DNA of 64,000 nucleotides, taken from Lama guanicoe (Eukaryota). The notes beneath the pieces were generated by a model. The model ran no database searches. It worked only from the letters and a program-made list of their open reading frames with translations, and was not told the DNA's origin. Shown in pieces: positions 1-64,000 of this stretch; within the stretch, counting starts at the first letter, position 1, and each line of letters opens with the position of its first letter. The stretch is taken from assembly GCA_013239625.1 (NCBI GenBank), contig MU055928.1:4342499-4406498 (forward strand). Direction: 5' to 3'. The position numbers and the translations under genes were made by a program.

Positions 1-90
1 GTACCTAGCACACAGACTGATGTATTAATATCTACTGACTAACTGGAAGACTGACTAGAAGAATGCATGAATGAATGAATATATAAATGA
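1..90 (+). mobile_element. L2 3' end
   Basis: cctagcacacag...gaatgcatgaatgaatgaat tail. Confidence 0.55.
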
Positions 91-3000
91 AAGAAATTAG
101 AAGAGCTCAGAGTCTTAGCATCCAACCATTAGGCACATCATAACTTAACTCAACTTCTTACCAGGGAAAGGGAAGATGGAGTAAGTGATGAGGAGAAAAG
201 GAGTCACTTTGCATGTGATACAAATCAGTTAATGAAGCTCCAAGTTGTTCTGCCTCGATCCACAGAATTAAAAAGGAGACTGTTTCACCACCAGCCATCT
301 AGCTTGATTTGCATGCGTTCAAATCTTCAAAGTATTCCCTTTGATTCCTTTAATCAATAGTTATTTTAGAAAGCTCTTCATTACTTCCTAATTGTCCAAA
401 TTCATTTTCTTCATTTTTCCTTATTAGAGGCAGATTTTTCACATGAGTTAAGTAGATCAGCAATTTTATAATCATTATCAACTTCAAGCGTTTCTCTCAT
501 TTATTAGCATGTCCTTTCTCTCTCTGGGATTGGATTCTTTTCTCCATTTCTGAAAGGTCATCTGGTTCATTTTCTAAACCTTTTTTTCTCCCCATACATG
601 TCAAATAAAGTAAACTTTAGCCTATAATAAAAGCAACCCATGTTTACTCTGATTCTAGATATTTTAATCTATCAGATCTCCAGGTATAGATGAAGATGCA
701 AGTAATTCCCTCTTACATTAACTTGTCAAAAAAATAAGTAAATAATTTGCATTCATCTAGATTTTTAGTCTGCCAAAACCAGTAAACTGGCAAAGTCATT
801 ACCATGGCCCAAAAATCACTTCACAAGTAATTGAACCTAATAGTCCCACTGCTGGGAATCTGTATCATGGAAGTAAAAGCAGCATGTTATTACAGCACTG
901 ATCTTTGTGCCAAAAAAACTGGAAAGAAAATGAATGTCCATCAAAAAATGAGTAGTTTAAAACGTATGGCACATCACTACCATGAAATCTTATGCAGCTG
1001 TCTGTGTATGATCCCATGAGACCAGAGAAATAGACAAAAGAGTATTCAGAAGATTGTAATCTAGGGCGGGAAGAGAAAGTTGAATGGGAAGAGAAGAAAA
1101 AGTAATGTAAGGAAAACAGAGGGACATTCATGTCAAAACAGTATATATGATCTCATTTAATTAAAATTGCATATATTGTATGATTATCATACATTGTATG
1201 ACTATGACTAAATATATATTAAAAAGTGACCACATGTTTTTCTAAGGGCACAAGAACCATACATTTTTACTTTTTGATATTGTATATACTGTTAATTTTT
1301 AATAATTTAAATTTTTTAGGACTTGAATTATTTTCATCACTTGAATCATTGTTTACATAATTTGAAAAACAGTAAATATATATATATGTATATATACACA
1401 CACACACACACCACACACCCCCCATATTTAGACAGAGTAATGTCAATCAGACCAAGGATTATACACTCATAATTCAGAACTCAAATCCAGCCATTGGATA
1501 AGAGACAGGTTATAGGCAGTACCTCCAGACTATAATCCACCTGCTTGATAGAGTATGTATATGCCCTTTCAATTACATTCTTTTTAAAAACAGTCTTTTC
1601 TAATTTTCATTTTTGATCCACTATCAAGACTCAGTTCATATCATTCATTCTTAACTGTGTTGTAAATACATTTGGACAAAACACTAAAAAAGGCAATGCA
1701 GACTCCTAATGGTATTCTGTAAGGTTGGTCTCCCCCAGTGACTTATGGAACTTTTTGGTATACAAACAAACTTGTGGAAAACACACACTGATTCTGCCTA
1801 TGTTTAAAATAATCCAGTATTTTCACCAACCCAAAACTAAAAAATACAAAATCTAGCTACTTAATTACTTTGGTAAATAAAAATTGTTAAGAAATTGAAA
1901 TAATCAAAATATTCAAGTACTGATGTAGAAAAATAAAGAATAAATTAATCCAGGTGTAATTTCTAGGTCATTATCATTACCATATGTCTCTTAATTACCT
2001 CTCCCCTCAGGGACTTGATGTTTTGCAAGATTTATTCTACTAAAACAAATGAATTAATAAAGTAATAATTAATTACTTTTTAAATTCTTAATGAATTAAT
2101 GACATGTATTGAGCTACTGATCAAGATGAAGAAACCAGTGTTGCCCACATAGTTGAAACAATTACTTAAGGGCAAATAATTCAATCTCATGGATCAACAT
2201 ACAGGTCTGTCAATGTCTTAAAAATAATGGGAACAGTTGAAGATACACCTCAGATCTCAAGGTATACACTGCCCTCTATTTCAGAATCAGTGTTCCATTG
2301 TCAAAGAATAAATTGGGATTGAAAATTGGCTTTATTTTAATTCACAATTTTTTTTTAAAAAAAGCAAACAACCTAGAAAAAGTATCAAGATTAATTTACA
2401 AGAAAAATAGCTTTTAAGGTGACCCATGAACAACGTAAGCCTGAACCTTACGCCAAGGGCAGAGGAGGCAAACGGACATGAGTGATGAGCTCTCAGCAAC
2501 CTTCCAATTCCACTGACAAAGACTCAGGTAGGGATAAGAGAAGGTGAACACATCAGCAGAAGGTAATGCGTACAATAGTTTTGTTAGTTTCTTACACCTA
2601 TTTCTTTAACTTCTATACAGTAGGTTTTGTTTTGTTTTTTCTGCCTTGCAAAGATAAACGCGGATGCATTCACATTCTCTGGAGACCAGAATCAGATGAT
2701 CAAGTCAAAACAACTCCTTTTGAAACCACCCAATCTCAGAGCAAATACAGTAAAAGATAAATCATTGGCCATTTTGAAGATTTCCTGTACAAGAAACATC
2801 TTAAAGGTACACGTCCAAAGCTGACAGCTGATTAAGCTCCATCCTTGAAAACTAGGTTACCAAGTTTTGAAACTTTGAGAATCATGCAAGTGTCAGGTTT
2901 TTCTGGGCTTTTTTCTTTTTTAAACAAAGGACGCTAAAGTAGTAAATATCACATCACACTGCATTTGTCTTAATACCAACTTTGTTTATTCACAAACCAC

Positions 3001-3366
3001 ATAAATCTCACAAAAGAATACTACACCAGCGCTTTCAAACCATGGCTCCATTAAAGATTTAACATCTGAGGTCAGAAAGAGGTTTTCTTATTAAGCTGCC
3101 ATTTCCTTTACAAAATAAGAGTATTCTGTACTTACCGCTACCCTTTGAACTCTGATAGTGAATAATTAAAACTAAACTGCAAAGCATAATTTGTGAGGCT
3201 AAGTACTCTGTAGGTTGTAGGTTTTTGCTTAGTGGCTCATTTGAAATGCTCACCAGTCCCCGGAGGGATAACTCTGCCATTAGTCAGAATCAACAAAAAT
3301 GGCCTGTCCCTAAAAGCAAGGCAGAGAGCATCAAATCACAATAAAATGGTCTTGTTGGCGACTCAC

Positions 3367-3471
3367 CATATTGACATCGGGGTCCCTGAAAACCCTTGCA
3401 ACACTGGCACCGCTGGGCTTCACCCTCTGAGTATCTTCTTCCATTGAAACAAGTCCCCATTGCAGAGACAG
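3367..3471 (-). pseudogene. EGFEM1: EGFEM1 exon 4 (first EGF-like repeat), 105 nt, phase 1-1
   Basis: tccttttag| acceptor, ATG|gtgagt donor; SVSAMGTCFNGRRYSEGEAQRCQCCKGFQGPRCQY (part of ORF 3290..3541) with an EGF-type CxCxxGFxGxxC motif. Confidence 0.9.
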
Positions 3472-3689
3472 CTAAAAGGAAGGTGGACAAGAAGGCGGGG
3501 GAGAATGGACTTGAGGGAAAGAAAGAAAATCCCCAAGGCAAGCACCATGTTGCTAATATAGATGTAATCTAGAAACCTGTACCAGTTCCTCCGTAGCCCC
3601 TCCATGGAAAAGTGTTTACATCACAAAGTAACGCTGTCTGAATAAAGCCTTGTAGAACTCTGTACATGGTAACTTCTACATCGCTTGAA

Positions 3690-3795
3690 GCTTTGTAGAA
3701 ATGCCCCATTCCAGATCTACTGAATCAGAATCCACATCTTAACAAGGTACTAGGTGATCTGTATTCATATTCAAGTTTGAGTAGCACTCATCTAA
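3690..3795. mobile_element. MER5-type hAT-Charlie DNA transposon fragment
   Basis: ccattccagatctactgaatcagaatc..ttaacaag..ggtgatctgtattcatattcaagtttgag. Confidence 0.7.
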
Positions 3796-4863
3796 AGAAA
3801 CTCCATGGAGCAGGTGATGGTGTAGCCAAAACAATATAAAAAACCAGCAAGAAATACTAATACCAGAGGCAAAAGACTGTGCTAGATGCCATACCACAAT
3901 ATAAAACATTCATCTCACAGTCATTAATTTCCCAGACTGTGTATTACAGTTGAGATGATATCACGGGCAGATGGATGCGCTGAGCTTAAATCAGCCAGCT
4001 GCGCCCAGCCCTGCGTGCAAATACAGTGACCCTTGTGCATCCCTCCACATTAAGCCTGCTTAACATGGGAAGCCTGAGGCCACTTCACTAAGCTATTTTA
4101 AGAGCAGAAAGCACAGTGGGGAAGGAACCAGGATGCCGACAAAGTCCCGAAGGTGCAGGATAACAGAAAAGATGAATTGTGCTGGGGCGCCGCACTGAGT
4201 GCAACACACCGAAGCATTTTAAGTGACTTCACAGTTACGGTAAACACACAGGTAAAGGAGTCTCTAACTGGAGCCGTTTCTCCTGGCATGGATGAACTAT
4301 ACAATACCACTATTTCTGCTGCTGGAGTGCTGTCAAACATACTCCATAGGTTCTGGAATATCCTCACCAGAGGTTTAGAAAAGGACCACACACCTCATCT
4401 TAAAAAGTAAACTGCTTCCAGAGTTCTGCAATTAATCATGACAAGCACAAGTCGAGAAATCCCATTTAGATTTAGTACGGTGATTTCCCTCCGGACTTTT
4501 GAATCAATTGTGGATTACAAATGTGATGATATGGGAAAGGGGCAAACAGAAAAGGGAGATGGAAGTCAAGGTGTAACCTGTCTGGCTTTAAATAAACTGT
4601 CTTTTACATAAGGAGACAGAATATAAAGCAGCCATTCTACAGGTTCTGATTTCACATCTATCATTGGAAACACTTCACAGAAAGGCTTTTTGTGCATTTT
4701 TGCACATGTCATGTGTGCATTTTCAGTCCAAAGAGATGCTCTGAATCTGTGGTGATTCTAAAGATGCCTAAAACTTGACAGGCATGATATGATTGAAGCC
4801 CAAAACAGAGTAAAACTGTTACTCCTAGTGACAGAGAGTCAGACAGGAAGAATTACAACTTAC

Positions 4864-4973
4864 AGCGGAGGCAGCCAGGTTCATTGTCCCGCCGGCTCCA
4901 ACCAGGGCAGCGCCTGTAGATGGTCTGCTGCTCCATGCTGCATGCTTGTCTGTAGACGGTGTAAGACCGGGTC
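4864..4973 (-). pseudogene. EGFEM1: EGFEM1 exon 3 (EMI domain, C-terminal part), 110 nt, open frame
   Basis: ttcttag| acceptor, T|gtaagt donor; TRSYTVYRQACSMEQQTIYRRCPGWSRRDNEPGCLR (part of ORF 4853..5074). The EMI motif CCPGW appears as RCPGW. Confidence 0.9.
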
Positions 4974-5352
4974 CTAAGAAACACAGAACCTAGATCAGTC
5001 TTGCTTCCTCTAAAGCCCAAAGCTGTCATTTTAAGCCCACTAAAAAATTCTCCCTTCAACCTAAATCCTCCCATTTATATACAAACACACAAATATATTG
5101 TCTGTATATGTTATATATGCACGCATGCACTCACATATGCACACACACACTCCTCACTAAATATGTAACCAAGATTCAATATAGGTATAGTTATTGAAAA
5201 TTAACAGGGACCTCCAGTCCTATAGCATAAGTTACTCAGGCTATCCAAAATGAAACCCCAAATTATGAAGAGAATAATGAAACCCTGCAGGAGAACAAGG
5301 CACATGATTTTCAATTTGACAGTGAAGGCCCCTCATATATTGGTCCCACGAC

Positions 5353-5622
5353 AGCATGCATTCTAACAGTGGTGACATCCCCCACAAGAGGGAGGCAATC
5401 AGTTCTTGGGTAGGAAGGGTGAAAAAGCAACCTTAGCTAATACAAGAGTCAGTGGTCCTACAAACCTGCATAGCACATAAACAGAAATAAAACGTATCAG
5501 TGGTATTAAAACTTCATGGGGAAAAGGGATGATTACTAAAAATTTTTAAAGTTTACAAAGGCTCTTTTGTAAGGGGGAAATGACCAAAAACGGCTGAAAA
5601 GGTTGAAAACATTACACTATAG
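5353..5622. mobile_element. hAT-Charlie-type DNA transposon remnant
   Basis: cagcatgcattctaa...aaggttgaaaacattacacta resemble Charlie-type termini. Confidence 0.45.
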
Positions 5623-6282
5623 CTATTTGTGCTGACCTCTTAACAGAACAAAATACCAAACATCTCTAAACTGGCTAAACTTCCTTTCTATCAAATTGAT
5701 GTCATATTTATTCTTCATCCCCAAAGCAGTATATTCACTCCCCCTCACATACCTATTCCCATATCCCCAGCCCAAACCTCCTCGTTCAAAGTCAAGGTCA
5801 AGTTTCACTTTCTCCAACTTTTCTTTCCCCGTCATGTATATCACTCTTTCTCTCCTCTCAAAAGTAAGGCTTAATGGCTATACCATTTTTTATGGCACTT
5901 AATTTTTCACCATCTTGAAGTGTCTCCTAGTATTTCTGGATGTGTATCTCTCCAACAGGGATATAAGTCTAGGTGAGCATACTTACATACAAACCAAAGG
6001 GATACGAGTTTGGGAAAAAGGCCAAAGATCTTTTAACACAGCCTCAACTCCATACTCAGTGTCATAAATATCTGCTGAATAAAGGAATGTATAAAACTAC
6101 AAAGCTCTTGAAAATAAAAATATAAAACACGTTTTCCTCATTCATGTTTGCTTTCTCAAGTCCGAATGTCTAGAGGTAGTGAACTTACCTTGGTTCAGTC
6201 TAATATCAACAACGGTTAAACCTCTGGGAGGAGGACCAAAAAATCTAAGTGAAAAGCCATTTTCAAAAGCAGGTTCTCTAAT

Positions 6283-6480
6283 GAACAAACGTACTGAGTA
6301 CCTACTATGTACCAGGCATGATGCCACATGTGTGAAATACGTTTTCAGTGAGTCCTCATAATATCCATGTGTGGTGGTATTTTTCTAACTTTACAGACTG
6401 AGGCTCAGAGAAATAGAGGAACTTTCCCAGTGCTATACAGCTGGGAAAAGTGAGGAGAGGCTTTCCAATTTAAACTTCAT
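6283..6480 (-). mobile_element. MIR SINE
   Basis: tactgagtacctactatgtaccaggca..ttacagactgaggctcagaga. Confidence 0.75.
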
Positions 6481-6689
6481 TTAAAGATCCAGAGTTTAGA
6501 CTAACAACAAGAAGAACAACAAAACTATTCATCTGATAAGAATACAAAATGTATATGTAAATATTCACAATTATACATGATGCAGTTTTATTTTATTTAG
6601 TCCTATATTATCAGTGTTCTGCCATTTCTATACAATGGCAAACCCAGTTATCTACAAATGTCCTCAACTTTCTTTTAGCAGTAGTAGTA

Positions 6690-6773
6690 GTAGGAAGAAG
6701 AAGAAGGAGAAGGAGGGGGAGGAGGGGGGAGGAGGAGGGGAGAGAAGGGAAGGGGGAGGCAGAGGAGAAGAAG
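6690..6773. repeat. Polypurine (GAA/GGA) low-complexity tract
   Basis: ggaagaagaagaaggagaaggagggggaggaggggggaggaggagggg... Confidence 0.9.
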
Positions 6774-7453
6774 AATTCATTAATCTAAAGCCATGCTTTT
6801 CTTAACTTTAAGTATCCTGAATTCAGACCAAATTGATTCATTTATATAAAACTTGAACCCATTAGCAACTATTTGTATTAAGAGATACTTAGATGTTTCA
6901 TAAAACTATTTTAGGACTTTTTCTTTTTAAATCCTTATGAAGCCTTAACATAGAAAGCATGTACTTGCTTTGTCTCTCCTCCCCCAGCCAGCTGAGTGAA
7001 CCCTAACTCAAAGGCCATAATACAGGTAAAGAATCTCTAGGTTTCAATTCAAGGTATTACAAGAGAACCAAGGACAGGTCAGGTGGTGGTTCACAACCGT
7101 AGATGCCCTGGATCCAAGTCATGGTAAATTTAGCAAACCAACACAATATTCCTTGTTTCTGTCAGCCTGCTGACTTTCAGCTTTCAGTAGCCTAGTCCTG
7201 TCACGAGGTAAAATTAGAGGCATCTAATCTACTATAGCTCACATATAAATGAGGCCTCAAGTAAAGTAAGAATATATCCTGTTCCTAAAGGAAAACATAT
7301 AACTCAGAAAAGATCCTGGTGGGTGTATCTTTTGCATGTTTATTTAATTATATAATTATTTTCTAAAATGCCTTGAGGTGAAATCTTCAGATGCAGCTGA
7401 GGCTTTGGTTTTGATTTTGAGGAATTAAGAGGAAATAGCAGAAGCACTCTTAC

Positions 7454-7586
7454 CTTATTTCATAACCCACACACCGTCTTGGGCCCGTGCAGCCGTTTCC
7501 AGGTCTTGACGGTGTGTGTGGATGCTTGGACACATGGGTGTGCAAGTCCCACCACCGTCAGTTTCTGTTCTTCGCAAACATTTGGC
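7454..7586 (-). pseudogene. EGFEM1: EGFEM1 exon 2 (EMI domain, N-terminal part), 133 nt, 2-bp deletion
   Basis: Poly-T tract plus taag| acceptor; AAG|gtaaga donor. PNVCEEQKLTVVGLAHPCVQASTHTVKTWK then a shift to GCTGPRRCVGYEIR. A phase 2-2 exon should be a multiple of 3; 133 is not. Confidence 0.9.
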
Positions 7587-9089
7587 CTTAAAAAAAAAAA
7601 AAGAATAGTAATGCAATAAAAATAGATGGCTTTATGTTTTATTCATGAATCATTTGTTCCTTCATTTTCCACAAAAAGCTTGTGGTGACTTACATAGAGA
7701 AGGAGAGAAAAACACAGGCAATGAAAAAAAAAATCAGGCCCAGGAGAAAAAAAAATCAGAAAAGATTTTTAAAAACAAGGGAAAATTTAGAAAGACAAAT
7801 ATAAAAGTCATAAGTTCCCATGTGCTTGAGCAAATCGAGGTGCAAATGATGTTCTGAGCTCTTTGGTAGCCAAAATATAAAAAGACACACAATTGCAAGA
7901 TTCTCAATATCCATAAGAAAAAGCAGGCTGATTCATCAAAAGAAGTTAAATTTTTCCTGGAAAATGTTTCTGAACAATATTTTCCATTAGCATGTTTAGT
8001 TAGCTCAGCTTCACACATAATGCTTGTTTAAACACAAATATTTTTCAACCAGCACCATTCTATCAGTGCTTCCTTATAGGAAATTTATACAAATTTAGAA
8101 GATTTTAGACATATTAAGCTTTAATTTTAAATGCATTGGGCTAGATAGCACCTATCACCTAGGGCGTCAGAATTAAATTCTATTGTAATTCGAAGAATGC
8201 TTTCCTTAGGGAGGAATGATTTACTAGTCCATACCAATTGTCTCGTGTTAGAAAACAATACTAATTATAATTAAACTTTTCATGCATTCAAAGTCACCTG
8301 CATGCCGTACACTGACCTTCCTAAGGTCAGACTTTGATGTTCTTTTGTGCCATCAGGCAACTCCCAGTCTAGCTTAGTCTCCAAAGGCACAATCTGCTGA
8401 AAACAGAAATGAGTTCCTGATTCAGGATTCTAGTCTGTCCCTAAGCAACTCTGAACTTGTCCAGTGATGACACGGACAAAAGCGTCTGACAGTGCTTCCT
8501 GCACTAAAACCCGTTACCTCACCCTCCGCAGCCGCCGTCCCTTTCTGTGATCACTTCTTTCTGTGGTGCTAAATCTCACCATGTGATTTCACTTATAGTC
8601 CAATTCTCACTTTCAGATATATTTCTGAAAGGTGAATTTTTGGACTGTTAACTTCACCTAAACTGAATAAAATTCGTGTTGAACGTTATTTATGAGTTTG
8701 CACAGCACACTAATGCTTTAGGTAAATACTGTAATAAAACAATAAAGGTATAAAGTTCACATAAGTCAGGCATCCATCAAATCATCAAGAATTGGGCAGG
8801 GAGCCTAAAGAAACCCTAGCTTTTAAATGCCATATTAGACTGTAAACTGCCTATACTTAAACTGTTATGTAGGCTTATCTGCTTTTTGAGAGCCAACTAA
8901 TTCCAATTAGAACGAGCTCACCACACATTTGCTTTTTCGGTCAATAGTTTGAAAGCTTACACCTCATGCATCCTTGAACTCTATTTTGTAACCTACTTTT
9001 TATCTATTATTCCATTTATCCATTCATCCAGTCATTTATCCATTCAACAAATACTTACTGTCACCCGCACATACCAGAAGCTTCCCCTC

Positions 9090-9460
9090 ACACTGAGGTT
9101 TGAGTATAAGTAGTTTACTTGGAAAGCGCAGAAAACACTAGTAAGGAAGTGGTGAAATGAGACAGAGAAAGAGAGTCAGCCAATAAAAACATGCATGAGT
9201 AAGCCAGCTAACAATTCTAGTGACGAGCTCCCTAAATGAGTGAGGGAGCCGGGGCATTTATACACGAATTCTTGTCAGTGATTGGTCGAGGGCTACATCT
9301 TCTCCAGCATTTCAGGCAGAAGCACAGGTAGGCAGAGTGAGCGTCCAGAAGCCAAAGTTTAAGTTTTCAGGCACAGAAATGCAAATGCTGGCAGCTGGAA
9401 ATCTGACAGGTGTGCAGTGATGAAGGAGAGGGACATGGGTGCTGCACTGACGGTTTCAGC
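9090..9460 (-). mobile_element. ERVL-class LTR fragment (LTR16/LTR33-like)
   Basis: gaggtttgagtataagtagtttacttgg..gtggtgaaatgagacagagaaag..agccaataaa resembles recalled consensus. Confidence 0.5.
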
Positions 9461-9486
9461 AGCAGAGCGTACCAAGGAAAGGAAGT

Positions 9487-9597
9487 CCACGGTCACTTGG
9501 CACTATAACTGAATCATTTTGCTGTACACTTGAAACTAACACTGTAAATCAACTACACTTCAATAAAAAAAAAATTTTCTTTAATTTAAATAAATAA
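9487..9597 (+). mobile_element. 5'-truncated L1 3' end (artiodactyl-type) with A-rich tail
   Basis: ataactgaatcattttgctgtacacttgaaactaacactgtaaatcaactacacttcaataaaaaa; flanked by aaggaaag(g/t)aagt as a likely TSD. Confidence 0.75.
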
Positions 9598-11729
9598 AAG
9601 GAAAGTAAGTAAAAGCACCTAAATAAATACAAATTGTGAAGTGCTAAGATGGAAGCAATCAGGGGCTGAAACAGAGATAAAGGAAGCTTACTAAGATTCA
9701 CTAATTAGAAAAGCCTCACTGGGAAAGCTGACACTGTGACCTGAAAAGGTGAAAAGAAAGAAGTCAGCCACAGGAGAGCCAGGGGATGCCATTCAGGTGG
9801 AAAGAAATAGAATGAGCAGAGACTCTGAAAGGAGAAGATGGTTGGCCTCCAAAGATCTGAAAGAAGGCCAATTTGGCCCAAGTGATGAGAGCGTGGTAGG
9901 GCAAATAGGGTTTTTCAGCCTGAGGAGTTTTGATGTTATTCTCAGGACACTGGAAACCACAGAGTTTATAGAATTTTTATTTCTGGTCTCATTTCCTACA
10001 GATGGGACCTGGAGATGGACCTGTGATCCTCTCTGACACCAACTGTAGCTCCCCTCCTTGACAATGACTTAGGCTGTATCTGTTCCTGGGCCCTACAACT
10101 AACCACCCAGCCCAATCCAGCAACTGGCCTCCAAATCCCAGGAATCTCTCAAGCCTTTCTTAGGGTTTTCCTAATTCCTACAAAGAAAGAAGCCCCCAGG
10201 GGAAAGTTGTACCTTCAGGAGATCCAAAACCAGCAGCACCAGTTAACAAGGAAAGACACAGCACAAATTTTATGCATCATAAGGAAAATGTATTAGATTA
10301 AAGTTTCTAGAAAATCACATGTAATCCAGATTGTCACCAAGTAAATTCTCTGATAACATCATAAGAAGTGTTACTGTGACTTCAGAACTTCACATATTAT
10401 ACAACTGAACCATAGTTAACAAGCAACATAGTTTTGGTTGAGATGAGTTTATTTTAGTTAACTCATGTTGGGAATGTTTTGGTAAAGCAGTATCATCCTT
10501 GACTCCCAAGCAGATGTGGCTAAATAAAGTCAGTCACCTGGGTATTCTGCAGATGTCCTGAGTGTGTTTCAGTTAAAAAATTAATATTCTTCCTTAACTA
10601 CAAAAGCCATAATTTCTAGCATTTAAAAGAGCCTGAACAAGGAATAAATATAGGAAGTCAAGTTTGCCCCTAAGATCCTCCCAGATATAATCATTGCTAA
10701 TGATCTGATATATTAATATCCAATTCTTTCTGGGGACACACAAACATATTTTTTGCATGCATGGGTTCACAGTCTACTGTTTTTTATACTGTGTAAAAGT
10801 ATTTTCTTAACTTAGCAAACAAAATGGTATGAATATTTTTCCATTTTGAAATTTGTAGAATTACTTTAACCCTTTTGATTTTTTCCCAGAGTATAGGTTT
10901 ATCAGAATAATACAGCAGAATTCATTTAGCCAGCATCCTACTGATACACGTTTAGTTCTTTCTAAGTTTGTGACTATAAACAACTGGTGTCAGTCTCCTT
11001 ACATAAACAACTGAATTACAGATCAATGTTTTTTCTTATATTTTCTTATGAAATATCTGTTTCCTCCAAGTCTTTTTCAGTTCAAGATTTCTTTTAGTCT
11101 CTTCCTTCTATGCTTTAGGCTTTCTCAAGGATCAGATTATCGCTGCCTGTCTGTATTTAAGCACGAGGCACGGAAGCTGATTGGGGGTTCTGTATGATAG
11201 AGAGGGCTTATAACTGGTGGGTTCATGTTAGGTGATTAGGGGTGAACTTTGTTTTTGACAAGCTCCTGGATGCCCATGTATGGAAATCTGATTTTTAGGG
11301 TCATTCAGTTTTTCCAGAAAAGTAGCCCCAATTTCCTGCCTGTGGAAGCAGACAGCTTGTGGCTGGTGCTTGGGGACCAAACAGTGGAAAGAAGTCCTGC
11401 TGTTTTTAGCCCATATTCACCCCTGGGCAGTGCCAGTCTGCACCCTTCTGAAGCTTCTCTGGTCCTCATTCTCCAGAGAAAAGAACCAATCCCATTTCCC
11501 ATTTTTTCTCTCTCTGTTTCTCTCTCTCTCTCTCACCACTCCACCTCCCCAAGTGGGAGTAGGGCACAGCTATTTGTCCAGCTCTGCAGTTTGGAGAAAG
11601 GAACCTGGGATTCTACCAACTTTACATATAGCCTTTCAAACAACTCTTAGCCTCCAGCCCCACACATCTCCCCTGTGCGTCACTTGCCTCCACTCTAAAT
11701 GCTTAATGTTGAGCCTCTCCAGGGTTCCC

Positions 11730-12159
11730 TGTGAAGGGACCAATGACGCACCAGAATGCTATAAAGATTGCATCAAAGTGAAAATATTTGAGCTACAGGT
11801 GCAGAAAGAAATCTTTTCTGAACTTCTCCTATCTGACTAAAGTTGAGATTTACCAGAGTCATCTGCCACAAGTGCCCCCCTCCCCAGCACTCTGGGGAAG
11901 TCTCCTCTCACAGGGGCAACTGACCTGGGGAAGTGGGACATTTCAAAGGTAATCTGTATAAACAAACCTCATCAGAACCTTGCATCCTTTGAAGTTCTAA
12001 ACCCCCCTTATTAAACCAGTATATAAACCTTTATTCCTAGCTGTTCAGAGAGCTACTCCCTACAGAGTTTCTCCTATTAATCTTTCTGTTGTCAATTAAT
12101 TCATGGGCCCCTAAACACTCTAACCTAAGCTGGTATAGAAAAAGATTTTCGTCCCAACA
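11730..12159 (+). mobile_element. ERV1-class 5' LTR (MER34/MER4-group-like)
   Basis: TG...CA termini (tgtgaagggacc...ttttcgtcccaaca), TATA-like gtatataaa at ~12019-12027, followed directly by ERV leader-like sequence. Confidence 0.65.
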
Positions 12160-12800
12160 GTTTCAACAACAAGGGCTGGATGGTTGGAAATCCTCACTCA
12201 CTCTGGAGACGGCAGCTGAGCTCTTGGGATCTGACCAAGCTGGCAAAAGTAACCTTTCTTACTCTCAGACTCTCAGATCTCTGCTTGGGGTCCGGTTGAG
12301 CAAAAGTGCTTAGAGCCTCTTGTCTTTTCAAAAAGAAATTTTCCAAAATTTAGATTTACAGGAGAAAACTTTCTGGTTAGAAGTAGCCTTGTCCTTTAGG
12401 TATTGTGACTCTCACTTTGGATCTTCCAAAGATAGCCACTGTGTTCTGTCTTTTTGTCACTGTCTTTTGTGCTGGTGCTGGTGTTTTGTGCTGGGATGTC
12501 TAAAAGTGTGTCTTGTCATAAGAAGGACAGACATAGCACAGAACACAGGCACAGACTCGGTAAGCCTATGCAAGCCACCGTCACATACTGGTGAGTCTGC
12601 GATTCTCACTGGACCAGTGTCTGGTTGGACAAATTTGCTCTGGGTCACCAATAAAACCAGATGAATTTTCCCTTCTGTCTCAATTTTGTGTCCTGAGAGC
12701 TCGGCTTGGGAACAGAAGTCCTTGCCTGCAAGGACACTGAGATTGTCAGGTCTGTGCTCGGAGATAGCCAACCATGAGGCTGGGGGCCTGAGACATGAGG

Positions 12801-12930
12801 TGCACAAACAGAACTTCCTGCCAATCACTGCCAGCTCTCAGAGAGGTTGTATTTATATACTGGTTTAATAAGGGGGGTTCTGCACAAACAGAACTTCCTG
12901 CCAATCACTGCCAGCTCTCAGAGAGGTTGT
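12801..12930. repeat. Perfect 50-bp direct repeat (12801-12850, 12881-12930) flanking a 30-bp insert
   Basis: tgcacaaacagaacttcctgccaatcactgccagctctcagagaggttgt occurs twice; insert 12852-12879 is the reverse complement of 12000-12027. Confidence 0.95.
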
Positions 12931-14750
12931 CTAAGCCTACGTGCTAAAGGGTCTCAACCCATAGGGACCCCTGTCAGCTCCTTCCCCACTGCCTTCGTAG
13001 TGCTGAGACTTCTCATCTCCCTGTCGCCCAGCTGGTGTCATGGATTAGCAGGTCTGTGATTAGAGGTGCCTCACTTATGTGGGAGACTGGAACGAAGCAT
13101 TCTCAATACCCATGGCAACTTGGTTTCCCTCACGTCAGCTACAGTGGGTGTGACTTTTTTGAATTAGGCAGGCTGAATCTTCTGAGCTCTCTTCAGAGAA
13201 ACCTACTGTGTTCATGACTAAGCCACAAAAAGGCTTACTGGCTTGAGTCACATTTGGAATGGGTAGACCTATGTGGATCCTAACAGTCAATGGCCACATG
13301 GTTTCCTTTAGAAAGACTTTTCTATTTAAAGGATTTTTAAGAGCTTTCATGCTAAACAAATGTCCTGTTAGTACCTATAGGAAATAAAATGAAAAGAACA
13401 GAAAAAGTACCAAAGTTGCCTAAAATACTTGCTTAAAACAACTGAAAAGCAGAAGTCATTCCAACTTTAGGCCCCTGGCCCCCTTTAGGGATTCTCAAGG
13501 GACTCAGTGACCCCCAAAAGCAACTCCCTGAGGCTAAAAGGGAAAAGGGGGCCAATTAGAAACAGACTGGATGTTTCATCCACTCAGACAACTTTGGAGA
13601 CACCCAGATGGCTACTTGTTGTCTGTCCAATCTCTTGCCTAAATTTTATTCTACAGCCTCCATAAGATTATACATCAGGGCAAAAGGAAAAATCTTAAAA
13701 ATCTTCTTTGTAAATATTGGCAGAAAGATTTTGCTCTCATATTGAGCAGGCAGCAACTTGTTCCATCTGCCAGAAAAGCAATTAAGATAAAATATAAAGT
13801 GGGGCAAAGTCGAAAACCAGCTCTTATTAAACTAGTGTATTTTGCATTACCGTGCAATGCCTGACTCACAGCTAAAATCTTAGAATGAAATCCGTAATAT
13901 CTCTATTTGCATCTGTTTGTCTGTTTGTATTTGCTGTATGTTACGTACATGTGGTATTTTCCTACGTCTGGATGGCATTATCAAATTAATTCATAAAATC
14001 CCTTAAAAGAGTTCTATTATAATTGACTTAGAGAAAAATAAGCTCTTTTATAAACTAAACATTCCTAAGCCTCTGGGAAGTATAGGAACTATCCCAAATA
14101 TTTTTCAAATCCATGTGATTTGGGTAATCTTTGGTAAATAAGACTGGTACAATATTGTTATTGGTTTAATAAAAATGGGTTTGTCTTCTGAGATATCAGC
14201 ACTGAGTATAATACAAGCATAAATTTCATTTTACCAGGTTTACTAGTCAAATAAGCTAATATTATATCTACTAGACATTTAAAACTATAAATATAATAAA
14301 TTCGATTTTAATCATATTGGGTCATTATTTTGAAAACTTTATTTTAAGAAAAATAATGTTTTATAATATGTCTCTCCCAAAATAATTTCCAAAATCTTTT
14401 TGGAAATGTAGCCTCAAAGTGATGGTAAGTTAAGTAATAGATATTCATTAAGTAGCTAAATCATTTCTAAATAGGATCAAATGCTGACACATTCATTATT
14501 CAGCTTAAGTTAAATTGTATTGTACTTTGGACTTCTTATTTGTATTTAATGTAAAGAGGCCAAAGATATGAATCTGTAAATAAACATAATCTTTTGCCAC
14601 ATTGAGATATTGTACTATAAAGAAGCATGTATCTTTAAAATTGTGAGATGGTATATTCGTAAATTTTGCTAATCTGCTACAATACCCTGATACATGATAG
14701 ACAAGTCACAACTCTCTACTTCCTAGCTTTATCTGTAACAGGAAGTTTTC

Positions 14751-15129
14751 TGTATTAGTGTCCTCAGGCTGTCATAACAAGGTTTCACAGACCAGCTGGC
14801 TTAAACAACAGACATTTATTTCTCCGTTGTTCTGGAGGTTGGAAGTCCAAGATCCAGGTGCCAACAAGCTTAGCTTTGGCTAAGAACTCTCTTCCTGGCT
14901 TAACCACAGCTGCCTCTCACAGCGTCCTCACAGAGCCTTTCCTCCGTGCGCGCACACACAGACAGGTCTCCGGGGTCTCTGCCTCTTCTTCTAAGGACAC
15001 TAGTTCTATCAGATTAGCATCTCTCCCTTATAACCTCATTTAACCTCAATAACCTCCTTAAAGATCCTTCCTCAAATATGCTCACACTAGGAATTAGAAA
15101 CACATAAATTTGAGGGGGGGTCTCTAACA
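14751..15129 (-). mobile_element. MaLR LTR (MLT1A-like) nested in the ERV internal region
   Basis: tgtattagt..ggctgtcataacaa..ggcttaaacaacagacatttatttct..gttctggaggttggaagtccaagatc matches the reverse MLT1A signature as recalled. Confidence 0.8.
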
Positions 15130-18100
15130 GTTACTAATTAAGTCCTTAACAGTTACTAACGACAAAAATAAATCATAATAAAAACGTGAATAAAAATACT
15201 AGAAATAATAGAGCGGAGGAAAACCACTTGGTATGAAAGTTATACAAGGAATGCAGGATGTGTTTACTGTTAAAAGAAAAAGGAGAGCAATTATGTCCTA
15301 AAGTCAGATGACTGGTTGTCCCACAATGAGAAAGAAGAAAAGAACAGGACAAAACCTGAATGGTACACAAAGATGTACAAGATTTGCAGAAAAGGAATTT
15401 CATGTTGAATGGTCAAAGCTGGCTAAGGTTGAATGGGTTGAATTTTTTATACCGATCTTAAAAATGAGGTTTTTTATTAATAGTACCTGAATGCAAAACT
15501 AGAGCTTTGTTTTTCTCTCTCTATTTAAACAACAAAATTTTCTTGGGCTATTGGTCTGCTCTTAATAAGGGATTGTAAAAACTTTCTCTTCAACCTTTAA
15601 GTAATCTGCCTAAAAAATAAAAATTCTGGGTCTTTTCAGAAAAATTTCCTGTGTTGTCGTTATCATGTTCTTGGCAGCTTAAGAAAACCAAGTCTTCTCA
15701 CTATTGAAAGAGCTAAGTTTTATCTCATTATCTCGCAACTTCCAAGAATTGCTTTTATAGTCTTTCATTGTCATTTTGTTGAATAGATAACCAAGTTTTG
15801 CTTCAGAGTGATTTATGATCCTATTTAATCAAGTGCTCAGACTTGTTGGCATTTTGCAACTTTGCTATTTTTGCCTTCTCAAAGTCAAATCCAAAATAAA
15901 ATCTTGGTCTTGAACTGACTTTGAAATATCCCAGAAGGACCCAGAAAATCTCAAAGGATTTGTTCTTTCACCTTGTGAAAAGAGAGATATTAAAAATTAA
16001 TTAGGTAAGTTGAATTGCATGAAAATTATTATCAACTAAGAAGAGATGCTTACCCTTTCCTGGCTTATATTTGTATGGGTAAATAGCATTAATATAAGTA
16101 TTCAGAAATTGTATGAAGTTCCTAGAGATTCTCACTATCCATGGTATGTCCTGGTACCGTTTTGCCAGCTAACAGAAAACAACAGGAAATATTATCAGTC
16201 ATAGCTCCAGTTTTCATTTTAAAATATTGCATGTCTCAGAAAGAACCAGATGTCTTTGCCAACTGCATTATTTTTATAATGAACTCTCATGAGATCTTTA
16301 ACCACTGCTATTTTAAGTCCTTTCTCAGCGACGGATAGTTAACAATTTTACTCTGATGCTTTCCTGAAAGCTCCAGCAATCAGCCACAGGCCAGGGTGTT
16401 TAACTTAACAAAAAGGAACTTTCCTAAAAACGCAGGAGAAAGGACTATGTCGGGTACTCTGGGGTAGAGGCTGCTGATGGCATTGCTTAAGTAACTTTGA
16501 GATCACACCACTGAACTAAGTCACGATTTCTACAACTCTAGTGGAGAAGCTGATCGGTTCCTGAAACTGCTAATCCAGGATCAAGCAGAACGAGAATTAC
16601 ATGGGACTGAATGAACTATGTCATAAAGGATGAGTGTGGCTTTTGTTTGAAATATTGCTGCTGGCTTTAAAAACCCCTTCTCTTTTCTCTTAAGCTATCT
16701 GTAGCTTACAATTTTGTACATTATACTTTTGTACACAAACGAAGCATTTAAACATTTATCTTTTTCTCTCCACCTGATCCCTCTCTCACATTCTTACCTC
16801 TGTTGGATGGAAAATATTTTCTATATTCTCTGTCCTCAATATTCTACTTGATCTAGTTCTAAATTATATTTCTAGTATTTAATGGTAACTTTACATTGGC
16901 AGGTGCATTCTTAGAAGTACTTAGCATGAGTCCCCTAATGTTGTGGAGTCTTGTGGTCCACGGATGTGTGAATCAAAGTTGGGAGACCCTGTAGAAAAAG
17001 TTCATAAAGTAGGGCTTGCAGGAACCAAGCTGCAATAGCGCCATTCAATCTCAGTTCAACACGAACTGGGAGGGTCACTTTGGTTTCATGCAAATAAGAC
17101 TGAGAGGAGAGAAAAGAAAGAAGCCCACGTAGCTACTGATCACACACCCAACCAGAGAAGCTGCTGGGCATGTGGACCATGGGCAGGACCCAAAGGGAGG
17201 CTGTGCAGCTCCTCTCTGAGGCGACCCTCAAACAGACTGGGCTGAGGATGACTGGTTCCCCCAAGAACACAGGGCACCTAAAATAGAGGCCACCAACTTC
17301 AGACAGAACCAAGCCAAATCCAAGTAATATCAGGCACCGCCTCCACGACTAGCAGGAAGTCAGCCGCCTTCACCTCTTGCCCCGACTCTTCCCAAGTCAG
17401 GAGAGCTGGGACTGTCAGAGGAAACGGGAGGAAAAGAAGATGCCTCAGAACCAGACTACAATCAGCCTTGGCCCCAGCTGATCACGTCAAGCCACCAGGG
17501 CTACAGTTGTAGCTTGGGATGGCAGAAAGGAGGAGCCAGATTTTGGAGATTTAAATTGGAAATTGAGCGCTAGAGTAAGTTAAAAAAAAATTAAAGTGAC
17601 TGGAAAACTTGGGAGTCAGCTAGTGACTTGTAAGGATGGGAAAGAGGGAAGCAGTTTAACATAACTGAAAGTAACAACTAGGAAAAAATAATTAGAAAAA
17701 AAATAAAAACAGTCCCATGTTATACCCAGCACACTGAGATGTCCTCCACATCAGTGACACTGGCTGATCGGTAGTTCCTTCCACCTGTCCTCCTGGACAC
17801 TCAGTCCAGAGCCAGCTAGCTCCGAGCTACTGCCCCTAAGAGATGGTCGGGCCCGCTAGGTAGCAGGCAACTTGGTTCAGGTCCTGGTCACGGGCTGATT
17901 CTGTCCTCCCTGCTAAGCACACAGCTTTCTGGGAATCACTGTCCCAGGCAGCAGCTGGTGGAAGGAGGGACGGCCATGAAGGGACGGCTCCTAATTTATG
18001 TAGTGAGGCTGGCTTTGGGGCACTCTTTTCTCCTCCTGCCCCTCAAGCCCCTGAGCTACTCTGCTTCTAGTCCCGGAGCCCAGCAAGCCCACACTGGACC

Positions 18101-19029
18101 TCAGCTCACCGCAGCCTGGCATTTCTGCCCCCTCTCAGGTCTGCCTAGAGGTCTAATTTTAAATGTTCACAACATTATTATATTATGTTTTTAAAATATT
18201 TTATCTAGCTTTGCTGAATACTTCGAGCAGAGGGGCCTCAAAATATGAATATATTATACCACATAGACCAGAAGTCAGAGAAGTCAGAGTTATTTTTTAT
18301 AAACTCTTAAATATGATCTTTGTCCTCCACTTTCCCCTAAAACACTAGGGCTTCCAACCTAGTTCAGTAAGCAGTACCTAAACAAGGAGCTGCATGGCTT
18401 CGCCTAAAAAGGGCTCCAGGACTCAAGATAACGCAAATGAGTTAACACATATGAAACATTTCAAATAGAGTCTGAAACACGGTAAATGCTTAGGAAATAT
18501 TATCTATATATCTGTTTAAGCTTATAATTAAGTCTGAGGCTAGATTTCTCAAAAAAAAATTATAGACTTGAACTCCAGCATCACTGCCAATTTGTAGTGC
18601 AGTGAAACAAACAAAAGTAGATACGGTGTCATTTTTTTAAAAAATCAGAATCTACTGTGACACTCCCTAATGAAAACACTAATTAAAATTAATAAAAGGC
18701 ACCATCCTGCCGCTGCTGCCATCTGACCCTCTATCCCCCCAGGTAGGGTTAGGCGTGTGTTCTCCAGTGTTATGACATGATTTGAGAACACGTACCAACT
18801 TTCCTGTTCCTTAAGCTATTAGTATAATGTTCTGAAGTCAACAAACAAAAGTGTGGTGACCTGAAGGGTACCATAAGTTTGAGAAGCCAGAGAGAAATCA
18901 AAAGGAGAGGTTTAAAAGTGAATCCACCCTTATGTTCCAAAACTTTATTACTATATGCCACTTCCCTCTTTGTTTTTAATGTGCTGGATCCCACCACAGC
19001 TGCAAATTAATTTTCTCTGCTCCCTAAAC

Positions 19030-19240
19030 NNNNNNNNNNNNNNNNNNNNNNNNNNNNNNNNNNNNNNNNNNNNNNNNNNNNNNNNNNNNNNNNNNNNNNN
19101 NNNNNNNNNNNNNNNNNNNNNNNNNNNNNNNNNNNNNNNNNNNNNNNNNNNNNNNNNNNNNNNNNNNNNNNNNNNNNNNNNNNNNNNNNNNNNNNNNNNN
19201 NNNNNNNNNNNNNNNNNNNNNNNNNNNNNNNNNNNNNNNN
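19030..19240. other. Assembly gap (211 N)
   Basis: Run of n. Confidence 0.99.
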
Positions 19241-21292
19241 NATAGATGTTACAATTTGTATTTATTTCTCCCAGCACTAAATGGTTCTTCAATTTCAGAA
19301 CTATCATTAATTTCTTATAAATGCAAATCTTCATTTCTTATTTTAATCTACAATGAGTTCTCTGAGTCTTCAGAAGATTAACTTTTACATAAAATATTCA
19401 AATAGCAATTATAAATGAGACTTTGTTTTCCCTGGGCAATCTATTAGCTATTACGCATAAACTAGTTTAAAGGAATGGGTGGTCTATATTGATCAGGGAT
19501 ATAATGGACTAATAATGTGGTCCTCCTTCCTTTTAAATGATCCCCTCACAACTCCAAATCCAATCATTAAGAAAAACCTTTTCAATGTTTGTGACTATCT
19601 TTAAATTGTCTTGCCTACCTCCTTAAACCTCCCCTGTTACGATATTTTCTTTCAGAACCTCTGGAAAGACCTGAACCACCACGTTGATCTTAATCAAGAG
19701 AAAGCTGCAACTGTTTTGCCCTCACTTTTCTTTGACTGCCATCTCAAGGCAGAAACACTTGTGAATCTTTACCTGAAGACACAAACTGGAAGGCAAAGGA
19801 GGCAAACCCTGAGCACACCCCAGGGTCAGACTGCGGGCGCTCTCCTGCGGCGGGTCCATCCTCGCCTGAGCCGGGCCCCCAGCCCGGGGCTCTGCTTAGC
19901 CAAAGCTCCACTACACTCATCCAGAGTTTGAGGACTTCCCTGGAGCAAATTCTCCACCGTTCAAACCTCCCAGCCCTCTCTCCTCTAAAACTTAGAAGAC
20001 AGAACAACAGAATCTTCAGGATTCCAAGCCAACCAGCTCTGAATTCTATTTGTCAGGTCTGACATCCTTCCTGGCCTAAGTCATTCATCACCGTTTTGTC
20101 TTCACTGCTCATCTCTTTAACTTATGATGGGAGGCCCCTTGTGAATATGCTATTGATTCTACATAGAAAAACAATAGTTGATTTAGAGCCTGTGTTATCT
20201 CTCTTAAAAAAAAAAGAAAAAACCTAGTGCTAATACATGTTCAACATCAAGTCACAGAGAGTGACATCAATAGCTCAAAAATAATGGAAATCACACTGCT
20301 TTGAAGATACATCAATGAAGAATTCACAATTCGCTCCACAAAACTTCCGTGGGTATCTACCCTGTATCAGCGGTTGTGTCAGGGCCCTGTAATATAGTCG
20401 AAAGTGAACTGTCCTTGAAGCCAACAAACTTAACCTTCAGGCCCCTCACTAGCCTGGGCCGCTTCCAGCCCTGGAAGAAGTTAAAAACTATTTTTGCATT
20501 GACATGAGTTTTTGTAAGATTTGCAAACATGAGGGATGTATGTATTCTTTAAGAGGGCCTCCCAGATTTCCTAAGTCTCAGGCTACATAAAAACTAGAAT
20601 TTACCCCAATGTCAAGGGAAATGTCACACAACTATTTCCTAGGCCAGGGGTTACGCAGGGCATTAACTTTCTAACTGGGAAACACAAATGGTACCAAAAT
20701 GCATCCAAATAAATCTGACAGAAAGCCTTACTTGAAAGAGGCAGGCTAAATTAAAGTCACTTCTGCCTGTCATGTCTGGGTCAGATAAATTTCCTTTCAG
20801 GAACTTGGATGTCTTCTGTTAAATCTTTCTTGTACAGGTTAAAAGAGTTCAGCCTTCTCATCAAAGATAATTGGCCTTACTATTCAACATCCTTTTGTTT
20901 ATCAAAATTAAATTAAGGTCAGGATCAGGGTCCTAAAGCAATATATTGCTGAGACTGAGGATATGGGATGGGAGGAAGTAGAGAACACAGATAATAATCT
21001 TCAATTATCAGATGATGCCACCTTCCTAAGGTCAAAAAGTCTAAGACAAAGATGAGGTAAGTTTCAGATAAAAGTTTTATTACAGATTTCTCTCATTGAA
21101 AAACTATTTGAGTAAGTTAGGAAAGCTATCATCTCTCTCCCTGATAACACTTAAATACAGCAGATGTTCTAATCTTCCACAGAATCATGGCTACTGCAAA
21201 GGAGAATCCATCCTCCAATAGGTTTTTTTTCCCCTTTAAATTTACATTTAAAAAAGTAATGGCAGTTTTCCATGGTGAGGGAATCTCCTAGA

Positions 21293-21503
21293 TGAGTGTT
21301 TCTCAGAGGGTGGTCTCTGAGAAGCAGCAGCAGCAGCAGCAGCAGCAGCAGAGATACCTGGGACTTGCAAGAAATGCACATTCTTGGGCCCCACCTAGAT
21401 GTACTGAATCAGAAATTCTCCAGGTGCAGCCCTGCAGCCTGTGTTTTAACCAGCCCTCCAGATGATTCCTACACACCCTACAGTTTGAGAATCGCAGCCC
21501 TAG
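21293..21503. mobile_element. MER5A hAT-Charlie MITE containing an expanded (CAG)9
   Basis: gtttctcagagggtggtc..cagcagc..gaaatgcacattcttgggccccacctagatgtactgaatcagaa..gttttaaccagccctccagatgattc..cagtttgagaatcgc; (CAG)9 at 21325-21351. Confidence 0.85.
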
Positions 21504-23879
21504 AGATCTGCCGAAGATCAACCCCGTCAGCAGCGCACACACCCTTTCCCTATGGTCATAAGGCAACTAACCAATTTAATTCTATAAATTAAAACCTTTT
21601 ATTTTACTCTAAAGAGGTCAAAAGTCAGATCCAGTTTTGTCCATTGTGTCCGACTCACACACCGTACAATTTGCAATCATAAAATATACACTATTGACAC
21701 GTCTAGAAATCATCTCAGCTCAGTGTTCCCAATGATTCTCCAGCTGTGACAAGGATCTGATCATCTTAGGAGCCTGACAAATACTAAAGGTAGAGAACCA
21801 CCGCTCACTGAATATATCCCATCTCTGAGTCTCAGGAACTGCTGCTCTGGTGCTGAAATGAAGAGACACCACACTCAAAGGCCAATTTCAAAGTGCAATC
21901 TACGATTCCTGGCCACCACCTGTTTATGGAGCAACCGCCAAACAGAAAAAATACTGGTCCTGTCATTTATTTCCTTATGAAACCCTCTTCTACAATTCTT
22001 TCCTGCAAGGATCACCCCCTTTTCTAAATTCTTATTTCACTTAAGGCCTAACTTATATTATGTACCAGTCACTTACATATAATTCTTGGCTTTTCTTGCT
22101 CTTTATTATTTTCCCGTGTTCTCTTTCTTACAACATTACATAGTCTTTGAGGACAGGGGCCCCATCCTAGCATCTTCCATCATGTCTAGCTCCTAGACAT
22201 CTCCCTAGGTACCCAATAAATTGTTACGTGAGCCCTAGCCTTACAACTGTCCCATCCTGAATGCCCCATGTGTGTCGTTTCTCCCACTGTCACCGTATGT
22301 GTAATTCTAGGCTTTGTCTTGCAGCTCTTTGGTCGTGAGTCTGTCTGTCCAGGATGCCTTAAACACCTTAAGGGCACAGTCAGTGTCTTAAGCATTTCTG
22401 CAGCTCCTCTGGGCTTCACAGTGCAACTGGGGCATCACAGGTACTCAATACATATTGATTGGCTTGAATAGACTAAGGATGGCATTCCGATCTATCCCCA
22501 AATCAGCTCTGTATAAGCAGGATTTTCTGAGGACAAAAGAGAGGTCAGGAGATCCATCATCCCCTTTCATGGGATTTTTTTTAAACCTTAATCACACATT
22601 TTAAAAAGCCACAAGGTTTAGTAGAAGCAGCACAAATGTTGGACATTCAGTAGCCCTAGTTGAAATCAGAGCTGCCACTACTTTGTTTTTTAATATTCCC
22701 TTTTTAAAATGTTCAATTTGGCAGAAGTCCTTTCTGGATCTTTAAGTTTGTAAAAACCCAAGCCACACCTGAATGAACGATCATAACAATGTAAGCAATT
22801 AATTTTTTAAAAACTTGAAGAAATGGTTCTACTTGTTCTTCCTCCTGCTCAGTCGCCTCAGATAACCACTGTCAGCCATCTAGTGTGTTCAGTTCTGGTT
22901 CTTTTTATCCCCATTCGTAGACATGTGTCTGTGTGCGTGTATATATACATAAACATAAATATACATCCACACATCCTTTTTCTTTGTATTTTTTAAATAG
23001 GTCCATGTTAAATATTCATTATTGTGTTACAGTTTTTCACTTAATTTTCATCTCTTTCAACATCTAATGCCAATTTATATAGTTTGTCTCCTGTTTTAAC
23101 AGAACTAACACTTTGTTGCTATGTGCCTTCGAGAAGGATGATGGATGCTCTGGCCTCAGTTTCCACATCAGTAAACTGAAAATAGTATCTTCTTCAAAGA
23201 GAAGGGATAAAGATGAAATAAAATAATGTTTGCAAATCACCTAAGCGACTGGTGCTGAATAAAACATAGCTATTGTGGGTGTTACTGTTACTACCTTTGA
23301 ACGACAGCAATCAGACTGGGAAATTCCTGTCTTGCTTTCCGGGCTGACCCTTAGTGGGATTTTGGGGAATCAACAGAAGAATAAAACCTGTGATGTCCTC
23401 AATGTCATAATTCACTGTTTGCAGGAGGACTTGTTTCCTTACTTATGAAACAGGAAGTCAGCGGGACTCAGCGGGAACTTGGATTTGCTCCTGGTGCCTC
23501 GTCCCCTCAGGGCTACAGAAGTGTAAGGGTGAGGAGAATTAATCTGCCTCCTAATTGCCCTCCAGGGAATCAGCCAAGCCAGTTCACCTTTTCATTAACC
23601 AGAACCTAATATAGAAAGACCTGCTCACAGCGGCAGTGGTCTGACACTAAATGGTGACAAAAACAATACCCACTGGCCGTTGCAGTCTACAGCTGTTCCG
23701 CCTTCTGCCTCTGCCTTCCTGCTACAAGAAGTTGAGCCCTGCACGTCTATCAGGTCTGTATTTAAGAGAGCATCTCAATACGTACATTTTAAATCAGATC
23801 CGAACTGCTGATCAAAACTGTTTGAAATTTTCCAGATGCAAGTACATTTATTCTACAGCACTTCTGAAAATAAGGGGGA

Positions 23880-24019
23880 NNNNNNNNNNNNNNNNNNNNN
23901 NNNNNNNNNNNNNNNNNNNNNNNNNNNNNNNNNNNNNNNNNNNNNNNNNNNNNNNNNNNNNNNNNNNNNNNNNNNNNNNNNNNNNNNNNNNNNNNNNNNN
24001 NNNNNNNNNNNNNNNNNNN
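23880..24019. other. Assembly gap (140 N)
   Basis: Run of n. Confidence 0.99.
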
Positions 24020-24338
24020 GGTTATGCTTTGTATAAATATCAATTCATCCTTTGCTGTGACTACGGTCTTATTTAAATGACTAAGTCAATTTGACAGTAC
24101 ATTCATGAAAAAGAGAGCCTTTTAAGAGTTTTGCTCTTATGTGGTCTAGAATACTAATGGAGGTTAATTGTCAAAACAAGCCCAGCACAGACTTCAGAAT
24201 TATCTCTGCATTTTAGTGATAGAACAATGTAACCACATTTTTATGTGACCTGCTGACCTAATACCATGAATAACATAATGGCTATTATGAATCTCCGTGT
24301 CTGCTTCCTGAAAACCAGAGAGCTCTCCTTTTTAATAT

Positions 24339-24494
24339 NNNNNNNNNNNNNNNNNNNNNNNNNNNNNNNNNNNNNNNNNNNNNNNNNNNNNNNNNNNNNN
24401 NNNNNNNNNNNNNNNNNNNNNNNNNNNNNNNNNNNNNNNNNNNNNNNNNNNNNNNNNNNNNNNNNNNNNNNNNNNNNNNNNNNNNNNNNNNNNN
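24339..24494. other. Assembly gap (156 N)
   Basis: Run of n. Confidence 0.99.
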
Positions 24495-26029
24495 GTAACA
24501 GAAAATACCAAATTAAGTTTTCAGAGGCAGGGAAATTTCAAGTCTGCAGTCATTTTAATTCCATCTGAGGCAAGGATATAATTTATTACTGTATTCAGAA
24601 TTCATGTTCTCTTTTTCCAAAACACCAATTTTAATTAGAGAACATAGACCCAAAAGAGTAGAAATAGGGGGAAAAAATGCCTTTTAGTGGCCCACACTAA
24701 ATCACTATCTTCTCCTTCTAGGGACAGTAGGTACCTGTTATGAAGTAGGCAATTGCCCTGAGTGAATATCAAAAGATTATATTCAGTGAGCCTCTTCCTA
24801 TCAAGTGGCCCTCACGAGCCTCGAAAGAGCAGTGAGGTATCTTCCATCTGGCAAATATCCCAACTGCTTTTCTTCCCTTTGCTCCTGGTTTTTCATATTC
24901 AAATCTCACAAATCACGATGTCTTCCAAAACGATCTCGAAGTTTTTCTCATCAAATACAAGAAGATGCAAAAAACCTCTGTTGCCAACTATATGTACTTT
25001 TTATAAATAGAGTAGGATTTTTAACAGAATAGAAACAGGACATAAAAACAGACCTAGAAGCTAGAAAACAGATGGCAACAAAAGATACCGGTATTTATCC
25101 CTGGGTGCTGTTAAGAGGAGAGTGAAAATAATCAGTCCATTTTGGATTCTTCTAAGATTTTTGAATAAAATAAATTCTCATAGCTTCTACTGAAGTCACA
25201 GGTCCTTTAAAGACAGGGAACAGGTGCACGGTGTTTAAGATTTCTAGTTCACGGCTGCCCGATGAGAAATCCAAAGCTGGAATCCTTTGCTAAGACATTA
25301 CCATGATAAATCCAACCCTGAAATCATTCAAAGGCTTCACCTAAGAAGGCTGTATTTGAAAGTTGGGGTTAGATTAATTTAAAAAGTCACTCTGTTTGTT
25401 CATTCAACAAATATTTTTGAAATACAGGAAAGCTTTCAAAATAAAGCATCTGCAAAGTAATTCCTAGGGGAAAGAAATCTCCATAAATAACAAGAGGGCA
25501 GGAAGAGCTTGTCATAAACTTATTTAAAATTCCTGTGATCTCCGAATATGTGGGTGACAACACACGGAGACACACCAACATCTTCAAGGATACCTGAAAG
25601 AGAAATCTGTTCACAGCAAACTGGAACCAGCACCGATGAGCCTGACCTCATTTATTATGCAAACTAAACTGATGCAAAACTAAAATGGAGTACACTTTGC
25701 ATATTTGCTTCTAAGTTTAGCTTCTGCGGGACAGAGACCTCAACCCACCATTTTTCTCTTCTGCACTCACACAGTAGCTGTATTATCTTTAAATGTGTGC
25801 TACTTACTTCCTCAGTATGCAGAGAAGCTATTCCCCAACCTAGACGGTGAGCAATTAAAAGGCAGGGGGATGTCTTTTGCATGATTTTATTTCCCTTCAT
25901 TACTTTCCATTGAGCAGAGCCAGGCACAAAGCAGAGGCTTCAGGCAAGGGATGGAAGGAGGGATGGGAAAAAAGAAAGAGAGGCAGCCAAAAGAGAAGCA
26001 AGTTTCAATTCCAAGGACTTGCTTATCAA

Positions 26030-26612
26030 CATCCTTTCCTTCTCCCTAGTTTTTATCAATGGCCTCAATATTCTACTAGCCAGTCTTTGGTTCTCTCTGC
26101 CTTCCCCCTTTCACCTGCCCGGAGCTGTCTCACAGCTTCTCCCTCACGACTCCATCATGTTCATTTCCTAGGTCTCTTACATAGGATGAGCCATCATTCT
26201 TTTGCTTCAACTAACTCAGCAGCTGCCTAACTGGTCCTCTCTTCCCCCAAGGTCACGGTGCTCTTTCCTCCTCAGGAGACACCACACATTACACAGACAG
26301 CTCCTGTATACTGCCCCCCACCGTTCTCTGCTCTGAGGATACCTGCCTCCTTATGCCTACACATCTCCATCAGTCAAAGATTCCATCTCCCCTTTAGGGC
26401 CCAGCCCAAGGGCCAGCCCTCCAGGGAAGCCTTATATGTCCTCACGTAGGCTCTCAGCTCTTGTGGACATGCACCACTCAGAGGTCCTTAAGGTGTCTGC
26501 TACTGTCAAATCTCCCTGAGGAGCTCGCAAGCTCCTTTTGAAAAATGCATTATGCTTTTGTATCCCAAGCCTTTTTCCTCGGTAGCTGCTCAGTCAACAT
26601 TTGTTTAATGAC
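26030..26612 (+). mobile_element. L2 LINE fragment
   Basis: gcctaactggtcctct..ccctccagggaagcctt..gtagctgctcagtcaacatttgtttaatga. Confidence 0.5.
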
Positions 26613-28924
26613 ACCCACATGCACTCAGAACCTCACAGCACACACTCAGCACCAACAATCACAAAAATGATAGAGGAATCATGATTTAAGAACTGATTCC
26701 AGGAGATCAGTGATTTCACCCCTTTCTTTGAAGGCACACAAATATTTCAGCCAATTAAGAGTCTATTTAATATTCTTCTAAGATAGTAATTCAGAATGTT
26801 TAAAATAAAGAGATATTTACATTTTTTACATATTTTCCAGCCACCAAACCCAAACATTTCTACAAGCACATATCTGTTTCCTATAAACACAGAAAGCTAA
26901 TATTTTCATTCCTCCTCCTTTGTCTTGATCCTTTTTTCACAGTGTGTTTTGCTTCTCTAGACAGTTCCTTCTGTGCCTCTTCTATATTTTGATGTGCATT
27001 AGCACCCTACTCTTCCGCTGTCCCTAAGATAATGTTTTTTCAGCCTAGGAGCAATTCTTTGCTGTTCCTCTTGCTGACAAGTCCCACAAATTATTTTTAG
27101 CCGGGAGGTGTCTACTTCTTTCACATGTTTGCCAAGTGCTCTCTTAAGAACTTTTATTGTACATTCAAAGGTCAGGTGTACCTGCAACTCCTCCGTCCCA
27201 CTTTTAAGCCTGCAGTGTCTCCTGTGTAACCCCTTCTGATGTTTAACCATCCCACCAGAATATAATTCCTTATATCCAGTCTGAATCTTTCACACTGTAG
27301 TTGGCAGTTTAAAGTCTCCTCCTTTTCTATCCTTAGTGGATGTGGAGCACAGTCATTTTCCTCTGTCTAATTAGCCAGGGCAGGAGGGTAGTTCAAAGTT
27401 ATGTCCCAAGAAAGTCTTTTCTATTATATTGGCTTTCTCTTGGACAATATTGCCTTTTATATTATTTATCTGCTAGAAAGAGAATGTCAAATTGTATCTC
27501 TGCCAACGATCCTATTTCTTTTATCTTGCCTGCACAGTTATCTTGTCTACGCTGATGGCTCCTGTTTTAGAAATCTATGAAGGATTCAAAGATTCAGCTT
27601 TAAGCTTGGTGAACTGTGGTTGCTAATTCAACCTCCACACATGGTAGTGTGGCCACCTCCCCTCAAGATATGCGTGATCTTAATGGAGAAATGGAGAAAT
27701 CCAGAAGAGCTTATTAGCTTAGAGGATTTACATGTATTAGCAGCACACTGGAAGTATCTTATTAATACGTGTGCTCATGTTACATGCCAACCAAGCCCTG
27801 ATAGACAGTTCACTCACCAGAGTCTAGAGATTCTGTCCTAGACAACCTCAGACACTGTACAGACCTCAGGAAATGTCCTCATGACAAGGGGAGAAGGTTA
27901 GAGGATACACTCAGAGAAGTCCCCAAAGACTATAATGGAGGGTCTATAACCAGGTCTAGAAGCTTTCTTGCTTTAACTCCTTGAACATGGCACGGCTACG
28001 TAAGGATCCTTTGGGAACAATGGATCATTCAACTCTCTTCCCTCTATTTGAAGAACAAGGAAAAGCTAGCCAGAGCTGGAATTTTTCCCAACAGATTATT
28101 TAGAATAGAGTGAGAAGGGACTTTGTGGATAACAACCATAAATTTTAAAAGCAGACAAAGAAACAAAAATCCTTAAGGAGGAGTCAAAGCTCTGCCTGCA
28201 GCTCCTGAGATCCACTAGAATGGACTCTATGTTTTATTCACTTGATGTGTCTTGATCACAATTGATCAAGGATGAGCCCCTGTCACCGTCTAGCCATCTC
28301 CTCCATGAAGAACAAGGCCAAGCTGATAGACTTAAGTTTCTGAAAAATAACTTGACTTATTTTCTGCTATTAAGCAAAGAGATCACTCCCCAACTTAATG
28401 TTGCTCTCATCCATCAAACTGCCCACTCGCCGCGTTTGGAATGTCCACTCAAGGGAGAAGCCCTGATATTCACACCACCGTAGTATTTACTCTAAAGCAC
28501 TAACTGAACACTTACTTAGAAGCCAAATTCCCTTCCATTTTTCAATCCACCTGGACACGTAAGAAACTTATGTACATTTTTTTGTATTTTCATAACCAAA
28601 TGCAGACATCCTGCTTGTCATTTTGTAAAAACACTAAGAGATAAAAATTAAAAATTTCATGATTTCTCCAAAGTTAAAGCAAAGAGGGTCTCAATGAAGC
28701 AGTAATTTTCTACTTCCTTGCTGCACAGCAATTTATGAGATGCCTGGGTACAGACACACACACACATACACACATTTTTTTCCATTTTAGTTACTGGATT
28801 TTTTCCATTTTAGGTACTGGTTTTAAAAACATTAAATAAGGAAGAAGTCAACTATTTAGGGCAATTTAATATACACATTGCTGTTGGTATTTTAAGGTGG
28901 TGTGTTTTTGCAGAAGGACAATAT

Positions 28925-29062
28925 AAATCATATATACACATGTATACATATGCATGTGCATGATATACACATATATGTGTGCATATATATACATTTGTAT
29001 ACATATATGCATGCATATACTTATATAATAATGTATATACATACATATGTGTGTACACATAT
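28925..29062. repeat. Alternating purine-pyrimidine (TA/CA/TG) low-complexity tract
   Basis: atatacacatgtatacatatgcatgtgca...tgtgtgtacacatat. Confidence 0.9.
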
Positions 29063-29500
29063 CAAGAGCCCCAAAAATTTGACTCAGTAATTCCACCTCC
29101 AGGAATTTATTCTCAAGAAATTATGAGATTTCTACTTGAAGATGAGGTACCAAGATGTCATCATATTTTATAATTACAAAAAAACAAATAATTCAAAATG
29201 CCAGTGATAGGGAGAGATTAATACATTATAGTACAAATACAAGATAAAATAGTTTTCAGCCCTTAAAAAAGTATCATAAAAATAATATTCGACTTGGGGA
29301 AACGCTTATGGTTCAAGTTAAGTAAAAACAACATATACAAAGCAGTGGTTAAATAGGATTCTGATTTTTAAAAAATAAAGAATGATGTATGTTGTATACA
29401 ATGCATGAAGATTCTGGTGGAAAGTCACTCACCCAAATACTAACAACTGAATCTCCAAGGAGCAGGGTCACAGGTGACTTATATTTCTTTATTTATATGT
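29060..29500 (+). mobile_element. Old L1 (L1M/L1ME-type) 3' fragment
   Basis: tttgactcagtaattccacctccaggaatttattctcaagaaat..aaatgccagtgataggga. Confidence 0.6.
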
Positions 29501-29609
29501 TCACATATTCCAGCTGGTAAATAGTGAATGTGTTTTATTAATTTTAATCAAACATTTCTCCATCTCTTTAACCCTTAGCACACCAGGATTCCTGTGCCTG
29601 TTTATATCT

Positions 29610-29728
29610 AGATTTGGGGACACTATACATGAAGTTTGTCCAGGAGAGAGTCCCTTCCATTTTTGCTTATTAACCACTTCCATATTCAAAGGTGTCCCAG
29701 TTTACATAACAAATTAATGGTGACCCTA
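29610..29728. mobile_element. hAT-Blackjack-like MITE (MER81/MER94-like)
   Basis: gggacactatacatgaagtttgtccagga..gtccc...ggtgtcccagtttacataacaaattaatggtgaccct. Confidence 0.45.
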
Positions 29729-31859
29729 TTCTAACGGAATTTCTAGGACTAGGGATATAAAAGTTTGAAGAAGGGCAAAAGACTCTAATATACGACCAGT
29801 CTTCTGTCTAAAGACGGGATAAAGCTCTAGTCCAAGTACAGAGGAGGGGCTGAGAGACAGACAGGCCTCATCTGTATTTATCTGCATTTTTCCATTTCAG
29901 AACACATTAAAGATAGCTTTTTATTCACCTCGAGTTATCCTTAACTCTAAAGACAGGAACCAGGTGTGACCCAAGCTGCATCGTATCAGTATGGACACCC
30001 AGTTACTGATACTTGTGCAGAACTTGCATTTTTTTTTTTTTACATTGGAGGAATGAGGGTTTTCAAAGCAAAACAAATAATCTCCACTGGTGTATGGAGT
30101 ATGGCTGCTGTGTTTTAGAGTCCTGTTTGTTGTAAATAATCGAATAAACTGCAGGCATTCTCCATTTTAGAAATTAGAAATTGGAAAAGTAATTATTCTC
30201 CTGTATGTTGATATATGGTTTTATTTTCATTATCCTAGTTTGGTCTAGGAACCTACAATCCTAGGTTGATTTAGATACACATGACTTGTTCTGTTTTCTA
30301 GCCAAAGTCAAAATTAATTAAGTTATAGATTAGTATTAATTACTCTAAAATTAAAATTAGTATCTGTAGAAACTTTTCATCATAAGACAATTTGAATTTA
30401 TTTATTTGTTTCCCCTCTTCCACACTCCTTTCAGGAGGTACTCTATGCAATGAATTATTTGGCTAGATCTTCAGAAGTTCTGATTAAAATCCAAGAGAGT
30501 TTATTTTGGATTTTTTTTATTGTCAGTATGAGTAACTAGACCAGTATCACTACAGCCATGCCGCATCATAGTAGTTTTCTCAATTTTTAAACAAAATAAT
30601 TTCTTTTATTGTTTTCCACAGTCTTTTGCCGAAACCCAACATACAAAAATAAGTAAAGCTAACGCTAACTGCTTCGTCTTACCCCTCAAGCCTTTTTCTT
30701 CGCTCACCCCCTCACCCAACCAAGTGCCCCGGAACCTCTATTGAACTCAGAGCTTCAAGACTTGGTGTAGAAATAAATTACAGTTGTCTTCATAGGGGAC
30801 TGATTTAACTAGCTTCCTAGCTGATTTCTAAAGCATATTGGTCTTGCTAAAACTCCTAACCAAAAATATTCCTACTCCTGTCCCTTTTTGAACTAGAACC
30901 TGTTATCAGGCTCCTCTCAAACTCTGGCCAAGGGATGTGGCTTGAAAACACTGTTGAAGCAGTTACAGTCAATCTCTAAACTACACATTGAATCAAGTCA
31001 AACCACATGAAGTTCACATACATAGACCAAATTAACTCAGCCTTTCGTAACAGTGCCTTTGCTGAACTAACACTTAAGTGATAACCTTTAGACATTTTTC
31101 CTAAGGTTACTTTAAGAAGGAGAATTTGCTTCAAAACATATCACTGAGAAAACTGCCTGTTAAATCAGTGCTCAGTATTTATGGTCCCATGTGATAAATC
31201 TCTTTTAAAAATCAGTATTAGGGAAAATTCCCCTGAGGAAACTATCTACTCTCTAGTTTGGGATAATAACAGTGATACAACTGACCGTATCTCTGTTGTC
31301 ATCTTGGCTGCCAAGAACCTCAGAGCTAAAGCTGAAGGTCAGTGGTCAGATATAATTAGAACGTGGGTCCCACGCTTCAGTTCTGCTGCGCGACAGTGCT
31401 GATTTTCTACTTGTGTTTACATTTTATTCCTCTCATTATTGGTATTCTAACTGTAAATGCCTTCAAATTTCTGAAGGGACAAAAAATGTTTATGAGCCAT
31501 TAATTAACACTGTAATTGTATGAGTACAAATCTGCAAATCCATTTAACAGTATTATAATCAAGTCCATCATGTCCACAACATTATCATTAGGTTTCATTG
31601 GATGCTTCTTGAAAATATCATTTATTTCTTGCCTGTCCACAGACATATCTCCAAGCTTCCAGGAAGATTACCAAAAATGGTTCCATTATAACCTATACAC
31701 ATTATATTAATAATCTGAAATGAAATTACTGTAGTTTGAAAATCTCATACTGGGGCTTTCTTACTATCTCCTGACATCTTGAGATTCCATTCCCTTCAAC
31801 TACTGTTCTACCCTTTCTAGGCTGAAAACCACTCCCCTCTTTTAATGGTAAGTCTAATC

Positions 31860-32090
31860 TAGTAACAATCACTTAGTGCTTACTATGTACCAGGCACTGT
31901 TCTAAGTATCTTATATGTAGCATCTCACTAAATTCTTATAAGTAGTATTACCCAAATTTAGAGAGGAGAATACCATAGCCAAGTGAGGTAAAGTATATTG
32001 CCCAGGGTCATACAGGACTCAGTGGCCAAGACACGGTTTGAACCCAGGAGGTGTAATGCCAGAATTCATGCTCTTAACCACTATTCCGTA
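31860..32090 (-). mobile_element. MIR SINE
   Basis: gtgcttactatgtaccaggcactgttctaagt..gaggtaaagtatattgcccagggtcatacag..ggtttgaacccagg..gctcttaaccacta. Confidence 0.85.
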
Positions 32091-33363
32091 CTGCTTCTCT
32101 TGAATAGGATGTAAAATAACAAGCTTGAATTCTGCTGCAAGAGATTAAGTAAAATATTAATAAGAAAGTTCCAATAGCTTGACTTATTATACTTTGGAAG
32201 AAGGATACCAGGAAAAGTTTTGAAAATAATTTTAATGGCTTCCAAAATGGGACAGCATTTCATTTTCTTGAGCGGTCTAAAGTGTGAGGCTACCTGAAGA
32301 TAAGAATGCGGAAGACATTCTAAAGGTTCCTTCTTACTCAGTCACTCTAATTTTTACACTTTTAGATGAAAAGTTTTATGCAAATCATGGACAATTCCCA
32401 AACCTGTGTTTCTTCAACTTTAGTCTTGTGTAATTTTTGAAAATAAGTAAGTATGGTGCTATGGCAGATTATAAAATATTACTACCATGCAGATGATATT
32501 TTTGTGCCAGGATAGGACTGGCAATAAAAGGCAATAAAATGGGGGAGAAACATTCTCAAGAGATAAAACTCTTCTGAACATATTTTCTGCAGCCAGGGAA
32601 AATGCACCAACACCCAAAGGAATATGGGAAACTTTACACTACATTTAAGCACAAGCACATTTTCTACTTCTTAATTTAAAAAAGGAAAGGACAGCATTAA
32701 AATGCGCATACAAATAAACAAGCCATTTATTTACTCCAACTAATTAACATCTCTTGAGATCTCCAGGGTCTCTTAACTTCTCTCGGGCCTCTCTCAGAGG
32801 ATATTCTCATGGCAGGAGAACCAACGATTCAAAAACTTGCTGAGTCCAGGGGGAGAAATGTCAGAGAAGAAAAGACACCCTAAAAACAAACATGTTAATT
32901 AAAAACACGAGATAAACACAAACATCTTCAACCTCTACACACTGCCCCCTGGGAGGTCAGGGAAAACAGTTTCCTGCTTAAAACTTTTAAAGGGCCAAAT
33001 CAGTATAAATTCTCTAGAAACAGTTAACATTTGCTCCACACAGTCATTACCTCCAAGAAAGGCAGCTCCTAAAATGAGAACTAAAGAACAGGAGTAGAAA
33101 TTTCCAATTGCTCAGATTTAAAATTTATGAGACTAAATGAGTGTCACCCCCAAAGAGGGTCTGGAAATTCCCTTGGACACTTTCAGTGGTCTCAACCAAA
33201 AAGAAATAAACTAAGATAGGTAGGAGGCATCCAAGAGGAAATGACCGAGGTTGGAAGAAGATCAGTTAGGAACAGAGGGGAGACTGGGTGACGCAGTGAT
33301 TTGGTTATCCACCGAAGCATGGTCTTAGTAGAAATGTCATTCTTGCTGGTTGGGACCTGAAAG

Positions 33364-33878
33364 TGATGAGGTTCAGAACACACTGCCCAAAAATAGAGCA
33401 TCTTAACATACTGAATATTGAAAACTGAGGGATTTTGAGAAAACAGCAGAAGCAAGAACAGCTCTCTGACCTTACTCTCCACTTTCCCTTCGCTCCCCAG
33501 CAGGTAACCCTCCCCTGAGAGGCACCCTCCCCAAAGCCAGGGGGAAGGAGCATCCAAGATGCCAGTGTGCTGAGTTGGAGAGAATCCAAGAAGAATCTGA
33601 AGGAATCAGCATCACTAAGTTTCCACAGTTCCCTACACTTACCTCTTACTCTTTATCCTATCATATCTTTCCACAACTGTGTACTCTTCACCAAACTGAG
33701 CATAGAAACACTCAGGTATACACTTCTTTGGGTCTTCATTTCCTTATGAAGGCTCCAGTATCACGTAAAACTGATAAATAAATGTGTATGCTTTACTCCT
33801 GTAAATCTTTGTTGATCTAATTTTCAGACCCAGCCAAGGATCCTAAGACAGTTGAGAAAAACTTTTTCCTCTTCTACA
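33364..33878 (+). mobile_element. Solo ERV1 LTR (MER34A-like) with 4-bp target-site duplication AAAG
   Basis: tgatgaggttcagaacacactgcccaaaata...ctttttcctcttctaca; AAAG at 33360-33363 and 33879-33882. Confidence 0.8.
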
Positions 33879-34603
33879 AAAGTATGAGGAAGGAGAAAGA
33901 ATAGGAAAGGAAAGGGGAGAAGGAATGAAGAGGTATAGGGGAAAATGAAGGTGGAAAGAAAATTAAAGTTGAACAAACGAAGTCAAAGAAAAACACTTCT
34001 ATGGCACCATTCTGGATTTCTCATTAATCTTCCGTATAATAGATGTGTATATTTTAAATGTTCAAGAAGCACTATTACAAGTTTACTATAACACTAAGGT
34101 ATGGTCTTGGGAGGCAGACAATCCTGGGATTAGGTCCAGCCTCTATCACTGAGTAGCTGTGTAAACTTGACAGGTTATTTAACTGTACTGATCTGCAAAA
34201 TGTTGTTAACGAGAGTAGTCAAGTGACTGCTACTTTCCGTAAATCTATCTTCATATACATAGTTGTGAAAAATACAATAGTAAGTTATCTACAATTTTAC
34301 CTACATGAAACAATTTCTCACCTAGCGTTATATCAAAGCAGTTTCCACGTTGCTAAGACCTCATAAACGTGACTCTCAATGCCTCCCAAATTCTGTCAAG
34401 TGGATGCTTCACGTCCTGTAGGATGTCCTGCTTTCAGTTTCTCCTCTTTATAAACTAGGCAGTTATGAACATCTTCATGCTGATGCTGTCTCCCCATATT
34501 TTAGCTTATTCTGTGAGATGAGAAGCACTTCCTTATGAAAGAGTTCTGAGCCAACAAAGGGTATAAATGTTGCTCTTTAAACAACAAGAAAAGGAGGTAG
34601 AAC

Positions 34604-34649
34604 TATACTCAGTATCTTGTAATAACCTTGAGTGAAAAAGATTATGAAA

Positions 34650-34702
<53 letters not shown>

Positions 34703-34794
34703 TATATTTATATATATATATATGACTGGGACATTATACTATACACCAGGAAATTGATACATTGTAACTGACTATACTTTAATTTAAAAAAAAA
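34604..34794 (+). mobile_element. 5'-truncated L1 3' end, camelid-type, with an internal (TA)n(CA)n microsatellite
   Basis: tatactcagtatcttgtaataacc..atgactgggacattatactatacaccagg..attgtaactgactatactttaat plus poly-A; degenerate TSD aagaaa(a)gga..tagaa. Confidence 0.75.
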
Positions 34795-36039
34795 GAAAGG
34801 AATTAGAAATCTAGTTCTGCCCTTAGTAATCTACAGAATATCTGATTAACCAGTATTACTAATTATCATGATCTGTAACGAACATTTCAACTTATGTCAT
34901 TTTGTCATCTCACAGAGGCGCCTATGTTCTCCAAAAATTATCTCAAGTGAGTTCCAGATTTCAGATCAATAGTTAATTTATGAACTTCTCCAGCACTCTC
35001 ACCCCTAGCTCCACAGATAAACATACTTGCACATACACAGTATGGATGGAGTTTCTCTAGAGAGCTGCTTTCAGCCTCTCTGCAATCACGAGGTTATCCA
35101 ATCAATATGAAGTGAAAAATTGCAGCTCAGGTTATTCAGCCAAACTTCAACCATAAGATGTCTGTATATTGTATATTATTAAATTGAGATATTTATGACA
35201 AGTTTTCCCATTGTGGCTTGTGACAAATGCAATCAATCGATACATACACACAGTATATATGTGTGTGTGTATATATATATATACTATATATATATACACA
35301 TATATATATGGTATATATACTTGATCATCTAACTACTTCAAATTGTCTGGAAACTTGGTTGAAGTGCAAAGAAAAATAAGAACTACAATGTAATTGGTAA
35401 TGCTGGAGGGAAATCAGACCTGGGATGTATTGAGTATGCAGGTGTGAAACATGACTTCCCATCTATTCTTTACTGCCCCTGCAGGCCTGCTGTATTAACT
35501 TTAAGTAGAAAGTTCACTTGATATCTTTAAGGAAGCTGTCACTTCTATACTAATATCTGCAACTTTGTAGTACTAGTATTTAGATGCAAAGATTATGTCT
35601 ACCTCCCATCATATATAAATCTCGTACTAATAGCTTCTTGGGCAAGTAACATTGGGAGGGTGTTACTCTAAGATTAACCACAAACCTTTGAAAGGTCATA
35701 ATATGCAAGACAGAAATCAAAAAAAGAACATACAGCCAATTTCCAAATTTATAAAACAGTTGTATCCATCTGGATTCTGCAAAAGATGACCTATTTCAAA
35801 GCACTTCAGGTTACTCAGTGAGGCAGAGATGGATAATCCCATGTTACAGATGAAAGAAGAACAGACTATAAAAGGTGATTAACATGCACTGAGTCGTATT
35901 AAACCATATATGAAAGCATTTTGGCATAGAAAAAAATGTGAACTAAACAATATATAACTCATTTTTGCAGATACCATGAATAAAGATTCGGTGTCCTACA
36001 GATTCTTATTGACACCAAAGTCTCCTATTTTGGAAAGAA

Positions 36040-36240
36040 CATGGTAGAGTGGAAGAAGCCCAGGATTTGGAATCAGAAGTTTCCATGTGGACTCCATAAT
36101 TTATCTGTGTGATTTGGTCAAGTTCACAGTTATCCTAAACTCTCTGAAGATTTCTTGTCTGTAAAATGGGATTATATCCATCTCACCGATTGTGATAATT
36201 AACAATCCTGGTGAAAGCACATAGTCAATTATAAAGTAAT
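36040..36240 (+). mobile_element. MIR SINE
   Basis: gtagagtggaagaagcccaggatttggaatcaga..ctgtgtgatttggtcaagtt..ctgtaaaatggg. Confidence 0.7.
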
Positions 36241-38079
36241 GCCTGAATTCTATTTATGAACCTTGTTTCTTTGATTTTCTCCGGACGTCATTACCATTTA
36301 TTTGCACTTTAGAAATCAATGTTTCCTACGTCTTGTCACTGCCCAGCTCTGCATGGATGGTTCACAAATACCACACAATTTCCCTTTGTCCCTGGTTCCT
36401 GCTGTATTAGATAGAGATTGAGAGACACCAGTTTTATCCATGCAATGGATGCTCTGTATGGATTTATAGGTTGAACTGTGGATTCTTTCTATGGATTTGT
36501 TTTCCTCAAACATTCTCAAAGGCAATAGGCTCAGAGAGATAAGATGAAAACTCCACCTTTAAGGCATTCCACCATCTGATGAAGAAGAGATTTAAACAAA
36601 CATGCATTTACCCAAAAACCTGATAATGACTAAATATGCAAGTGGGTACTATGGGTGCATAGGAAACAAAGCATCTGAACTTTGCCTAGAGGTCTCAGAG
36701 ACTTCACGAAGAACACCCTTAAAGAATGAGTCCCTAATGTATGTCCTCATTTATGATGGTCTGGTGACACTATTTCAGAACATTTAATCATTAGAAATAA
36801 TTATGTGAATTCAAAAATCTCCTTCCCTCCTAAAGGCCAAAGGCCTTTAAGCTTAAGTGTCTTAGAAGCACACATTGCCTCCTGCATCTAGTACTACCAG
36901 GAAAGAAGCAACAGGCATGTGTACAGAGTTAAACACTCCTCCCCACAAGGAGGCAAAGTGGCATATCTGCTGTAGCCTGGGCTCTAAGACTAGACGGAGG
37001 AGACTTTTTGCTCTCTCTCTTCACAGGTTTTAAATCTTGACCTCAGAGTTACAGTGCTGCCTTTTCTCACACAGTCAGACCTCACACCTGCAGTCCTCCC
37101 TCACTTCATTTCTTCTCAAAGGCAAAACGGTGAAGTATGAAGTGTTTTGTTATTTTGTGATGAACAACACACAGAGAAAAGTGAGGGCAAAGTACGTGCA
37201 CAGCTGATCAAATCCTCATAAACCAAACCTGTGTACTCACCACCCAGGCCACTGGCATCACCCCAGAACCACCCCCAGTTCCCTTCCACACGCCCTCCTC
37301 TTCCCCCCTAGAGCAACAGCGATCCCACCTGACTCTATGGTAATTACTTCCTTGTGTATCTTTAAAGTTTGATCAGCCTGTTATGCGTCCCAAAATATCG
37401 TAGTTCGTTTTGCTTGTTTTTAAACTGCCTATAAATGTAAATCAGGAGGAAAAACGAACAGCTAAGTTCCATAATGAGATGCTTTTGCGAAGCTGAAGAG
37501 GGGCAGTTTCCTTCAGTCTCAGCCCATCATGTTCTCCGAGCAGACCGACGTCACGACTTACTGTTCGGGGTACCACAACTTGGGGAGTTTTAAAACATTA
37601 AAAGAGAATGATTTTAGGGGGGAAAAAGACTAGACAGAGCCAGTCTTAAGTTTTAACCTGCAGGTTGTATTACCTTAGAAAATTTATGTCACTTCCCTGA
37701 AGCTGAGTTTCACCATCAGAAAACCAGGAGACTAATGATGAGGGACTTAGCAAGGTGCCTGGCATATCCCAAACTCTGGCTAAACATCTGTACCTCTCTC
37801 CAAAAGCCACCAGAGCTTGCCTCTACTGTACCAGCTCCTGTAACTACCTCCCTCCTTCGACTCTGAGCCCCCTGTGCACAGCACCTGTTTCTTCCTCATC
37901 TTTGTGTTCTAGTGGCTCGTGTTAGGGGTGATGCCCCACTGTTTAGGGATGAGTATGTCATCAAGTATGTCCCACTTGAACAGGGACAGAACAGCTATTT
38001 CCAAAAGAAATGGATACTTCACAAAGCAATACAGCAATATGATGACTATTAATATGACAGTATTAGTTTTTTGTTTTTG

Positions 38080-38890
38080 TTAAACAAGTATTTGTTAGCA
38101 ACTACTGCATGCTGGGTACTTTTCCAAGTGCTGGGCATACAGCAGTGAACAAAACAGACAGAATGCCCTGCCCTCATGAAGCTTATATCCTAAAGCAGGA
38201 AATGGACAATAAACAAGACAAGCAAAATACACAGTTTATGGATTGTTCTAAGTGCTATGGAAAACATGGAATGAGGAAGGGAGGAGGAGTAGGGTTAAGT
38301 TCTGGGGAAACTGGAAGCTTTACGAGGAAGTGACATTCAAGCAAAGACCTGAACAAGGTGAGGAAGTGAGCAGTGTGTGTCTCCATCTTGGGGAAAAGCA
38401 TTCTAGGCAGAAAGAACAGCAAGTTCCAAAGCCCTGAGGCAAAATCTCTTGCAAGGTCCCGAGAGCGTGCCTAGAATCAGGGGAACACAGAAGAGATGAG
38501 TTCAGAGAGCCAGGCTGTGGGAACAGATGTTGCTGGATCACACAGGACCTCGTGGACCACAGAGAAGACACTGGTTCTACTCTTAGAAAGGCAGAACCTG
38601 TGGAGGGGTTTGAGTAGAGAACTGACATGATCTGACTTATATTTTAAAAGAATCACTCCCCAGACAGAGCGGAGAAAAGGGGCAAGGACTTAGAGGAGGC
38701 GGCCGGTTGGGAGACAGAATCAGTAACCCAGCCGGGATACGATAACCAGGGTGACTACAGTGAAGGTGCAGGGGCGAGGAGTGGTCAAAGCGTGGATTTA
38801 TTTTAAAAGTGAAGCTCCCAGGTTTGAGTACGAGGTGTAAATTAAACAGAAGTCAAGAACTTGTGCCTAAGCACTTAGAAGGACAAAGAA
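38080..38890 (-). mobile_element. L2 LINE fragment
   Basis: aacaagtatttgttagcaactactgcatgctgggtact..gtgaacaaaacagac..ccctgccctcatgaagcttatat..tgacatgatctgacttatattttaaaagaatcactc. Confidence 0.85.
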
Positions 38891-39498
38891 CTAACTTAAA
38901 TGAAACATGAGTTATGCAAGGTTCTAAAAATTAAAGTGTAGGTGGCAACTTCTGAAGAATAAAGGATGACTACTGGCCAGGATCTAAATCGGTAAAACAC
39001 AGCAGTCACTATGGAGAAATGACCCTCTGACTGCAGCCTAAAAAGCATAAAAGATATAAAATGGAATGTGTATTCAGTAGAGTTTGAAGCCTCCACCTCC
39101 CTAAGATAGTATATAAGAAGATACTCAAGCTCAGTTGAGGACCAGAATCAAGGGTGAGAGGGGGCAACACAAGCAGTGGAGGCGTAAAGGGGTCGACTCC
39201 CAATCAAAGAAATGGAAGCCCAGAGTTCCAGCCCTGTGGCTGCTGGACACTTTGTCCCTAGGGAGTAAGGACAGAAAGAAGCAAGAAGGAAATGGAAAAT
39301 GTTTTCATCCTTGGAAAGGTGACCAGTGAGTGACTCTAGATTTTGGAAGCAAAAAGGGTCTCAACTTGCTTTGATAAGATTCTCAGGGAATCTGGTACCC
39401 CTCAACCCCCTCCAATCTCATATACCAGCATACAGCATTCCAGAGGGGAGGAAAGTAAAACTGAATATAATCAAATCATCAAAAGTCTCCATGAAGTG

Positions 39499-39822
39499 GT
39501 GTGTGTGTGTGTGTGTGTGCAGTTAATGTTTATTATAAGAAGTGAAAAAGGAAACTTTGAAAAGAGCTGTAATCACATAAAAATTAACCTCCCCCTTTCT
39601 CAGCATTTGTTTCTTTGACTCCACAGGAATGCGATAGTGGAGACACGCAGTAAATGTGAATGAATGAGTGAATGAAATGTTACACTCCACACTCCAAAAT
39701 TCATCCAACAAAGGTGCATGTTTCACTTTATTTAAAAACAATAGATGAAAACGATTCTATTCCTTCTTTCCCTACATGAAAGATACGTACACACACACGC
39801 ACACACACACACACACGCACAC
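39499..39822. repeat. Two microsatellites: (GT)n at ~39499-39519 and (CA)n at ~39789-39822
   Basis: Directly visible. Confidence 0.85.
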
Positions 39823-40069
39823 AGTGTTGCAGTGTCTAGGGCCCTAAAATATACTAATTTTCAAAATACGGTAATCCGGTTCCCATAGCAACCATAAACC
39901 AGTCTTTTGAAGGACACATAGTAATGATATTCTGGCTGGAAACAACCTCCACTGACCACTGAGAAAAATGAAATGACAGCCAAATCGTAACAACCCAAGA
40001 TGGCATTGTTTGAAAGGTTCCAAGTTTCCTCTCTTTGACATCCTCAATGCTAAAGCAGGCAGGTGTCTG

Positions 40070-40290
40070 GCTGCACGCTAAGGCAATCTTGAATTCCGCG
40101 GAGCGCGCGCGCGGCGCGGAGGGGTGCAGCCCGGCCGCCGCCAGAGAGCCCCCCGCCACGCCGTGATTGCCTATCGACCCGCGTGCGCCCGCCCCCTGCT
40201 GGCACCGGGGGGGTCAGCGGTGAGTTTGCACCAGGCATTGGCCATGTTCCTCGGGGCAATCCCATTTCCTAACAAACGCAGCGCGGTGCA
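40070..40290. promoter_or_regulatory. Intronic CpG-rich element (small orphan CpG island)
   Basis: About 220 bp of very GC/CpG-rich DNA (ccgcggagcgcgcgcgcggcgcgg) in intron 1, with no repeat I recognise. Confidence 0.7.
40188..40206 (-). promoter_or_regulatory. CTCF-binding motif
   Basis: The minus strand reads GGTGCCAGCAGGGGGCGGG, a close match to the CTCF core CCASYAGRKGGCR. Confidence 0.7.
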
Positions 40291-40599
40291 TTTTCACAGC
40301 ATCCTTCATCTCTTTCACAATTCAAACGCACATCGGCAGAGCTATATTTCCACACAGTCAACTGCAACTAATTGCTAGAAAATCCTCGCACAAGGTTCAA
40401 GTCTCCCCTGATTTGCCAAGGAACAACTCTACGATGGAACGTGAGTGTCTTCCGCTATGCTACCCCAAACAGAATACTGGAAACTTCAAACGTTTGTTAG
40501 TCTTCACCAACTGGCAGTAAGAATGAAATAGAGCATCTAGGGTTTGCTTTGGCCAGTCACAGACAAAACTGTGGAATTCTTTATTGTTTGTTAAGCCTA

Positions 40600-41597
40600 G
40601 AATTTACCCAGTTCACTGGGCTTAAAAGAGCGTTCATCAAAGGAAAGTTAGAATTCAATCTAATTTTTTAAACACTCCCTTCTAAAATCCCTTGACACAA
40701 ATTCATTGAGTTCTCTCCGGTGATGCATCGTCTGTATCTCTCCATTGGCTTTCCAGCTGCTGTCCTCTGGCTCTGTCCTCTAAAATACATCCTTCTGAAA
40801 TCAGTACATTTCCATTACACCAAATGAGTCATCTTTCCAGGAATTTCCAAGGAATTGTTCAGCCGAGCACCTCCTGTCTTTTAGCAAACCGGTTTCTTTT
40901 TCCAGCACTCCTTTCTCCATCCACATTTCCACCATAATGGTCTCATCAGCAGGTAACCTCCCAGAGACCATCCTGATTCTAGTTTCTCCCTTGCTCTCCC
41001 TGCACCCTAATCCAACCTCCTTATGATTCTCAGAGTCATTTCCCTCAAATCCCGTTTTTATGTCCACACTCTGGGGATGCAGCCTCCCAGGGCATCCTCC
41101 TCCCACTTCTGCCCTTGGTCAGCAGGAGATGGAAGATCAGAGTCATTGCTGCCCAACAGCCCTCGACCAGTCGGAGAAAGAGAATTTTCATATGTTGCCT
41201 AACCCAACTTCTCTCAGGTCCTGTAAAGTGCCAGACCCTCTCCTAACTCCACAGTGTCCACACAAGCTGCTTCCTCTACCTAGAAAGCTCTTCCCCCTGC
41301 TTCCTCCACCTGCCTAATCCCAACCTAGCTTCCAGCTCAGTCTTGCCATCACTTCCTCGGGAAGATGCCCTGACCTCTCTGCACAGAGTTGGCCTTTACT
41401 CTCCCTGTGGGTGCCTGATTGCTTGTTTAATTGCTGGTCTCCCTCACTGCAATGCAAGCAAGCTCTTTTGGGCAGGCACTCCATCTCTTGTGACCCGACT
41501 GTAATTCCAGCCTATAGCATATTGTCTGAACACAGCAGGTGCTTAATGAATAGTTCTGAATGAATAAATGAATGAATGAATGAATGAGTGAGTGAAA
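40600..41597 (+). mobile_element. L2 LINE fragment with (GAAT)n tail
   Basis: Pyrimidine-rich L2 body ending cacagcaggtgcttaatgaatagttctgaatgaataaatgaatgaatgaatgaatgagtgagtga; start approximate. Confidence 0.7.
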
Positions 41598-41919
41598 CAA
41601 ATAAGTTTTCTATTTCTAGCTTCACATTCTTGTCAATACACTGTTCTGCCTTTGAAAACAAAAGTACTCAAATGAAAGGTGTTATTGGTGGTCACATAGG
41701 GAGTAGCTTGGCCAGCATGACTGCAGAGTAGCCAAGCCAACGTGGAGAGGGTTTCTCACATTCAGGAGGCTCCCTGCACGGTGCTCTGATCTACCGCAGA
41801 AACTACTACAGTGATCACATATACTGCAGGTCAACGCCATGCCTTGCCACTCACACAGGGCTCCTCCCACCCCCAAGTAGAGTAAAAGTAAAATCTAAGT
41901 AGAGTAAAGCTAAATCTAT

Positions 41920-42130
41920 TGAACTTTACTACAAGCCGGCTCTACTACATATACTTTAATAGATTAACTCATTTTATGGTTCACAACTATCTCATGACTG
42001 AAATATGTGTCATCTCCATATTATGGATTAGGAAATTGAAGGAAAGAATAGGGAACCTGCCCTAGTAACTGGTGGAACTAGAATTTGAACCCAGACAGCA
42101 GAGTTCAGGCCCTTAACTTCTATTCTGTGT
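41920..42130 (-). mobile_element. MIR SINE
   Basis: tattgaacttttactacaagccggc..ggattaggaaattga..gaatttgaacccagacag. Confidence 0.65.
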
Positions 42131-42199
42131 TGATCCTCTCAAGGAAGGTGGTCCTCAAAGAGCCCTCTGAATCGACAGATACTTCCTGGAGTGATCCTA

Positions 42200-43100
42200 C
42201 CCCCTTGCCTAGTTTCATACTTGTATTCCCAGACAACCCCAAATCTATTGCTTCTAGTCCACTGCTTTCTCTTATGTCAAGGTGCACACATCCACCTGCC
42301 TGCTGGACACATACCAAAAAAACTCACCATCTTTGACCTGGCCTCTCAATCTGCTCCCTTCTGTGCATTCTTTACTTGCAGGAGACACCCACCCTGTACC
42401 CACTCACTTAACCTGGAGATGATGGCATCATCCCTTTTCCCACCCACTCCCCTGCCTCCCACATCCAACAGTCAGCAAGTTCATCAGTTCAACTACTTTC
42501 TCCCCAGCACCTCTGCTCTGATCCTGATCATTTCTTATCACAACTGAGAGCCTCTTCTTACAGCTGCCAGAACCACAGCTGTTCTCCTCAAGACTCCACT
42601 GACAACATTTCCTACAACTTCTCATTGCTTCAGGATAAAATTCCAACTCCTCAGCATGGCACACAATGCCTCCTTGAGAGGCCCTGGACGTTTCTCAAGC
42701 CTTGTTCCACCTTATATCCTAAAATCCCTGACCCTAAACACAGCATGCTTGCTCTCTCGTCTCCCAAATCTTTTAGACATGCGGTCCCTCTACTTGAACA
42801 TACTTCATCACCCTCCTTCCTTCACCCCAGTAACCAACCTTCTCACTCTCAATCCACTTCTCCATGCAGGTATCTCTGTGCCCAAAGAACCTTTCCCAAG
42901 TGTTCCAGTAGCCCCGTATGCTCACCTCTCTCCCTGTACCTATCACACTGAATGGTAATCATCTTTTTATTTGTTTTTTTTCATTATTAGACTGGACTTC
43001 TCTGGGTACAAAGAGCACATCCTGTGCCTCTCTGCATTAAATAAGCATCTAACATGGGACCCACACCAAGTAGGTGCTCAGTAAGTCTCTGTCAAGTGAA
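42200..43100 (+). mobile_element. L2 LINE fragment
   Basis: ctcattgcttcaggataaaattccaactcctcagcatggcacacaa..tagactggacttctctgggtacaaagagc..gtaggtgctcagtaagt. Confidence 0.7.
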
Positions 43101-44446
43101 ATAGCCAATGGAAACACAGCTTTTGAAAGCGGTGCTGCCCCTCCCCCTGAATTAAGTAGGCTGATGGATACAAAGCTAACTGCATTTCAAGTGAAAGACG
43201 CAGATGGCTTTAAATCACATCAGCTCCAGCCAGGGAATATATGCTCTTCCTTTCAAAACACTCTTAAATTATCACCCTCATCATTGATCCTTTTTTCTTT
43301 ACCCCACCCCCCCAAAAAAAGGTTACTTTCAAAGGTTTAATCTAAACACAGAGAACAATGAGAGCTCTGCGGCATGAAGATAATGATAGTACATCAGTGC
43401 CTCACTGATACAGCATAATTAGGAAATGAATTGAGTCATATGAAATAATTTTCTGGATTAATATGCATTTTCCTTAAAGCATCAAATAAATATTTCAGGG
43501 TTTTTTTTTATCCTTTCTGGAAGAAAAATCCATATTTTGATTTTATAATCAAAGGGCATTTAAAAATATGCTCAAAGGACAGAAAGGGAAGACAATTTTA
43601 AAAAGCAAGGCATGGTCCCATTTTTTAAAACATAAACATACATATTTACATTTAGATTTAGATTTGTATTGATATTGTGTAACTTCTCCAAAATGTTAAC
43701 CAGGAATATCTCTGGTTGTGAGATTAGGCGAGGCATTTATTTTGTTATCTTATCTCTATATTCTAATCTTTCCACAATAAAATGTATAAATTACATAATA
43801 AAATTATAAGATTTGTGAAAAGGAAAAAAATTAGGACTATATTGAAATTAACATTTTATTGACAAGACAAATCTACCATCATCGAGTTCCATATTTACTC
43901 ATTGATAAACTTAATAAAGTGAACAAGATACCTTATCTAACTCACCCAGAACAGAATGTTTTCAGAGATCTTGGGAATATAATCTAGATTTTTTCAGCTC
44001 CTCTCACTATTAGTCTACAGTCATTTTTTTTTTTTTTTTACTGTTGTAGTGCCCTGCACGTGTGGGATGCCAGTACACATACGTGCACCAACTGAGAAGT
44101 CAAAATTCTCTGGAATCCTCCAGGAAAACTATAAACGACCTTGAAAATAACGGTATTAATCCCATTTTAATTAAAGCATTGTTTTTTAACCACCAGAGAG
44201 TCAAACATCACTAACATTACACACTGCATCTCAGATACTTTATTATTCTCCATCCTTTTTTTTTTTTTTTTTTGGCTATCAACTTCTGCTTCTAGAAGTC
44301 TCCTTTTCCTTTTTTCAAATACATTATTTGCAAATCTGCCAAAGTCATTTAAAAAATAGTGATCCTTTCTTGGGAACTCGAAGTGTAAAATCTAGCATTT
44401 TCTGAACAGAGACGTTGTAACATCTGTTTGCACTTTTTACTTACTA

Positions 44447-44665
44447 TAATAGTTAAGCGTATGTTTAAGCTTTGGAATGCAGTTTAGCTTCTAGCTCCAG
44501 AGTGACCAGTGTGACCTGGACGAGCCACTCAACTTTTCTGAGCCTCGGTGTTCTCATCTGTAGCTAGGGAGGGCAACACAACTGCATATGTTTGTTGTGA
44601 AGATTAAATGAGATAATGAGGGTTTAAAACAATAACAAGTACCCAATAAGGATTAGCTGTTGTTA
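44447..44665 (+). mobile_element. MIR SINE
   Basis: gtgtgacctggacgagccactcaacttttctgagcctcggtgttctcatctgta..gttgtgaagattaaatgagataat. Confidence 0.85.
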
Positions 44666-45319
44666 TTTACATTACCGCTAGTATTTACTTTCTGATTCTC
44701 AATTGTTTCCTAGGTAGACAGGCTGCCAGAAAATTGAGTTCTAGGTAAGCAAGATATTTCTACATGTAATCAGCTGGTTACAGTAGTAAGAGTCACCTAA
44801 AAGCTAAGTCAGGTTAATCTCATCTTTTGCAGAGGAAAAAAAGGTGATAAATTTGTTAAATTATTTAGCAATTCACAGCACATGTAACATCTAGTAAATT
44901 AAATGCAAGACTGCAACGCTGAGTCACTATTGGTCCGAAGAAGCAATGTTTAGGCCTGCTTGTTCCTGAATGTGCTTATGTCAGTTCACTGGAAGCCAGA
45001 CCACAAGACTGAAGCCCGTGTGGTAAAGCTATCTTCTCCCCTGCTCTGGGAGGCTCCCAGAGCCTTTAAATAGAGGACACTGCCTGTACCTTTTTTTTTT
45101 TTTTAACCATCACTGGAATAACTAATAGCAACCCAGATAGAGAGTACACAATGACATGTTCCTAATGAAATACAAATGAACCATAACAGTTCTTATCAGA
45201 AAGAGTTTGGGGGCACTGGTGGCCTCTACAGTAGACTTACAAAGTTGTCTTCAATGGCTCTGGTCAGTAATATATGTCAGGTCACTAAACTATTTCAGAA
45301 GCAAATAGAATTTTTCAAG

Positions 45320-45705
45320 TATTTTTCCTAAGAAAAAAGTAATAGATGTTCATTGCAGAAAAGTTGGCAAAAACTGAGAACTGTAGATGAGAGGATAAAA
45401 ATTATCCATAATTCACCCCCAAGAGATAAACACTATTAAACCATTCTGATGCATTTCCCTCCTTTTGTGCTTATTGTCTTCACATTTGTACATTTATATA
45501 TAAAATCATGCTGTTACAGACATTTGTATCCTGCTTCTTTTTTGACATATTATAATATAAGCATTTTATAGAGCATTAAAATTCTTTGTAAACATCGTTT
45601 TTAATAGCTGCATAAATGTTCCATCGTAAGGAAATACCATAATTTACCTTACTATTTCCTCACTGTTGGACATTTAGGCTGTTTCCCATTTTTCTGCTAA
45701 CACAC
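45320..45705 (-). mobile_element. Old L1 (L1ME-type) fragment
   Basis: ttttaatagctgcataaatgttccatcgtaagga..taccataatttacct..gttggacatttaggctgtttccca. Confidence 0.6.
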
Positions 45706-47510
45706 AGAAATTTTAAAGATGGTTTTCAAGAGAAAACAAGTTTTATTTTGTAGGCAAATAAAGTACACAGTGAAACAGACAGTGATGATATGTTCGTGTA
45801 ATAGATTCACTGCTAGCCTCAGGTTCGATCAGAAGAGGCATTTATCTTTCCTTCAAGCAATAATTCATTTTAATTCAGACCTTCCATTCCAAGCTGCTTC
45901 CTCACAAACATGTTTGCCATCTCACACAACTGCAAAGACTCAGCCATAAAGCCCACTTCTTTGACAGGTGGCATTTAATTTGTCTGTAGGTCAAAAGCCC
46001 TACTATCTCTGGCTGCCACACTGAACAGAGGCAGGAAACCTCACTTACAATCCTGCCCATGTGTAACCCTCCTCCTTTGTGAGGCTATTTACCTCTTCTT
46101 CACGTTCAATTTTTGGCCAGTCTGTCAGATGTAAAAGTGCCTTCCTTGGGCTTCTAAGGTCCCTTAGAATTAACTTTACTTCCAGGAACTTAGGCTCTCT
46201 TGAAGTATCTATCTCCATGGGGACCAGAACTCCCTACCAAGGGACTCCACCTCACCTTAAGAGGACCCCTGTTTTCTTCCCAACAGGCCTCTCTCCTGCT
46301 ATGCTTGAAAGTCACGCCAGAAACACAACTGCCCCACCTATGCTACCAGATGAAGAGCTGAGACCCCGAGATAATTAAAGTAGTCACAGCAAGAAGCAAA
46401 GCCTTGGGGGAGCCATTAATAATGCAACACGTGGCCATGCAGATTCCACGTACAAAAGAGAATATCATAAGCATATTTAACAGGAAATGCCAGGACTACA
46501 GCAAAGTGAGTTAGGCTTTTCGGTTGACTCTCCCTGAAAACTAATACCCAGAGTCTATGACAAATGCACTCTAAAAAATATCACAGCTTGTTGGAGTCAA
46601 AATAAGGACTTCACAAAACAAAATACATTTCATGAAGAAAGTGAAATAGGCAAGTCTATGAGACAGAGGAGAGTGAAAGACTTCAAAGTCTACTTCTATT
46701 AATACTGAATCTGGTACGAGGGCGTCCAGCAGACTGAGCCTAACCAGACCACCTTAGCCTTCAAAAGACCAGTTTACCCCCTGGAATTAGACATCATAAA
46801 AAGCAACCAAGAGTGGGACCAAAGAGGTTTTACCCTTACTGCACAGAGAATGAAACTGGAATGAATACAATACCTAAATTGTAGAAATGGGTAATTTTTT
46901 CTGCCTTATCGCTATCCTGAAATAATGATTTCTCAATATTAGAGGCATAGTATAATTGCACAATGTTTGTTGTGCAGATGAAATAAAATGAAACGGTATA
47001 AAAAGCCCTTGCTACGTTGTCTGGCATGGAGATCCTGTTTGGTGGGTATCACTGACTCTGTTTCTTTCATAGAGAAGCAACAGGCTTAAAAGAAGGAGAA
47101 CAGAACTTCTTCTCATGCATTCCCCTTAAGGAATTATCTAATCTCTATTTTCTGATTATTAAAATGGGACTTTTTTTCAATGACAAAACCTGCTAACTTT
47201 TTTTTCCCACTTTGGACAAGGTATGTTATAAAATGTGTTATAAAATGTTGGGATTTCAGGTAAAAAACATCCATTAATATTACGATAAAGCCCTCTTTTA
47301 ATTTTGGAGAACAAAAGAAGCTGAACCTTGGCTGCTTTACACCAACCAACACCCAGAATGTAAACAAACAAAATAGGCGGGCTTGCTTAAACATCTGTGC
47401 TTAGAAGCAACTCCTCCTTTTATAAAAGTATTGTCCAAATAAGCAAACTTCTAAAAATTTAAATTACCCTGTGAAAATCGGTGTGTTCTTCAAATATCAC
47501 ATTTACAAAT

Positions 47511-47832
47511 ACAGGTTAGAAGTATTTAAATTGTTTGGGGCCAAACTGCTTCGGAGTTCAAAATTCTTCAGACTTTAGAAAGGCAATATGGTACATATGT
47601 GCCTAAAAGCATCTGGAGTCACACCCTAACCAAACACATTAATATTTCTTCAAAGAAACTTACGTATTTTCATATTGAATTAACATATCTCTAATTAGAC
47701 TCACATCAGCTCAGTGTAGGTTTTGCCACAAAATTAGTTTTTGACAAATAGCAACAACAACAAAAAAGTACCTGCTGGCATTTGGAGCTTTTTTGGATTT
47801 CAAAATTACGTGTAAGAAATTATGAAACTATT
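47511..47832. mobile_element. TcMar-Tigger-like DNA transposon remnant
   Basis: tacaggtt..tttggggccaaactgcttcggagttcaaaattcttcagactttagaaagg..ttttggatttcaaaatt. Confidence 0.45.
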
Positions 47833-49710
47833 TTTGACTTGAACACACACTGTCAGGTAAACCAGTCTACTATGCAAATTTAAGATGGGTCAATAATTAA
47901 AGACACAAAAAGGGCAGCTCGTGTGCTGATAACACATAGACAAAATGCTACTGGAAATAGAAATAACATTTATGAAAATTACAAGACAAAAGAGAGTTGG
48001 TGAATCTGAGTATACACACCTCCTAAAACAGAAGGATTTCAAGAAGGTCTAGTGCAGATTTGGCCTTTAAACGCACTATTTTGGCATAAGATTCCTTAAC
48101 ATCTACTCTGATCATTATTGACTACCACTGACCAAAATCTTCTGGCAATGAGTCCGAAACAATTTTTCAAAAGCAAAATAGAAAACTGAACATACAGTGT
48201 GGGCAAAGTCCATAGGAGACACTTCCAGAAACTGACAACCACATGGTTCACCTCATTCTTCAGGTTTATAAACACACACAAGTCACGTGGTAGAAAGGAT
48301 AAGTAAACACATGCTTCCAGTTATCACTGTTGTTGCATAATGTGTATCCTGATATCACTACCAAATCCCAGGATGAAGAACAGATCCTTAGCACCCCAAG
48401 TAGCAATTTACAGTGAGATGGTCTTGGATCTTCATGGTTTTTAATGCACCTTGATGGTGTAGGGCTTTGGGATCATTTTGGTGTCCGTCTTTATATGTCT
48501 CCATCTCAGTTTCCCTTAGAAAATCAAATATTTTATCTCTAAAAGCAAATGAGAGTATTTTATTATTATCAACCAGAAACATTCTTCAGGGAAAAATGAT
48601 CTTTAACTATATCTTATCAGGGAGGACTTAACACAGACTAAAGTCAAACAGAAAAAATGTCTTGGGCAGACATTTCCCTACATTTAAATTGCCAATGTTA
48701 AATAATTATATATAACAAGTCACATTAGGGATGTATTTTAAAGCTGGTTAATCCTTGAAGCACATGTATCTCTTGAAACATTTGTCTTAACAGACAAATG
48801 AGAAACTAGAGACCAGAGAGGTGACAGTCTTATCCATCTAATGTGTAGCACAGCCAGGACAAGAAGTCCCAGTGCTTATAAATAACATGTTTGGGGTACA
48901 TTCTTTTATCTGTGGGGGCAATAGGGGGCTGCAGAAACATGGGTTGAAGGTAGATTATCAGTGACTAGTTTAAATTCGACGAACAATTATTGGGCGTATG
49001 CTTTGCCCTCAATGAAATGAAAATCTAGCTGTAGAATTAATGTGGACACTTAACTAAAAATGGACAGAAAATGTTCAACAGGACTTCAGGAGACCCTAGG
49101 ATTCAGATGAGGGAGAAACGGGGAGAGTTTTCTGGTGGGGTGGAAATGTGGCAACGCAAGAACCTACAGGGAGCACACAGCCACTGCAAAGAACCTTTCA
49201 GTTGTCCAGTGAGCCACAAATATATTTACAGCCTGTACAACCATCACTGGGGTCATTAGAATATGAACTCCCCGATCTCTTAAATTTTAACGAACCTGAG
49301 CCCTTTTAAAGGTGGCACTGAGAGCAACTTCAGCAGTGCAACAATTAAAATGTTAACGGGGTTTCTACTGTAAATAGATTTATGGAAGGAGAATGCTGAC
49401 TGAGTTGTTTCCTGGTCCCAACTTGTTACTGTCAGTTGAATTCAAGCAAGATGTGCTTTACAAGAGATGCGAGGCATACCTTCTAATGGCTGCTGCCTAT
49501 TGTGTTTCTTATTTCAAAATTCATTTCAGTATTGCATATCACATGCCTAAAGCGCAATACAAATTCTATTCTGTTATCACATAATTGGCCAGTGTATATT
49601 GCTGTGTCTTGAGTTTCCACTTGTTTTATTTTACGTGGGGTATTTCAGTCCACTGAAAGGAAACCCGTGTTCATTCTTGCTCATCCCGATACAGAGAGAG
49701 TTCAAAAGTT

Positions 49711-49829
49711 CAAAAGATAAGAAGTGGTTCTCAGCATGAGTAAACCGTGAAAGGCATTAGAAAATAAATTTTTGATGTCAAGATACATTCCCAGTTTATT
49801 CATGCTGAGAACAGTTTCCTTATCTTTGG
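49711..49829. repeat. Imperfect inverted repeat (~42-bp arms, ~35-bp loop)
   Basis: Perfect core gttctcagcatga (49727-49739) / tcatgctgagaac (49800-49812), extended by aaagataag/cttatcttt and taaac/gttta. Confidence 0.85.
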
Positions 49830-51229
49830 GACTCTGTAAGCTGGAATAGTCAAAATTTGTTTAAACTCCACGATAAATAAAGAAGCAACTGAATTGGACT
49901 ATTATTCTATTATCACATAATTCTCTCTGTTTTATAGTGTAACAAGAATCTAAAAGTACTGCAAGTGAAGATTAGTACTTTGAGATCCAGGAAAAAAAAT
50001 TCAAAATCAGGTTGCCTTTCTCCTGATCCTTATCCAGTAGACTAGACTCTGAAAGTAGTTTTCTTAGTAATTCAGAGAAACCAAACCTCAAGTCTCCTGG
50101 GATTACCTCCTCCCTCAAGAGTAAAAGCCACTAAAGCTCAGAATTACTGTCAATTCTTAATTAACCATATCAGTGAGGAAGAACACTTAACACCACTGAA
50201 AACTGTCCACTGAAGAGTGACAGAAAACATTTCCCAGATCACGAGTTGACAAGCCACATAATTTATATATCAGGAGCTGACTTTTCAAACAGTTGGCTGG
50301 AAAAGCCTTTACTTATTCCAAACATGTCCTCATCATTATCACATGGTTATCAAACAGATTTGTTTAAAGAAACTAGAGATCTTCACATACCTATGACAAA
50401 TGCAAATGTCACTTCAGGTTGCTGAGACAGACATACATTCAATTCATCCTATCTGAGGGACCTGGGACTATCTGTGAAATAGACGACTTTTGTGCTGGGT
50501 CATTGAGATTAGCCTGGAAGAGATGAAGGAGGCAGGAAGTTCACTGAGAGTAAAGGAAAGTATAGCGTGCATCTGGGGGTCCCTGGGGTACCCTGGTGAG
50601 GACAGAGCAGCAAGTGCATGGGGGCACTGATGGCAACACCATCCACCCACAGTGTGTATCACCCCCAGAAGATACTCTGCCCTTCCAACAACCTCTAAGG
50701 CCTTACCGTGCTCTGTTCTCTCCCTGGAATGAACGCTCTTCTGTTCCGAATCCTACCTCACCTTCATATGCCACCACTTCCATGAAGCTTTCCAAGATTT
50801 CCTCTCATGAATTTGGTTTCTCCTTCCTTACAGTAATATTTTGGTCTAAGTCCTTTCTGGCACTTAACTATCCTACAACAAAGAACACAGTTTTAGAAGT
50901 TCCTTAGGGGTGGAGACTTTATCTGATTCATCTTTACAATCTCTGCAGAATCAAGGAAACTGCCTTGGGTGTTGTGAGTTGATCTTAAATTGTGCCCCAT
51001 TTGTAATTAGCTCTGCTGGAGTAGGACAGCAGGAAGTCCTTTCTCCTGTCATTTCCCGCAAGGGGAATAATGAGACTGAGAATGATGGTGGATACAGAGT
51101 AAATGGTTCGTCAGGCAAGAACGCAGACTCTCCAGGAGTTTCCACTTCTTGTCACCATGACCAAAGTGATGGCTGCCAGAGTTAAGTGCTTGACTGAAAC
51201 ACAGTTCTTCCCATCAGGTTTGTCTGGGT

Positions 51230-52405
51230 AACTCCAAGTCAATTACTTTTCAGTAGCGACACCCTCCATTTTCCTCTTTTATTTTACATCCCTGAGACCT
51301 TCCCTGGCATATACACCCTCTCCTTCCTTCTCAGTTTCTTAATCTCCTCCTTGGCTCCTTTTCCATCTGTCCTCCTCTCCTATATTAAAATTCCCTGAAT
51401 TTTCTTCCTCAGTAATCTTTTCTTCTCACTTTTTATACGTGCTTGTCGCCTGTCACTTCATTGCCCGCATACAGACCTAGCGGAGACCACTCTCCCGGCC
51501 TCAGACCCCTCTGTGGAGCACCCACAGAACACCGCCACCTGAGGTCCCACAGACACCTAAGTGCCCGCATGGTCACCGCTGAACCTGCCTTCTTCTCCCT
51601 TCAAGCTCCTCCCTCTCCTAAGTTTCTGATTTTCTCCACTACCCAGAGGTCGCCTCAAGCCTTTCTATCTCACACCCTCACTTCCACACATTCATCAACT
51701 CTTCCTGGTTGTAACCTTCAGAATCTGTTCCTCCCTTTCATCACCACCACCATTTCGTTTGTTTGTAAGACTCGCGTCACTGCTCCTCTGCTACTGAAGG
51801 AACCTCCTGATTGGGCGCCTCACCTCTGGCCTCTTCCCTCTCCAGCCCATTCTTCAGTCAATAAACACAGATCTGATTAGGTCCCTCTCCTGCTTTTAGT
51901 CAGTCACTTCCTGACTCCTCCTTGGTCCCCTGTAAAGTCCACCGTTCTCAACTTGATATGTAAGACCCTTCCTGAACTATCCCCTCATGGCTGCCCTAAA
52001 CTCATCTTCCACTGCGACTCCTTTCATATTCTTCCCTCCAGACATATCATTAAGAAAATGATTTATGGGTTTTCTTTTTTTTTAAAGGAGAGATCTCACC
52101 TCCTCCTACTTGTACATGCTCTTCCAGAACACACCATCACCATCACCACCTTTACCATCCACCCAATCTCTACTCAGTGAATCAGCTAAGAAAAATTAAC
52201 TTAAAAACCTACACTGAGCCCTTGGTTTCTTTCTTCCCTCCAGCCAGGTGGCACCTCTGCCAACTTTTGCTTGACTAGGCTCTGGTCTGTTCTTTGATCT
52301 CCCCCTAAGTCTATGAGTTGCTCAAGGACAGGGGATCACCCTTTCCTGTCTGTATCCCCAAAGCCCAGCAAAGTACTTGACGTTGAATAAATATTTGTCA
52401 AATGG
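51230..52405 (+). mobile_element. L2 LINE fragment
   Basis: C/T-rich L2 body ending gagttgctcaaggacaggg..tgtatcccca..gttgaataaatatttgtcaaatg. Confidence 0.65.
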
Positions 52406-52720
52406 AAGTAACTAGAAAAGAAATCAGCTACATATGAAGCAACTAGGTTAGTGATCTGACTTCAGCTTCAGTGGAGAAAAGCCAGATACTTGGGATTTGA
52501 ACAGAGCCCCATGAGTCAGCTCATTAAACCTCTGTGTTCATCTAGTTCCAGAGTCTTCCCATCTATTGAAAAAGAACTGGAAAACAAAGTGCTGGATTTA
52601 ACAAAAGAGAACAAAACTAGATTTACGCTTTTGCAAAGTTCATGCTGCTGAAATGGGGAAGGAAAATGTTAGGGGTACTGGGGGACAATTCTTCAAGGCC
52701 TCTTTCATTTCTGCATATCT

Positions 52721-53176
52721 TGTGAAGAAGCTTTGATGGCTTTTGTTTTAGAAGGATGTTTGTATAGAAAACAGCCTTGGAAGATTTAGAGAGTATATCC
52801 TGCCAGGGCTGAGGTCAGACTTGTTTCCTGAGCAGAGTAATAAAGACGGTATCTCCCTCTAAGGGCAAAAGCTGGGCAAGTTTGCCAGCAGCCCTTTTGT
52901 AATATTAGAAGTTTTTAAAGCCTGGGTTCCTCAGCTGTGACACAGATGCACTGTGTGCACAGTCTACATTTGGGCCCCTCCTGACTGCCGCATGGAAAAG
53001 GGGGGGGGGAGTCAATGCAAAGCCAAACTCATGCTACCTGCCTTGACGTGACTAAGAAAGTCCTTTGTCTCTGATCCAGGAGTCTCATGTCTTCCAAAAG
53101 CAGCTATGAACTGTGGCAGACTAACTTGTTACCCTGCACATAGAGTAAAATCTTATACACTTCATAGTTCTTGACA
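52721..53176 (+). mobile_element. Solo LTR, probably ERVL class (family uncertain)
   Basis: TG..CA termini; gggttcctcagctgtgacacag and aaagtcctttgtctctgatccaggagtctcatgtct..catagttcttgaca are LTR-like motifs. Confidence 0.65.
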
Positions 53177-53264
53177 AGGAGAAGGGAGCTAAAGGAAAAA
53201 AAACTTTAATCGCTCAATAAACGTTTATGAAACTGAATAATAACAGAAAGATAAAATCTTAAAT

Positions 53265-53535
53265 ACAGTGTAATAGTTATGAGCACAGATTCTACCGTCA
53301 AACAGACTAGGTTCATATTCCTAGCTTTGAAAATTATCAACTACATAAACTTTCCTGAGCTTCATACCCATATATGCAATTTCTCTGGAAAACCTTAGCT
53401 TCCCTGGATCTCAATTTCCTTATTATGAAATGTAGTACTAATATTACCTTCTGATAGGGTTGTGAGGATTAAATAAGTTAAAATATGGAAAGTCCTTAAA
53501 TTGTTCCTGGCATTTAATAAGTGCAATTTAAGAAT
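53265..53535 (+). mobile_element. MIR SINE
   Basis: gtgtaatagttatgagcacagattct..tcaatttccttattatgaaatg..atagggttgtgaggattaaataagttaa. Confidence 0.75.
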
Positions 53536-53544
53536 AATATTCTG

Positions 53545-54470
53545 ATGCCTGAACTTTATTCTGTGGACAATGTTTTTAAGAAAGGAAATGAGGATAGTAG
53601 GTCTTTGCTTTAGAAACAAACTCTGATAGAAATTAAATTGTATATATAATAAAAATGAAGAGGATGGAGAGATTGGGAACCAGAAGACCATCCAAGAAAC
53701 AACTGGAATTGTCCAGGAGACAAAATGAGATGGCTGGGCTTGAGTATGGCTACAGGAAAGAGAACTCATTCAAGAGATATTTCATTGCTAGTGTTTATAG
53801 AATTTGGCACCTGATAGGAATATAAATATTAATTTTAAGTTATCCAGTCATCATACGCAAAGGCCTTTTCATGATCATCTCACCTAAAGCTCAAGGTAAA
53901 CTGGGAGAAAAGTGACAGATATACGATTTCAAAGATGAGGCAAGCAGCACAGAGGGAGAAAATGTTGAGAGAGACGATGATAACTAGAGATGCTCTATGG
54001 ACACCCTAAGTCTCAGACCCAGAGTGATGATGATTCTATAGTTGAAAATGCAAGTCTGTGGCTCTGAAGAGAGCAGGGCTGGATGCACAAATTTGGGTTT
54101 CCTCAAAATAGAACATATGATGGAAGCCCATGAAAAGAAAGAGATAAACCAGGTAAAGCATACAGAATGGGAAGAGAAATAAAGATAGAAGGTGAGAGAA
54201 AGCAGGCGCCAGTGCATGAGAAGAACTGCAGATGATGCTGAGTGTGTGTACAAAGGAAAAGGACCAGCGGAGAAGCCGGGAAGAGGAATAGCCAGTAATA
54301 TATATGCTACAGAAAAATGAGAGTGGGGTGAGCTCTGAAAAAAAGGCACCCTCTGAGAAGGAATTTTAGCAGAGGAGGCCAGACTGCAGTGGGTTCAATG
54401 ATCAGTGATAAGGTCACTGACAAGCATCAAAGAGCTGTTCTTGAGAAACTGAAGGTGAAGGAGAAAAGAA
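53545..54470 (-). mobile_element. L2 LINE fragment(s)
   Basis: G/A-rich reverse L2 (gtccaggagacaaaatgagatggctgggct, gaggccagactgcagtgggttcaa). Confidence 0.55.
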
Positions 54471-54974
54471 GCAAGGTCAAGACAGATCCACATATGGACA
54501 CAGACAGATCATAAACATGGAAAGGAGAGAGACGCAGAAAGGGAGACTTGGACACATGGGGGAAAGGGGAAAAATAATAGAAAAGAGTTGGTAATACAAA
54601 AAAGAGATGACTAATAGAGAAAAAAATTTAAGATGGAATGTGGAACATATAGGGAAGGGATTACTTTGAAAAAAAAGTGCAAAATTCTTCCCATGAGATA
54701 TGTAAGAAAGAAGTAAAGATGCATAAAAAGATATACTGAAGCTGAGGACACAGAGCCTGACAAAGTATTATCTATTAAATAATATCAGGTCAATGTCATC
54801 AATACAGTATGGGTCAACGCTGACTGCTAAAACTACATGGCAGAGGTGAAGTTTAGGGCCCCTTGGGGCAACAGGAGAAAGAGTAAGCTATTGCTGAATA
54901 CAGTAGGAGGACCAGAGAGGCTAGTAATTTGAGAGCAGAGGAAGGAGAGGTCAAGGGCAGAGGGACCAGCACAG

Positions 54975-55170
54975 GAAAGAGTGATGAGGAACAAGGCTCT
55001 GGAGTTAGACAGAACACTCCGAAGCCCATCCCACTACATCTCAGCTATGAAACTTCAGGCAAATTACTTAACCTCTCTCTCTCTGCCTCAGTGTCCTCGT
55101 CTGGAAAATAGAGATGACAGTATGATCTACTTCAGATGATCGTTGTTAGCATTAAAGATATTTATAAACA
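54975..55170 (+). mobile_element. MIR SINE
   Basis: ggctctggagttagacag..ggcaaattacttaacctctctctctctgcctcagtgtcctcgtctggaaaatagagatgac. Confidence 0.8.
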
Positions 55171-55321
55171 CAAACTGCTGGAAATAAAGGTTTGCCCATA
55201 GAGAGAGCACACAGCCTTCTCCACTTGGCTTTACACTCACTCAGTGTGGCTGACCTCACGAGAAAGAAAAACATTTTTGAACTTATGTACGCTGAGTAAA
55301 TGACAGACCACAGGCTACGTT

Positions 55322-55451
55322 AAATTATTTACAAATTTAAAAGTAGAGTATTACCAGCCCCAGACATCTCTTATTGGCTCAATCTCAAATTATTTACAAA
55401 TTTAAAAGTAGACTATTACTAGCCCCAGACATCTCTTATTGGCTCAATCTC
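55322..55451. repeat. 65-bp tandem duplication (2 copies, 2 mismatches)
   Basis: aaattatttacaaatttaaaagtaga(g/c)tattac(c/t)agccccagacatctcttattggctcaatctc at 55322-55386 and 55387-55451. Confidence 0.95.
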
Positions 55452-58400
55452 TTGCTTTATCAGAAGGAAAAAACAAAACAAATTCCAACATGGTGTGTGG
55501 TGCAAGAAATAACTCTGTCAATTCCCCTTCACGATTCTGGATTATTACAGATTATTACAGCATTGTACTTTTTTCTACTTCTAAATGCATCAATTCTTCA
55601 AAACTCTAAACCTCTGCCACTCTGACCACAAGTTTCTCATCAGCTATAGAAGGCTGGGGTGAAACAGCTCTGTATGCATGTATTGAGGCTGGAGTTGGGT
55701 GAGTAAATTGTATCACATCAGGCACATTTTGGATTTGTATGTCAACCTGTATTGGGTGGATACCTGCGGTAGGGAATGGCTGGCTGTGAGATGTCCTAAA
55801 CAGTGTAGGCGACTGCTGAGTCACCAAGTGGCCACACCTTTTTAAAACTCCCCCCAAGTGTCACATAGCCTTCTCTACTTGGCTTTATCTCAAGTCCCAG
55901 GAACTTCAGCGACTGGATCAGCCTTTATATACTTTGGCCTGCATGGTGTCTATCTGCTGCACACCCAAGCTTACTTGTTCCACCATGTCGTATACAATAA
56001 TTATGCAAGTGTTTACAAGAGAGCGTTAGAAAGGATAAATTTTAATAGAGTGCATTACAGCCAGTCATTTTCCTTTGATGTCTCAAAGATCTGGAGTGGA
56101 GTTTATTTTTGTCTATTTAATCCTTTAGAAAACATTTGCAGAGTACCATTAACATAAGTAAACTCTTCTATATCCCTTTATCAAAATGCCATCACCAGTT
56201 ACAACCCTCCAATTCATAATGTACTTGCCAAGGATAGCTTTCCTCAGTCCACAATTCCCAGTTGACGCCTAGCCCATCATTTTAATACTTAAATACCTAC
56301 AGCCATGAGACAGCAGGATAATTTCTTATGAAAAGACTCAGTGAGGAGGAGAGAAATCACATGCTCCTTGTGATGAATGATCTTAGCCACTACAGGACAA
56401 TTAGCAACCCAACCCACCTCCACACCTAGTACCAAATGCCAATAAAAACTTGCACCTTTCACATTCGTCCAAAAAGCCCCACAGGTTCCTTAATACCACT
56501 AGGCAGAAGGTACCAACCACACTCCCAATGAGAACCCCAGGCAGTGATTACAAAGAACTTCTTAGAAATACAAGCTGGGCCTGAGTGTTCTGAAAGGGAC
56601 TGTATTTTTTAAGAACTCTGGCATGGGAATTCAAACTGCTTGGATCCAAATCTTGTGAATTCTTGGAGTATGAACCTAACATTACTGTGTCTCCTTCTTC
56701 ATCATAAATGGAGACGAAAGTAGGGCATACCTTGTAGGGCTATTTCCAGGATAGAATAAAATAATACAAATAAAGTAGTTAGAAATTTACCTGGCTTCTA
56801 AGTTAAAAATTCAAACAGGTTAAGTATTAATTACCTGTGATTTCCAATGTCAACAGGCATAATAGGTACTGAGGCACTCTGTGGAATACTGATTTTATCA
56901 ATTTGTCTAACCTTAGTTATACAAGGTTTCCTAAATGTGATAAGATAAGGTCATCAGACAGATCAATTATCATTATAGTTGGAGGACCCGGATGCCATAC
57001 ATGTTTTGCCTCATTAATAAAATTTCCTTTGGAAAGGAGCTTACCTGTGGAGGAATGTACCATAAATACAATGCATTACATTCAGGCTGGCCATTATTTA
57101 GCTGCACAGTCATTTTCTCTTTTCAGTGTCACCCCAGCTCCAAAATCTGCTCAAGTGCAATATCAGCTGCATGAAACTTTTACCTGTGTTAATGACCTAT
57201 AAGTGCCAGTCAGCAGGATGATGCATTCTCATTAGTGGTCCCCACCTCATTAGACGCCTACTCTCACCGATAATGGATTTCAGAGGTCAATAAAAAAATC
57301 TCAGGAAGAATTCTCTTCAATTTAATAGTTAGACAGGTGTGCGGAAGCCAAGTGCTATACCTGGTTGGATTCTGCATGCCTACAACAATTGCAAAGGCAT
57401 CTGTAAAAACCGAGCACTAAATCCCAACATGGTTTCTGCCGAAGAAACCATTAACTCTAATACCAAGGAAGACTAAATAAAAATTTGATTGGATTCTTCC
57501 CATCCAGTTTTCAGAAAGTACTACAAGTCATCAGAGTGATCTCAATAACTCCCAGGAAGAGCATCTCTATTAAACACCCAAGAATTTATATTGGTTTTAA
57601 TATCCAATCTCATGTCACCTGATAAATGAGCTACAGTAGCAGTGTCCTTTAAAAAAATGCAATGTCATCCTTCTAGCCTTTTCAACAAAAGTATCAATAC
57701 TGAAACATAAGGTAAAATAGCTAAGCAACATAAAAAGTGTCGTGGTATTTCTGTTATTTCTCAGTGCCCCACGAAGGGATTATTCTGTCTCATGTGCATG
57801 GGTAGATACCTATAAGCCAGCCAGGGTCCACTTTAATAACAGCACTGATAAAGGTAAGAGCAGGGCTAGCCAGCAAGCTTGCTAAAAAGCAGTGTCTAAG
57901 GAGTGGAGGCTTATGCACACACAAGCTACCCAAAGTAAGATGTGTTTTCTGAGATAAACTGGAGAGGAAAAGCTTAAATCAACCTTCTCTTCAAATAAAC
58001 AAGACACATCTTATCAATGTAAGAGAAATCACCTACCCAGAAACTCCTTGCATTTCTGCCAAAAATGTATTTACAAACTATGTAGGAAAGGAGTTCTACG
58101 ATGTCACTGCACCCTGGCCATGTCTCAAGATTTATAGTTAGTGACATTTGCACTAACCAGGTAGCAAATTGAATCTCACATGAGAAGGATGAAATAGGGA
58201 AATATAACGTGAATCCAAAAATAGTATTTTTCTGACAATAAAAAGTCAAGACCCAGAAAGGTATAGATGGCTTTGTGTTCTTATATAAACCATTTTTCCG
58301 TTATGAAGCATTCACATTTCAGAAAATCAAAGATGAAGCAAAGAAGTAGCATATACATTTAAATGTTCAAAATCCTCTGGCGTCTATTCATAACCGCTCA

Positions 58401-58988
58401 AGAGCAGAAAGGAAAAGCCGAATTAGATTTGGCTTCTGTCTCAGACAGTTCGGGGATGATCCCCCTGATGCTACAGAATTCAGTGCAAACTTCTTCAGGC
58501 AGTCAAGGCGACCCAGCAATTGGTAAACATTCAGACTTCCCCTGAGCTTCTCGCTATGCTTGACACAGTGACCAAGAATGAGTATCTCCTAGCGTTCATC
58601 AGTTCTAATCTGGAAATAAAACCATGCCCCATCCTCAGAGGATGCGTTTCTGTCATCTCCCCATTCTGTAGTTCTCTCCTAACGGGGTTAGCATCTAAGT
58701 GGCCGCGCATTCAGCCCTTGACATACTCGCCTCCCCAGCTCCTCACTTCGGCAAATGAGCCGGGCAGGATTCCCTCCCATCAAACCTGTGGAATAACCCA
58801 CTCCTCCGGACTATGAGATACTTCTCCAGAAAATAATAATAATAAATGATAGATAGATATAGATCATTGGTCTCTAGAAAGAACATGTCAAGAAACCCGC
58901 TGTTCAACATGATTTCTTTCAAAACCCTTTCAGAAAGTGGAACTTGTAGTCAATTACTCTTCCAAACAGGAAATCAACTCTCTCTCTT

Positions 58989-59034
58989 ACACACACACAC
59001 GCGCGCACGCACACACACAAACACACACACACAC
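58989..59034. repeat. (CA)n/(CG)n microsatellite at the CpG-island edge
   Basis: acacacacacacgcgcgcacgcacacacacaaacacacacacacac. Confidence 0.9.
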
Positions 59035-60000
59035 CGGGCGGGGGTGGGGAGTGGTGAAATTCTGTCAGCAGCTGAGAAAGTATCAGTCAGGTAGGAAGCA
59101 CACAGCCCTGGATCGCGGTCTCTGCCCGAGGACGCGCTGGGGACCGCGCTCTCGCCGCGCTCGGTCTGGGACAGCCCACGGACCCCGCCCGCTGCCCGCT
59201 GGCAGCTCACGCCCTGCACCCCTTCCCGGAGGGAACGGCTCCGGTCGCAGGGGCCGCAGCAAGTCCGCGGTGGGAGGAGGCGCACAGGGCCGGCTCTCCC
59301 CACGCGTCCCGGAGCGCGCGGGTACCACTTACATGCTCGGCCGGAGCTGAAGGGCGCTGCCTGGCGGCCACCCAGGCGCAGAAGCACCAGAGCCACAGTC
59401 GGCAGGTCATCTCCGCGGGGCGGAGCGGCTTCAGCCGCCACCCCGGCCGCGCGCCGAGCGCCACTCGGGCTCCGCGAGTCCGAGCCCGGCACAGAAGTTG
59501 AGCTCGCCGGACAGAAGTTGGTGTGCGGGGCTCGCGGGGCCGGCGAGGTGCGTCTCCCTGCGGAGGGCGCGGCAGCAGCTCTGCCCCACTAGGCAGCACC
59601 GCCGACTGGGAGAGCTCGGGCGCTGAGGCCGGGCCAGCCCCCGAGGCGCCTGGGCCGGCGAGATGCGCACCCTAGCTCCTTCGGGAGCGACTGGAAACCT
59701 GCGATCCCCACGGCCCCGCAGCCCCCGCAGCCTTGGTGCCATGGAAACGCGCTCGCAGCCCTCCGGGCCCGGCCCCTCTGGAGCGCTTAAAGAGACAGCC
59801 CCGCCGCCACCACGGGCTCGCGCTGCTGGGCGCCCCCCACCCCCGCGCCCTCCTCACCCCTCCTCTCCACAAGCGTCCCGGAGGCGGCGAGGCAGTGGTT
59901 GGACACTGGGGGCTGGAAGGGCATCTGAGACGCGACGTAGGGGGCTCTGCTCAATCCTCCCGCCCAACTCTGCTCCCCACCTCTTCCTACCCACCCCCAC
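59030..60000 (-). promoter_or_regulatory. CpG island / promoter spanning EGFEM1 exon 1
   Basis: Abrupt GC- and CpG-rich block in otherwise AT-rich, CpG-depleted DNA, with GC-box-like motifs and the first coding exon inside it. Confidence 0.9.
59333..59410 (-). pseudogene. EGFEM1: EGFEM1 coding exon 1 (signal peptide), 78 nt, inferred 11-bp frameshifting deletion
   Basis: ATG at 59410-59408 (gcggagATGa); donor CAT|gtaagt at 59332. MTCRLWLWCFCAWVAA is in one frame and GSALQLRPS-AT| in another. Confidence 0.85.
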
Positions 60001-60454
60001 CCACACCACGCACACCCAAACCCCGCCAAAGAGGCGAAGCAGCTCTGGCCTCCCCTCAGACACCAACCTGCTCAGAATCAAGCCAGCTGTGCATCTGCCA
60101 CAAGCAGAGACCAAAGGAAGGCTGACTTTTGATTCTTTCTTGCTCTGCTCGCACCCAGCCCAAGTCTCCGGAGTCGGTCAGAACACAAGCTGGGGGGAGG
60201 TGCGTTTGAAGTGGGAACCAAACAGCAGTTGATAGAGTCAAATCTCCTGCCAACTCGACAGTTGCAGGACACATCGTCGGCTCATCCAGAAATCCTCGTC
60301 ACTCCAAATGGGATCCTCTCCCTTCCATTTATTTGGCCACTATCTACCTCACCCACTTCAGGCATCCGAGTTATAAGGAGGAGCCAACCCTTTTCCAAAC
60401 CTACTCCCTCCTTTCCTTCAAACCAGCTCCTCTTCCCTCTAATTTGCTGAGGAG

Positions 60455-60625
60455 CAGTCAGTCGCGAGCCCCCAGAGCCCTTCCAGAAGGGAACAGCGTC
60501 TGCTCGGAACGCGAGGCTGTGGCTGCGGCGCTGGCCCGACTGCCTGGGACGCACAGCCAAGCGTCGCGCGGTCGCCAGCAGCTCCGGCCCGAAGCGATGC
60601 CTCTGCCCGGCGCCAGCTGCTGTCT
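60455..60625. promoter_or_regulatory. Satellite CpG-rich patch upstream of the main island
   Basis: Dense CpGs (gtcgcgag, gcgtcgcgcggtcgcc) about 1.1 kb upstream of the ATG. Confidence 0.55.
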
Positions 60626-63600
60626 GGAAGGCCACAAACCTCTGGAGTCTTTTTCGTGAAAATAAAAATCTATGGTGCATTGTGCCCTCCAACAAGGACA
60701 GCCCGGCTCCGAAGCCATAATCTGCAGTTTAGCCCTGCAGGGAATGGAGTAATCTGCAGCGGGACAACTTTTTTCTTTGATTCCCAAACTTACGGAAAGT
60801 AGCTCTCCAATGACTCACTCATAGTTACACATTTAAAGTGGTACCACCTGATTTCCTCAGTCCTAGGAGCCCTAAAATGATCTTCCCCAAATGGTCTTTT
60901 GGTCTCCCCTCTGCACTTCACAGTTGAATTAACCGTCTGGTTCTTAGAGTCAGTCTTCTGAGCCTTTGTTCTCCTTTCTTTTCTTTCTGCCTTTTCTGCA
61001 GCTAAAGAAGCAATTGGGCATTTACCCGAGAGACTGAGGGGCAAACTTCTGGGGTTTCTATAAAAAGAAAGAAAAAGGTGAGGGTGTGATAGAACCATAC
61101 CACTCCTGAATTATTTCACATTCTGTGACTTTGCCCTCCTTGATTTGTGGAGTTGGAATTCACACCACCCTGCAGCATCTTTTGTTTCTCCTGGACATAC
61201 TTTTATTTTTCACTTTTTTAATTGAAGTTTAACTTAAAGTGAAAATGATAAATATACAACTAGATGCTATCTATCTTTCAATATACATCTTTAACAAACA
61301 CAATTTTGAAGCCATTTGCATAGTAGAAATCGTTATTTGAACCCCTTATTTTATAAAACAGCGATTCATTCTTTCTTTCTTTTTTTTTCTTTTTTCTTTT
61401 TTTCCTAAATACTGGTTATACAGGGACCAGACTTTGTCTAGTCGCAGAGAGAGTGGACTTGGGGACAGTGCTGACATATGTCACAGAAATGCATTGTCAC
61501 TTGGCTAACTCTTAATTAGTTCTGATAACGGCATGCCCAGCATGGGTCCTTGAAACACATTGATAATTTTAACATCTATTTTTAACTCTTAACTTCTCCT
61601 GAACCTCTTTGTCACCTTTGTTACCAAGTAACAAAGTTGAGTGCTTAATTTCACCTCCTCTTCTTTTTCCTCTCCCTTTTCTAGTGAGGTGCTAATGAAC
61701 AGTGAAATAACCAAAGGGCAGGTGGGGTAGAAAGTTAGAAAAAGAAACTTTGTTCACAGTAATGGTGACTCCTGAACTGAGTGTAGTGACTTCATAAGAT
61801 GGGGCTGTTTTCTTCCCTTCTGGATAAGTAAGGAGAGGTGAAAAGATTAATCCTTTCCCTTAATTCAATTTCTAGTTGGTCTTTTGGATGAAACCTAAAG
61901 ACTCCAGGTTATTTCAATCCAGTTTGATTTTAATTGTTTTAATGAAAATGTACAGCATACCTGAAGATGACAATATAGATGAGCTGTACGTGGACATTCC
62001 TGTGATTTGCTAAACCTTTCTTTGCTTCTTGACTAGTTTTAACTCTGCAGGGCTCTATCTTCAACTAATCTCATTCCCTCCTGGAGTGTAAAAAGTTCCT
62101 AATCATTTTCTTTCTTTATATTACAGAAAGCCTTGCATAAATAATAGACCTTCTTTATTATGAGGCTAAATTTTATGTAAGCCACAACTGAAACTAAGAG
62201 CTATTTTAAGAGCTAAAAAATAATGGGGAAATACAGGAATCTATACAAATTACCTGACTGCATGGTTGTTTAGTAAAGGGCATGTTTAGTTTGGGTGCAA
62301 GGCAAGTGAATCAGTAAACTGAAAATCCCAAGTCAGAAAAATTTCCTTTTATGTACGTTAGTTTAAAGCATGTTTATTATAGATGAACTTTTAAAGCACT
62401 TTGGATGTGACAGGCTAAATATGTGTATAAATATATTTGTGTATATGTCATAAAGTAAGGTTGATTTCAAATTATTCTAGCATGGATGATATTAGAAACA
62501 CAATGCCATGTAAGCAATTATTAGTAAATGAAACATACTCTTCTAGTATAAGGATTTAAAATTTTCCATGAACTAGAAGACCCTAATTTGAACTCACTTC
62601 TCCTTTTGCAATCTATTCACACAATTTAAATAATTTATGATTTGGTTTGATTGGTTGACTATGCTATTCTCTAAAAAAGGGGTGCATTATGAAACCTGTT
62701 AGTTACAGCCTTACATATGAAAAGAACAATGCATTTTGGTGGTTTGGGGATGCTGTGAACACAAAAAATGAAGCCAGATACAGACAAAACAATTCAATCA
62801 GTATTTATTGCCCAAAGTGAAAGACATTTTAAAATGACAAAGCAAGAGAATGAACCACATACACAAAGAACCAATTTTTAAAATTAAGAGAGAAAAGTTT
62901 TGTGTTGATGGCATCCCTTGCACGGATGTAAATTTCATGTGGGGATGGGGAGAGAAATATCGTGAATTGGGTTTCATTTCTGTGAATGATCTCTTACACT
63001 GCCAACCTGGACAGGTTTTTAAAAATAAATTTGATATAGCAGACAAATGTTCTCTCTGAGAGGCATCCAAAGGATTGGGGTTGGGGAGGACCTCCAGTGG
63101 GAATGCCACATGCTACCCCACTCTCTCCAGACCTGTATCAAAGGAGTAATAAATCTAACCAGCTTCTCCCTTGTTAGGAGGAGGCGGGGTAAGCCAATTT
63201 CATGCTTTATGATGCTGGTTGTAAAAAGGAATGCTTACCTAAAAAGAAATAGATTCCGACCAGATGTTCTCAAAATCTTCCTCAGCTGCTGCTTCAAGCT
63301 TTACAGCCACCACCTACTTTATCTTCTCGTCTATCTTCTTCTAATTGAGAAATTGTTGATCCATGCAGTTCGTCAGGCAGACTGCTGCAAAAACCTTCCT
63401 GCCAAAGCTTTTCAGCCCTGCTCTCCTGCACACAAAAACTTCCAGTGTCTGCATGGGGACAGGAAAAAAAAGCAGGCCACTTCATTTGGCAGGTGTTGTG
63501 GGTTGAAAGAGGAGGAGGTCAGAAAGCAATTCTTCAAAGGACAGATTCTGTCACCTGAAAGTGTAATAAATTGCCATTATAGAAATGCCTACAAGTACTA

Positions 63601-64000
63601 ATGAGCCATGTACATTGAAATCTCGATGTCAGGCAAAACAGAATGAAGTTCACCCAGGAACCAACTGGGATTGTCACACCAAGATGTGAAAAATCATTCT
63701 CACTTTAGTTTCATCTGCCACTAAATTTTGTCCCTACAAACCAAAGCTCTCTTTTTAAGGACAATGATAGATTTAGCGTAAAACCCCTAAAATGTTTGTC
63801 TAGTAATTAATATATAATTTCTCAGTCCATACTACTCATTGGCCATAAAGACTTGACCAATCAGATGTGAATTATAATAGAATTACCAACTCCAGAATTA
63901 CATGTATTAGAACACAATTAGAAGATTCGCTCATGTACACATTTGACTGGTACTTTTTTAGAAACTATACTTTGCACAGCTAATTCTCTGTGTGTGTGTG

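Follow-up and report, generated by a model that had tools for sequence, protein, structure and literature searches.

The window, a 64,000-nucleotide stretch of the Lama guanicoe genome, contains four minus-strand exons that correspond to exons 1 to 4 of EGFEM1, and the splice ends are AG and GT in all of them. The following features were located in window coordinates.

60274-60068, minus strand: probable alternative first exon; 54% identity over 65 ungapped amino acids (E ~1e-14), donor matching 7 of 9 consensus positions.
59001-60000, no strand assigned: CpG island spanning the promoter, the 5' UTR and exon 1; GC 0.72-0.73, CpG observed/expected 0.74-0.91.
59410-59333, minus strand: coding part of exon 1, with a signal-peptide-like N-terminus; 78 nt against 89 expected, donor gtaagt.
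59363-59373, minus strand: location of the -11 lesion; remaining copy of what was probably an 11-nt tandem repeat.
7586-7454, minus strand: exon 2, first half of the EMI domain; 133 nt against 135 expected.
7494-7496, minus strand: location of the -2 lesion, which falls on the Gln of WKQGC, a conserved motif; no homopolymer, frame switch at the equivalent of query residues 61/62.
7455-7457, minus strand: TAA that closes the normal-ATG frame after 69 codons of spliced exons 1-2.
4973-4864, minus strand: exon 3, second half of the EMI domain; 110 nt, frame intact, internal Met at 4936 (the start of the Camelus models), Cys96Arg at 4912-4910.
3471-3367, minus strand: exon 4, first EGF-like module; 105 nt, frame intact.

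Protein matches of the individual exons had E values of 1e-9 to 1e-13 and so cannot be attributed to chance. When both breaks were replaced by X, the frame-corrected read-through was 146 amino acids long, carried the leader, EMI and EGF exon layout, and was colinear with EGFEM1 of bison, horseshoe bat and mouse. Across exons 1-4, the splice donors matched 6 to 8 of 9 consensus positions and the acceptors contained 13 to 18 pyrimidines in 20 positions. A Pfam search with exon 3 gave an EMI match of E = 0.004, below the curated cut-off, and exons 2 and 4, each searched alone, gave no match. The first intron measures 52 kb and contains three assembly gaps (19030-19241, 23880-24019 and 24339-24494; 508 N in total). 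A tandem duplication of 65-nt units that are 97% identical was present at 55322-55451. Within the 64-kb window, no further exon, second copy of the exons, other gene or tRNA was found; the expected neighbors of EGFEM1 are GOLIM4 on one side and MECOM on the other.

An earlier note, made from the sequence alone, had assigned the gene to EGFEM1 and the DNA, as probable, to a camelid, and both assignments were supported. A tree of exons 2-4 was built from 35 rows after exclusion of 10 that were partial or mis-modelled; in it, the window fell within the placental EGFEM1 clade (support 100/98), sister to wallaby EGFEM1, and the MEGF6 rows formed a separate clade (97/89). MEGF6 is a paralogue with the same leader-EMI-EGF layout and approximately 50% identity to the window over exons 2-4, but it differs in its separate placement and in having kept Cys96 and Cys114. 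Exons 2-4 of the window were 72-74% identical in amino acid sequence to EGFEM1 of bison, deer and bat, and the EGFEM1 models of Bison (P0040), Odocoileus (P0004), Rhinolophus (P0037) and mouse (P0007/P0022) have the same exon order and phases. In the bison, deer, bat and mouse models, exons 1-4 lie in one frame, whereas the window carries the -11 and -2 lesions and C96R. The closest match was to Camelus: 56 of 59 amino acids of exons 3-4 were identical to Camelus ferus (34 of 35 for exon 4), and a search with exon 3 among longer proteins returned two candidates, the EGFEM1 models of Camelus dromedarius and C. ferus. With three amino acid differences from C. ferus in the 59 compared, the window sequence is neither the C. 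ferus nor the dromedary sequence; it comes from a camelid, probably a South American one.

The EGFEM1 reading frame, as read from the assembly sequence, is broken by two deletions. Using bison, deer, mouse and armadillo proteins as queries, tblastn placed one frame switch inside exon 1 and another inside exon 2; against the bison protein, exon 1 encodes residues 1-16 in one frame and residues 15-30 in the next. Because the 146-amino-acid read-through is colinear with the bison, bat and mouse proteins, the intact exons would measure 89 and 135 nt. The losses of 11 and 2 nt do not compensate each other, as the earlier note had stated. Recalculation of its spliced product gave the same result, with exons 1-2 running from the ATG at 59410 for 69 codons to the TAA at 7457-7455. 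Both of the detours it had described as closed also ended in a stop: skipping of exon 2 led to a TGA in exon 3 (4883-4881), and initiation at the Met formed across the AT-G junction gave 42 codons before a TGA in exon 2 (7462-7460). The alternative first exon, when spliced to exon 2, ran into the same TAA as the normal start. The two frameshifts and the stop after 69 codons were thus reproduced at the level of the assembly, and the note's reading of EGFEM1 as a pseudogene is supported.

Translated in the ATG frame, the eleven bases at 59373-59363 give WVAA, and one frame on they give GWPP; the bison and deer orthologues contain WVAAGWPP within a single frame. Judged from these proteins, the ancestral exon 1 is likely to have had two near-identical 11-nt units, and slippage between them may have removed one. 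Loss of a repeat unit in sequence of 72% GC, in an assembly gapped by three N-runs in the window, would also fit an explanation in which the exon-1 deletion, or both indels, are erroneous or private to this assembly and the camelid gene works or is only partly damaged. We consider this very unlikely, as the -2 lesion lies outside any homopolymer and an error in exon 1 alone leaves the gene still broken at exon 2. Further, independent Camelus models fit a start imposed by the -2 lesion, share C96R, show a neutral-like loss of cysteines and contain a further out-of-frame stretch. Sampled words of positions 3000-8200 were 94-98% shared in 17 sequencing runs carrying five organism labels, a comparison too coarse to resolve one indel.

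In the NCBI annotation, the Camelus models (C. dromedarius P0001; C. ferus P0002 and P0024) are protein-coding, with an internal Met as the start. The dromedary and C. ferus models both begin at MEQQ, and with the -2 lesion present, MEQQ is the first in-frame Met for the exon-3 frame. This start supports the presence of the -2 lesion in Camelus but is not proof of it, since a 5'-truncated model would look alike. Cys96Arg, within the EMI domain, was common to the window, P0001 and P0002 and was absent from every other aligned orthologue and MEGF6 row. A second change, C125Y, was common to the window and C. ferus P0002; it was discounted as a sign of decay, since no placental retains C114, its likely partner. 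Since the Camelus models combine a predicted internal-Met start with the shared C96R and a background rate of cysteine loss, we infer that selection on the protein probably ended before the split of Old and New World camelids. The camel "EGFEM1 protein" records are probably pseudogene fragments.

Word-index protein searches with length limits found no intact camelid EGFEM1 protein, and the camelid forms they returned were all broken, two of them on 122-Mb contigs. The window itself has kept the promoter, the upstream alternative exon and a 52-kb first intron. From these protein searches and the preserved layout, it is extremely improbable that this locus is a dead duplicate and that an intact EGFEM1 lies elsewhere in the genome.

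A shortened protein might still be made through a cryptic splice site or from the exon 3 Met, as the NCBI annotation of the camel gene implies. In line with this explanation, neither the promoter CpG island nor any splice site is damaged, the coding frame is open throughout exons 3 and 4, and NCBI holds several camel isoform models. Moreover, when GT and AG sites around exons 1 and 2 were combined, 70 of the 424 combinations reopened the exon-3 frame, the best of which paired the two true donors with a cryptic acceptor at 7524. However, none of the 70 combinations kept more than three of the five native motifs of exons 1-2, each needed at least one weaker site, and use of the acceptor at 7524 would drop the first two EMI cysteines. 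A product begun in exon 3 would leave a disulfide-rich protein devoid of its leader, and the downstream cysteines in Camelus decay at the background rate. We therefore regard a shortened protein product as highly improbable; the protein-coding function of EGFEM1 is most likely gone in camelids.

To quantify constraint, cysteines were used as a marker in 33 rows, leaving out the acidic linker and exon 4, which is degenerate in all placentals; the outgroup rows are all predicted proteins with few residues per species and possible sequencing errors. The C. ferus model had lost 5 of its 43 cysteines and, among the other consensus residues, 26 of 219, a ratio of 0.98; one of the five lost cysteines lies inside an out-of-frame stretch. 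The mouse had lost none of 62 cysteines and 49 of 336 other residues (Fisher P = 0.01 for cysteine loss versus C. ferus), and nine pooled muroid models, which are not independent, had lost 2 of 535 and 430 of 2733, respectively. The ratio was at least 0.79 in 10 of the 33 rows (both camels, the window, white-tailed deer, oryx, three toothed whales, otter and one further model) and at most 0.15 in 17 (nine muroids, naked mole-rat, horseshoe bat, armadillo, red deer, bison and three further models). Intermediate values were obtained for six: Kogia, Molossus, manatee, beaver, Damaraland mole-rat and Cercocebus. By this measure, the toothed whale, otter, oryx and white-tailed deer models look neutral, and those of muroids, horseshoe bat, armadillo and bison look constrained. 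Cysteine changes affecting the CC in the second EGF module were not counted towards decay, and the EGF exons absent from the bison and bat models were not taken as lesions; one mouse isoform skips the same exons.

Shifted-frame stretches of at least 25 bits were detected in 11 of 38 models, including deer, Molossus, Kogia, Neophocaena, Fukomys and C. ferus, at a cut-off that was chosen after the results had been seen (the positive control scored 69.7 bits, and no negative control exceeded 20.0 bits). Out-of-frame matches below 25 bits were treated as noise. The C. ferus model contained an additional downstream out-of-frame stretch of 26.5 bits, against a null maximum of 23.8. Since 4 of the 11 models with such stretches spare their cysteines (naked mole-rat, vole and two further models), out-of-frame stretches can be gene-model artefacts.

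Overall divergence gave a different picture. Exons 2-4 of the window had changed at 11 of 78 placental-consensus columns, other placentals ranged from 8 of 82 to 17 of 75, with the mouse highest, and the window branch in the exons 2-4 tree was 0.18, which is not long. Measured at these conserved columns, exons 2-4 of the window are no more diverged than those of other placentals, and this counts against the pseudogene reading.

Some of the relaxation appears to be old, because the placental stem branch is long (0.21) and Cys114 is lost in all placentals. In addition, each placental row had changed at 8 to 17 of at most 57 columns that are near-invariant outside placentals, and fish models are far longer (1321 amino acids for P0078) than most mammalian ones. 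These observations would fit a single old relaxation in the placental ancestor, with the camelid, primate and whale lesions as late steps of a shared decay. This explanation is unlikely: in 17 of the 33 rows, representing rodents, a bat, armadillo and two ruminants, cysteines are still spared, with a ratio of at most 0.15, which requires selection long after the placental radiation. Partial early relaxation may well have prepared the later losses.

Both camelid lesion sites were in frame in bison, white-tailed deer, two bats, armadillo and muroids. Given the species tree, the intact frames of bison, deer and the two bats at both sites place the origin of the lesions on the camelid line. EGFEM1 likely died on the camelid stem. 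The lost cysteines of toothed whales, among them one Cys-to-Ser change common to all four species and not found in camels, lie at positions other than the camelid ones. Human EGFEM1P is the same gene as the camelid locus and is described, in the cited portions of two papers, as a transcribed pseudogene and the host of miR-551b (PMC9264824, PMC7391693). In a comparison made through a catarrhine proxy rather than the human sequence, the Cercocebus model (P0060) was in frame through both camelid lesion sites, carried neither camelid frameshift and had lost its cysteines at other positions. Because this catarrhine model keeps both frames, the primate and camelid lesions differ. The earlier note's suggestion of a loss independent of the human one is supported. 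It was too narrow in naming only the human-camelid pair, as models from several other placental lineages show signs of decay.

Collectively, these data suggest, with a probability of roughly 80%, that EGFEM1 is broken in camelids, likely as a unitary pseudogene, and was lost independently of primates. From the normal start, the two uncompensated frameshifts would yield a 69-residue junk peptide. The message is predicted to be a target of nonsense-mediated decay or to give rise only to leaderless fragments from the exon 3 Met. The paralogue MEGF6 is a possible back-up, and such redundancy could be a reason why EGFEM1 is dispensable; miR-551a lies in MEGF6.

The 5' end of the gene is intact in the window. 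The CpG observed/expected ratio of the whole window is 0.28, and the CpG island and splice sites are intact. The segment at 60274-60068, approximately 0.7 kb upstream of exon 1, matches the N-terminus of mouse isoform X11 and of a rat isoform model from a shared Met and is a probable conserved alternative first exon or promoter element. On the minus strand, the 5' UTR at 59596-59411 is open in frame with the ATG; the 5' UTR and exon 1 were approximately 85% identical over 78 residues to the extended N-terminus of the deer model, with only 72% for exons 2-4. By this comparison, the 5' UTR of EGFEM1 is strongly conserved. Three RNA-like runs had word shares of 0.06-0.15, which were not counted as evidence.

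By analogy with human EGFEM1P, the camelid transcription unit is probably still used, most likely as the host of miR-551b in a later intron, so that the transcript would be kept as a microRNA host while the coding frame decays. The cited text reports co-expression, in human, of EGFEM1P and the miR-551b that it hosts (PMC7391693), and a cattle study places EGFEM1 and MIR551B in one 1-Mb interval in the part cited (PMC13491712). Within the window, mir-551 was not found (Rfam, 0 hits at the gathering score). The 18 sub-threshold Rfam hits at 5000-64000, all to miRNA families matching simple repeats, were rejected.

The camelid loss is probably one of several separate placental losses. On present sequences, selection on the protein appears to have been lifted separately in toothed whales, otter, some ruminants and catarrhines and to have persisted in muroids and a few others. 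We put forward only tentatively, as a possibility somewhat short of even odds, a broader reading in which EGFEM1 ranks with the extracellular-protein genes that placental mammals have lost more often, was inactivated separately in camelids, toothed whales, catarrhines, otter, manatee, free-tailed bat and some ruminants, remains under selection in muroids and a few others, and retains its promoter and splicing for the miR-551b host transcript. If true, this would represent a repeated switch from a coding gene to a microRNA host that human-referenced screens for gene loss have missed; EGFEM1 would be hidden from such screens because humans lack the protein.

Recurrent gene loss is a known pattern, and camelid EGFEM1 is a fresh case of it. 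According to the cited parts of the respective reports, GBA3 (PMC7360587), PCSK9 (PMC7929951), PON1 (PMC10202596) and KRT24 (PMC6662840) have also been inactivated repeatedly by lineage; EGFEM1 differs from these genes in having no known function or linked trait. Searches of an open-access literature collection showed no report of EGFEM1 loss in camelids or across mammals, and subscription papers, bioRxiv supplements or the supplementary tables of large screens may list the gene. The names of the gene were absent from the main text and one supplement of the study of primate unitary pseudogenes by Zhang et al. 2010 (PMC2864566).

In the portions of the literature cited here, mouse Egfem1 is used to mark alveolar and ductal myofibroblasts of the lung (PMC8188567; bioRxiv 10.1101/2025.05.26.654588) and serves as an expression marker in two further papers (PMC4247008, PMC5472330). 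The cited passages of these marker papers give no tested function for it. A pig study, in the section cited, described EGFEM1 as a novel gene lying under a copy-number variant (PMC11344843). With a set of natural knock-outs across mammals, one could look for the trait that tracks EGFEM1 retention, and such a set would warn that results from mouse Egfem1 may not carry over to species without the protein. The value of the finding is limited by the lack of a known function or phenotype for EGFEM1.

Several further observations concern the more distal parts of the gene and its relatives. In the exon 4 EGF module, the first cysteine (Cys114) was replaced in 18 of 18 placental rows, a placental-wide degeneration, and the second was also gone in rodents, armadillo and manatee. 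Many therian models (P0010, P0011, P0016, P0061, P0105 and P0024) stop shortly after one exon, with GNRCQ and a short tail. Fish models span 1300-1800 amino acids, and the vole and P0074 models retain extra laminin-type EGF exons that are partly out of frame. The C-terminal half of EGFEM1 may have been shed or made optional early. The model P0190 is an EGFEM1 remnant with a tail that resembles a translated Alu, which suggests a decayed primate copy. A metagenome scan for mammalian host DNA of EGFEM1 returned six loci, none matching the window by blastn, and the two best were fish-type. These two, on contigs L002 (732-869) and L003 (823-960), carry vertebrate egfem1-like exons of the fish type and probably represent host DNA.
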